This document shows positions 1-64,000 of a DNA stretch of 64,000 nt, piece after piece (position 1 is the stretch's first letter; each line of letters starts with the position of its first letter). Source of the DNA: Fimbriosthenelais zetlandica (lineage: Eukaryota); contig OZ365110.1 in assembly GCA_977030845.1 (NCBI GenBank), positions 29,016,001 through 29,080,000 of the forward strand, in the 5' to 3' direction. Under the pieces are notes generated by a model. It ran no database searches. It was not told the origin of the DNA and saw nothing but the letters and a program-made list of their open reading frames with translations. Made by a program: the position numbers and the translations under genes.

Positions 1-280
1 TGGAAGTTCCAGCATATTTGTTGGAGTGTTATCCTAAGTATCAGACATTTCCTGAATTTGAAAGGAAGGGTTATAATTTACGTTCTAGCCAATTAGCTGA
101 TTTAATTGCTAATTGTCCAAATTTTGGAAAGGACGGAGGCGTTGAGGGTGTAAAACCTCCAGTTTGGAAATTCATTCCACAAAGGAAAAAAATGATTCTG
201 CAGTATAGAGATATTCAGAGTATGGAATAGCTATCCTAATGGCTTACCATACGCCCTCCCACCCTTTCACCGTCACCGAC

Positions 281-294
281 GCGCCCCCTTGTGG
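281..294 (-). promoter_or_regulatory. CTCF-like motif near the 5' end of gene 1
   Basis: The minus strand reads CCACAAGGGGGCGC, 13/14 to CCACCAGGGGGCGC, about 400 nt upstream of the ATG. Confidence 0.5.
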
Positions 295-510
295 GAAGAA
301 AACGAACCGTGCATCCCAATCACTCAGCGTTCACTGGGCGTGTGCCATTCAGTTGGCGAGCATTGTGGAGTAAGCTTCACTCGGAGAATTCTCTCCTCTC
401 CGTTTGAGACTGCTGCTAGTCCTACTACTAGTACTACTATTGCCGCAACCACCCTAGTAGTCACCCCGCAAACTACGACCGACCCAGTGGTTGTGGAGTG
501 GGAAAGAAAG

Positions 511-618
511 GTACGAATTCCACAAAGCACGCACGCTCAGAAAAATTGGACCCATTATATTCATCCAAATCTTGCAAAACTAATTACATACATTGGATTA
601 TCTTTGTGCATCGCTTAG
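511..618 (+). other. Candidate 108-nt intron in the 5' leader of gene 1
   Basis: Donor AAG|gtacga, branch-like CTAAT at 580-584, acceptor tctttgtgcatcgcttag. No transcript evidence. Confidence 0.4.
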
Positions 619-687
619 AAGGTCAAGACAACTGGATTTTGTCTTTTTTTCACACTGGTCGAGAGAGCTGTTGCTAAGTGGGTAACT

Positions 688-844
688 ATGGGAGAGATGG
701 AGATTCAAGGTGGAGTATTTTCTAGCCTCAATGGGAGGAGGAGCAGGAGTAGGGTCCAGACCACTTTTGGAAATGGATATAGATATGGACTTCTCGTGCT
801 CTTGTTGCATTTGGTGCCAGCAGTTTCACCAGAAGAGAGAAAGG
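688..844 (+). CDS. Gene 1 coding exon 1: initiator Met and signal peptide (MGEMEIQGGVFSSLNGRRSRSRVQTTFGNGYRYGLLVLLLHLVPAVSPEERK)
   Basis: First + strand ATG after about 446 ATG-free nt. Hydrophobic core GLLVLLLHLVPAVS. Ends AAG-G|gtaagt, a consensus phase-1 donor compatible with the exon at 13138. Not in the ORF track. Confidence 0.8.
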
Positions 845-3800
845 GTAAGTATGATGTTTGATGCCTGATGGATGACCTTTTTAACTGAGGTGTGCCCATC
901 AGACCATGCATGTTTTCATCAATTATAATTCTGTGGCCCTGTGGAAAACCTTATTATTTATGATCCATGAAAAATAAATTGTCCTGTCATACGTAAGTGA
1001 ACATTGTGTCTGATAAAATAGTACTTAAGGCATATTTAAATACCTTTTTTTTCGCTGTATCATTTTGGAAGTTACTTCAAGTGATCTTCAAGAGCGTTCC
1101 ATAGATTAATTTTAAAAGAATAAAAAATAAATTCATTAAAACTTGCATTTTCAATTCAATTAGCAGTAAACGGTGGCATATGGATTCCAAATCACTGACT
1201 CAAATACCGTAGTCGGCCACTTTTGCAAAGTGCTAACAGGTGATACTTGGGATTTCCATTTTAGGAATAGATGGAGGGTGTGAGGGAGATCATACCAGAG
1301 ATTTTTCATGCATCCATGCAAGTTAATAAATAAGCGGCGTGGTTGTGGTTGGAGTTTTGCCCTTCAAACCTCCTTGGGCTGGGCTTGTTTTGTGTGACTA
1401 AGGGATCCAACTATTTGATGGATCCAGTAGTGGCTCAGTGGTAGAAGCAGTGGGAGAGGAAGAGGGAGGAGCACACATGTTTGCCTTAACTGTATGGAAC
1501 TCGGTGGTATGCACGTGCTGATAGTGCTAGAGTGGCTGTTCAACCACTGGTATAGGTGGAGTTCCATCTATACTCCTGGGTAGGGCACTGGGAACTAACA
1601 AAATACTTATGAAAGTGGGGCTTCCTCGAAAACAATCCACTAAATGGAGCCTAGGTGATGTTCAACTGCATCTCCCACATCAGTGCCACGCATATGAATG
1701 TGAAAGTCAACTGCGTGTTGCATATCATATAGAAACGCTGTAGAAGTGCTAGAGATAGGTTAAATCACCACGAAAAAAAATCCCTTATATGGAATGGACC
1801 TATAGCTCATCCAATTTTTGAAGATTAAGGTACAAAGTGTCCCAGAGAAGGGTATAGTCCAGGTAGGCGCCAGAGATGTACTTGAGGAGCTGCTGGAGGA
1901 TCCCATACATACCAGAGGGATCCGGAGGAAGGGCAGGGTGAACATGATGTCTAGAAGGCCGGGTGATGGATCCTTCAGGATCTAAGTGGTAGAAGGTGGT
2001 AGAAGGGTATACAGAAGCTCAGGCTTTCAATCATTCCTCTCGTTTAGTGCTTCGTTTCAAGTATGTCAAGTAATCCATCCATTTATAGTTCTTCTCACCT
2101 TCAAAACAAGCTTTCCCCCATTGTTCATTCTCTTTGTGTAGGCCACCACATCTTAAAGTGCTCTTAAAGTGCTTTCAGAATCTCCAAGCTTGTATTCCTT
2201 CCCCTGTCATGTTGGCCACTGTTATGGCAAAGGCTACATTAGGGCATGGAGCCATACTTTGGTTACATTTAATGTCACCGAATCAGAATCTAAATCCTTT
2301 TTGATGTTCTATGTGTACATTCATAACAGTTCGCATCAACAATCTTACTCTTTGATTCCTCTATTTCTTACTTTTTACTTTTCCAGCCCAATTATTTCTT
2401 CTATCAGCTGACATAGCCTTTTCTTTATCCATCACCAGTACTCTTCTGACAATATCAAATAAAGCAATCTGGATATATGCATTCTGCTGATTACATCCAC
2501 CCCGCAGAAAACACCTGAGATGTGTTACCATATGTTCCTCTGGGTAACATAATTTAGACTCTGTTATGTATGGTAGTGGAGTCTTATATGCCATAAACTG
2601 GAGAAGTGGGATATTGGAAACATAAAAACAAAACAAACCGACAAGCCCTCCCCATATCAAGACACCCGTCCCAACTCAAAACTTTCCTTAATGCTATATC
2701 CTGCCAAACCTAATTTCTCAAACGCATTTTATAGCATGTTCCGAATCATCCTCAACATCCATTCCATGGGTAACTCAAACCCAAGATCAGTTTACCTCCT
2801 AATACTCCCATACAAGTTACCAAGAAACCCAAATACCTTGGCGATGCAAGTATTTACCGCAATAGGGTCAGTTTTCTATTCTCAAGGACTTCCCTGAACA
2901 CCTATTTAAGAACCCGACATGACCATTTTTTGAGGAAAGGCGCAGGTAACAGGGATACTACATATTATTTTGTATATTCCTGAGTCCGAACATACCATCT
3001 GTATTTTTTCTTCCACTTCCTTCCACCTACTTACCTGAAAACCCATCTACCGAAGCCCTACTTCGACAGGTGCTTTACCGCGGGCTCGCAGTGGTTTAAG
3101 GAATATTTGGAAGCAGCGAGTGGTCTCTGCCACGTGCCAGATAAGTGGCAAACGCCAGGTGGGCAGTTGGCGAGGGAGAGATACCAGTCAGGCATACCTT
3201 ACCAGCGTCTGTGAAGGTGCAGTGGTAGTACGCACATGTACTCTACACAAGCCCATAACTCACCCCATGCAGGGATCCACCAGCTACTTGGATCATGAAG
3301 AAAATAGAGATTTTCTAAACTGCTGCCTAGAGCAAACATCTTAAAACCCTCAGATGTACAGATAGAAATTCAGCTTAAAAATAATGTAGCGTTTTAAAGA
3401 TATAGGTTTGTGTCAAAAAGCGATTGATCATGCATATATATTAGGAAATTCAAAGAAGCAGTTACTGTAATTAATGTATTCACTATGGTCAATTAATTCA
3501 CTAGGCCTATAATACATTATCTACTGAATGCATCCTATCGATACAGTACACAATCCGACTTTGTATTTTGTTTTAATCAAAGAAGCACTGCACAATGAGT
3601 ACCAAATTCTTGGGTTCTAAAAACACTGTTATACACTACCCTAGTAACAACACCATAGTAATTTAAACCCCATGTCCCGCTAAATCCCCACTTTCTAACC
3701 ACTATATCTAGGCCATACCCTCTTCCTATATATAGGGTCTACAGGCTGCATCCTTTTCCAGCCTCACTCCAATTCACCATGCAGCCCCCACCCACGCCAA

Positions 3801-6800
3801 CTGGATCCTGGGCTGCTCCACATAGAGCAGATGGGATCCAGGGGTGAGTGAATTACTCGCCCAAATTATACTACTACCACTACGTGATAGTACACACACC
3901 ACTGTTTACACCATCACCCCACATCACTCCATCCCGGATCAAAAAATCTACCTTGGCCATTACCTTCCGACCCTTCCACTTCCTATTTTGACTCTGTTTG
4001 CCCTTTCTCATGACATCATTCATTTATTCCTTAAACTCTTTTTTCAACTCTTTTCCTGTATTGCTCCAATGTCCTGCTTTGTGCTTTGTTTCATTCATCT
4101 CTTTTGGGTAATGTTTTGCCTTTCCTTCTCTTTTCCATCTTCATTTTAACCCCCTTATCTGTCATTGCCCGTAGCCTTTGAGACCTCCGGTGGGGTCACC
4201 TCTCTTAACTTGTGGTGGGTAAAAGGGTAAACAGGCGCAGTATTTTAGAACAAAATGTATGGACTACAGCCAAGAAAACTGACGTGCTGATGAAGATAAC
4301 CACAACTAGTCATGTTCGGTGCTAAAGTAAACATCAGTTAAAATTTACCAACACAAACAAGAATGCCTCTCATAACTTTCCCATTACCAATCATAGTGAT
4401 TGTATCGTATAACAAGTTAATGACATTATGTGGGTTAATTATTCAAGTTATTTCCTTGTATTCTTTAAAGCTCATAGTAACGAATCATATCACGTTACTT
4501 TGTTATGTTGATTTCAACTGAAAATTGACTCCTTTAATATGAAATCATAGCTTGCATGGTCTGATGCTTTTCAATGCCTGAATAAGTAATGTTAAAACGG
4601 GACAATGCGATTCCACATAATGATGTGTCTCTCTCCAAACCTTCAAGATCAAACACCTATAGTGGCTAATGGTCCAGAAGGTAGCAGGTGTATATTATTA
4701 AAAACTCTAATTGAGGTTTGCCCATGCTGCATTGATTCTGCTGAAACATTGATGTTACAATAATTTCTCACGTCTACCGGCCTTTTAGCTGTTATATTTT
4801 ATTAATCCCCACGTCTGGGGGAGCCCGCATCATGCAAATGCTTGATTCTAAAATCAATCACTCATGGCACGATCTGTGGGACAATTAATTGGGTCATAAT
4901 GGTATCAGATGTATTGTATGAAAAATATAAGGGTACTAATCATACTAGGTCATCTTTTAAAAACCTTCAAAGTGGGCATTGATGTTCGAAAGTGATACTA
5001 TTAACGTAGGTTCAGTTTTCTTTTTATCTGCTCAAAAACATCCAAATTAATCATTACATTCGATATGTCAGCACTAAACGACCAAATTATGTATATTTGA
5101 GATTCTTTAAGCCTTTATAATAGATGGATTGCCACAGTCGGTCCTTAAATCTTCACGTTTCGTCTAATAGGCCGCTACACAACAATGGCATGGCGCCCAG
5201 AGAATGGGTGTTACTGAAAGTGAAAAGTCATTAAGTGAAGTCTATTAGACTTTCATATGGCTTGCATCCTGCATTTTTTTTAAATTCATGAATAATTTAG
5301 CATAAATTGACAGATTGTAGCCAGACACGCCAATCGAGAGACGAATCCATCTTCAACGGTTTGGTGCAGTGTGGGTGGGTGAAAGTTTTAGTCGGGCTGC
5401 ATGGTTCCCAGGGTGCACCAACCAAAAAAGCACCGTTTGTCCTCTAGAAAACATTGTATTAGAATAACTTGTAACATTTTGCACAGATTTTAGACTACAT
5501 GACAAATTTAACTAACAATGGTAAACCTGCCTCAAATATTCAATAAATCCACCCAAAACTGGTGCAATTAACTTGTGAAGGCAGCATGACAACTGATGTT
5601 TGATCCTTAAAAAGAACTGACATCATATCATACGGCAATAGCCATGTGCATCAATGAAAAAAAAGGCATTAGCTTCGGCGCTCTTACCCACCCACCCAGA
5701 GTGTGCTGTCCCTAGAGCATCAAAAATGCATAAGCATTAGCTCGGGAATGGGCAGGACAAAGCTAAGTACTGAGCATTGCATAAGATATCAATGGACTGA
5801 GAATGTCCCATAGGAACGAATACTGTTGGCGTAAATAGTGTATTAGCTACAGGCAACTAGGCCCGTGACAATACCCCATAGACATCGCATTGTGCATATC
5901 ACAATCGGCGGTCATAATTTGCTATTGTGAAACTACAACACCGGAGCTAATTTGACAAAACTCCTAATTTGTCTGTGATCATCATCAGGATCATTGTGTA
6001 TGTCAAATTGGGCCATCTAGGGCCCGGGCCAAGGCTCGCTGTCATATGCCTAAATACCTAATTGGTCTAGTAAATAGAGTTTGGAATAGAGAGCACTTAT
6101 TGGAGTTTGAGGTCCAGTGTAGTGTTACTATGAAGCTCTAGTGAGTAGCTCCTTCGTGTAGTGGCGGCCCAGATACATTGCAAATCGGGGTCACGACGAG
6201 GCCATGTAAATTTCCTTTCAGGGGTCATCCATTCCCGGATCTGAGTGAATGACAGTTATTTTATACCAGGGTAATTAGGATTTTTTCATTCCCTAGTTAT
6301 TTTGAAGTTGGCATACTGGCCTGAAATATCATACAGGGAATTATGCAGTAAAAGTTTCCCTCTGAAATAGTATTCAAAGTTTACATTCAACATGCAAACT
6401 GCTCGAGGGAATAATCAATCTCTCTATCATCAAACGCGTGAAATGTTTTTGTCTTCTTTGAAAGATAAAAACTGTCAAAAAGCCTGTTTCTTTTCTATAT
6501 TGTGCGGTACCTATATTTCCCAGGATCATCACCTTGATTGCTTATCATTTCCAAGCCATTTCAAAGACTTGAATCATATCCAAGGCTGCCTTTGATTGGT
6601 TACACTGTATATCAAAGTACAACCAGCCCAAAGCACTTTGCACCGAAGTAAAATTAATGACTTTACCAAAGTAAAGATGAAAAAGACGTGGTTTCTTTGT
6701 TCTTCCATCTAAACGTACCCACTTGCCAATCTAGCTGGCAAAAAAGAACGCCTGTATTAGAGGCGATCTTCCCCTTATATGAGATTTTTAAGCGTGTTGA

Positions 6801-9800
6801 TGGACATTTAGAAACAATTTTAAGGGAGCTTGGTAATGGGGTCTAATAGATGAAGGACGGCATCAGAGGGAAAGATAAAACACATATCCATATCTCTGAC
6901 GCTCTATAGGAGGATTAGTGCTTGGCTTATGTGTTTCCATTAAGATATTAAACAAAACATTTGCCTTGGCATAGCAGCGCTGTTGGTACTTTAGCCTTTG
7001 TCTGCAGTTTGTTTTTTAGTCTTTGTCTTAATCGGATTGCAGCAATTTGCCAGCTTATCCACCCGTGGGAATTCTTATCCTGTGTTAAGAGTAAGTCTGT
7101 GCGTGTCCATATAAGGGGTTAAAGGAAATGTATACTTCCAACAACAGTGACACATGTGCACATCTATTAAAAATGGAACTACTTTAGTTTCAAATTCACG
7201 TTAACACTGCGACCCTACATCATCAATCATTTATGTTCTTTAAAATATATATTCTGCAATGTGATTTTTTCAACTAGTCCATTCCTCGGATTACGCGAGC
7301 CATTCTGCATGCACAGCATTCATAAATTTTTGTTCCCCTATTGGTTGCACATTTCACATTCACATTAATATGTATTTCCATGTGAAATTTCTAGGTTAAA
7401 AACTGTGGATTAAGTCCCAACATAGAAATGACTGATAGGAAAATGGCACTGGCCTGATTATATCTATCAGCAAGTTTGTTTTAAACCTATTTTCGGGTAT
7501 TTCCCTGTAAAGTGGTAGTTAGTCCAGAAAAAACAAAATGGGCATGAATCACTCTCTGAGCAGGACATATACACAAACCAAACAAAGAAGACATGCGGAA
7601 CATGCGAGCTAGTAATGATTCAAAGGCTAATTTCTGCCTCACCCATCCCCCATCACATCCTCACCCTATCAAACTAAGCTAATCTCCCACTCATCGACTT
7701 TACTTCTCAACAGAATTTTTTTAAGCGAGCGTTTTTAATTAGGCCTGAAATCTGGGGGAAATAATGAAGCCGGGAGAAATGCTTGTATATACGAGTCAGG
7801 TGTAGTTAATTTGTCAGAGTGATCCGGCAATGAGTTTGCCTGCAGCTTTCACTTTTATTAGCCTCGTCTTTGGGCCGGCTTTTTGGGAGGAAGCCATGTA
7901 AGATAGATGGGAGCGGAGGAGCTATACAAAAGGCTTGGACTGGGATTGTTAAGGTAGGCATGGAGACCTGTGGTTTCCAAGGCAGGGTCCTTGTTGTTTG
8001 CAACAACAAAAAATAAACTGGAATTGTACCTGTACTTTTTGCCACCCATATCTTCTGCCATATATTACATTTATATGTATATTTCAGGCATATTCAAAAT
8101 TACAGTTCATATTAAAATAAATATGTATTGACCACAATAATTATGGCGATACTGAAAATTTGTTTAACCTAGTTTCCATAGGAAAAATAGGTCTGCACAT
8201 GTTTATCTGTGTGGATAGCCAACAAATTTTCATGAAAGCATCTATCATGAAAGCACCTATTGGCTATGACTTGCTTCCAACTCTTTCCAAATGGCAATAA
8301 ATTTTGTACTTTGTCCATCAATTATCTAGTCTGTACTCGTATAGATCGCCATGTCTGGTCACTCAAGAGGAATCGATACAGCTAGGTGGGGAAGGACATT
8401 GAGCAGTAGAGAGGTTGATCAGTGAATTCTGGGCAGCCAGCAAGGCTTTCAGCTGTAAGCCAGGGCTGGTCAAAAGGTAATTGGAAGGTAACAAGGGGGA
8501 GGTGCATGGCTGGGTAGAACTTGGAGAGGGGGATGGGGGTGATTTTATACCTGTAGTTAACCCTCTGATGTCTCCTGAGAGGTTTAGTTGATCCTGAAAG
8601 ATTATAATTAATTTTACCCCATTTTGATAATTTTGATCTTCACGAAGGAATCATGGTATCGGATCTACGCCAATCTCAGTCAATCCAAAGCAACTTCAAT
8701 TAAGGAAAAGTAGAAAATCAATGAAGGGATTCTGCAGTTCCCACTTAAAGGATCTCACTTACTTCAGATGCTCTGTATAGAACCATCAATCAAAATCTGG
8801 TAGGCCCTATATTCAGCAATGAAATGAAGGCAGTGATTGCTTCTCTTTAGAGCACCACATCCCTCCATTGCACACCTTGCCTTGTCCTACCTGAGCTGCA
8901 TACAGATTATCTTACACCTGTCACTTCTATCAGTCCAAAAACCCGACACTTAATCAGCCACTAATTGAAATTATAGACGCTGCCAGCATTTTGCGTGAGA
9001 GTCGATGGCTTGTTCCAGTGAAATGACACTGATTGGCTCCGGACTGCCTCCTCTCCACCATGCAGCAAAGAACACCCAGGATAAGAATCGGAGAAGCTTG
9101 CATGTATTGTTAATGGATTCTGCTTTCTGTGATACAATTGTACCACTTGTATAGTTTTAGATCATTTATATATCTACGTTCATAAAACGTTAGCAATCAG
9201 TCTGAGTTGAACTTAACAGGCTGAAACATGCTCACAAAATTCTTTGAAGACAATCTGTTAGCTAGGATTTTTATCAGTCTAATTGCATTATATTTCCTGC
9301 AGGAAATTAGAATGATGATGAGGTGGTGAGCTTTTCTGGAATGGTTAACTTGTGTGGTATATATAGCCCTGGTTTTAACAGTGGTATGGGTTACCCTGAA
9401 TGCTGGGCACGTCAGGAGGATTCAGCATCGTAAGCCATGCAAACAGCCTGACATTTCATCAAACCTCAGCTCTGTACGGCGAAATAGTTTGCCATTTTCA
9501 GTTTATGAATTCTGGTGAGGGGCAGAAGGGGGTAGAGGGGGATAAAATGAAGCAGGGAGATTTTTTTGGACGAGGACCAAGGACGGGGGATGGAAACCGG
9601 TCATCATGGAGAGATCAGGCGGTTTGTGATCGCTATCTCACTATGCACGTCATCCTGACTGCCATTAGAGATAGACCAGTATTTATAGACTGGGAGGAGC
9701 AGCTGACATGCTCAGGTTCAAAAATGAATATAAAAACAACAGAACAAATATGCCAGTTGAATACTTGAGGAGTTGTATGGTTGGGGTTTGTTGTTGCGAA

Positions 9801-12800
9801 AAAGAGCGTAGCATTGCAGGCAAATAGGAAACATGCCGTCAGCGCAACAGTCTGCTCTTTGCAATTGCCCCAAATGATATACCTCAGACAATGAAAATTC
9901 AGACAATGGATGTCCACATAGTGAGGAATGGGCCAGGGACTGAGTGGGCAAGTGAGATCTGGCCAATAAGATAAACTGTGATTTACACTGCACGGAATGT
10001 CCACATGCTTAGTAGTTGCTTTGCAGACATTTCCAAGATACTTCAGATTAAAATTATTCATGACCAAAGACATGATTACAATATTATTGGCCTATGAGGA
10101 GGAAAGTTAAAATATAAAATATAAGCCTATGAAAATGAATAGATGGTCAACGACAGCAGTGATGGGAAAGATGGACAAATGAGATAGACCTTTAGCTAAG
10201 TCCAAGCTAAATCATACATGTTAGAGAATACTGATGACCTTATAAAAGGTCCCCTGATACAGAAATAGATCGGTGAAGAAGCATGGATAGGTCCACTGAG
10301 AACTGAGGAACGAGGAGGAAATAGAGCAGGCTAAAAGATAGAAAGTAGTGACAACATGAATGATATTGATGGTACAGATAGTACAAGCCCTATAAATAAT
10401 CAACTCCATCCAAATAACACTGTCAACAACCCTTTGTCTCAGGGCCATAAATTCTAACTCACCCTCCAGCTCTCTGTTCACCACCCTGCCTTTACAGTAA
10501 GTGAGAGCTGCATTTCCAACTGCTCCCAGTTTCCTGGCCCCAGTCAAGCCTTTTCCTGGCCCTCCGCCATCATCTCCCATACCCATACCACCCAATTATA
10601 GGTATACATTAGCGGGTTGCATTGCCCAAGCATCAGTCTCCCTCAGAAAGAGTGGAGGCGGAATATTTCATAAATGATTTTATCTTTCCGCCCAACTTGT
10701 TCCGCAGTGCACGGAGAATTAGAGCTAACAGCTATGATTTTGTAGGCACACTCCAATGCTACCATTATTACTTCTCGTGTGTCAAAAACAATTATAAGCC
10801 AACTCTGGCGGCATGTAGTCAATAGGCGCTTTGTTCCATCAGCACTGCAGCACCCACAGACACACTTTTTGAAAACAAATGTCATATCATTGAAGGACAT
10901 GGATCTGACGGGCTTAATTGAGCCATGAGTATTTTGTGACTCAGAAAGTGGCATTGATTGGAGCATATGGTTGGAAGGTGATACCCCTCTTTTACTGATT
11001 TTTTCCCTTTCATTTTATCTGTATTTTCATTCTTTTCCATAAACATCCTCAATAATGAACCAAATTTGAAAGCGAATCCGTTGTCCTTGTTATTATTTAG
11101 TTTTTTCAATTTCTCACCATCCCTCTATTTCATCTTCCTTCCTCGAGTTCTGTAGATTCACCCTTTCTTATCATCTTTCCGCGCCTTGCTTCCTTTAAGT
11201 CTACAGCTTCGTTAACTTGTCATTGTATAAATGCTATAAGCCAGAGTGACAATAGTTAGAGGGAACGATTGCAATTAGGCCCTAATGGCCACTATTGTGT
11301 ATAGGCCACAACTCGTTTCTATCGCAGATATAATTGCAGGGACTTCAATATTTGAAATCCCTCCCTCCCCAAATATCAACTCTTAACACTGGATGGCAAA
11401 CTCAGAGGGCCGTCAATCCATTCTGTTTATCTCAGAGATGTTTCATTACAAGGAAGCCTTATTTGTGAGGCAAGGACATTTCCATCGGCTAACAGTTCTT
11501 GATAAAAAGCGATTATACGGAATGAATTTAAGACTTTGTCTGAGTCATATATATGGAACTGCTCTGAAATAATTGTTCGGAAATTATTACTAAAATATAA
11601 ATAAAATAATTATATAGATCTATTTTTTTTAAACCCCAACAAAAATATAGATACTAATGATATATATTAAATATGATATGATGGAATTATCATACCTATA
11701 TTTAAGAAAATTTGACATTCCTTAAGATATAAATCTTTTTTTTGCTCAGTCCATGATTCAGTACACAACACAATTCCATCTACTGATATCAAATATACCT
11801 GAATCATCTGCCTTCTTTACTCCTCCATTCTGATTAGTGTCAAGCTATGGCTTCAATTAAAAAAAGAATTGAGAATCTGGACAGGCATGTAACATCGTCG
11901 TATGTAATTCTATATCGAAAGCTTTTTCCCACCAATGAAACATTGATGTTTTATATCCAGGTTCCTGAGGCCCTCACGCATGCGCATAGAATATCTATGT
12001 TTCAGGGCTTCCGGATTGAATTCCAATTATGTAGAATCTGATCATTTAAGTGTTTTATACGATTTAGAGAGGATGGAACAGGGCACTGACAGGAGTACAA
12101 GGCAATCACTGTGATAAAAAGATCCATTAGCAGATACATTATCCAACTATATGTATCACAGCGTTCAAAAGACAAAAAAATGATTCGGCTGTATAGCTAG
12201 ATTGCTTCGGGGAACTACTCCAAGTTTATGCGAGAAAAATGAAAGGCTATAAATTGAAGTTATGTATCCCCATTGATAAATATGGATTATCAATTTTATT
12301 TCTTGCTCTCATTTCACATCATGAAAGGAAATGGATTGAGGCAATATGATATATATAAATCACTAAAGTTTTTGTGTGTGCAAAAGCATCAAAATATATG
12401 ATTCAATTGTCCTCATTTGATATGACCCAAAAGCTACGAAATGAGAAAGGTTCTAGTCAGTAGTATCCCCTTGAACCATTTGGATCATCATCGTTTTCAA
12501 GCCGACAATACAGTGTGAAAATGGTTGCCACCGCGTACCACCAAGAATATTTACTTTTTAAATCTTATCCATTTCCCCTGTCACCACTTTGATGTACATG
12601 TGAACACGGCTTCAGTCAAATGATGTGATAAAGCTCCAGTGGGCATCAAATATAGCCTGTCAATTCCTCAGTCTCTTATTAAAATAGTGAAAATAAAAAA
12701 TAGCCAAGTGTCTGTCAAAGTGGGCGATGTGTCGGAGGTAGCCAAGTGCAAACATCATCTTTTGAAGTGCATGGCGCATCCGTCCGTGATATCGCCTATC

Positions 12801-12812
12801 AGCATATCATTT

Positions 12813-12827
12813 CCCCCCCCCCCCCCC
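12813..12827 (+). repeat. Poly-C tract (15 C)
   Basis: Read directly; about 310 nt upstream of exon 2. Confidence 0.9.
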
Positions 12828-13137
12828 ATATTATAAGTCAATATAGAAAGCCTTATTTTGTCATGAATATGTCTATATCAGACATTAAGATTCTATTTAA
12901 AGCACTGTGTAATGTATTTGTTTGATTCGGCTCTTAGTGATATAATGCTCATTCCAAAACTAAAAGATAAGAGGATGATTTCCTGTTTGATAGTACCATG
13001 TGTTCGCTACATACATGTGCATGAAGTTAGCAAAATTTAGTGATTTAACTTCCTCAAAAACAATTCCATCAATATCCCCAAAAAATATTTCCTCCGAAAT
13101 GATAACAAAACTTATATATTATTATTCTCATTTCCAG

Positions 13138-13419
13138 GAGCAGTAAAGGAATATTGCCAGCTGCAAACCTTCAGTGCCCAATGTGCTAATGACGAGGTCA
13201 TCATTATTACAAGTGCCCAGTATGGACGCATGCGCCTGGGAGAATGCCTTAAGATCAACTATGGTTCACTAGGCTGTGCTGCTGATGTCCTGCCCGAGGT
13301 TGACAGGAAGTGTTCGGGAAGACAGGAATGTGAGTTTCCTGTGGCCGACCTCCATGGGCGGCAGCCATGTCCTGGAGACCTGACCCCCTTCCTAGAGGCT
13401 TCTTATAAATGCATGAAAG
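13138..13419 (+). CDS. Gene 1 exon 2: SUEL / rhamnose-binding-lectin (Gal_lectin) fold domain
   Basis: Acceptor attctcatttccag, donor AAAG|gtgagt. Translation (G)AVKEYCQLQTFSAQCANDEVIIITSAQYGRMRLGECLKINYGSLGCAADVLPEVDRKCSGRQECEFPVADLHGRQPCPGDLTPFLEASYKCMK has 8 Cys plus the AxYGR, KCSG..C and PC...L.ASY.C patterns of SUEL domains. Confidence 0.95.
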
Positions 13420-16400
13420 GTGAGTAGGAAGTGCAGTATATAAGCTTGTGCGTTAGTACGTTAAATCAATCAGGTTTTCCTTTCTTTCTGTCCATTTACA
13501 TTGACGACTTCCCAGTAAATCATGCAAGGAATTGAAAAGGTAAAGAAAACAGCTCAGTATACCTGGGCTTAACCATGCAGGACAACAATGCTACTTAGAA
13601 CCATTCATGTAGACCACTACAAAACTTAAATCAACAGCATGGAAGCTGCATAAAATTTGGTGATATATATAAGGCCACATCTGTGTATATAGCCGGCAAT
13701 GTAATGGCTATTCAGGAGCATTAGTTTGAACAAACAGAATAGGAGGCGCCACCAGGGTGGCTGGAGGCCAGGAGCAGTTGGAAGCAAACACGTGACAGGA
13801 AATTGAGTGCCCTGATGTGCCACTTCCGGTCCCGATGTAACCATCCGTCTCAATCGGTTAGAGGCCTGTTAGAAGTGGGTATTCTGAGTGAGAGATGGGG
13901 CCGGGGCTCCCACCTATATTCCACTCACTTCCATAAAGTCTGCTTCACCAAGCCCCCGGGAAATGGGAGGCTTCCACGGTTTATACTCTCTGGGATAAGA
14001 TGATCCGTGAAAACAAACTGCTGTCTAGCAATGTACTGTTTATAACATCACTAATGTCACTTGTTTTTTCAAATGTTACTTGAACTCCGCAAACTGCCAT
14101 GCCCACTGATGCGTCACACATCACGCTGGGAGCACGCTAATTTTGCATACACTTTGTTGGCATCTATAGTACATCAGATGTGTGGACATTATCGATGACC
14201 AAAGTGGGAGAAATGTATTGATTAATATTTTAGAAACGTGGAGGAAAGGTTGTCGCCTTTACTTTTAACTTTAGGGTCCATTTTCCGGTTTAAATAACCT
14301 TCAGAAGTTATCCATCCTCCCTCTTTACCACCGCCAAACACCCATTAAGTATGGTCCTCTAACCCTCTGAAATGTCCTGCCTCCAAGACTAATATTAGCT
14401 CAGATATCACTCTTCTTCCCAGAAGGCCCTGTCGACAGCCATTGCAGTGAAGTCCCAAATGCCCCCACCTCACACAGCGTGCCCGATCCGGATAACTAAT
14501 TGTGATTGAAAGCGACACAGCTAGAAAAAAGTCCTGCTTTGTGGCGGGAAAAGAGTGCCACACAATATCCAATCACTCTCTCCAAATTGTGGACGCTGTG
14601 CCACAAAAAGAAGAGCGCAGTAAAGCGAGTAGGTAATGCCGTTTCAAAAGTGACATTTTATCTAATGTAAATAGGACCGTCCATTGATTGTTGAGCTTTC
14701 CTCTCCCAATAAAAATGCGTGGCATTATATTTCATTGAAACATCGAAACCAGATTTACATTTTCCCGAGACGGGGGAGGATCGATGAAATTGCCTTTTGA
14801 AGTTACCATGGGAGGGGTGTGCGAGAAGGTTTGACCGATGAGTAGCGATACTACTATAACCAACTTTGATGTTGATGCAAAACAAGAACAAAGGTGTAAC
14901 ACTAGAAATTGGAGGGAAACCTTAGCTTAGGACATTAAGCATTGTGCAAAGATAAGTGACAATGAGCAGTGGTTTGAAAGATTCAGGATGATGGATGTTT
15001 TTTACGTGTAGAGCCAGGTCTCATAACAGTAAATCATGTACCACTGGGGTTGCAATCCTACACCCATTGATCAGCCACATCCCCTAATGAATTTTGTACT
15101 GCGATGCCTGCTTTTTCACGCTGCCATTCGAGAGTATCTCTAGCCACCATCACTCTCGTGCAGAATGTGATGTCATTGATGCCTCATTGGCTATCTCATG
15201 CACATGTGTGTGGCTTTTGGGGAGCTTCCGCCAGATCCGGGAGGAGGGGGAGTGTGCGGCTATCACCCCATCTCCCCAGCCACAAACCAGTGCAAACACG
15301 GGCCACCGTTTGTCAGCAATCCCAAGCTCTGTATTAAAAGTCAATGGCACTTTCCAATGCCATCAATTATCCTGGCTAGGTCCTTGTTTAGTCCCGGAGG
15401 GGAATTCCATCGATTCTCTTAACATTTTGATTGTATTACCTGTATTTTGATGGCAGGTAAGAGGCTTGCCTGTTTGTCTCTTCCTTTCTCTATTTAAGTT
15501 GCATGACTGCCCATAGCAGAATCAAAATGAGCCAATGTGTGCTCACACGGCTTCGTGTTTCACACATTTTATGAAATGGGTAAATACTCGGCACCAAACT
15601 CTCATCATTTGCATTGGGAATGGAATATATTAACTCACGGAGCTAAGTGCTATCAATGTCGGCCTTTTATTCAACTGTCCTGTTATTCCTTTAGGGACAT
15701 GCATCCATGCATAGCATAAAGGATTTGGGGAACTCATTTTGACATGGGGTTTATTTAGATTTCTGCCTCCAGCGTGGAATATTTGCAAGGATCAGGGAGC
15801 AGAAATAAAACCCCTTTGGAAGGATTTAAAAACTAAATCGAATTCATGATAGGGACAATTAGGTGGTTTTATTCTCTGTAGCTTATATCAATTTGGCCAT
15901 GCAATTCCTAAGTTGCTCAATAATGTATTAGGCAGAAAATGTTTCAAAACAGTGCAGTTTAAAGCTGCCTTTGAAGTGGGATTAACTTATTAGATTAAGA
16001 GGGCCTGCTGGTACTTATTGTCAAGCCATAAGCCTGCTGAAGACTGGAGGATGACGAGCACTCAACCAAGAAACCAGAGGGTACAAATCATCCATCAATA
16101 TACTTTCTTTTCTCATATGTCACATTTGGCGATGAGACCAATGTGAAACACATAAAACTGCTCATAAAATGTAGATGCAATTCAGATAGAAAAATACACG
16201 AGAAAGAGAGAGAAAGGGAAAAAACGGGAGAAATGTCCACAAGTTTGATTGCCTGTGAGGGAATATGTGTAAATGTTATGGGAAAAAATGCAAAAAACTG
16301 TTAGTGTTGATAATAGCGTAGCAACGAAGCTGTTTCCTTGGATGGCCCCCAGGCTTCTGGCCAGCAGAATAGCCACTCAGCCAATAGATGGCGCAGATAC

Positions 16401-18794
16401 ACTCATAGCGTGTGGGCGATATTGCAGGAGGCCAAAAGCTCCCCGAGCCCCGCCTGTTTTGCTTTGTTAAATATTTCATAGGTGGCGCCGAAGCCGGCCG
16501 GGGAGAGAGAGGGGGCTCGGCACCATCTGAGAATCTTTAAGTCGTGTTTGCTACCTGGCAGAGCCATGGAATATTCTATTTCCCGTGGTCTCGCGAAGCC
16601 CCCAGGCGAGCAAACAACTCGAGCCATTCGGGCAAGCGCTCAGGGGCTACCACTCAATACTACCAGGGGGAGGCTGAGCCCCCTCTATCAGCCTAATCCT
16701 GAACCGAAGCCAATGATTTCAACCCAGAACTAGCGAAGTCCACCACACGTACAGATCTCCTACATATTTGTCTAACCATACTTCTAAGTTGATGTATGTT
16801 ACGACTACTGTGAGGCAATTTCTCACTTTCTCTATTTCTAGCAGGTCTACTAATACTAGCTAGGCCTTGTACTTTTGTGTGGGAGATATGACTTAACATA
16901 GGCCCAACAATGATCCAAGCATCTATTTACAATCTATGGCCGACACCTCTTCTTGAGCGGGCATTCATATTTTCTTGCTTCTTCTAGCATTTACTGAATG
17001 TAAATTGCTCTCAAGGATTTCATCTGACGGGAAGTCAATCAAGCAAGTGAGAAGCCCTTGGAACATATAACCAGTGCATTTGGTTCATTTTCATATACTA
17101 CCATCGACCAATAGCTCTAGGCATATACCTCTACATTCTCAGTGATTATAGGCTAACATTTCTATCTTTCCAATATCAACGATAACTAGTATAATAGGGC
17201 TAGTATTATATGCATGTGCTCACAAGTTTACACCTTGTGTTGAACTAGGAAGATCCATTGCGATATCAATTGAAATAACAAAAATAATGTTTCGGATATG
17301 GGGTGTATTTCCATTCAATTTAAATTTTGCCAGACTCCTAGCATAGCCGAACACCCACAGTGTTGGAGGGATAGCTGTAGTGGTATTATAGCACGGATCA
17401 AATCGCCTGCAATCATGAACTATATTGGATCTGCGTGATTGGATCGCCGGTGCAAATTGATCTATAAAAGTAACCATGACTATTGATTGAGCCTCGGGCG
17501 ACTGGTTACATTGCTGGTTGTATCTAGCGCTGTGTGTGTCCATACAAAGTGTCCACGATAGGTGCTGTTGGCCTATTGGGCTGTAGGGTGGAATGAAATG
17601 AGGTATAGGGAAACCACCCCTAAAATACAGTCAGCATTTTCCCCCCACTACTCATAATGCATATGAAAAAAGTTTATCATAAATTTAGCCTCACTGCATA
17701 TGAGCACTCGAACCGACAAATTTTATGACAAAGTTTTGAGAACATATTTCACTCAAGAGAAATGGAAAAGATGGAACCTGTGGACCTTTGCATGTTTCAT
17801 GTGGATGCCAGCTTCCTTTGTTTTAAAAAGTGCCAAGAAACATTTCTTCCATTGGACATCATGGGAAAAATTGCATTCAAATCCATTAAGCTTCCCGGAG
17901 TGCATTTGGAAGTGGAGTGTTTTAAGTGGGCACTGTTTTTTTTTCTTGTTTTAATCGCCTTTTTTTAACAAAGGAAGGAAATCTCGTAGGTACAACACTC
18001 AGACTTGTGCCATCTGGAGAAGAGAAAAGGCATGGGGATGCTGCGGGTGGATGGGAGGGGGTTGGCTAGTTTTTTTTATTCACCGGTGCTGCTGTGCATG
18101 CATTGAAAATTTCAGATTTCAAAACACTGACTAATCCCTAACGCCTATGGGCTATATTCAATATGTAATCACGGCAGAATTGGAAGGCAAATACATGTTT
18201 GCATGCAATTCCCAATCCCAATTGTTTAGTCAGTATTGGCCAATTACCCAGGGATTAAACATATCAATCAATCTATTGTTTAAATTAATTCAAATGCATT
18301 GCATGTGGTCTAAAGGCAAAACCAAAGGCAGCTCCATTAATCTGCATGCATGGCAATAGATTTAATTTTTCTTCAAACCTTGTGAACTGATCTGATACAG
18401 GATAAAGACATATGACAATAAATTAAGGACGCAGCTCAGGAAATAGCCACTGCTTCTATTTTTAGCATTGCAGTCTTTGAATCCAGCACCCAAACCATCT
18501 GTCTTCAGGATTCTCTTCTCCTTTCCATCTCCTCCTCCGCCTTCTTCACTGCTGCCAGCGTATACCAAATGCAAACATTGATCAGGCCATTTCACAAAGC
18601 AGAAAAAACTTCAAAGCGGGCTTGGAATTTTTAAGCAGGCTTTCTTCAAAGCTAACCAATATCTGTTTCGATTTTAAGATTACCGCTCAATTAGCGGGCA
18701 TGCCTGGGCCCAAGACAGATCCTGGCCATTGATTGCTTTTAGGCTGTATTGATGTCAGCCATGTAATCAAGGCTTGCTATGGCAGAGTCCTTAA

Positions 18795-19200
18795 GTCTCT
18801 TCTCTTCATACTCTCCCTTTCCTTCTTTTCACCTCCTCGTAAGTCTCTGCCCCTCAATTCTTTTTGCTCTGATTTCTGGGACCCAAAGGTCTTCCCCCAT
18901 GCTTTCCCTGTGAGTTTGTTCCTTTCTTGCATGGTTGCCCCTGCTTAACTTTGTACCCATCCATTCAATTTCTCTCTTTCATCTTGCTGTCTTTCTCTCG
19001 AGTACTCGTTTTCTTCTATTTCTTTATTTTGCTTCACTTCTCCTTCGCCCCCCCCCTCGACTCGTTCCCAATCTCCCATGTTTATAAATAGTTTTCCCCA
19101 TCCCTCCCAGGTCCCCACTCTTCTTGCAGTCTCTCCCCTCCTTTCTGTAGAATGTTGAAAGCAAAGTTTCCCCGCCTCTTCCTCCCTTAGCGACCTCTAA
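18795..19200 (+). repeat. Pyrimidine (CT)-rich low-complexity tract
   Basis: Strong C/T bias with no fixed period; boundaries approximate. Confidence 0.6.
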
Positions 19201-20721
19201 TCGTTAATTAAATTAAATAGCCCAAAGAGTAGGCCTCGACGACGATGGATTATGACCGATTTGTCTCTTCTTTCTAGACCGAAACATTCCCTTAAATTCA
19301 ACTTCTTTCATCCACACTGCCACAGGCTCCACTATCATTACGTTCATTTCCTCTCAGCTTTTTAAAAACATTTTCGACCAAAGAATCAATATCATTCAGT
19401 CAACGTTGCCTTTAGATTTATTTATGTGAGCTTGCAATTTACACTGATCAACTTTCTTCCCTTCACATTAGATCAAACCCAATTGTTGAACATTAAAGTC
19501 TTGAGAGAGTTTGATATCTTTAAAGCTTGCCACAAGAAGCGAAATGATTCATAGCCTCCCCCTCGAGGCATCAGGGCTAATTCACTGCCATCTGCTTTCA
19601 ATGTTTACTAATTTAAAAGCAAATGTTTGGTTTTTACTTTCCCTTAATTATGGTTACAGAGAATGCACAAGATATCTTGATCACAAAACGTGGGTTTGTG
19701 CAATGGAAACTAGAGGCGTTTTATTCTAAGACAGATGCCTCAAACCAGGGTGTTTGTGTAGAAAATAATGACTTTGCAGTTATGATACCACAATTACCTC
19801 TCTGGTATAAGAAGAAAGGGAATAATTTATCAGGCATCTGCATACAAGATGATAAGAATAATAATTTTTGAGGAAAGAACAGATTGAGCAAAATGTTTCA
19901 AACAATGTATCAATGAATTGTGATACTGTCCCGTCAGCTATATAACATCTTGCATGCAATGTAGGCAAATGAACATTACCGGTTTCATGTGAGCGGTCTC
20001 AGGCTTATGAGATGAAATGCTTCTAATTCAAATAGAAATTAATTCAGTTGCATATAAAATGTCCTTCTTGCTAGTGTCAATAACCACGTTGGTTCAGAAA
20101 AGTGGAATATTTTTGCTTCTTGCACCCCATTTGAAACCACAGTACTACCTGTGCTGAATTCTCTCATGTGAAATGAGGCTTTATAAAGAAAAGCATGTCA
20201 GATATTTACACGTGAAACTCTCCTTCAAACAGCCACCGGCTTCTCCCTTAGATCAAAGAGGTTTTAATATGGAACTGAAGAGTTCACTTTCCCTCTCATC
20301 TCTCAGTTACTGCATGTAGCCACTTCATTCCACAAGCCATATAAACTAAGGGAGGGATGTGAAGCTGGGCCAATTCAAAAATTCAATTATGGCCCCACAG
20401 TACAACCTTTTAAGAGAGAGAGAGTTGGTCTCAACCTCTTTTAATTATTTACAGGGTCCACTGGGGTTCCATCTTGGAAGGGAGAATTGAATTTGTGTGA
20501 GAAACTAGCGCCACAAATCAACTAAGAAGGACTCATATTTCAAACATAGACCTTGCCCCTCCCGCATGTAAAGGATTGGGCTTTTATAGATTGATTATTT
20601 GAGGTAAAGAGCAGATGTTTCCAGGTGTTAAATCATATACTGAACAAAGTAAGTGCTATGGACTTTTAAGTCCTGATACATATTTGATATGTTCTCAATG
20701 TATCTCTTGGTATATTTTCAG

Positions 20722-21138
20722 TGAAGGTCCCCAGCAGTCAGGGATGTGTACCAGGTCAGGGAGCAATCCTCACTGCAGCTAAAGGCACTATAGCCAGTGT
20801 CTTCTCGGAATCCACAGAATATGGAACTGATATTTGTCCCTGGGTTATCCGGGCCAGCCCGGGCCAAATCATCAACATCACTCTCGTCAACTTTGCCCGT
20901 GCTCCCAACCCGCACGAAGAAGACGGCGAACAAAATGGTTATGTGGATACTTATATTCCTGGCCCGAGGATCTGTTACCAGTTTGCAGTTATTAAGGAGA
21001 GAGGTTCAAGACGCTCAGTGACTGAATGTGAGGGAGGTCCACGAGAGGTGAAGGCCTATACATCATCCTCACATCAAGTCGATATCACCATTCTCAGCCG
21101 GAAGTCCACAGACACATTCTTCCTGCTGCAGTACGAGG
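20722..21138 (+). CDS. Gene 1 exon 3: CUB-like domain
   Basis: Acceptor tatattttcag, donor GAGG|gtaaga. Contains C...G.IAS, CPWVIRASPGQIINITLVNF, YTSSSHQVDI and FLLQYE, which are CUB hallmarks. Overlaps ORF 20721..21230. Confidence 0.93.
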
Positions 21139-24100
21139 GTAAGATTTGTGTTTCCTTATCCACTACTATTTACTCATATCCTCTCCCTAACTTGTTCTAC
21201 ATGCCCTTTCAGGTCCCCTTCTCTCCCTGATCTATTCCTTAACGCTCCATAACCAAAATCAGTCTCCTTTCTTTTCCCTCACATCCCATATATCTTACTT
21301 CTAAAGTATCGTTCTTCGAGGCTCCCTCGACAGTCATTCCAGTTATGCTTACGCCCATGAAGATCTAGGCTTATCATCATTCACTTTTGGACAGATTGAA
21401 ATAGGATTGAAATAGCTATCTAGAGGACTAGAACTCACTGTTCCAACCTACTTAATACCCCCAATCACCACCCCTCCCACCCAGGAACGCTCCATCAATG
21501 TTCTCCTCCAATGCTCTGTCCATTCCTAAAGTAATCGAGGCCAGGGATCATCTGGTGCGGACGACTCACTCCATCCCAATAATAACAACTCAAAATTTGA
21601 TCAAAATCATCAGCTCGAGCAGCTCGGACGCCGACCTACATCAGTAAGAACATGTGCCATTTGCCAATATTTCTCCCCCAGCCAGTGGAGAATTGCTTTC
21701 CTTCTGCCGATGACCAGGGGGCAAGCCAAGCGCTCCCCTCCCCCACCGCTGTTTAATCAGAGAAGCAAAAAGACCTCCGGCTCTCCGCCACCCAGCCATG
21801 TGGAAGCTGCAAGAAAGCGGGGGCAAAAAGTAGGAGATGGGGTCATGAGGATAGCCGAGGTTTGTCAAAGCCTGGAGAATTGTGATTTGGGTATTGATTA
21901 CACAGTGGTTATTTCCTCAGACGTGGGCCAGCCCGGCAAAGGACAACAGCGATCTCTTCTCAAAATGATGCCTGCACTCTGGTGGTCGCTGTGGGCTCAC
22001 TTGTTCAGCGGTCATAAATAATGTCCCGGGACTGCCCAATTACAGGGGATGACTTGTTTGTGGGGGTAATTATCATAAGGATGGACCAGTCTATGATTTA
22101 TGGCCGGGGGCTGACAAGGTAATCCCCCACACCCTTGAAAAATGAGTGTGAAATGTGGCTTTCATGTCTGAAGGACTTGCTGGCACTTGTAAGAGAGAAG
22201 CTGGCGCTTAGAGATGGCGCCTCTGGGTTGGGTGTGTGGGTTGAGCGTGAGTGAGCAGGTGGGTCGAGTAACTCACACATGTTCAACCCACACAGGAGCA
22301 GTGTGGCCGGTTAAGACTCATCCACATGCTCATTCACCCAGGCAAATCTCCACAATCGTGTCGTGATTACATCGCTCCTGCCCAAATCATGCAATTCGTA
22401 TGTAAATTGGACAAATGAGCATTTGGTCCAGCGGGTGGGCTGGCCCCGGGTGGGCTATTACCCTCGCTACCGCTGTCGAGATGTGGTCGGTGAACTTCGG
22501 TTTGATCCTGGTCTGGATTAGGCTGCACCCCTTCAACCAAGACCAGTTTTAGCTCGAGTTAACCTTTAACTCCTCATATATTGCTCATCTGTCAAATCAA
22601 GGTGGCATCAGATCCTAGCCCGGCTACATCGGATCTACTAGCGATTTTTCATTTTTGGAACGATTTTATTAGCAATAAAATATTCAAGTGCGCTGTCAGA
22701 TTTTGGGACAAGGCCTATTTTGGGAATAGCCTTTGGGACCACAAATTGAAAATATATTTTCAGTTGTGATATCAAAGTAACCTTGGCCCAAAAACAAAGA
22801 ACACAGAGACAAGGGACCAAATGAATTAAATATGAGATCAACTGGGAAAAATCCACTGTGGGTCTAGAGCAAAAATGTTGCTTGTAGAATCAGATAGGTT
22901 GATCTCCTGATGCCAATCACTGTGAAGGGCTGGATGTTTTTGCATTAGATGGGATTCAGTATAAAAACGCCAACTTGATTCTCCACCAGTAATCGCATCT
23001 CTCATTCTGACAGAAACCAAAATGAGATTTGAACGGGATGAAAAATGTAAAATTTCATGGAAATAAGAACATTAAGGATGATTTAGAATCCCCAGGACTT
23101 TGTTATCGAAGCAACTGCCCTATCGCTTATTCCAATCATTCCTTGGCTTCTACATACGATTCAGCACACCAACAACCCATGCCTCCTCTCACACCTCTTC
23201 CACATCCTCAGTAGTGTATCATTTTCATACTACAAGGACTTGACCATGGGGAATCTGACAGTCAGTAACTTATCGCTAGTGGTAAAAAACATGCATGACA
23301 TAAAAGGAAATACAGATGGTACATGTAAATAAATTGCCATTCGATGTTATAATATTAGCTTTGCTTCTGAGCACCATCACCTTCTGCGCCCTGCAGCCTT
23401 TTCTCAGTCCAACCCCTACCACCTTTCCAAAGTCCATCCCCTAGTACCCAGTTAGTCACTGCCTGCATCTGGTTAACAAACTGAAGGTTTTGGCCCAGGC
23501 AATCACTGCTGTGACCAAGCTAGCGTGTAACAATGAGGAGAGAGCAAAACAGGGGGCCACAATCAGGGCTCATCAGCCTTCCTCCCTTCACTCTCCCCAA
23601 CCTCCAATAACCCAACCACTAACACACACAAATCACCACCCAATCATGACTCCTCCTAGTCACCCAAGCATGTATAAAGGCCTCACTTATTCTGTCCAAC
23701 ACGAAACAGGCCATTGTTGTCACTTAATTAAACCAGAGGCTCATTGTAATCAATTGATAAAATATTGATTCGCTCGTCCCGGCCGGGGGTAGTTCTGCTA
23801 CGGCAACCTCTGTTGCTGGCGTTCGGTCATGTATGATGTCTTTTGCTCGAGATTTGATTAGATTAACAAACTCAAAACACACACATGTTGCCATAAACAC
23901 GCAAAGAAGGTGCTAGACTTTTGAAGCAAGGCAAAAATAATTCATGAGATTCTCACGATTAATATATGCGAATTAAAATATTAGTTTAACAGGTGGTGGG
24001 GCCTAGAGACTTTGATGGGTCCAGTGGGCATAACCTGGATGCAAAGACAGCATTATAAATGAGAACTCCAAATCTGCTTTTGTAAATAAAATATGTTTAA

Positions 24101-24246
24101 ACACTGATTGAAACATTGATTCAGAGAATCATGCAGGTTCTTATAGTTGACTTTGAAAAACCTAAGCATGAAATGACATAGGACATTCTAGAATTGCAAA
24201 CATTGCTAATGATGCTGATAAAATAGGTATAATGGTTGTTTTTCAG

Positions 24247-24399
24247 TTCTGGGCTGTGCCAACCCGCCTGTCCCCAGAGGAGGCCATCTGAGACGCGTGG
24301 GTAACCAACTGGAGATCAGGTGTAACTTTACTGATGAGCAGTGGATACTGTCGTGTGATGGATACAGATGGAGGGGCGATTATGGCAACTGCAGCAAAG
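24247..24399 (+). CDS. Gene 1 exon 4: short sushi/CCP-like module
   Basis: Acceptor gtttttcag, donor AAAG|gtaaga. VLGCANPPVPRGGHLRRVGNQLEIRCNFTDEQWILSCDGYRWRGDYGNCSK has 4 Cys with a C..P.P..G start and W before the last Cys, plus NFT and NCS sequons. Confidence 0.9.
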
Positions 24400-25281
24400 G
24401 TAAGAAGCAGTCTCTATTTCCTTCTCAATTACTTCAAAACCCCATCAACACATTCATTCAGGGAGAGGTAATTATTCATGCATCTGTTCATAATAGGTAC
24501 TAGCTTAATGACAGAGAGGTTCCTAAGCTTTTACTTTGAAGCATTCGAGACTTAGAACAAAGAAATCATGGCTGGTAATAAATCATGAAAGCTGCCATCT
24601 TGTTGCAAGTATATGTAGGCTGAAAGTACCTCTCAGACCTGGGAAATATGTAGCAATTGTAGGATCTCCACTTCTGCCAAGCACAAGTGACATTGAGAAT
24701 TACTTCAGGATTGACCTCGAAGCTGGTTCCATCCCAAGTCATGGTTCTATTTTCTTATCTAAAGCCTGAAAGGCAGATGCTATTTCCAATTTTGGGTCAG
24801 GCTTTGTAAAGGACATTCCGTCCTTTTAATGAAGTGTCTTATTGGTTGTTCACGAAGGCATTTCACTAAAATCCTTTGTTTCAAATTTGCCGAAGGTTTC
24901 TTCCCGCAGATCTGGTAATCTGATGAAGTTTCTTTCAACCCCGAGTGAAAAATTGTTTACCTGCAAAGGTTATCAGTCATTGTAGGGACTTTCAATGATC
25001 TGTCAATCGGATAAGGTTGACCTTATTGCTTGATGTGTCGATGTCCTTGATTTCCCAATACATGACATTGACCAAATATTTTAGCTAAAATGATTACCTG
25101 CAATTACAAACGCAGATACAAATCTTCCTTCCATAAACATTTGGAAGGACGTTTATGGAAGTAATAACGTTTACGATGCATCAAGCAGCCGAGTCGCAAT
25201 ATGTTATTACACATGCAACGAAGTCTGAGACAAACTGACAGGAATAATATACGAGGCCTTGATTTCAGCTTGTTTCCTTTT

Positions 25282-25295
25282 GTTTCCATGGCAAC
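25282..25295. promoter_or_regulatory. RFX X-box (intron 4)
   Basis: GTTTCCATGGCAAC fits the GTYNCY-AT-RGNAAC consensus exactly. Confidence 0.5.
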
Positions 25296-26997
25296 CTTGA
25301 TGGCTTTATTACGTTGATGAGGCTCTATTGTCATGACGTCGCTTTCTTGCTTGTGCCCATATATTTGTCGCGGAAGCAAATGAATTGAGGTGCGAGTATT
25401 GCGGATGGTGGCAAACACAGACTTTCTGAACTTGATCAGCCTATTGTCTTTTTCTGCAGCCTCAGCATTCTGCTCAGAGTAGCTGAGGAATAACTCGGCA
25501 GGAACCAGGAGCAAACATTTGAGTAGCATGCATAGAGTCCCAGACAATTGCATGCAATCATTAACAGACAATGAAAAAAAAACGTTTTCCTCCTTTGACA
25601 TGGTAGATTGTGCAGACGTGGTGAGGTTCAAATTAACAAGAGACGGGCTTCTTTTTCAGTGGAAATTGGAACTTGGTTATGTCTCCGGACTGATTTTTAG
25701 ACGAGACTTGTGGCGCTGATTAGAAACCTGAGACTAGTTATAGATGTGGTGAACCAAAGTGCAGGCAATAATGGATATTAATTTCTCATTATCACTGAAG
25801 TCTTTCTATTAAAAAAATCAAAATTGCACTGAAAAGTGACAGATTACCTTGCTTTTCTACACCTTCAACGCTATAGCAGTCCACCCACAAAGGACATAAA
25901 TTGAAAGGATCTACATAAAAAAGTTATTGATAAAGTCACATGTTCTCATTCAAATAATACAATGAAACAATGCAAGGTTTCAATACATTTGCAAGCAAAA
26001 GGTCTATCACGCAATGACTGGAAGGCAAAATGTTTCTTTGGCGTCTTAAACAATACATTTTAATTAATATAAAATGCACGCATTAATGTTTGAAATATAA
26101 AGGCCATACTGTATTAATAAAAACATAGATCTGCTCTTTCAGCATTACAGCATCACTTTCACTGCTTTTAAAGAACTAAAGACGTATTCAAGTTCTGTAT
26201 TTCACCCGGAAAGCAAACATTGGTTATATCAATGGCTTTGCCTGCACCACCACAGCATGTCATGCGATAGTCTAGAGCCTCATTCACTTTTTTGGTGGCA
26301 GTGAGGCCGAGAAATTTTTATAACTTTGGTGAAACATGATTCATGGGGTTGTCGGGAGAGGGTGAATTATTTTGGTTTGGTTTTCCTTTATGGATTGATT
26401 CTAAAATAGCAGGAAATCCTGCATTCAGCTGTCTTAATCCCCACAATGAATGGCAGGCGGCCCTTATTGTTCATCCTTCCCTATCAATCACCCCTTTCCC
26501 CTCGAAGGGTGGATTCCTCCAACTAAGGCTTTGAAAATTCCCCTGGAAATCCCTGCCAAACCAGGGAATGGGGTAGCGGTGAAATCTAGCCAAGCAGAGA
26601 TCTATTGCATGACTGGTTTTAAAGCCAATTACCATTTTAATCAATGAACCAGTCATTTTTCCAGCAAAGACGAATGTCCATAGTCAACTGCACTTTATTC
26701 AGGTGCTGTAGCACCTTACTGAATTTAAAATCAGTTTCTGCCAGGGGTAGCAAAAAACATAACTGGCAGGAGCGAAAGCAGTGCAAAAAAATTCGATTTC
26801 CCGTTTTTATGGCTCAAAAATATTTGCATTTTGAATTGCCAAAATAAAAACACATTGCCAAAACCCAATCCTTAAACTTTATAGGATATTTGAAGTGGGC
26901 AAGGGGATGGGTTTGAGAAGGAAGAGAGTGCCATGTATGAACGGGCCCCTGGGAAGATGCAACTTGCTTAAAGCCATATCCTATAACGTGCAAGGCC

Positions 26998-27025
26998 CAC
27001 GTGACGTCAGAAGTGGTCACATGAC
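26998..27025. promoter_or_regulatory. Overlapping E-box/CRE plus GTCACATGAC cluster (intron 4)
   Basis: CACGTG (26998-27003) overlaps TGACGTCA (27002-27009); GTCACATGAC at 27016-27025. Confidence 0.35.
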
Positions 27026-28566
27026 TCCAGTCCCACACTCGCAGCACAAACGACCATAATCCCGCAGCAAGAGCGAATTTCTTTCCCACCTATTAAAACC
27101 CACCACAAAAATCAACCGGTTTCATTTCCCCTTCTCGTCCTCGCATGACACGATCGATCTGGAAAAAGAGCCAACTCCGGCATTTCATAAATAGGAAATC
27201 TCATCGGCTCCATTTCATTCTCCCTCGCTCTCACTCAGGGCATCGACAAACAAGTAGCATAAAGTTTCAACCAATGGTTAAAAAGATTTAGCACTTTCCC
27301 TCCTTCTTCCACAGTGTAACAGGAGCTGTATCATTTCAATAGGTGAAAATGATCTTGTTCTTAATCAATTTGTCTGACACTGATAAAAATCATCATTTAT
27401 CTCATTGAGGCCCATTTCAAATTTATTTAGCAAGTGATATGTTTGCTTATCCCTTTCATTGCCCATGAGCAGTATCAGGACTTTATTATAAAAGCGTATA
27501 TATATATTGTCCCGTAACTGCACACCCACCTAGATCGCCAACCAAAGACTGCTGTTTTAGTGTATAATATGCATGCTGATGGTAGCATATGTCATGCTAT
27601 ATAATGAACTGTACTAAAAGGTCAAAGGTTGATCTTGCGGATTCCTTGACAACTATATAAAAGGGGACATACTTGTTAGTTGCAGTACATTCATAAATTC
27701 AGTTACTTATTCATCAAATACATATATAGCAACTTGTATTGATTATTGCCACAGTATCCATTTGTTAGCAAACTTCCATGACCAGGTAGTCTAAACGATT
27801 TTTTATTATCCATTTCGTATTAATTTTTTTCGGACTTAATAACACTTCTGTAATGTGAACATAATAAGAGTTTTTGGAAGATTTCTGCACACGTTTGAAT
27901 GTGGGTGTCAATTTACATTATGTAATTCATCCCTCTTTCTGTAGAAAGAGATGGCTAATGGACTTAAAACCACTAAAAGACTAAAGAATAAATCCATTTA
28001 TTATCCACACCTAAACACATTTTATGGACTGAACGTCAGTTTTCTGAATGACATTCAGATATTGGATCAGAATCTTGTTTTAAGACCGATTGAGCCGAGC
28101 CTGGATATGTAGTTTTTGCTGTAGTTTAAATCAACACTTTATGATACTGATGTTCCCCTTTCACCAATGAAACTGATTACTGGTGATCTTTCTGATTGAA
28201 TTGGGTGTATTCTCCCCCAAAAATACTTGGCGAAAATGAGAAACTGGGTATTATTTTCTAAAATTAATAATCAGACACGTCTGTGGCCATTTATGGGGTA
28301 TCCTTATTATGGTTGTAATGTGTATGTTACACTAAATTAGGTAGCCGAAAAGATACTACATTGTATATTCGTGCAACCAAAATTTCCTTCGGCTTGGCCA
28401 TACCAATTTTTGAATGCGAATCCCTAGAGCGCCTCAAAGGGTTAGCAGATGAGAATGTTCCAGATTTCCTTGTTTATTTTTATCATTCAATTCAAATTAA
28501 TTCTTTTGCATGTCATTAAATGTTCTTTGTAGACATAAACTTCAATGATGTCTTTTTTATTTCCAG

Positions 28567-28614
28567 AATCGGCCGACGGTTCCTTTTTCCCATCGGATGG
28601 GAATTTCCCATATG
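28567..28614 (+). CDS. Gene 1 exon 5: 48-nt juxtamembrane stalk mini-exon (ESADGSFFPSDGNFPY)
   Basis: Acceptor tttttatttccag and donor TATG|gtaagt are both strong. Phase 1-1, open frame, GC-richer than its flanks. Confidence 0.8.
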
Positions 28615-29586
28615 GTAAGTGAAATGGCATATGCCTTTGTCTTATAGAAACACATAAGGGAAGCTTTCTATCACTTTGTCATACATGTTGGAATTACATT
28701 TGTGCTGCACAAAGTAGTCCCCAAAGCAATTCAACAAAAACCCTCATATTTCCTTCTCAGGGCAGCAAAATGTCCATGTGGCAATACGACATTGATACCT
28801 ATCATAACAGTGGAAAACAGGAAATATTATATTTCTTGGATATATAGGACATCCTTTCTTTTTATTCAAATACATGTATTGCATTTGTGTTGCAATACTT
28901 GGTAGTATTTATAATATCTAATTTAAAATTGGTTACAATCAAGGATCTGGGGCCAATTTTTTATGGTTTGAGTTTGGAGAATTTATTAGGATGTCTCTCC
29001 ATAAAAAAGAATTATCCGGTCCACTTCACAGTAAATATAGCTGAAAACCAATATCCTGGGAGCGATACAATTCAGGTCTAGTATCAAGCAAGATTAACTA
29101 TTCTCATTAGATAGGAGATAGACTGAGGTCTGGTGCTTAGTCTAACCCTCGAACCTTTCAACATCACCCTATACGGTTTTACAAATGACAGTCATATGTC
29201 GTCCAGTAGTTTTAATAAAACCTAAGTTACTTTACGTTAATGACCGTTGTCCTGATAACAAACCGAAACTTTGTTCATAATATAACGTTACTCCTCACAA
29301 AAGATGATCCTGATGCAAATAAATGCATTAACCAGGAGGCCCACATCAACCAAATGATAGAAATTCTGTAAAATCACCCAATGATTTAAGAAATCCATCA
29401 AATTGTCTGATATAGACACTATTGCCTTTTAAAATATCAAGACTTAGCATCTAATGATATGTCGCCGCAGAGTAAGAGATTCATGAGTCAGCCATCTTTA
29501 GCAAGTACATGTATGATGTCACAGGATATCACGTGTTGTTGGTTAGCCAACCAGAATGAGGAAGGGGTTGGGCATTGCAATTGTTA

Positions 29587-29600
29587 CACCCAGGGGGCGC
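29587..29600 (+). promoter_or_regulatory. CTCF-like motif (intron 5)
   Basis: CACCCAGGGGGCGC, 12/14 to CCACCAGGGGGCGC. Confidence 0.3.
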
Positions 29601-31134
29601 CACTGAGCCGATATTGGAATGTTAGGTGGTAACCCCTGTGAAGAAAAATTGCAAAGCACCAATCCTTTCCTTTTTCAGATTGGCTTACCTAGGAAAATAA
29701 CTTTATAACCGGTGTTTCCCTTTAATAACAATAGCATTTCAAATCCATATTCTGTATCTATTTCCAAGCATTATATTTGCTATAACAGACTGCTATCATT
29801 AATGAATGTCCTCTAAGACCCTTTTCGAACATACAAATGTTTTTATGGAATATTTTATCAGTGCCATACTTAAATCTAGTAAAGTAATTCAAAACTGAGG
29901 ATTAAGACCTTCTCCTTTCAATGAGGGCTGCGTGCTAAGAATGTGAGCTAGTCCTTCTCTCTGTCTCATCTTACTTCTCTCTCTCTCAATGAGATTGAAG
30001 CTTTCTAAGGAAAAACATAATACAGTTTTCTCTATATAGAATTCTTTGTATTAGTGATAGATTTAAAAAAAAACTCTATTAGATACACTGAAAGGATCGT
30101 TCTAGAAACGGTACTAAGTTTGATGAAAAGCAAGGGGATTTCTATAGGAGATCATTTTACATTTACTGTAAGAGGGAACAAAACCAACAGCCTGAACCAA
30201 CCAACCACACTAGCTTTCTCTCATACATTTAGCTGTTTCTAATATAGTTTTTCTTAGACTGTATCTTGGTAAGAAACATAGGCCTATCCCATGGGAAACA
30301 CTGATTGCCCTTTACGCTAGCTTCCAAACAACAACATCCCTTCTATCTTCTCATAATATATTCATTTTCTCAACTCAACTCAGTCAATCCATATACCCAT
30401 CCAAATCCAGTTTTAAAAAACCTCACCATCAGAATCCACCTACAACCGCCGCACACCCCAACACTCCACTCCCAGAGTTTTCATTCTTCATACGGTCCAT
30501 CAATTCACAAATTTTCTTAACAAATCTCTGACTCAGGCCACAGGCAATCAGTGGGTGAGTGTTGGTTTTAATCCTGCATGGCGGGCTTGAAAATAATGGT
30601 GTTAGTCGGGATAATGATGTCTTTCTAATGGCTGGCTGTGCAAACGGCGACCATTGCGCAATCTGACAAGTTGTCAGGCCAGGGACTAGCTCTGTCACCG
30701 ATCATACCATTCACGGGCTGTCGTGACTGGGGATAATCACGCTTTTCAATAGCAATATCTGTCAGCAGATAGCAGGCTCCCCAGGCAGGCCCCATTCTAT
30801 GGCTACTCTTTTCTCCTTGCCTGAGCTGCCCATTAAAAACAAATTGGTGAAAATAAGTAAAATCTGTAGCCCTAATCTCTTCCTGGGGGTGCCTTTTTAG
30901 ATTTGTGCTTCTACACTAAGGTTGGATTAAATCAAGCTTAGCAGGGATCCAAGGACAGATTTTAAAAAAATAGAACATCAAATGGAATGTCAGCCTCAGT
31001 GACAGCCAAGGAGCTGAAGATAACTTATTATGACAACAATCAATAATAATCACTTCATATACTTTGAAAAGTGAAAATATAAATAATTGCATTGGCTGCT
31101 ATTTACTGATGTATTATTATTCTACTCGTTCCAG

Positions 31135-31222
31135 GTATTCTTATTGTGGTTGCCATAGGGGTGGCTCTTGGTGTTTTCTTTGGTGGAATACTCCTGACTC
31201 TAGCTTCACTTTATATGAAAAG
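31135..31222 (+). CDS. Gene 1 exon 6: transmembrane helix (GILIVVAIGVALGVFFGGILLTLASLYMKR)
   Basis: Acceptor tctactcgttccag, donor AAAAG|gtaagc (phase 2). About 25 hydrophobic residues followed by a basic stop-transfer KR/KRK. Confidence 0.92.
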
Positions 31223-31254
31223 GTAAGCAGCTTTCATCTTCAGTTCTATTTCAC

Positions 31255-31267
31255 TGCCATCTAGTGG
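31255..31267 (-). promoter_or_regulatory. CTCF-like motif (intron 6)
   Basis: TGCCATCTAGTGG, which reads CCACTAGATGGCA on the minus strand and fits the CCRSYAGRKGGCR core fully. Confidence 0.5.
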
Positions 31268-31478
31268 CGATGAGTGGGACTAATTGATATGTGTTCTACG
31301 CAGGCTCAGACAAGTCACCGTACGTGTAAACAAAGTTATGCTAAAATACTGTAAATTTTATATCCAATTATCAATTTTATGTCTACTACTGCATGCATTT
31401 CTGTCCGAAATAAAGTATTGAATTGAATTGAATACATTCCATGAGACGTGAATTAACTAAACACCTCTCATTATTCAG

Positions 31479-31797
31479 GAAAAGGAAGGATGAAGGAACA
31501 CCTCCAGTTGGGCCAGATGACGAAAGGATTTACAATTTTAATGAAGCTGACAAGCGTCTTGGTGTCGGCCCCAATATCGGGCAAGACCCAAGAATGCCAC
31601 ATGGTACCCTCCCCCACGGTACAGGGCAGGACCGCCTTATGATGGAGGCCCAGGTGAAGGACTACCTGGCCGAGCAGCCCTACCAGCAATATGGATACAC
31701 TGAAACTGGAGACCCGAGTTATAAAGGCATGACTACCGGGTCATCAGCTCACATCTATGAGAGCCCAAAGTTTGGCCGTAAGTTTCATAACGTCTGA
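31479..31797 (+). CDS. Gene 1 exon 7: cytoplasmic tail to stop codon
   Basis: Acceptor ctctcattattcag; AG+G restores Arg. Reads KRKDEGTPPVGPDDERIYNF...SSAHIYESPKFGRKFHNV* (3' part of ORF 31441..31797), TGA at 31795-31797. Confidence 0.9.
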
Positions 31798-32389
31798 GGA
31801 AATGGTGAATATCTAGGAAAAGTCTGTTTAAATTCAGCGGAAGGTTATGCACGTACAAGAGTTGCATACGCAAGTGTTACTCTAAATTGTAATAGAAAAT
31901 AATTGCGATGTATGTAAGGATAAATTGCACAATTTGGATGTACACAGATGTGTATGGTATGTATAAATGTATATATGTATAAGAAAGGAAATGAGATAAT
32001 TGAAATGACTGTGTCATAAGAGGCGGATGGAATTAAAGAAAACAGATGTAGTGTAATTGCTCAAGACTGTGATAAAACAGGTGGAACCGGCGGAAGTGGC
32101 GGTGAAGGGAATATTGAAGTGCTACTTATCTTATTAAAGTAAAATTCTTGGTACAAATACAATTTGATCATGTTGTCTTGTTGGATGTTGGATGTCGTAC
32201 CAAGGACATTGGATATTTCCCCAGTGAAACAAAAGTTGGTATGCCTAATACCAACAACTTATGAAGTAGCATTGAGGTATGTGGGAAAACATTGTTCCTT
32301 TAAGGGCCTGGATTTGGGGGGAAATTCTCTTGCCAATTAGATGTAGTGTATACCTGGTAAATTATTTTTGTTTTCACTGATTATAAAGA

Positions 32390-32395
32390 AATAAA
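32390..32395 (+). terminator. Candidate polyadenylation signal for gene 1
   Basis: First AATAAA I found after the stop, about 590 nt downstream. ATTAAA variants occur earlier and another AATAAA lies at 33679, so the site used is uncertain. Confidence 0.3.
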
Positions 32396-35300
32396 TTAAT
32401 ATATCGGCTACCCGGCTACTAAAAGATAATAACGAAATGTCTTATTCATTAGAACATTGAGCCTATACTCACCAGAAACTCTGGCTGTACAACCCCAACT
32501 CCTTATCCAGTCCAAAGGGTGGTCGCAAAGACCTCACTGTATTTTCTCATGTTCTGGAACCAAATACAAATGTATACAAATTATTTAAGTGTCAAAGATA
32601 AAATTATAAATCTATTCATTTCACTGTGAATGCTGAACATAAAGGAAAACAGAGTAACCGTTTTAAAATGAATTGATACGAAAGATAAGCAGGGTGTATT
32701 TTACAAGGAATTTACCCATGAGTATTACAATTTCTAGTACCCTCCAAAGAAAGCCAACTGGTGCTATTAGATTTATATCAATAACACTAGGATTTAATAA
32801 CGTTATGTTATAACAGTCACACGTTGCAACTGCTTGATAACATTTTCATCCCAATAGTTGACCAGGTATGTTCTTCTGCATTTTCAAGTCTATAATTTTA
32901 GGTGGTTTAGTTCTTGTTAAATTCACCCTGCTTTTTTCTGCCACATCATGCCCCATCCCAAAATAATAAAGGCAGTCTCATATTGAGGAAGTTAGTAACA
33001 TTCAAAATTTTAGTTATGTCGTTACTGACACCTCTTCACATCATATTATGTAAATGTGTGGCTTATGTAAAAAGATGCCTGATACGAATTTGGTATATTT
33101 TTTACGTTTCCCGGTGCATAGCATCTGGCAAAAGATCGACTGATGTTTGAAAGGCATAAGAGAGGTCTATTACTTGAGATTATTCCCCATCTTATGCTCT
33201 CAGAAATCGGCAGATCTAGAGCCTGTTTGGGATATTGTTATAATAACACTAAGATGTAAGAATTGTACAAAGTACTAATCCAATGATATTCTAACCAAAT
33301 ATGGACATAAAATGTTGGAAAGACTATATAATTATATACGTGTGAGAATCGTGTATGAATATCGACTATAACCACTGCATTATTTTTGTGGGAAAGAGCT
33401 AACTTATAATTACGCTGTACATAAACATTTCTGCACATTCTTCTTTGGCTTGTTGACAAGCAGTGTACTAACATTTGTTTCTGGAAAGGAAATTGAATTG
33501 CTTGCGGAATGTTCGTTCACTTTATTTATGAAAAAGAATCAATAGTTGGGTCGGTGTTGAATGTTATTGTACAAAGACATGTAAAGAAGGGATGCTTTTT
33601 CCACTTGGACCATGCCAAAGAGCTTTTTTTCGTGATTTGGAGTGGTTTCTGGTAAAGAAATGTGTGAATAAGAATTGAAATAAAATGAGTAAAAAGAAAC
33701 AGGATTCGTGTTATTCATTCTGTAGGGCAATACCCGTTTCAGAAACCATCTTCTTAACATAGTGATTATGTTATGTTCTCGATAAGATAATGATGAGCTA
33801 GTTTGCCATAAATATTTTCTGCCACTATCTTCAACTTGAGCTGAACACCATCCTTGGTTTCCCAATCAACTGTAGGGTGTCGCCAGCTGCACAGCATTCT
33901 TATTAATATTAAGACCTGATTTTGAAAAGGTCAATGGGACCATGCAATGAGGTAACACTTCTAAAGCAAAGGATGCAAGAAAACAATTAGCTTATAAAAT
34001 TATCATATTAGTGGGAATTGGGCCTGTGGCAGTATAAAAACATTAATTTGTGATTAGAAGCTCAATATGACGTCATAGTAGAGTGAGTAGTATAGCAAAA
34101 TTACTGTTGGGTTCAGGTAAGTCTAGCGAGAGGGCGCCACGGTAATGCAGTAGGCGCCCCAGTGGGGTTTCTCTAATTCAGACATGGCCAAGTTTGTACC
34201 ATGAACACCAGGCAGAGACACTGTGCATGGTGGCCTAGGACAGTTTCTAAGCGTGTTCCAGGGATCTATTATCTTGTGTTCTTATGTTGAAGCCAAACAA
34301 CAGAGCTCCTTAAATATATTCAGAACTTGTAAGTATAATACAAGCAGGCTTATTAAGCCAAGCCAGGGGATGGTTAATCTTATTAACAACGAACAGGCTC
34401 TACCTTAGTCAATACTCAAATCAATACAAGACCAGGCCGCCTATACTATAGTATTTTGAGTGAAGTATGCTGAAAACGTATTGATTGAGAAATAAGTTTA
34501 GGAAAACTGTATGGTTCTCAGAAAACGTGTTTACAACGTGAGGATGAACCATTATAGTCGTGAGTTTAAGAGCAGTACACATGCCGGGATCCAGGGTAAG
34601 CTCAGGTCCCATTTTTTGTTAAGGAGTCCAGTTTTTCTTATTTCTGTAACCAAACACACCACCTGCACCATAACACTTAAAAAAAACTCTCAGATTTTTC
34701 GCAGAAAATGGGAGAATCCGAGCTTTACGGGTTATGTTTCTTCCTTAATTGTTGGTTTAGTCACAGCATGAGTCTTGTCATTATGCCATCTTTGATTTGG
34801 TTACCGTCTTGTTAAAGATTTCAATGCCTCAATTAAAATACGAGAAGGGGGCAATTAAATTCAGGAACACGGAGGAGCTACAATGGAAACATTGAGGCGT
34901 CAGTGGCCTTCTCACCCCCGCAAGTAATATGAATCCTGCCCCGTCTGTTTTTTCAATGCTGGAGGATACAAGATTGGGGGTTTAGAGGGCCTGTGAACGC
35001 GTTATTTCTGACTGTAATGCTAGGAATCGTAACCAATTTTGTCCAGTGTGTGCCCATATGGTAATTGATCCAATGATGGTAAGCAAAACCAATGCCCTAA
35101 TATGTCGAAAGCCTAACATTTCACACTAAACTTATTATATTGGAGTTGATTTGGGAGAACAAAAAAGAGATGGAGTCTATCTCCATGAGATCCTGCCCAT
35201 ACGACCATTTCTGACTCCGTTACAGCATCATCTGCCATTCTGATGATAATCACAAACATTCTATAAAAAAAGTTGAGTTGTTTTCCATGAAAATGAGGAG

Positions 35301-35499
35301 GAATTCTAATGGAAATCCCATGTAATGCCATCCAGAGCTTAAATTCATTTAGTATTTTTGAATTTGCAACATAGTCTGCGTATAAATTTACATGACTGAG
35401 ATAACGACCAATTTTGGGCCAGCAATGGACTTATCAAGTAGTCTAATTGAACAGCATATGAATTGCCTGTTATCGAGAAGGTGCCATCATATTGCTCCC

Positions 35500-35770
35500 C
35501 GACTGGAATCATTATTTCTCTCCTTCATTCTATCAATCAGCTCTTTTTTGGCTCTTTCTCAATTACTCCTCTCGTTTTCTTCTTTATTCCCCTTCCTTTG
35601 CTCCCCCTCTTTCTGCATCTACTGTCCACATCGTGAGTCTCTTATTTGTCTCTCCCCTAGCCAACACATTACCATCCTCTGGCTCCCGATCTACTTTTTG
35701 TGTTCTTTCACATTTTCGTTTTGTTATGTTTTGTTTCGTTTTGAAACAAGCTTCCTTTCACTTTCACTAC
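35500..35770 (+). repeat. Pyrimidine (CT)-rich low-complexity tract
   Basis: Strong C/T bias; explains the Phe/Leu/Ser-rich ORFs 35392..35787 and 35492..35791. Confidence 0.6.
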
Positions 35771-36999
35771 CTGGGAGGCAGCCATAAATAGCTTATACCC
35801 AGCAGGACGCCTTGTTTCCTAGCTGCCCATCCATACAATTTAAGAGAGAAAGAACACGGATGTATCTCGAGTTGCATCATGTTTTTTCTCCTTTAAGATA
35901 TCATGTGTTCCTATTTGTAATATCCTTCTCTTTTAAGCTTGCAATACCTGAATAAATTAGATGTAACAAAAAAAAATTTAAATTTCTACCCGCTGTGCAG
36001 AACTTAAGAGAATTTATAATATAAAAATCTTCACAGAGATGTACACAGAGTTCTGTTGAGAGGGAGCCTCCATATAATGTACAGAGAGGGGATTGGTTCG
36101 GGATTGACCGCTCTTCCTAAAAGAAATCCTACATAGAAGTAACCAAGCCCACCGTATTAGCTTCAGAGCTGAATTTATGAAACAAGGGGCAGTAGTGAAA
36201 ATAGACTGTGGAAAGCATGGTGGGCAATTCCAGGAAAGATTCTGATTTACACAAAAGCCCAACGGCAATGAGTGCAACGGGCATGAAATGAGATCTGGTG
36301 GGGAATTACGGGCACAAAAACCATTTGAAATGCGTATATTATGTTTCAAAAATCAAATTAGAATCTCTGAAAAGAAATCTAAGACAGATGAAATCGATGA
36401 ATTTCAGAAGCCGAAAAGAAAGAAAGTGGACCATAAATGCAGAAAATTATGGTGATACTGATACCCGAAAGTTGAGGAAGACAAATAATTGTTTCTCCAA
36501 TGAATGGATGACTCTACAGTTCACCTATTCGTTACCTCATTCTAGGTTTCTACAACTGTTTTCCGCTAGAAGACAGAAGTAAGTGGACTGCATGTCTTAT
36601 TCGCTTTCTAGGGACATGTATCTGCCCTGGCTTGCTGCAACAATCCTAAGAGTAGCTCACAAAGCTGGCGAGTCCTAGCGACCAAACATTCCCTGTCACG
36701 AACCCCTTGGTTCTAGAAAATAAGCCATCCATTTAGCCTGGCAGTGTCTACTCATATAGCTTTAAACTAGCAAGCTCTTATAACACCGGCAACTGGGGAC
36801 CCTATGTATACATATCCGTTTTGTTTACAACAAAACCATAATACATTACAGTGTATTCAAAAATACATCTGGGAAAAAATCCATATTTGGTGATATGAAA
36901 ATAGAACAATTCCCTTGTCTAATTATCAAGAACCTTATCAATAACCTGTTTACATTATGTCATGGAATAAATGTTGTTGTTATAAATGACAAATCTCTA

Positions 37000-37270
37000 T
37001 ATGACCTTTGAGCTGATGTCAACTGCGACACCTTCGTCCTCAAAAGCAACGACCTGGGAAAACAAAGCCCTTCGACCCATGCCCCCTGAACATGCGATCC
37101 AAGTCCAGATGTTATGACCTAGGATGACCTCATCGCCCAATACTATTGACACAAAGGGCACCTTGGGGACCAGGACCTTGGTCCTGGTCAATGACCTTGG
37201 GGTCATGACAGAGGTTAACAAAGGGCATGTTGGACCAGTTATGGTTACATGGGAGGCAGATGACCCTCTG
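37000..37270. repeat. TGACC/GGTCA-rich interspersed repeat, copy A
   Basis: Many TGACC/GGTCA words; perfect inverted repeat GACCAGGACC-TT-GGTCCTGGTC (37168-37189); shares acctagg..atgacctca with copy B in the opposite orientation. Confidence 0.45.
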
Positions 37271-39430
37271 TAGCTTTCCCCAGATGATATAAACAAGTGA
37301 GTGATTGTCCTTGGGCCCACATTATACAAGTTTCTGTAATACATCACTTCCCACACTGCTGACAGCATAATCTTGATCGACCAAGTGGAACTGACGCGGG
37401 CTGGCTCCATGGAGAATTATCATATTCCAGCCGGGGGCCATGAAGCTTCTGTTCCGATTTATACTCGTGCCCCCGTTGCATATCGGCTGGGGAGCCCCCA
37501 AGCTTTGTAATGGGTGCAAATGTATGTAAATTTAAGCAGTTAATATAGCTAAAGCCCTCTTCTGGTCGGAAATTCTCCATGATATTCCTGTGTCTTTTTC
37601 ATGTCTTTTACAAGTACATCTCTTACAGAACTGATCAATCCACTCAGTTACTGATGTCAGTTAACTATCCTCACAAACTCACGTTAAACGGCCAAAGGAT
37701 TTATTTATTTTTCATCTATCCTGCAGTCTGTTCCTAAAGTAGAGACAGCCCAACCACTCTGAATTCTTGGATGATCCAAAATCTGGCAAATCAACCATGA
37801 TTAACAGCAAAAATCGCACAGGCCAACTTCAAAGGCCTTTCTGCTAAGTGGTAATATGAATGACCGTTTGAGTATCGATTGCTACAAATGTAAGTTAGGT
37901 AGGAAACGATTGCGTTTAATCGCCCTGGCGACTCTTGTTCATTTCCGAGATGGGATTCTAAGATTAAAACTAGCCTTGGAGGGGATATATTACCCAACAT
38001 TGATACTCCCGGGTCTCTAGGAACCATTTACAAATTGCTCCATACTGATATACTATGGATTTTGAGCTCTATAGAATGAGTCTGGTAACCATAACAATCG
38101 ACCATTGTGAAGAGTGGAGTTAAACCATCAGCTGATCAGGCCATTGGGTATAGGCTAAGGTATTGTACAATTCCATTATTGCAGGCCCATTGCAGACTCG
38201 AATTTGAATCACGTTAAACAAATATATGCAATTTCCGAGCATTTTCTTTCACAAAATCCAAACAACTTGACGCTACCAGTACGTGCTGACAGCATAATGT
38301 CTATGTACAATGTCCTAGGTCCTATATTCATGTTGGGCCACGGAAAATTAGTTTAAATGGGAGACGGATGACTGAGGTTGCTTGATATCTCATTTGTCAA
38401 GATCCTGCTACCCGATAGGAGCTGATCGGTACCTACACCCAAGAAGGATGTTATAACTTATCAGCTGGTTATTTTTATCTTGTTTTCCCCCCAGCAAAAT
38501 AGCCTCAACAGTATTATATATTCTTCCGCTTGGAAGATTTGCACTATCACCAAAACATTGCCTTCATCTTGATTCAATATGTTGTTCAATACGTTTTTCT
38601 TTCACTCTTTTCACTAGTCTGCCAAATCTTATAATTAGGCCTATCTCCTATAATTTCTAAGACTATTTGTTCGTTCCGATAATAAAACCAAATACTAAAG
38701 GACAAGAATGCACAAGACATTTCAATGTAATTTATCTATGCAATGAAATATAGGGGACTTTAAAATTAATTAATATGCCGAGTGACAATGTTCAGACATA
38801 CTTGACTACTCCTAAGGCCTGTTTGAAACATTTTACTAGATACATGTATGAATTTCATTGTAATTCCCTTCATCTCCAATTTTCAGAGCATTCTATTTGA
38901 ATGATAGCTGCAGCACTGAGTGGCCATGTTACTATAGAGAGCTAGGAGGCAGGAGATGATTATCTTCAATTTTCATCATCATAGTTTTCCATGCAAGGCT
39001 TGTCCTACCCTGAAGCTGGGCAACAAAAAAAATCATAGTTTACTGCTGTGAGTGATCTGAAAAAATGCCCTTTTTGCCGGAGCCGTCTCTTAAAGAGAGG
39101 GAAATTTAGCCGCAGGCTAAGCTTTTATGACAAATGCAGACTCAAATGACATTGGCATTTGCGCTAATGTGATTTGATAGATATCATCGAGATCCAAAGC
39201 TTGCCTGATACGTTCCACTAGGTGCTTAAACATATAATCGAGCAAGGTATGCACTGAATACTAATAGAGCATATTGGCAATGCATGAATAAAGAGCTATT
39301 TCATTACTGTAACAGACCATTGAGCTATAATATGGAACATACTGGAAATTGCACTGGCCTAAAGCAACCTAGTTCAACCATGGGAATATCGGCTTCAGAC
39401 ATAAGCATAATTCTGTTCCAAATAGTATTT

Positions 39431-39444
39431 CCCCCCCCCCCCCC
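39431..39444 (+). repeat. Poly-C tract (14 C)
   Basis: Read directly. Confidence 0.9.
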
Positions 39445-42400
39445 GTTTAAAATAGAACATTTTGATCTTTGACTTCATCAAATAAAACTGCCTCACATTC
39501 TTGTCAATTCATTTGTTTCTATAAAAAGATATCACACCTGATTTCAATGGCTCCTACCCATAATAACTTGCCATGATTTAGCAATACTTATGTGATATTT
39601 AAACTGGTAGTAGCCTTGATGCTATTATCGGGCGTTCTATTTTAGTAGCTTCCAAACAGGGAGATTTTATTGAACACATGGGTCGAGTGCCTGTATAGAA
39701 GATTTATATCTTACCCCTGAGGGGACTGGTCGTTAATAATGATATTATTGAACCCTCACAAGGCTGATGGAATATGTTTCTTCTACCCTTCACCACAGCT
39801 GGCTGGACCAGCTGCAACCAGAAAAAATGTTATTAAAACCCAGTGGATCCGCCAGAACAGAAAGTTATTTTCAGGAAGTATTTTGAAAATGAAATCTTTC
39901 TTAAAGACATCAAATATGGAAAAGTTAATCCCCGTGCATATATTATCCAGATTCATATCAACATCCATCTCTCATATGGCCAGCTATCAAACTCGTTAGA
40001 GTCATTAGCACAGTCATAATTGGCAGCAGACATTAAGTGAAATAATCGAGAACTTGTGTGAGAAACAGTGAACGAGGTTAATTAACGTAAAAATGACCAC
40101 CGCTTTTTTTGCCTAGGCCTTTCGGGCTTTTCAGAGACTCTCAAGTTGCAAACTATCCAGGAAGTCTGTCACACTTAAAGTCACGTAGAGCCGTATTATT
40201 AATTCTGAGAAGACACTAATGGCGATCCAAATATGTAAAGCTGGGCCACTCCCAGGTAACATGGCTTCAGCTTCCGGCTCCATAGAGGAATACAAAACAC
40301 AACAGAGCCTAAAAAACAGGTCGACCATTTCTTCTCCCCTTTTCGGTCATTGAACATAAACAACTTTGTGTTTTATCCGAGAGCTGATAACAAGGAAATG
40401 TTTCAGTGTTGGTCACCAGTATGAAAAATGTTCAATTAAAAGACCACAAGTAAAGATAATGGGAATAATGATCGGATGAGGTCCACCTCCCACATTCCTA
40501 GCCCACTCATGGCCAACAAATACGATCTGGGATAAAACTGCAGTTCTCTGTTTTGCTCTGTAGCTCGTTGTAGTTCTTTCCTCAACCTACACAAAGCCAG
40601 AGTAGACTAAAAGGCATTGCATTCATTGTGAAATTTGAATAAGATAATATACTGCATCGATCATGTTCATAATATCTACTTTCCCAGTTTTCGACAACCA
40701 AACATTTAGACACATGAAAATGAGAAATACAATGCATTCTTAATACTGTATACTAGTAATCTGGAAAGGAAACAGATGAAAACCCAGTTGATGTTTATGA
40801 ACCCCAAACATGTGTCATGGAAAGCTCAGAATATTTCAGATGTCTTTTATACTCTGATATAAGATGATATCATGTGTAATGAACTCTGACATGAGTCAAC
40901 ATAAAAAGAACATCAGTTATAAAGGTACAACAATAAGCCGCTGATCATTAGCCACGAAGTATAGTATCGCCTATAATATATAAAAGACACTTGCGTTTAA
41001 CTTAAAGATTGTTGTCGTTTTTTCTTTATACCTTCACTCGTCTAGTGTTACCCCTTCACATAAAAGAACATAAAGGTCTGCAAGCAATATTATCTGCGGC
41101 GACAGAAACATAAAACATTAACTTATCAAAAAATTATTTATTATTTAAAATTATTATCAGTTTAGCAAGTATAGAAGCGAAACTTATTTCTATTCTACAA
41201 GTATATTCCCTTATTAGAATTCCGACAAATCACCAGACATAATTATAATGTTAAACCTTTGACGTCCCTTGGTATAAAAAATCATTATTGCCTGAAACAA
41301 ATGTATACGTCTTCCTTTGAGATAAGTCTAGTACCTTGCTATTGCAGCGATCACAATGAAACGGAATAGCAAATAAATATTATCCATATCAAGATCTTAT
41401 GAACGTACTATACCATAGATATTTGATACCATCATGCTACAAGTAAAACAATGTAAGCTTAACTATATAGCAACAAACAGAAAGTAGTTGGCATACATTC
41501 CGGAATGCCCGCCATGCCAATCAACAGTTCAAGCAACAACCTCCCCATAAGCGGTCTCCAGACCATCCCTTATCAATTCATCCACATCCCTTCTATATCT
41601 ACCCTAAGAATGATAAATTCCTCTGATAATTCAATATCATAGCACACTACTATGAAATAAACTGAATGGGGAAGCTGGCATGCCATTGTATATATGTATG
41701 AACTTAGCTGCCCATATTGCGCCCCGTTCCCCGAGTGCCTCACAATGTAGAGACCTTTTTGGTGAGTTCCACAAGAGCTAATGCTCACTAGTGATGAGAT
41801 TAGTGCTCGAGCAGCTCTGAGTGTGTTTGTATATCATGTTTTCCTTCCTCCGGCCATGTAATATGCCTTCGGTTAGTTTCGCAGGGAGATGTTGGCTCGC
41901 ACGCCACTGACAAGGGATAATTCAACCCACACGGTGGCCACCAGGCCATGTTAGCCAGGACCACCAAGATCTAAAGGGGAAAAAAGAACCTGATGAATAT
42001 TCCATAGGTGAGGGACAATGCTAGGCTGTGACAAGAAGACTATACCATAAAAGCTGGTTTTTTCTTCCTCTATGTAGAAAGGTTATGTTGTTTAGAAGGT
42101 ACAGATATCCAAATAATATGACATTGGAGCTCGCTAGACATCCGTATGAGATAAAACAATCCAGAAATAATGGTCCTTGCTCAGAATAGTATTTTCACTG
42201 GAAAATCGAAAGCTATAGTACATGAACATGAAACTTTCCACACGTGCCATATTACCACTGCTATACCATATATACATGTACGATTTTACTGTATCTGCAA
42301 GGTATTATGTAAATTCCCTTATACCTCATATGCCAAACTATCAATACAGAAACAGAAATAAATGTCAATCTTTTAATATTTCAAGCTTCAACTAGTAACC

Positions 42401-44759
42401 GTGAGCTGACCTGACTTCATGAAGCAGTAATATGAATCTAACTGACATTTGCTAGAGCTGCAGCATATTACATTACCCTGAAATCTCCTACACTTATTAG
42501 TGTTCGGGAGAGTGAGGTTTCTTTCCCGCCATCCAACCACCATCATATACAATTATGTAACAACCAACTCACTCTATCTAGCTCATAAAAGATATTCCTT
42601 GGCAGATTCTATAAATATTCTTTCCTCATTTGCTCCTCAACTACTGATAATTGTCACGGAAATCAAAGTAATTTGCACGGCAATTATATGAGCCACAAGG
42701 AGGAGGTCTTCACAAGGTCTGTACTCATTATTACTGTTCATGTCCTCGCCCGCACTAGTATGTTTTCACCGACCATTGTACGCCCCTCAAAGTTCATCAG
42801 GAGCTGGAAATGGTTGTGTCAATGTCCCAGAGAGTGTTCCCCGAACATCACTTTTTCGCTTCCTTTTTCTGTTTTCCTCTTAGCGTTATGTTGGGCTGTC
42901 TTGCAATAATGAAGCTATTCTTGTAGAAAGGTCAGCCTCAGAAGACGACTCTCGTTATGGTGCCTGAACTACACCCATGACCTTCTGAACACCATTCCCT
43001 TGGCCTCTGACCAACCCACAATGTTCCAAGGAAACATTTCCATTGCCTCTCGCTGGTCGGTTCAAGAATTTCATCAACTTCTCACGAACCCAAAACCACA
43101 GGAGGAAATACTTGCCTCAGTGAATTTTTTGCCCTGCGGTGGCTGACCGTCAATGAAATGCCTTTCTCTGATGTCATGCGCCAAAGTTTCGTGCCAGACC
43201 ACTGACTCACGTGGACTTCTTTAGTATTGACACAATTATCATTGATGCATCATCTATATTTTGGAGGGCTTCTGATGGGCTCTTCACACATTCATGCATG
43301 GATGGGAAACAAGCTTGCCAGCCGAGGCAATCATCATAATAATGACCTTAATGTGATAGCGGCACATATCCCATGACCCAGTTCCTTTTTCACTCAGCTT
43401 GGTTGACCAATCCATGTTGCTCTGTTTACTGCTTGTTTTCTGCCTCCCATGGGGCAGCAGTGTTAACCCATGAATCATAGAGTCAGTAATGGCTGTAATG
43501 AAAAGCTACCTGCTGAATTATAGATCTGATATACCTCCACCGTCCACTGACTGGCCTGAAGGGTCAACTACCACCACCGTAAAATTGAATGGTTTGCAGG
43601 GTGTTTATCTGCCTCTCGCATCAGATGCCTACAGCGGCATGAAAGCCTACATGCAATTAATGGTAATACGGCATGGCATTAAATTTACATGTGTCCACGA
43701 TAGGGACGCCATTACCGACTGACCCAGGTCAAACAGTCAGCACAGACAAAAAGCAATCCACTATCAGATCAAAGACATTACTCTAACCTAATAGTCTATG
43801 AGGATATTTCCTATTTCCCTTTTCCCCTATTAAAAATCAGTTTCCATTTGACATGTATACTGTGTATAATATTGGGTTCTGAACTGACAGGGTTTCCCTT
43901 AAGAAACACCAGGTGATAGGACTACAAAACTCCACCTGAATGTTCCAATGGAAACAGGCATATAAAAGACTCAAATAGATGTATTTTTACCGAGCCATCT
44001 ATAGGTTATATGGATAGGGATACATGGAATGGGAATATAACCATATGAGGTGGAAAAGAAACATGAGGAAAGGCTGGGCAGAAACGTGAGGAGGGGGAAA
44101 CCAAGGGGTGTCATTTGATGAGCGTATGTAGAGAGGCAATATTCAGCTTGCTTGGCACATACCCTACAGATCTGCCTTCCTCCAGGGTTGATTGGGTTTA
44201 CCTGTTAGTAATCCTACATCAGAAGGCTTCACAATTCAATCATGCTCACTAAGGCGTGGGCACACAGTCTAACAAGGTGTGGGGGTGGGCCGGATGACAG
44301 GGGGTACTCCTTTCCATGAGCAGAATATTTTAATTCGGGAAACGTAAGATGGTCAAACATCCCATGTTTGTAATCATGGACATATATAGAAAGGAATCTC
44401 AAATAGTTTTTTGAATAAAATGATCATTTGTATCAATTTTACAGTGGTTTAAAGGTGGAACTGTATATACAGGGGGATGAAACGTTCAGTATCAGTGAGC
44501 AAAACTGGCTAACCAATTCAGCAGATCCAACCAAGAATATGGAGAAAACTATATAAATCATTGAGTATCCCCCTCCTCCAGCCTCCCGAGACCTCCTCAA
44601 CCGACCGCTTCATAATCCGCCTGCCCACTGGTCAAAGTATTAGGCTTGGTCATCTGTGCGGAATTGAGATAGAAAGAACTAAAAGGATCAAAAAGGATCA
44701 GTGCCAAATATCATCAGCGCTTGAGGGCCTTCAGGCTCCATTTGACAGCGCCTTAGGGG

Positions 44760-45330
44760 CTATGACCTTTTGTTACGAGGGGTTATGACACTGTGATCTG
44801 ACAGGGTGGGTAGGTTATCCTCTCTAGGACCAGGCCTTGACCTGAGGTCATCACCTAGGTTACTGGTCAGTGACCGGTCAGTCCTCCCAGGAGGTCATGG
44901 TTTTACTGAAGGTGTCCCTGAGTCACTGCCAAGAGGGGTTAAGGGTCGAGGTGTGGGCCCTTATACTTCATGGAAATGCTTTGACACTGGGGCCAAGGGA
45001 CAAGCGAGGTGATCATTTCTCTATGGGACACTAACAAAACTTCATCAATTAGGCCACGACCTTGGCCTGCCCTTGAAGTCCTCAGGGGTGACCTTCATTT
45101 GACTTTGTGGAGACACAGCCATAAGATGGGTCATAATGATGGTTGACCATTGGCGCCCTGGGTTAGCTGACCCGGCGCCCTCTCACGACTAAAAGTGTCA
45201 ACAAGGAGGCCTCTAAGCATGCACAGTGGCCGACCCCATCCATTCGCCGGCTGAGTGTTTGTGGGACCAACATAAGTTGAGCGCAAAGGGTTAAGATATT
45301 GAGGTAAAAGTGACCTCTCGACTTTGACAT
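44760..45330. repeat. TGACC/GGTCA-rich interspersed repeat, copy B
   Basis: About 11 TGACC/GGTCA words in about 570 nt, versus about 1 expected. Includes TGACCT-G-AGGTCA (44838-44850) and GGTCA-G-TGACC (44865-44875). Confidence 0.45.
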
Positions 45331-45374
45331 CAGGTCTTATTACCTAGTCTGGTGGTGCAGCAAACAGAAGTCAA

Positions 45375-45657
45375 CTCATTCTGGTGACGCAGAAAATGCC
45401 TGTGATCATCATATAATTAGGTGATGTTGAAAAGATCAGACAACCTTTTCTCATTCTGTTGACATGTTGACACAATTTCAAAAAGCATCATTCTTAGATT
45501 TATTTTTTTTAAAACAGAATGATATGATAATGACTGCATGCAGAAAACACCAGACATTATCATCTCATTCTGGCGATACAGGAAACACCAGACATCATAA
45601 TCTAATTCTAGTGATGCAGAGAACACCGAAACATCATCTCATTCTGGTGACGTAGGT
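45375..45657 (+). repeat. Degenerate minisatellite, unit about 36-38 bp (CTCATTCTGGTGAYGCAGAAAACACCAGACATCAT-like)
   Basis: Unit starts at 45375, 45564, 45602 and 45638, with decayed copies in between. Confidence 0.7.
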
Positions 45658-48600
45658 TGCTCATGCCATTATGACCCTGAGCACCCATTACACGCCTTAA
45701 CAACAGCTAACAGGTGCTGTTCCAGGACTGGTTTCCTCCTTCGGACGACTTGTGTCAACATTAGAGATCAACATTGAATGGTAATTAGAATTAACGACTG
45801 TGGTCCGCAACAAAAAAAGGTCCAATGTTTCCTCCAAACTACGTTGTGTAGTCACTGTTTTGTGAGCGCCCTACAACAGACGGAGCTTTTCCCACAGCCC
45901 CCGTGCACCTCAAAGCCACTTAACAATTGTTGCCAATAGATTAGGTAATCCTGATCGGAATTATCGAATCTGGAACAGCGGAAACTGTTTGAGTCATCTC
46001 TTGTTAATCAGAAAGGGAGAGGGTGGTACTATAATGGAAGGTGGGACTGGGATGTATTGCCCAAAGGCTCAAAATCAATGTTGGATATATTTTGTAGCTC
46101 TGGTCAAGATATACATGTAGATAATTTGTCAGAAAAAAAGCCAATCATCTCCAATGTGTTTCGGTTATACAACTATATTGCTAAGCTTACCAGATATCGC
46201 TGGTGCAGGAATAGGATAAAGAGTAGCAAGATTAGGATCAACCTCTTCCATTCTCACTCTCAATATTGTCAGATGAATTAATGCGACACTCATGATTAGC
46301 GCCCTACAAGAGATTATCATTTCCCTCGCCTTATCCCACATAGATGGCATGCATTTTTATTCATTTCCTCCTGTAGTCGAGTGCGCCTTGATTAAAATAG
46401 AACAAGTGGTTCCTATGTTTTGCCTGTCATGCATGTACCAGCATTCCTCATAAAAAGCCAACAAGTCCTTTTTTTAAAACACATCATGCACTGTTTTACC
46501 TTGACTTCACTGATTTTCTGAGTGAGAGGATCTGTTTAGCTTTTATAAAATACAAGACTCTCGATACTTTGATCTATGGGTGTTGCTTGGAAAAAAGAAT
46601 CCCTTCACACTCTTCAGCATGGTTTTTCATATCCGTGGAAACTTTCCACTGCAAACTTACTGAGTTACTCATAGCTGAGTTTTTAAGCACCATTCATGCT
46701 GGGGTTACCAGTAGCAGACCCCTGGATGGATGTTTTTTTACCCATTAAATAAGGAAATCCCCCTCAAAAACACATCATCAATATGTTTGCGATGTGGAAA
46801 AAGAGCACAGGGAAGGGGGCCATAACGTGACACTGCCACAAACAGTATTTGGGAAAAAAAGTCCTCTGCACTGAAGATATTCTTCAATGTTTATTTAACG
46901 GGTGATCTAATCGATGTTGCATGCCTAGCCAGTGTGTTTACATGTCGTGAGGTGACATTTGTGACCAAGTCGACCCACATATGAGCCACTCTGACTCTTT
47001 TCCCGATAATAATAGGCTCCCAAATAATAGCTCAGAAACGCGTGTGTTTAGGGATCAGAGAGTCAACGCTACCACACACTGCAAAACTGATGCTTGCTTT
47101 TAGATGACAAGAATGAATGGATACATGGCCTAATTGCGCTTTCCCTAATATGAAATACATTGATTAGGTGATTATAAATTGTAATTAAGGCATATTTCAT
47201 GTCAGCATTTGAAGATGGCGGTGCCAAGGCCATGTTTAAGAGGTCAGCGTCACATGTAGAGAGAGATATCTAATACGTAAGTGATCTAATGACCCAGATC
47301 AGTCTATCAATCATCCTAATATAAAGAATACAACATGGGTTGACACTCGGCATAACTGGGGAAAAAATCCCCGGCTGTAATTTATGCCAATATTTGGCGG
47401 ACGTAATGAAGTTTTGGGGACGGGTCATGGCTCCCAGTAAAAAAGCTATTACTGAGGGTACTCAATAACCTAGTAATTTGCTTCAAAACTGACGGCCTCT
47501 ACCGTGCAATTTTCCAATAACGCACACTATTTATCAGCTGCCCTCTATAGTGGGGCTGACAGATAAATGCAAGCTTGCCTTTATTGCTTATAAGGCCTAA
47601 ATAAGCACAGTGTAACACACTGACGCATTGTTTGTTTTGCAACACACCAAAGAGAGTAAAAGCATGACACAATAACAATGCTTGAAGTTGCATGCATAAA
47701 GATAAAGCTATTTTGTGCTTAGTTTAAAAAAAGTAATGAGAATTAAGGTGACTTTTACTGCATTCGGACATTGCATGTGTAGATCATTCAGGAATATTCA
47801 GAGTAGTAGTTTAGGGTCATGTTCGCTCCATGACCCGCATATAAAATTAGTCTTTCCTAACTCTGAAAGGAAGTACTAGTTCAAATAAGAACTTAAATTA
47901 TCTCGACCAGACCCATCAGCTAGATAAGAAGCAACTTCATCTGTTTGAGAGGAAGAACACGGCCATTGAGATGCAATCTTCATCAGCTGGGTCAAATGTG
48001 CCAGGCTAAGAGGCAAGGGTTTTCTGAGCGGGTGGTCAGAAACATGTGTGCAGGGTGGAGACAATGTCTTATTGGGGCACTCCGGGCATCATGAGGTCTT
48101 TTTTGGGAAATGTATACCATCTCAATCTTCAAATAATCCCTATGAAAATGAGACATTTGGTACATTTTTGCAGGGAAAGATCCAGCAATTCAACGAAGGT
48201 CATAAGCCTGAGTAACCGGCAGAAAAAAGTACCAAAGTTCAGGGTAAAAATTGCCAATATATATATGCACTTAACAAAGTCACCCAAGTTGAGCCAATTG
48301 GCCCTGAAGGGGCATGGGCAGGGACTGGCGAGTGCAGAGCAGAGACAAGCTTTTCAGTTTGAGGTCATGCCATGTTGACCAGACGACAATAGGGCTATCT
48401 GGTGGGAGACACGAGGGAACAATCTCAGATCGAGGCTCAGTGAGCACGTGACCTCCCTCACCAGCCAATCAGCGAGCATCAGGAGCTTTGGGGTACAACA
48501 GGCCACTGGGGAACATCGTGGTGGGTCGTTACTTCAAAAATCACGCATGCGGCCATATTTCTTGGCGACATCTGACTTATTGTCAATTGGGGGAAATCCC

Positions 48601-49959
48601 AAGGCTGAGGTATAAAGGCCATACCGGTACAGATATGGAAATATGAAACAGGCAGTGCACATCTTAATTGTAAATATGCAACATTGTTGCCTTCTAAATA
48701 TTTCTCCGGGAAACGATAGCAGTTCATGAAAAGTATTCAAGGAACATTTTATACCACCCGTCTAGCCATCCCTCAAGTCTGTGCATATGAAGGATCTACC
48801 ATAATTACTAGCCATCACTTTAGCCTGCGAGTAGCAAGGGGAAAATGATTATTTGGCGAAATCAATAGCAGATGGAATAGAGGGGATATATAGGTAAAGG
48901 CTGATGACTGTTTCCCGAACATGTTTGCCAACAAGTCACTAGGAGGACTTATATGGTGCTGCAAACACTTTAGGGTCAGATCCCAAGGGAAGTCTGGGGA
49001 GTGTTCTTTAACAGCATTCTAGCTTTACTGGAATTTGAGCTCAAACATCTTAGGCTGTATACTCTAGCAAATAGAAAAGAAGGTTTTACTGTAATTTAGC
49101 ATTATTTGAGGCAATGATAATCGGAAATTTCTATCTTTATTCGCAATATTTTCGTGTTACTCAAAGGAACCCCATCTCATTTGTGGCAGTACCCAAACAT
49201 AGAGCGACTGTATGTTTGACAGGGTTGCATCTAGCATTAAGTAAAAGGGAGGAGAGATTGGTGCAGAACATGGAAGAGAAAAGGAAGAAAGGGCAGGAGA
49301 GCGGGAAGGAGATAACAGGTTCTTTGATTGGCCGCCATGGTTACTTTCATCTGTGGACCAACTAATGGGGATTAAACTTGTCGTCAATAAGAAGGCCTAA
49401 TATCCTCCACAATGCACCTATTCAAGTCCAAACCTGCCAATAAACTCAACAAAAACCTGCGCACATCAGTCCAAGAGCAAACTTCCCCACCAAACAGCCC
49501 GCAGGCCAGCCCCACCATCAAAAGGCCTAAGCCCTTCAAAGGTCCACCACTGGAATACCTTGGATGATCTCCGCAGGGCCTTTTGAGTGGGGCCTTCCTA
49601 GCGACTAGTGACCTTTGAGAATTACAGGGAGAGTAGCTCCTAAACCTAGGGTAATGGGAAAGGGCCAATCAAAAGTGCTAAAGCAAAGAGCTTGCCAAAA
49701 ACCCCACTGCCCAGAGCTCATTTCCTCAAGATTTCCCCGACATACCTTCTATAAAACAAAGATTGAATTGCTAGGAGGTGGGATGGACTTGATTAGAATG
49801 GGTGGGTGCAGCGAGATTCAAATAATTTAATGATTCATTACACAATTGGAGCCATAGAAGGTGCAGATAATGATGTTGAATTCTCTCATATACCTATGAT
49901 CAGCAAGTTGACACAAATATAGAATGAAGGACAAAAATGAACCTGAAATGGAGCAATAC

Positions 49960-49989
49960 CATTTCGCCTCGAATCATTTCGCCTCGAAT
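49960..49989 (+). repeat. Perfect 15-bp tandem duplication (CATTTCGCCTCGAAT)x2
   Basis: Read directly from the sequence. Confidence 0.85.
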
Positions 49990-51199
49990 TAATTCCCAAA
50001 ATCTCGCTAAATGGATGTAAACAAGAATGCAGATGAGGCAGTCCTATTATAATCAACTTCAGTCCAATAGAAACTCTGCTATAGTATATACATGTACCCT
50101 TTCAAGACCAATACAAGACATTCATCTGACTCTTGAAAAACTCAATATTTGTGAATTATCACAATGCCGGCTAGCCTATACAAGTTCTGCCCGGTACCGA
50201 GATGGAAAACACAATGCAAATATTGGCACCAGCAATAATCTGAGTACATGCACAAGCACCTGATAAAGGGATTATACTTGAGTATGTATACATGCTATCA
50301 CTGTTTGTAGTGAAGTGTGAAAGGACCCTCAGACTGAGTCAGGATATTGGCTGGCATGAGAAGTATAATTGGTTACAGAGGTATAGGTTCCCAGCTATAA
50401 TGCTAGACTAGATATTGGCTAGGATTAATATTGGCATCACCACCTGATTTAAGACCGGACTCAGCAGAGGAGGTAATTCACCCCCATACATTCTCCCAGC
50501 AATTAAAACACCCCGCTAAATAAGATCAAAACACCAGCCTGTGTTTAAGCGGCTCTATTGATAAACCCATCCAAACAAATAACAATAGTGTCTTTCCCCA
50601 CACAGTCATCCCATCCCCCAATCACCCGCGTCCCCCTTCTATCAGTAATCTATCAGTATTTAGAGTGAGGGCTGCTGGTGGGAGATGTATTGGTATCGTG
50701 GGTCCGACACGATATATTTCAATTATGAGCTGGTGGATGTATTCTGATACTGTGTGAGCACTTCCCATAGCTCCCATAGCCCCTCCGCATGGAGTGGTAA
50801 GCACTGGATCCCTCCCCAGGACTCTTGAGGACTAAGAGTGAAGGGATAAGAGGGGAGAGGGCAATGTGGATTACCCTAACCCCATTTCATTCCTTTCACT
50901 ATGTTATTCTCCATGCAGCCCGATACAAATGCCTTGGATGGATGGCTTTACGAGTGTTACATTCAAGGCAGGGCTGTCTCATAAATCACACAGTTCATAA
51001 TAAGTAATAGCCTGTCAGTTTCTGGTGAAATTCTGACATTGCTAGCTCTGATCAACTGGGTCGAATTGGGATATGAATGTATAAATGTAGTTGTTGGGAT
51101 ATACAAGTATAGTTGCTGGCATATATGCATGTAGTTAACGTTGGTATTGAGTTATAAGTTATTAAGACCTTTTCGACATCACCAAGCAGATGGTACATT

Positions 51200-51460
51200 T
51201 TCCCTTTCTAATCCCTCCACTTTAATTCCTCTCCTTCACTTCTTTTGAATTCCTGACCATTCCTAATATGCGCGTTTGTCTTCCCGACCCTCTTCTTGCA
51301 AAACCTGGCTTCTTTTACCTCCACCCACCTCACTTCTTTCTGCCCCTTTCCGTCCGATTTCCCCAATCACTTCTCACTCTACTTTTTCCATTTCACAGAA
51401 CAGATTCCCTGGCACCAACGTGCTCCCTTCATTCCTCAACGCCCGCCCCTCTCATCTCAG
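51200..51460 (+). repeat. Pyrimidine-rich tract upstream of gene 2
   Basis: C/T-biased block immediately before the CpG-richer putative promoter of gene 2. Confidence 0.55.
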
Positions 51461-51991
51461 TATAATTATATGCCTTCCTCGGTTATAAATATGAACCGAG
51501 GCGACGAAGACAGAAGCATCATAAGCCAGAGATAGCCCCGTCCAGAGAAGTGATGTGGGACTGAAAATCACTAGATAGTGTGAGGAGAGGGCGCTAGACG
51601 GTTCTTTGATGGATCCCTTCTCTTTTAGGCCTTCCCTCCTTACTGCCCAACACCTCTCTGCGTGCGCAACATCCGCCCGTTAGAGCCTTGGCGCGTCAAC
51701 AGAGGGAGCTACTCCATGGTCTGGACCAATAGGAGCACGGGAGAGAAGGCCCCAGTAGACTATAACTTGCAGCGGCGCATTGAAGGTACCATCAGTTCAA
51801 CACGTCAGACCCTCCGAATACTCTTCTCGCTTGCCAATGCTGCTTTTGGAACAGCAGCTACCCAAGCGTCGGAACACTTAAACACATCCCGCCTTCATCG
51901 CTCACATCACAAGGTTTACAGTCCTTTTTCCTCTTCTCTCAAACATTTGGATAATTCTGAAGAGGTTCTTCTACTTCAAAGAGGTGCCGAA

Positions 51992-52076
51992 ATGGAGTTG
52001 GGAAGTCCGTTGGCAATGCTGACCCACTTGATACCAATTTTCACCATTCTTATCAGCGTTTCAGCTGAGACCAACG
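51992..52076 (+). CDS. Gene 2 signal-peptide exon (MELGSPLAMLTHLIPIFTILISVSAETN-); rest of the gene not found in the window
   Basis: Purine at -3 and G at +4 (GAAATGG). Classic hydrophobic core ending VSA|ETN. Donor AAC-G|gtaagg, phase 1. Preceded by a GC/CpG-richer region at about 51480-51900. Confidence 0.65.
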
Positions 52077-55000
52077 GTAAGGGAAAGAGTTTTGTATCAA
52101 TTGGCTTCGATCCCAGAACAGAATTCAGGCGATTAGTATCGATCGAGAGGCTTCGGGAAAGACATTGTAGTCGTCTAGAAGATCACATTTGCCTCGCAAC
52201 CACATTTGCTCGATTAGATACTGAAGTTAGGAGTAGTTTGCCAAATTGTTTCTATCTCTGGAACTGAATTTACTTGTAGCCACGTGGGGAAACTTAACTG
52301 GGAATAGGAGCAAGAACGACTGTTCTTATAAGCGATGGGAACGTTGAAAGAGTTTCTCTTCATAACTGAAAGTTCTACTAAACTGAATTGAACTAGCATA
52401 ATAATTTGGTATCCGATCATCATATAAATTGAAGACCACCTCATATGAATAGGCTTACAGATAATGTGCCGTTTTCCGCCACATATATCAATTGCCTGAT
52501 GTAAATTCAGGTCTATAATGACCATCCACCTGCGATCCCTATTAAGTATATCGAAATATGAAAGCTAAATTGCCGGATAAGTAGTTAAGATGTTGCATCA
52601 ATCTCCCTTGATTTTAGCGTGGCTAAAAATTGCCAAGGATGGATCACTATGTAATGTGCATCGAAGGAGCATAGAGTCAATATTTCACTATACCTATAGC
52701 CATCAATAACAAATCCATTGATGGGTGCTGCTACCTTATTTTAAAGGGAATAAAGACTGGATTAGAGTTTTTTGTGTGTATAGATTGCCCTGCATTTGAA
52801 GTGCTTCACCTTATTTCAAGGAGTTGAATTTGCTGAGAACCAATGAATGTTAGAATAATATTAGAATGATTAACTACTGCAGTTTGCCTGGGTAATATTT
52901 CTGGCATTTTTATCCAAATTATAGCACTTATAAATCGCATGGAAAACACTATATCACTTATATGGTAAAGAAGTTCCTATCATAAAGAACACCATGCAGC
53001 CTAGGCATAAGAGACCTATTATCATGCTTATTTCTTCTAGGCCATATATAACTGTAAATCATGAACATATAGACCTATAGCTACTACCAGACGGGGGACA
53101 GCTGTGCTGAATACAACTGTTGGGTCATAAGTAGGGGACAGTATATATAGCAGCTATGACTAACATAGCATATATCGATAACATTAAGTATTTTGGCATA
53201 AGGCTTTTAAATACCCTTCATTAGGGGGCCTATCATTATATATATGTGGGACGCCTGATAGTCGTGTTAATGACGGGACGCTTCGAGGCCATTAGGAAGA
53301 GTTCATTAACTCGATAAATGCTCTGCATGCGACTGCATATAAATCATTATCTCAGAGGAATCCCTTCCCATTTGTAATAGTACTAAATTAAGCGAGGCAG
53401 TGAATGAATTTCTCATTTTAAAATGCGTAATAAAATAGGATGTGTTGTTTCATATGTTGAACCTGTTGGGGAAATTGTTAGCTTAGGGAAAGCATAGACT
53501 GCTATGTTATTATTGGTATATATGTATAAGTCATTTCTGGGGCCCCTTAGTCTTTTGAGTTCTTGCCAGAAGTTAAGTAAAGAGAAAGCAAAGCTTTTAT
53601 TCCCCTGTCTATAGGTGGTCCCTAAAACCCAGTACTCTCCATGCTTGCAGCGCAGCATGATTTATGTGGTTGCCTACAGGAACCCAATAAGGGCAGGAAA
53701 TGAAGAGTCTGGGGCGGGCTAAGGTTCCTACCACGCCGTCAATGACAATCACCAAGTCCTACCTCGTGCACAATACCATGAGAAAGTATGGCCCAGTCCT
53801 CGTGTATGGGAAACCATATAAATATAAGGTAATCATGTCTATGAGCTTAAACCTTCTTTGGTCAGGCCAAGAGAAGTAAAAGTGTAAATCTGGACAAAAA
53901 CACAATGATCTGACTCAAAAGGGAAACTGAAAAAGTGGCCAAAAATAGCCAAAAAGGGAAACAATGATGCTAAAATAACCTGTAAGGCCTACAATGTTGA
54001 AGAGTACAACTTTCAAAAATAAACCAAAATTTGCAAAATGAGAATGTTGTCAAAGGAAGACATCTTTCCCAGAACATTCCTTAAAAAGGCCAACTCATTT
54101 TCCATCTCCTGCCCGTGTTTAGCCCATTACTCAGGAAAAGAATTGATTCAATCAACTTTCTCATAATTTCCATTGATTAAATTAAACTAACACGATTATT
54201 TTTTCGGGGAGCATTTCCTACTCAAGCATTTCCCACCGATTATTTTTATGAAGATATTAAGAAAACACTCATCACAGGGGAAAATAACGTTTAGAATTGA
54301 AGACAACCAACTGAATCATGCACGATAAAATGTGTGTCCGGGACCGATTAGTTGTACAAGAGTCGAGAGTATCGCTCATTGAGTGAATGAGTTCCATAAA
54401 TATTTGGGAGAGTGCATGAAGTAGATGAGTGAGAGGCGAGTTAAAGGGAAGGGAATCAGAGATGGTTTACATGCGCATAAGCCAGCAAAGTCACAGATCG
54501 GAGCACATACATGTAGTTCCATTTTCCCCTCTGTCATGGAAAACCTGGGTACATGCACTCTATCGTGTTTAAAACAGCCAGAGGGGGCCGGAGGTACAGG
54601 CACAGGTTTCTACACTTGGCTTATCTTTCAAAGGTGTATGACTCTAGCATGTGCACCGTTTCATGCACAACAAACCCGATGTAACATTTGTGCTTGACAT
54701 TTGCATGGGGATAGAATGGCAATGTTTCTCATGTAATTTGGTGGTTTTAAAGTTTAATCCCGAAAAGCAATTATGAGTCAAATCTCTGCTATAATGCGTC
54801 GTAATAATTTCCTGTTTATTTTTTTCTTTTCAAAATAATGCCAATGATGTGACTCATTAAGGGAGGAGAGGTGGGGTGGGGGTGGGCGTGGCATGCATGT
54901 CTTCTGTAACTAATAGGGCTCGGGGCATTAGATGGTGTCAGCCTCAGATGAATGGGACTTTGATTCCTTGTTAGCAGAAGATTAATACACAACTGGCAGT

Positions 55001-58000
55001 TTTTCCTCCATACATTGTTAGTCATCATTAATATCCCAACAAAGGTATCAATTATCGACGCAGCAGACGGTTTAATTCGAGGTTAAATCTATCCCCTATA
55101 CACATGGACTAAATAATGGATTTTGTCCAACAATAGCTATGTTCCCCTACAAATTAAGAGAGAAGATGTGAACAAATTGCACTACTTTGACACATCTCAC
55201 TCACCTCATATTAATAAGCCCATCGTCCATCTTCATTTTCCTCTGGAATCTTCAATAATTTTACAGCATCCAGCAAGAATAATCCTGAAATTCAGAAAAA
55301 CCCTTTTATAAATCATAAATTTATAGGACACTTCATGTTTATTGAGCATGTAATTTTAATGCGACTGTTCATTATCTGAGACTTGTGTGGCTAATTCACA
55401 TGAGTTATAATAGGACGATCCAGCCGCTAACATGGTCCAACCTCTAATAACCAACCAGCATCCAGTGCCTCTTTGTAATCCTAATCTCAGAAAACCTTGC
55501 AACGAATAACAATAGTTTTTGCATTGGATCTCACTGAAACGAGTGTAGCTTCTGAGATCTGGGGAGAAAAAAATTGATCGAAAATTCCTTAATCAATGAG
55601 GGAGCCAAACCAATTACAGAAATGGTGCCAAACGAAGGAACAAGGAATGCTAATTTAAAGCTAGCGCCCAGCTTTGTTAACATGGCACTATTTTGACTGC
55701 CATCCAATCTATTTCATTCATTCAAATCTCTCACTTCTTACAAGTCCCATTCCCCATTCCTACTCCTCCTCCACCCTGCATTAATCGATCACGTTGAAGG
55801 GAGCCTCTATAATGGGCACATGGGTCTTTGGGGGAAAGGAGTTAATTTTGTATTTGTTCCTTCGCTGTTTCAGGTAGAATAGTCTCGTTATTTCTGATGA
55901 TGCCTTCTTTATCAGAGTGCCTCTGCGGTGGGGCATTCCAGGCACAGATTGAGTCGCCATTGTATTACTATTTATATCTTACATCAAAGAGAGGTGGACA
56001 CAGTCCCCTTTTTGTAGTACAACATGTCCCCGGTTGGGTAAAAGTAATTTGATGCTCTCCAACTTATCAACAAAAGGATTTATGTAGTAGGGACAACGTT
56101 TCTTCAGATTATTAAGCATAATTGCTCTGCAACATGTCAAAAACCTATATATTATGAGAAAACATCTGCAAATCTGCAAACACATCGAAGAGAGTGCAAT
56201 CAAAAGTAGGCCTATAGAGTTTCGTGGGACCTTTGTCTTAAAAAACTAATTTTCTAAGAACTGTATCCATATTTTCCACAGTTCCTCTTTACGATTGTGA
56301 ATGTGTCTCTATGTGCTGAGTTATGTTATTCAATTCCAAATCTCTGGGAAGAATAGTTGTTGTTGACCATCGATATTCAAATGTTGGGAACCTCACTATG
56401 AGCCAGTATAGGCCTTACGGGCTTTCTACCACTGAAACCTGTTCCCATTGTCAGGAACCCTTTCAAAGTTTATCTTTCTTGTAGATCATAGGTATACTGC
56501 ACTAGAGAACTACAAGGGCACTGTTTTACCACTAAAATGCCACATTTGGAGCACTATAGAAAAACCATCTGAGATGTTCATGAGAGCCGATATTTCACCT
56601 CTTTTTGCCACTGTGAGAGGAGGCAGTGGGGTAGGGCAAAGAATTGAACGGTATCCACAATCCCTTTAACCTTGGTTACAAAGGGCAGAATCGCGTCCAC
56701 CACATAACCAAGCCCGAGTTGTTTAGTGATACCTTTCTATGTCCAAATTGCTTCTTCTGAGGTACTCTGCTTAAATCGCTGAATCAATATTATTGATTCC
56801 CAGCACTCTTATGAAAAAAGGAGCCTTGAAAGGATTGCTTTTCATATTTCCATGCTTGCATTCATTTTCCACCTTACCGCAACCTCTTTCAGCATCTCTC
56901 TCTCTCCCGTCTCTCATTTTGGGAAGGTTTTTCACCCATTTTTGTTCTGTCCATGGCTCTCTCCGAGCTCTCTCATGATCGTGTCTAACATAATCATCGT
57001 TAAAACAAAGACTAACTGCAAAAACAGAAACTCAAACCAGATTCAGTTTCACTACGTTAATGTTGTTCTTGGACTATTTTTACTCCAACCCTCCATGTAT
57101 TAATGTTGCTTTTCTGAAGGCAACTCCATGCAACCAGATGGTCATTACGATGTCACAGTCATCATTTTTATGACATGCCTCGTGAGTTAGAATCGAGAGC
57201 GTGTTATTACTCTGATGAATATGAAATGGTATCTAAAATTACACACTAATGGCAGTCTAAAAAGCTACTATTCACATTTGCAGATGATAATATGAACCCA
57301 GAAAATAGGTATATAAATTATGCAACATCAGTTCCTAATATGTTTAGGAGAAGAATAGGGATTTCCTCTGGGGTTCCTCTAAACCCTTTTAAAGCTGCAA
57401 TAGGCATTTAACAAGCTGCAACCAATTAATGAAGGCGAGGTATAGTCTCCTAGTTGAATTACCAGGCCTTTGGTCTTCTGCTACACAATTTCCTCCTCCG
57501 GCTCTTCAGTATACCCACCTCACGAGTGAACTATCCTCTATCCATGTATATAACCTTTTTACAAACATTACATTACACTCATATCTCAAAGAACTAAACT
57601 TTGTTATCCCCATTTAGTCTCCTCCTACCTTCCCTCCATCTCCTTCCTGTAATCAATAATCTTGTATGTAGAGTGGAGGCCAGCTGGGGTTGTCTACCCC
57701 TCCATTAACTCACAATTAATTAAGACATAAAGATGGAGGCCCTACATTAGAACTGCTCCCTCCTAACCTGAGGGGGGCTGTCCATGTCCTCTTGCCCGCT
57801 TGTTCCCATTACCAGCCACTCCCTGCTGTCGGCGCGACAACGCCACCAGCCTGCGACCATTGACCATAATCCAGGCGACATTTTGTGACAAGCTGTGTGC
57901 CATCTTAATGCGTTTCATGTCACCCCGCTGAAATTACTTGGCTGGGAGATGACAAATGGAGCCGTTGCGGGGCGATGTCAGTTTAGGGGATGCGGGGTGT

Positions 58001-60659
58001 GGGATCGCCGGGCTTCATGATGATCAGTAGGACTGACAGGCTGAGTTGATGTGTGTAGGACATACATGGAGCAAGGTCGTTGGCAGGTAATGTGCTGCTT
58101 CCACAGCCTCACCCATTTCATCAGTACCTAATCTTTGTCCTCCTACAGTTGACAAAGCCCTCTGTTCTTGGCTCTAGCTCACTCTGGTATGCTCTGGTCT
58201 CTATAGTGTGGCAGGCATATCACATTTCTCCAGCTTTGTGTAAAACACATGTGAAGTCATCAAGTTGGGCGAAGGGGGGCTAAAAAACAGGGCCTGTAGG
58301 GATCACTCATGATTTAGTGTGTATAGCAAGGAGGGGACATTGGATCCCGTGCCTCAGGGCAGTAGTGGGCTCGTGTGATGGACGCGCTGCGAATTACCCT
58401 GCATGGCTACCCCCTCCAAGTCAATGATTACATGTCACAGGGATTATCACAGGCGATTAGTTAGCTGACACGCCGGGAGATGTTTTGGAAGAAAATATTG
58501 CAATAGCTGGGAGCCATGTCTCCTCTAGTTGACAGCAAGAGCTGAAACTAGAGAAAAGGCTGGGAGGGGAAAGAGGCGGGAGAGGAGATTCCAGCAATCT
58601 GTTCAGCCTGTCACATTAATGGTAGGTAGGGGGGAGAATGTAGGGGGTGTGAGTGGCATATTCCATACAGGCCATATTCACCACAACTCCCCCCTGGCTG
58701 GAGCAGGGGTTATGGAAAGCCCTCCCAGCCCTGGCTTGTAAAGCTGCTGCCATGTAAGCCATGAGCTGTCAGCCGTGCTAGACAATGAATCGGCAATGTG
58801 CTCTGAGCCAGTCACCAGTCCTGAATATCCCCAAACCATCCAACCAACCCCTAGGCTAGAAGCCACCTTTGCCTATGCTACTAAGCACAGGACTTCAGAG
58901 CCTGAGGAGGGAGAGGGGAGAGCCAAGTAGGAGTTCCCCCTCGGGCCACTCATAACACCAAATAGCTGTCCTCATCAGGGCCTTCCTGACTAGAGGAATC
59001 TTGAGGGCCTATATCCAAATAAATTAGTTATTAACAGGGCCTTTCCACTAAAACTATTGAGAAGCCAGTAATTAATTACTCCCTGGTGACTACAGTAAGA
59101 GCCATTTATCTTGGGACTATTCCCCGCGGCGATATGCACGGGTCCATTTACAAGGACAAAAGTTAGACGAAATTACGACCGGATGCGCTTGCAAGAAGAT
59201 AATTTCCTAGAATCCAGTAGAAAGTTCTTGGTCCAGGTGTAAGACAGACATAGTGTCCACACTAGATGGACTAGCCTCAGACTAGCCTCAATGGATCATG
59301 CTGGGATAAGAGTCTGTTATACGATCCATTTCAAATCACGCGACAGATTGGACCGATTCGTTCAGTATGGACAGTCTCTTGCCACTCGAGCCTCTCAAAG
59401 GTCTGTCGAGAAATAAATGCCAATAGCTTCAGCTGATCAATCTAGTACAGAGAGAGATGGGGGAATGGCAGGAAAATATCAACAAGCCATCCACAATGCT
59501 TTTAGCGTGCAGGATTGCTTTACAGTCCGCAGGCCTGACTAAGTTCAATACAAGGTACCCACTACAGTCGATCCTGTGATATATATAATGTATATTCAGC
59601 AATACTAGACCCTTTTCCCCCAATGGTTTTCCAGACACACCAAAGGCGAGATTCCTACTAAAACAGGCTGTCAGTGATCAGTTACCATGGATTGCAAGGG
59701 GTCATGTGTGCACCCTATTCACAATCAAGATGGACGATCCATAATTTGCAAGCATATCGACAGATACATATTCAGGCGCCAGTCAAAGGGCTGAACTTGG
59801 CCGAACAAATTAGATTTCCCACTCTCTATTCCAAAGAAGGCCTGGCTGACGAGCCGGTAGAGAATTGGAAATGAGACAGGAAGCAAGTCATGCCAGGATC
59901 AAGATGATGTGCATGCATATGGTGTAGCTCTGCTTGGCAACGCTGGGGTGTTCCTACATATGGCAGAAAACCACACACATCGGCCTTGGATGTTTAATAT
60001 CCATGTCCCTTCACTGTCCGGCCGCCGCCCATCTATGGAAGCGAGCCATTGCGCCGTATTGTCATGCCAAGGAGGGAGATACTTCAATCTCATAAAGACA
60101 TTTCAAACTGGAAAGGTGGTCATAAAGCATGATCGATCGAACTCAGCTGCCCTTCCGCTGGATCATCGACCAAGTCAGTGGCTACGTCTACAGGTCTTCT
60201 TTCACCCCAATCGGTTGAGGTAATATTAGGGTGGGACCTGTACAGACTGAATCTGTCAATACAAACCCCACCCTGAGACCGGCAGGTCTCTAATCCCGGA
60301 CTCCTCCACAAGCCCTGCCATGGCGCCACCAGTACATTGAACAGGCTTTGCAGCGACCTCTAGACGAGTGTGTTTCTGTCAAGCTTGATATCATTGGAGG
60401 GATGACAAGCAGGTGCCCCGCTTTTCAAAGGCTATTCTCTCTGAGATGTGACATACTGTCCTTTTATTCTTCTCGCTGGGGGTCAGGCAGGGTCCCTTTC
60501 TGGCATTGATTGCATCATAGGGATGTGCCCAGTGGACCATGAGCATTCTGTGACTGGAACCTATCACTTAACACAGGGTGGGCAAGAGAAATAGGGACGC
60601 ATGGGTACAGTATAGGCAAGAGAATTATAACTATTTACGTACACGTTTGAAAAAGAATA

Positions 60660-60945
60660 AGCCATGATGAATCTGAATGAAGGAACCGCAAAGGAAATTC
60701 AAAGGAAGGAAGAGAAAATATGTATACAAAAACACGAAAGAAAATGTATGAAAATGGGCTGAAAACATAAAGAAAAATAATAGACAGCAAAATCAGGAGA
60801 TATTAAATAAAACGCAAATCGAGGACAATAGAAAAAATCGAAGGGTGTAACAGAAAGGAAAGTACATAGAATGTGGAGAAGAAAGGATGCATGGGTGCAG
60901 GAAGGGAAGATGAAGGTAAGAGTGAGAAATAGAGAGAGAAGGACC
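60660..60945 (+). repeat. Purine (A/G)-rich low-complexity tract
   Basis: A/G-biased block with no fixed period; boundaries approximate. Confidence 0.55.
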
Positions 60946-63900
60946 AGCTGGCTCGCCTGGCAAGTCTCTGCGGGTTTGAAACCATGTCTATCCTATTGAC
61001 GACCGCAGTCCACGATCCAAAATCAATGTCTGTAGGATCTTTCCCTTGCCCAGTCGTCTTTCTTTGATCTGCCTCAGAAAGACTTGGCCAATATAACCCT
61101 ATTATAAGCGCACACATAGGAATGCACTCTCAGTCTCCCATCGGGAATCCATCCTCCTTACTTATTCCATGTTATTTGGACCCAATTTGTGGATATCACC
61201 AATCATCCGCATCTCTTATCTACTTTGGCCCGGCGATGTTCCTTTGTCATAATCTGTGATCTAGCATTGTGGGTGAAAGCCCTTTGGCTGTTTGTCTGAA
61301 AATAGCTTCATGGCCACCCAGTGGCCAGCAATTGAGTTAATATTTTCATAGACTTGCCTAACTTCTTGATATATCTATTACGATGTTGACATTTTATTCC
61401 CACTGGTGAATGATTTAGGATATTATTTTTATCAAAAGCCCTTTGGTTAACTTCAAAATAGTTTCAGGGATATTTCCACCATTTTCAACAAAGCAGAGAT
61501 GAAAACATATCCCAAAACGCTTTTTGTAATAAAATGGTAGCTCCAGTTCATTTTAAAGACTGTCAGATAGGCCTGAGAATTTTTTGTCGTTTTTTCTCAG
61601 CTTCAAATTGTCATTAAACGCCTGTGCTCAAACACAATCAGCAGGGGGAAATTATTAAACACCTAAACTTTAAAAAACGCCTGCCAGCACTTCACGACAT
61701 GCCAAAACTTCAATTTGCATTTTTCTCTTGGTTTTCAAAATTCTCTCTAATAACTTGCCACCCGAGTAGATATTTTATGCTACATTTTATGCATGGATAA
61801 GCTTAAAAACGTGATAGGTTCATCCTGAAAGGGGTGAGCATCATTATTCATAATCCCCATCCGCTGTCAGGTAGGGTTGGAGAGCCTCATTAAATCACAT
61901 GGCGCGTGCAATCCTCTGACATTTTGAACACCACTTACTACCTTAAAAAATCCAAAACATGCACAAAAACACCTCAGAAGTAATAAATGATTCAAAGTGT
62001 GCTGTCAATGAGACATCGATTAGGTTAACCGGTGATGTCATTGGACGTGTTTGGGGTGCTTTTCATGAATAATAGGCTAGTAATCTCTTGTACCATTTTG
62101 TAAAGTTAAGTGACCATGAAGATTCATTTGGAAATTCACAAAAATACAAAAACTATTTGTCAGTAGAAATTGTGAGCTGCACATTGGCAATTGGATAAAA
62201 TAGTTCAGTCATATGGTTCCCATGAATTAGGAACCCCCTATAGGAAACATTAGCCAAATCATGTGGGTTCACAGCTTTGATTTTACTACTCAATGTTTGA
62301 TCAATTAAATTATTTATTATTTAATTGTGTGATGGTGGCGGATTTAATTATTGTTAAATTTCAACATATTGACATCTTTACGAATGGAAATCGCCTCGAT
62401 CAACTTGGTCTTCTGGGGGTACTGGAAATTAATTGACTAGGCCAGATCCTATGTAACAGACCCATTAAGTAGTCGAGTCAGGGCATATTGTTCACAGATG
62501 CTGGTACTGGTAGCAGACTGCACGGTTAAAATATTTAAATTACTACGCCGGATAATTGGGCCTAATGGATTGGTAGCAGATGTCTGGGGTCCAGATTAGA
62601 ATAGGTTGAAGAGGGTGATGTAAGCACCCAAACTATGGGGGTTAAAAGATATATGGGGGTTTGGTACCGATCTCTCAATAGAAAAATAAGTAACAACTGA
62701 TGAAACATTAAGAGCGTGCAGACCCGTGACCTTTCACGCAACATTTTTTGGGTAAAGCCACAAAAACAATGCACACCTCCCCGTCTTATTGCGTTCTACT
62801 AAGCCCCAATAAGGACATAAATCCACTTTTTTCTCTTTCTGATGACACTGGTTGCTCGTGAGCAGGAATTTGGTGGCATTAAAGCCATGTAACTTACAGC
62901 TAGTTATCCATGGAGATATCTAAAGGGATGAGAGGTGATTATGGAGGCACGTGCTGGCTAGGGTGCGAAAAATACTGTCTGAGCTATAGAGGAGAATAGA
63001 CCTTTTTATAGGACAGTCTCTAGAGGAAAAGAAGGGGGACATGGCTGGTTGTAGGAAAGGACATGGAGGAATGGGCAGGGCTTGGAGTTGAGACAGCAGA
63101 AAAGGTGATTTGGTTGTTGGTTGATTGGTGTTCAATACAGAAGCAACAGCCAGGTCAGAGAGCGACGATGGGGAAATACGCTGTCGGTACATGTGCTGCC
63201 CCTATCACTTGACAGCAATGGTTCGCTATGAAGCCTCGCACCACAGCAGTGAGAGAGGTGTCTGGTCTATGAAGACCCAGTTAGCAGCATTGAGGAGAGA
63301 AGGGCAATGGGAATTTTGAAGAATGTTTAGTGAACTGAACCTGAGATCTCTCACATTTATTTCAACGGTCGACCATTAAGAGTCTTTAAAAACATTAAAA
63401 GTCTCAATAAATTGAAGCAAAAAGTTCGGAAAGAAGAACGACTGGAATTGCAATCAGGCACTTCTAGAAGTGAGCCCGATGTTGGGGAAGGGGACACCGA
63501 GATTGAAAGTCAGATCGATTGAAGAAATTCTGCAAGGGTTGAACTAATCAGTGAATATTCTCAGGAGACAGATCTGGTTGGAGAACCGGAGTTTAGACAC
63601 CCCAACCCCCTCCCCTCCCACCAAACACCCACACACTCAGGTCTCCATACACATTCCGACCAGTCGGCGTCTTGGGCTCACTAGATGAGGAGGGCTTCTC
63701 CCATAATCCCCCACAACAGCACCCCCTGATGGATTGAGAATTGAACGCTGTACCTAAACAAACGCCTTTAGCATCCACCATCAGAGACTCCCGCCTCGCT
63801 TAACACCAATAGCCCTTACCCAATCCCCCCTCACTGTAGCCACCAGGCCCAGGCCCCCATGTTTATGGCTAGGGCCCCTACTTTTTTGACCCAAATGCCC

Positions 63901-64000
63901 TTTCCAGCCCGGGCCGTGAAATAAATACCGGCAATATGTTTTGTCCCCTGCCTCACTCACTCTGTATATGAGCCTTGAAAGGGCAGTGCAAGGGTCAAAC

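Follow-up and report, generated by a model that had tools for sequence, protein, structure and literature searches.

Among the membrane proteins that bear a SUEL/rhamnose-binding lectin (RBL) domain, the Slit/Robo co-receptor EVA-1/EVA1C is a single-pass form. Its SUEL/RBL domains, which bind a protein ligand, are devoid of the residues needed for binding sugar (PMC2430599). The single pass and the loss of these residues are common to EVA-1 and the protein described here, for which a protein ligand is likewise predicted; EVA-1 differs in having two tandem SUEL domains and a FAM176-type C-terminal region and in lacking CUB and sushi modules. The latrophilins (ADGRL1-3, LAT-1) share the Lec/RBL fold, and in the titles of the PDB entries Lec appears as the protein-binding module for teneurin/TOL-1; however, they are adhesion GPCRs with olfactomedin (OLF), GAIN and 7TM regions, whereas our protein has one transmembrane (TM) helix. 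An adjacent CUB-sushi pair is seen in SEZ6, CSMD and the CUB2-CCP1 segment of C1r/C1s/MASP, but all of these differ in having repeated CUB/sushi units and no SUEL domain, and C1r/C1s/MASP additionally contain a protease domain. The SEZ6 family combines its repeated CUB/sushi units with an NPxY tail, while our protein has one CUB, one sushi-like module and no NPxY motif in its tail. DCBLD1/DCBLD2 (ESDN) and CDCP1 resemble it in being type I proteins with a CUB ectodomain and YxxP tyrosines in the tail, and the YxxP sites of DCBLD1/2 dock CRK/CRKL upon phosphorylation by Src-family kinases or Abl (PMC6029619). LCCL and discoidin domains set the DCBLD proteins apart, as does their having several YxxP sites; our protein lacks such domains and has a single conserved site, YESP, which fits the YxxP pattern. 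No sequence homology was detected between the DCBLD tails and that of our protein, and the likeness is functional only.

The window, a stretch of 64,000 nucleotides from Fimbriosthenelais zetlandica, contains at positions 688-31797 of the plus strand an intact seven-exon gene of 31 kb (Table 1), for which we rebuilt the model independently. Each of the seven exons is open and flanked by AG acceptors and GT donors in compatible phases, with the four ectodomain exons E2-E5 (282, 417, 153 and 48 nt) being uniformly of phase 1-1. Six of the exons yield a product of 471 aa, which upon inclusion of the 48-nt mini-exon E5 becomes exactly 487 aa, the length that the preliminary description had given for a type I membrane protein spliced from seven exons; that model is thus reproduced exactly, with canonical splice sites and collinearity with homologues. 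Within the 13 kb upstream of E2, E1 is the sole candidate that combines an ATG, a hydrophobic core and a strong phase-1 donor, and no alternative first exon was found in 845-13137; the n-region of its putative signal peptide is unusually long (~33 aa). Between E4 and E6 no good candidate of compatible phase emerged other than the mini-exon. Its product aligns with ...FSVDNNFPY of the homologue P0021 and with the FPY consensus of the family, and the paralogues L021, L022 and L017 have a mini-exon ending in FPY ahead of their TM exon. A second candidate in the same interval, 30233-30268, was rejected as a hydrophobic segment devoid of homologue support. No open extension of the kind that stop-codon readthrough or a longer tail would need runs past the TGA of E7, as a TAG follows six codons on and no Y-Y/F-E-L-D motif occurs downstream. 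There is no Rfam match within the window.

Table 1. Exons and features of the seven-exon gene, in window coordinates
Feature	Position	Strand	Description
E1	688..844	+	Translation start, then an extended basic n-region and a hydrophobic core (LLVLLLHLVPAV)
E1 putative signal-peptide cleavage		+	Likely after AVS, followed by phase-1 donor G|GTAAGT; from hydropathy and the -3/-1 rule, judged by eye
E2	13138..13419	+	SUEL/rhamnose-binding-lectin fold domain, 8 Cys; Pfam PF02140, alignments with RBL and latrophilin Lec structures in the PDB
E3	20722..21138	+	CUB domain, 4 Cys, acidic insert APNPHEEDGEQNGYVDTY
E4	24247..24399	+	Short sushi/CCP-like module, 4 Cys, invariant Gly-Cys start, Trp between Cys3 and Cys4
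E5	28567..28614	+	16-aa stalk mini-exon ESADGSFFPSDGNFPY, phase 1-1
E6	31135..31222	+	TM helix (residues 353-376), then stop-transfer YMKR
E7	31479..31797	+	106-aa cytoplasmic tail, 7 Tyr, TGA stop; includes Y463 (YKGM) and Y475 (HIYESPKF)
C-terminal motif HIYESPKF	31753..31776	+	YxxP-type candidate SH2 docking site, by alignment and DCBLD1/2 analogy

Comparisons with related genes bear directly on the junctions of this model. The spliced protein aligns with the transcript-like P0021, itself an uninterrupted ORF on a 1684-nt contig, in a single HSP (residues 53-485 against 5-418, 41% identity, E 1.6e-107), and it is collinear with proteins from Capitella and Paralvinella (E 1e-61 to 1e-80). 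Three intron positions, namely SUEL|CUB, CUB|sushi and stalk|TM, coincide with those of the Capitella teleta gene (P0152), which spans 2.8 kb as against the 31 kb of the window gene. Both boundaries of the CUB exon are retained in an orthologous scaffold of another species (L014), with the same AG, GT and phase, and the nucleotide similarity between the two ends 5 nt beyond the donor. Look-ups of sequencing runs, for RNA with the CUB exon and for runs of any kind with the TM and last exons, listed none. Taken at the level of sequence, with the junctions placed by homology, the comparisons indicate that the seven exons make up a genuine gene, whose product is a single-pass type I receptor.

Pfam searches with the exons and the homologues recovered only the SUEL and CUB domains. 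The SUEL domain of E2 was detected at E 6.2e-11 (PF02140), and in the predicted AlphaFold ectodomain of the homologue (pLDDT 81) the best single-domain match is the latrophilin Lec (TM-score by target 0.72-0.80, rmsd 2.2-2.6 A). The CUB assignment of E3 by itself falls below the Pfam threshold (PF00431, 15.2 bits against a cut-off of 21.4, E 0.028), whereas the corresponding region of P0021 scores 33.7 bits (E 4.8e-8). E3 further places at 0.97 with CUB clusters by Atlas features, and proteins of CSMD length (3,300-3,800 aa) occur among its sequence matches. SEZ6 clusters are the next nearest by Atlas features (0.87). E3 has the four CUB cysteines, and the homologue model matches the CUB domains of spermadhesin, TSG-6 and neuropilin (TM-score by target 0.55-0.60), while the CUB and sushi modules of that model together are matched structurally by the C1s CUB2-CCP1 pair. 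The sushi exon E4 gave no Pfam match. A sushi/CCP module typically has four cysteines paired 1-3 and 2-4 and a conserved tryptophan between the third and the fourth; the alignment of these modules (A3) shows no variation at C3, C25, C36 and C48, and conservation of at least 90% at W41. The 50-aa model of E4 (pLDDT 88) found CCP-containing structures in all of its best eight PDB matches, at TMq 0.52-0.67 and without reaching significance (E 0.5-1.3). The cysteine counts of the SUEL, CUB and sushi modules are 8, 4 and 4, with all 16 of the 16 domain cysteines being kept. No FAM176/EVA1 domain was detected by Pfam in the tail exon or in the full-length homologues. With one SUEL domain, a single TM segment and no FAM176/EVA1, OLF, GAIN or 7TM region, the protein is neither an EVA-1/EVA1C nor a latrophilin, as had been proposed at the outset, and the order SUEL, CUB, sushi-like module, TM helix and Tyr-rich tail given in the preliminary description is likewise borne out by the domains, the folds, the lone TM helix and the seven tail tyrosines.

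The sugar-binding site of the SUEL domain merits closer attention. All 56 paralogous SUEL exons have the eight cysteines and the arginine of the YGR motif (56/56), which the window gene also retains, and with 41-56% identity this is the most conserved module of the ectodomain, the CUB domain being the most divergent. RBL lectins are defined by a DPC...KYL motif (PMC10817417), in place of which the window SUEL has QPCPGDLTPFL, with Thr-Pro where the loop-2 lysine is expected. At the position of Glu42, directly after the first cysteine, it has a glutamine (Cys-Gln), and in the latrophilin RBL domain the substitutions E42Q, E42D and K120R each abolish sugar binding (PMC2430599). Thus, both the glutamate at +1 of the first cysteine and the loop-2 lysine, which are needed for binding rhamnose or galactose, are absent, and because the window SUEL lacks this pair we read the ectodomain as one probably devoted to protein recognition rather than to sugar binding. 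The same Glu/Lys pair is kept in ~8 of the 56 paralogues, so that sugar binding may persist in some members, and the loss of the canonical site in the window SUEL leaves room for a glycan site of a non-canonical kind, which it may possess.

The hydrophobicity of the spliced protein reveals just one TM segment, of 24 residues, which contains a glycine zipper, G361-x3-G365-x3-G369 (GxxxGxxxG). Five clear C10 paralogues match the exon encoding it at 72-83% identity and three weaker matches do so at 48-64%, and relative to P0021 24 of its 29 residues are the same (~83%), against 41-44% for the protein as a whole. The window gene has both the FPY-GILIVVAIGVALGVF TM signature and the C-terminal H-x-Y-E-S-P-x-F motif, and falls in the conserved-TM subfamily. 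The C-terminal motif, which holds the single conserved YxxP of the tail, is kept in paralogues and in other species. The tail taken whole gave no paralogue match at E<=0.01, only the short motif being common, and Pfam recovered no family in E7 at E<=1 and no match in E1.

Searches of the genome with the individual exons recovered at least 56 intact SUEL exons (65 in all), 53 CUB and 52 sushi exons, which are arranged collinearly, in sets spread over four contigs. The closest relative of the window gene is foreign: the CUB exon of P0001 is 70% identical (tree support 99/96), while paralogues from the same genome do not exceed 46%. In the tree, rows from this genome and from others interleave as much as shuffled labels do, and because the paralogues are interspersed with genes of other species in this manner the copies must be old. 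By these sequence relationships the window gene is one of about 56-60 anciently duplicated paralogues, and its initial designation as an orphan was wrong, given both these paralogues and the closer relative in another species. A profile search for homologues returned 13 proteins, and all those that are named are annelid. Among the nearest are "SUEL-type lectin domain-containing proteins" of Capitella teleta (CAPTEDRAFT_214555, _219720 and _220546), with further relatives in Paralvinella palmiformis (LSH36_203g01055, LSH36_316g07089) and Helobdella robusta (HELRODRAFT_159365). Their complete architecture follows the same order as that of the window gene, with which they also agree in cysteine pattern, FPY stalk, TM sequence and C-terminal H-x-Y-E-S-P, at an identity of just 33-45%. 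The uncharacterized annelid SUEL and CUB proteins mentioned in the preliminary description therefore do exist, as full-length homologues in Capitella, Paralvinella and Helobdella (and, by structure, as Dimorphilus-style entries). The named sequence matches did not extend to the wider spiralian range put forward in the preliminary description, and a search of the AFDB clusters gave only weak matches (TM-score about 0.4) to other SUEL/CUB proteins. A literature search found no paper on the SUEL-CUB-sushi-TM architecture or under the locus tags from Capitella and Helobdella. The family is uncharacterized, and every member that has a name comes from an annelid.

Taking these features together, we regard as the best reading, and a reasonably probable one, that the window gene encodes a protein-binding recognition receptor or co-receptor belonging to an old paralogous family and signaling through phosphotyrosine. 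The ligand type, oligomerization, phosphorylation, adaptor binding and biological role are in each case predictions. The ectodomain would serve as a protein-recognition module rather than as a sugar-binding lectin, a use of the SUEL fold for which the latrophilin Lec (teneurin/TOL-1) and EVA-1 (Slit) offer precedents. The divergent CUB domain would probably set the specificity of each paralogue, and the conserved GxxxGxxxG helix probably mediates oligomerization or pairing with a membrane partner. Once phosphorylated, the YESP (YxxP) site would probably recruit an adaptor with an SH2 domain, one of the Crk/Nck/Abl/Vav class, in the manner in which DCBLD1/2 recruit CRKL; this analogy from one YxxP site hints only weakly at any particular adaptor. 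Of the roles suggested in the preliminary description, guidance or recognition is plausible, while the innate-immune option is weakened by the glutamine at the Glu42 position and the Thr-Pro that replaces the loop-2 lysine.

That innate-immune option would make the protein a membrane pattern-recognition lectin, whose SUEL domain binds microbial rhamnose or galactose and whose expanded family diversifies recognition. It can draw on the size of the family, on the paralogues that keep the Glu/Lys pair, and on the SUEL/RBL lectins that bind LPS and act in defense in fish, bivalves and horseshoe crab (PMC10817417, PMC8878817). Nevertheless, we consider it improbable for the window gene, in which the two critical residues and the DPC/KYL motif are replaced, including by a change (Glu42 to Gln) that is by itself abolishing in latrophilin, as is K120R at the lysine (PMC2430599). 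Moreover, the paralogues are of old origin, with closer relatives to be found across species, and therefore do not reflect a fast lineage-specific burst, and the SUEL domain is the most conserved module of the ectodomain rather than the most variable. A different proposal takes the high conservation of the TM helix relative to the ectodomain as its point of departure. CUB-bearing single-pass proteins such as NETO, SOL-1 and LEV-10 are auxiliary subunits, and an auxiliary subunit of this kind, comparable to NETO1/2, SOL-1 or LEV-10, would use its helix to pack on an ion channel or multi-pass receptor; indeed, when the ectodomain was compared with PDB and Swiss-Prot structures, Neto2 from the GluK2 complex and NETO1/2 were among the best matches. 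These matches, however, represent generic CUB similarity (TM-score by query about 0.26-0.28), an LDLa module is missing and the CUB domain is single, and the conserved phosphotyrosine-type motif points instead to adaptor signaling, so that we give this proposal little chance of being correct.

Two further explanations appear to us very improbable. Descent from EVA-1/EVA1C with a remodeled ectodomain, which would make the gene an orthologue of the Slit/Robo co-receptor, might account for a SUEL-bearing single-pass protein without sugar-binding residues, a loss that EVA-1 shares (PMC2430599), and mouse EVA1C is indeed among the structural matches, albeit at rank 14 (TM-score by query 0.33). Against such descent are the one SUEL domain in place of two, the CUB and sushi modules foreign to EVA-1, the missing FAM176/EVA1 domain and a copy number of about 56-60, which is unlike that of a conserved single-copy co-receptor. 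The other explanation, that the locus is a non-working gene formed by chance-joined exons or a decaying family copy, could point to the look-ups of sequencing runs, which listed none, and to family fragments elsewhere in the genome, some of which contain stops. It is hardly compatible with seven open exons that have canonical sites, compatible phases and a full set of domain cysteines, nor with a model that aligns end to end with its homologues and has a foreign relative as close in the CUB exon as P0001.

A rather speculative reading, which we think unlikely though worth stating, is that the about 56-60 paralogues constitute an ancient annelid surface recognition code resembling Dpr/DIP or Beat/Side. 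In such a code the sugar-blind SUEL domain would bind a common teneurin- or Slit-like protein and the divergent CUB domain would set specificity. For the subfamily that includes the window gene, the near-invariant zipper helix would provide the link with a membrane partner used in common and with YxxP phosphotyrosine signaling.

These observations extend a single gene to a defined family with three testable features: a lectin fold whose sugar site is lost, a TM helix that exceeds the ectodomain in conservation and one invariant phosphotyrosine-type motif. Annelids serve as slowly evolving models for the evolution of nervous systems and development, yet no function has been described for this receptor family, which numbers about 56-60 genes in the present genome. 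If neither a recognition code nor a set of co-receptors is at hand, this would be an ordinary exon-shuffled receptor family. If the recognition code is real it would amount to a previously undescribed receptor system, and either a code or a co-receptor set would open a new way into the study of cell-cell recognition in spiralians.

The window is gap-free animal DNA of ~40% GC (G000:C10:29016001-29080000, on contig C10 of the 447 Mb source assembly G000), and pieces of a receptor are recognisable in its + strand open stretches. Reading the exons directly from their splice sites, we obtained a gene of seven exons, in which all acceptors are AG and all donors GT (GTAAGT, GTGAGT, GTAAGA or GTAAGC). 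E2, E3, E4 and E5 (282, 417, 153 and 48 nt) are each of phase 1-1, as is classically seen where extracellular modules have been shuffled. Six exons yield a product of 471 aa, and addition of the mini-exon E5 brings it to 487 aa, exactly the length given in the preliminary description, whose observation of seven exons is confirmed. The predicted protein has a single TM segment (residues 353-376), three N-glycosylation sequons, seven tail tyrosines, and eight, four and four cysteines in its SUEL, CUB and sushi-like modules respectively.

Exons of the window gene and a candidate exon in the 3' half of the window
Feature	Window position	Strand	Content
E1	688-844	+	start codon, signal peptide
E2	13138-13419	+	SUEL
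E3	20722-21138	+	CUB
E4	24247-24399	+	sushi-like
E5	28567-28614	+	stalk, 16 aa
E6	31135-31222	+	TM helix
E7	31479-31797	+	tail, TGA stop
Candidate signal-peptide exon	51992-52076	+	ATG, hydrophobic core MELGSPLAMLTHLIPIFTILISVSAETN, phase-1 donor G/GTAAGG

Comparison by itself lends these junctions strong support. The spliced protein aligns with the homologue P0021 (418 aa) in one HSP over residues 53-485 of 487 (41% identity, E 1.6e-107), and P0021 is one uninterrupted ORF on a 1684-nt contig that looks like a transcript, because in three genomes the genes of the family are interrupted by introns. L014, an 873-nt genomic scaffold from another species, holds a CUB exon orthologous to E3 with the same borders (AG/TG at the start, G/GT at the end), and its nucleotide similarity to the window stops 5 nt beyond the E3 donor. 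The places and phases of the introns at the SUEL-CUB, CUB-sushi and stalk-TM boundaries are also common to the window gene and the Capitella teleta homologue P0152. The doubtful exon, E5, is the sole good phase-compatible candidate; all homologues have an FPY stalk with which it aligns, and in paralogues the TM exon is preceded by FPY mini-exons. E1 is the sole first-exon candidate within 13 kb, and its long n-region has counterparts in several homologues. The gene for P0152 (L082, KB310730.1) occupies 2.8 kb vs 31 kb for the window gene; relative to this Capitella gene with common intron positions, introns in the window gene's genome are expanded roughly eleven-fold.

The SUEL exon is recognised by Pfam (E 6.2e-11). 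The CUB exon scores 15.2 bits, below the threshold of 21.4, and the CUB of P0021 lies above it at 33.7 bits; Atlas features group the window exon with CUB clusters (0.97). Residues 1-292 of P0021 were modelled with AlphaFold (pLDDT 81), and the model matches the Lec domains of latrophilins (TM by target 0.72-0.80), the CUBs of spermadhesin, TSG-6 and neuropilin, and the CUB2-CCP1 of C1s. The sushi-like exon was modelled at pLDDT 88; each of its 8 best PDB matches is a chain with CCP modules (factor H, Crry, MASP-1/2, C6, C5b-9, FHR-2 and MAP-1) but with E of 0.5-1.3, non-significant for so short a domain, and "sushi-like" is therefore a fair label for E4.

A genome-wide search of G000, one exon at a time, returned 53 CUB, 65 SUEL and 52 sushi matches, with order and strand preserved, on C1, C10, C25 and C38. 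The window gene is part of a tandem row, with paralogues ~40 kb upstream and ~5 kb past the window's end. Those homologues that carry names are hypothetical proteins described as "SUEL-type lectin domain-containing"; the Atlas cluster (106 members) and the top-ranking clusters of AlphaFold DB are annelid or bear names of this type. Our literature search found no paper on a SUEL-CUB-sushi-like-TM family, and a 2022 review states that in lophotrochozoans the role of these lectins "remains elusive" (PMC8878817, on SUEL lectins). The interpretation in the preliminary description is partly right: its SUEL-CUB-sushi-like-TM-tail architecture holds and is near certain, and the annelid SUEL+CUB relatives to which it pointed exist in Capitella, Paralvinella and Helobdella, but its "orphan" fails before more than 50 SUEL, CUB and sushi matches each in collinear sets. 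A conserved TM exon of the GILIVVAIGVALGVF type occurs nine times in G000, on C10 only, vs more than 50 SUEL, CUB and sushi exons on four contigs; the family therefore comprises at least two TM/tail subfamilies.

The CUB exon has 46% identity to its best own-genome paralogue and 68% by HMMER (70% in the 125 columns aligned for the tree) to P0001 from another species. A maximum-likelihood tree built from 33 CUB segments places the window gene next to P0001 (99/96) and then P0002 (93/93), and in it own-genome and foreign rows are mixed to the same degree as shuffled labels (11 changes needed). From this interleaving, together with the closer cross-species relative, the duplications are older than the species splits.

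The latrophilin RBL binds rhamnose via Glu42, which directly follows the first Cys (+1), and via Lys120 of loop 2; binding is lost in E42Q, E42D and K120R, and proteins are the expected ligands of receptors without these residues (PMC2430599). The window SUEL has Cys-Gln at the Glu42 position and QPCPGDLTPFLE where DPCxGTYKYLE stands in sugar binders. Across 56 SUEL exons (E2 and 55 other full-length exons, L027-L081), all with open frames and eight cysteines, residue +1 of the first Cys is Gln in 21 and Glu in 9, the Asp of DPC is found in none, and the loop-2 Lys stands one position earlier in 26. Eight of the nine Glu-bearing exons have the loop-2 Lys (Fisher p 0.007), and the two residues look like a charge pair kept together. 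Given their co-occurrence in 8 exons, a minority of paralogues may keep a sugar site; in the SUEL of the window gene, judging by these residues, it is lost.

The TM helix is 72-83% identical to that of five clear C10 paralogues and 48-64% to that of three weaker ones, and matches P0021 at 24 of 29 residues (whole protein, 41-44%). It carries G361-x3-G365-x3-G369, a glycine-zipper pattern with an established role in helix packing. The tail has no whole-length match among paralogues; H-x-Y-E-S-P-x-F is kept in paralogues and across species, usually 1-8 residues from the stop, and its YESP conforms to YxxP. Such sites in the YxxP tails of the CUB receptors DCBLD1/2 are bound by the SH2 domain of CRK/CRKL once Src-family kinases or Abl have phosphorylated them (PMC6029619). 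Among the last exons of six C10 paralogues (L017, L018, L021, L022, L023 and L024), five stop 1-5 codons after YESPx[FL]. L024, the downstream neighbour, has a longer tail beyond HIYESPKF with a Y-Y-E-L-D-P motif, seen also in longer Capitella proteins; the window gene has no L024-like extension past the motif. Long poly-glycine runs (up to ~15 Gly) occur in the cytoplasmic tails of L017, L021 and L022, and none in the window gene.

No long open frames similar to the family were found in window 32000-64000, and Rfam gave no match anywhere in the window. The SUEL exon of the next paralogue downstream lies at C10:29085313, ~5.3 kb past the window's end, and the candidate exon could be its signal-peptide exon; apart from this, at ~52 kb, the 3' half has an intergenic appearance.

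Among paralogues, conservation within the ectodomain is highest in SUEL (41-56% identity; 42-57% by HMMER) and lowest in CUB (25-46%), which fits a SUEL that would engage a partner common to paralogues and a CUB that would be the seat of paralogue specificity. The ectodomain would serve as a protein-binding recognition receptor or co-receptor, the TM helix in oligomerisation or pairing of the receptor, and the tail in signalling via a phosphotyrosine docking site; we consider this the most likely working, at somewhat less than an even chance. An immune lectin, a rival in line with the innate-immune option of the preliminary description, is weakened because the window SUEL is without the sugar-site Glu and Lys. 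The remaining rivals to the protein-binding receptor were a NETO-like auxiliary subunit, an EVA-1 orthologue and a dead gene. Among single-pass receptors with a SUEL or a CUB domain, the window gene is a new variant, of moderate significance alone and of greater significance as a family.
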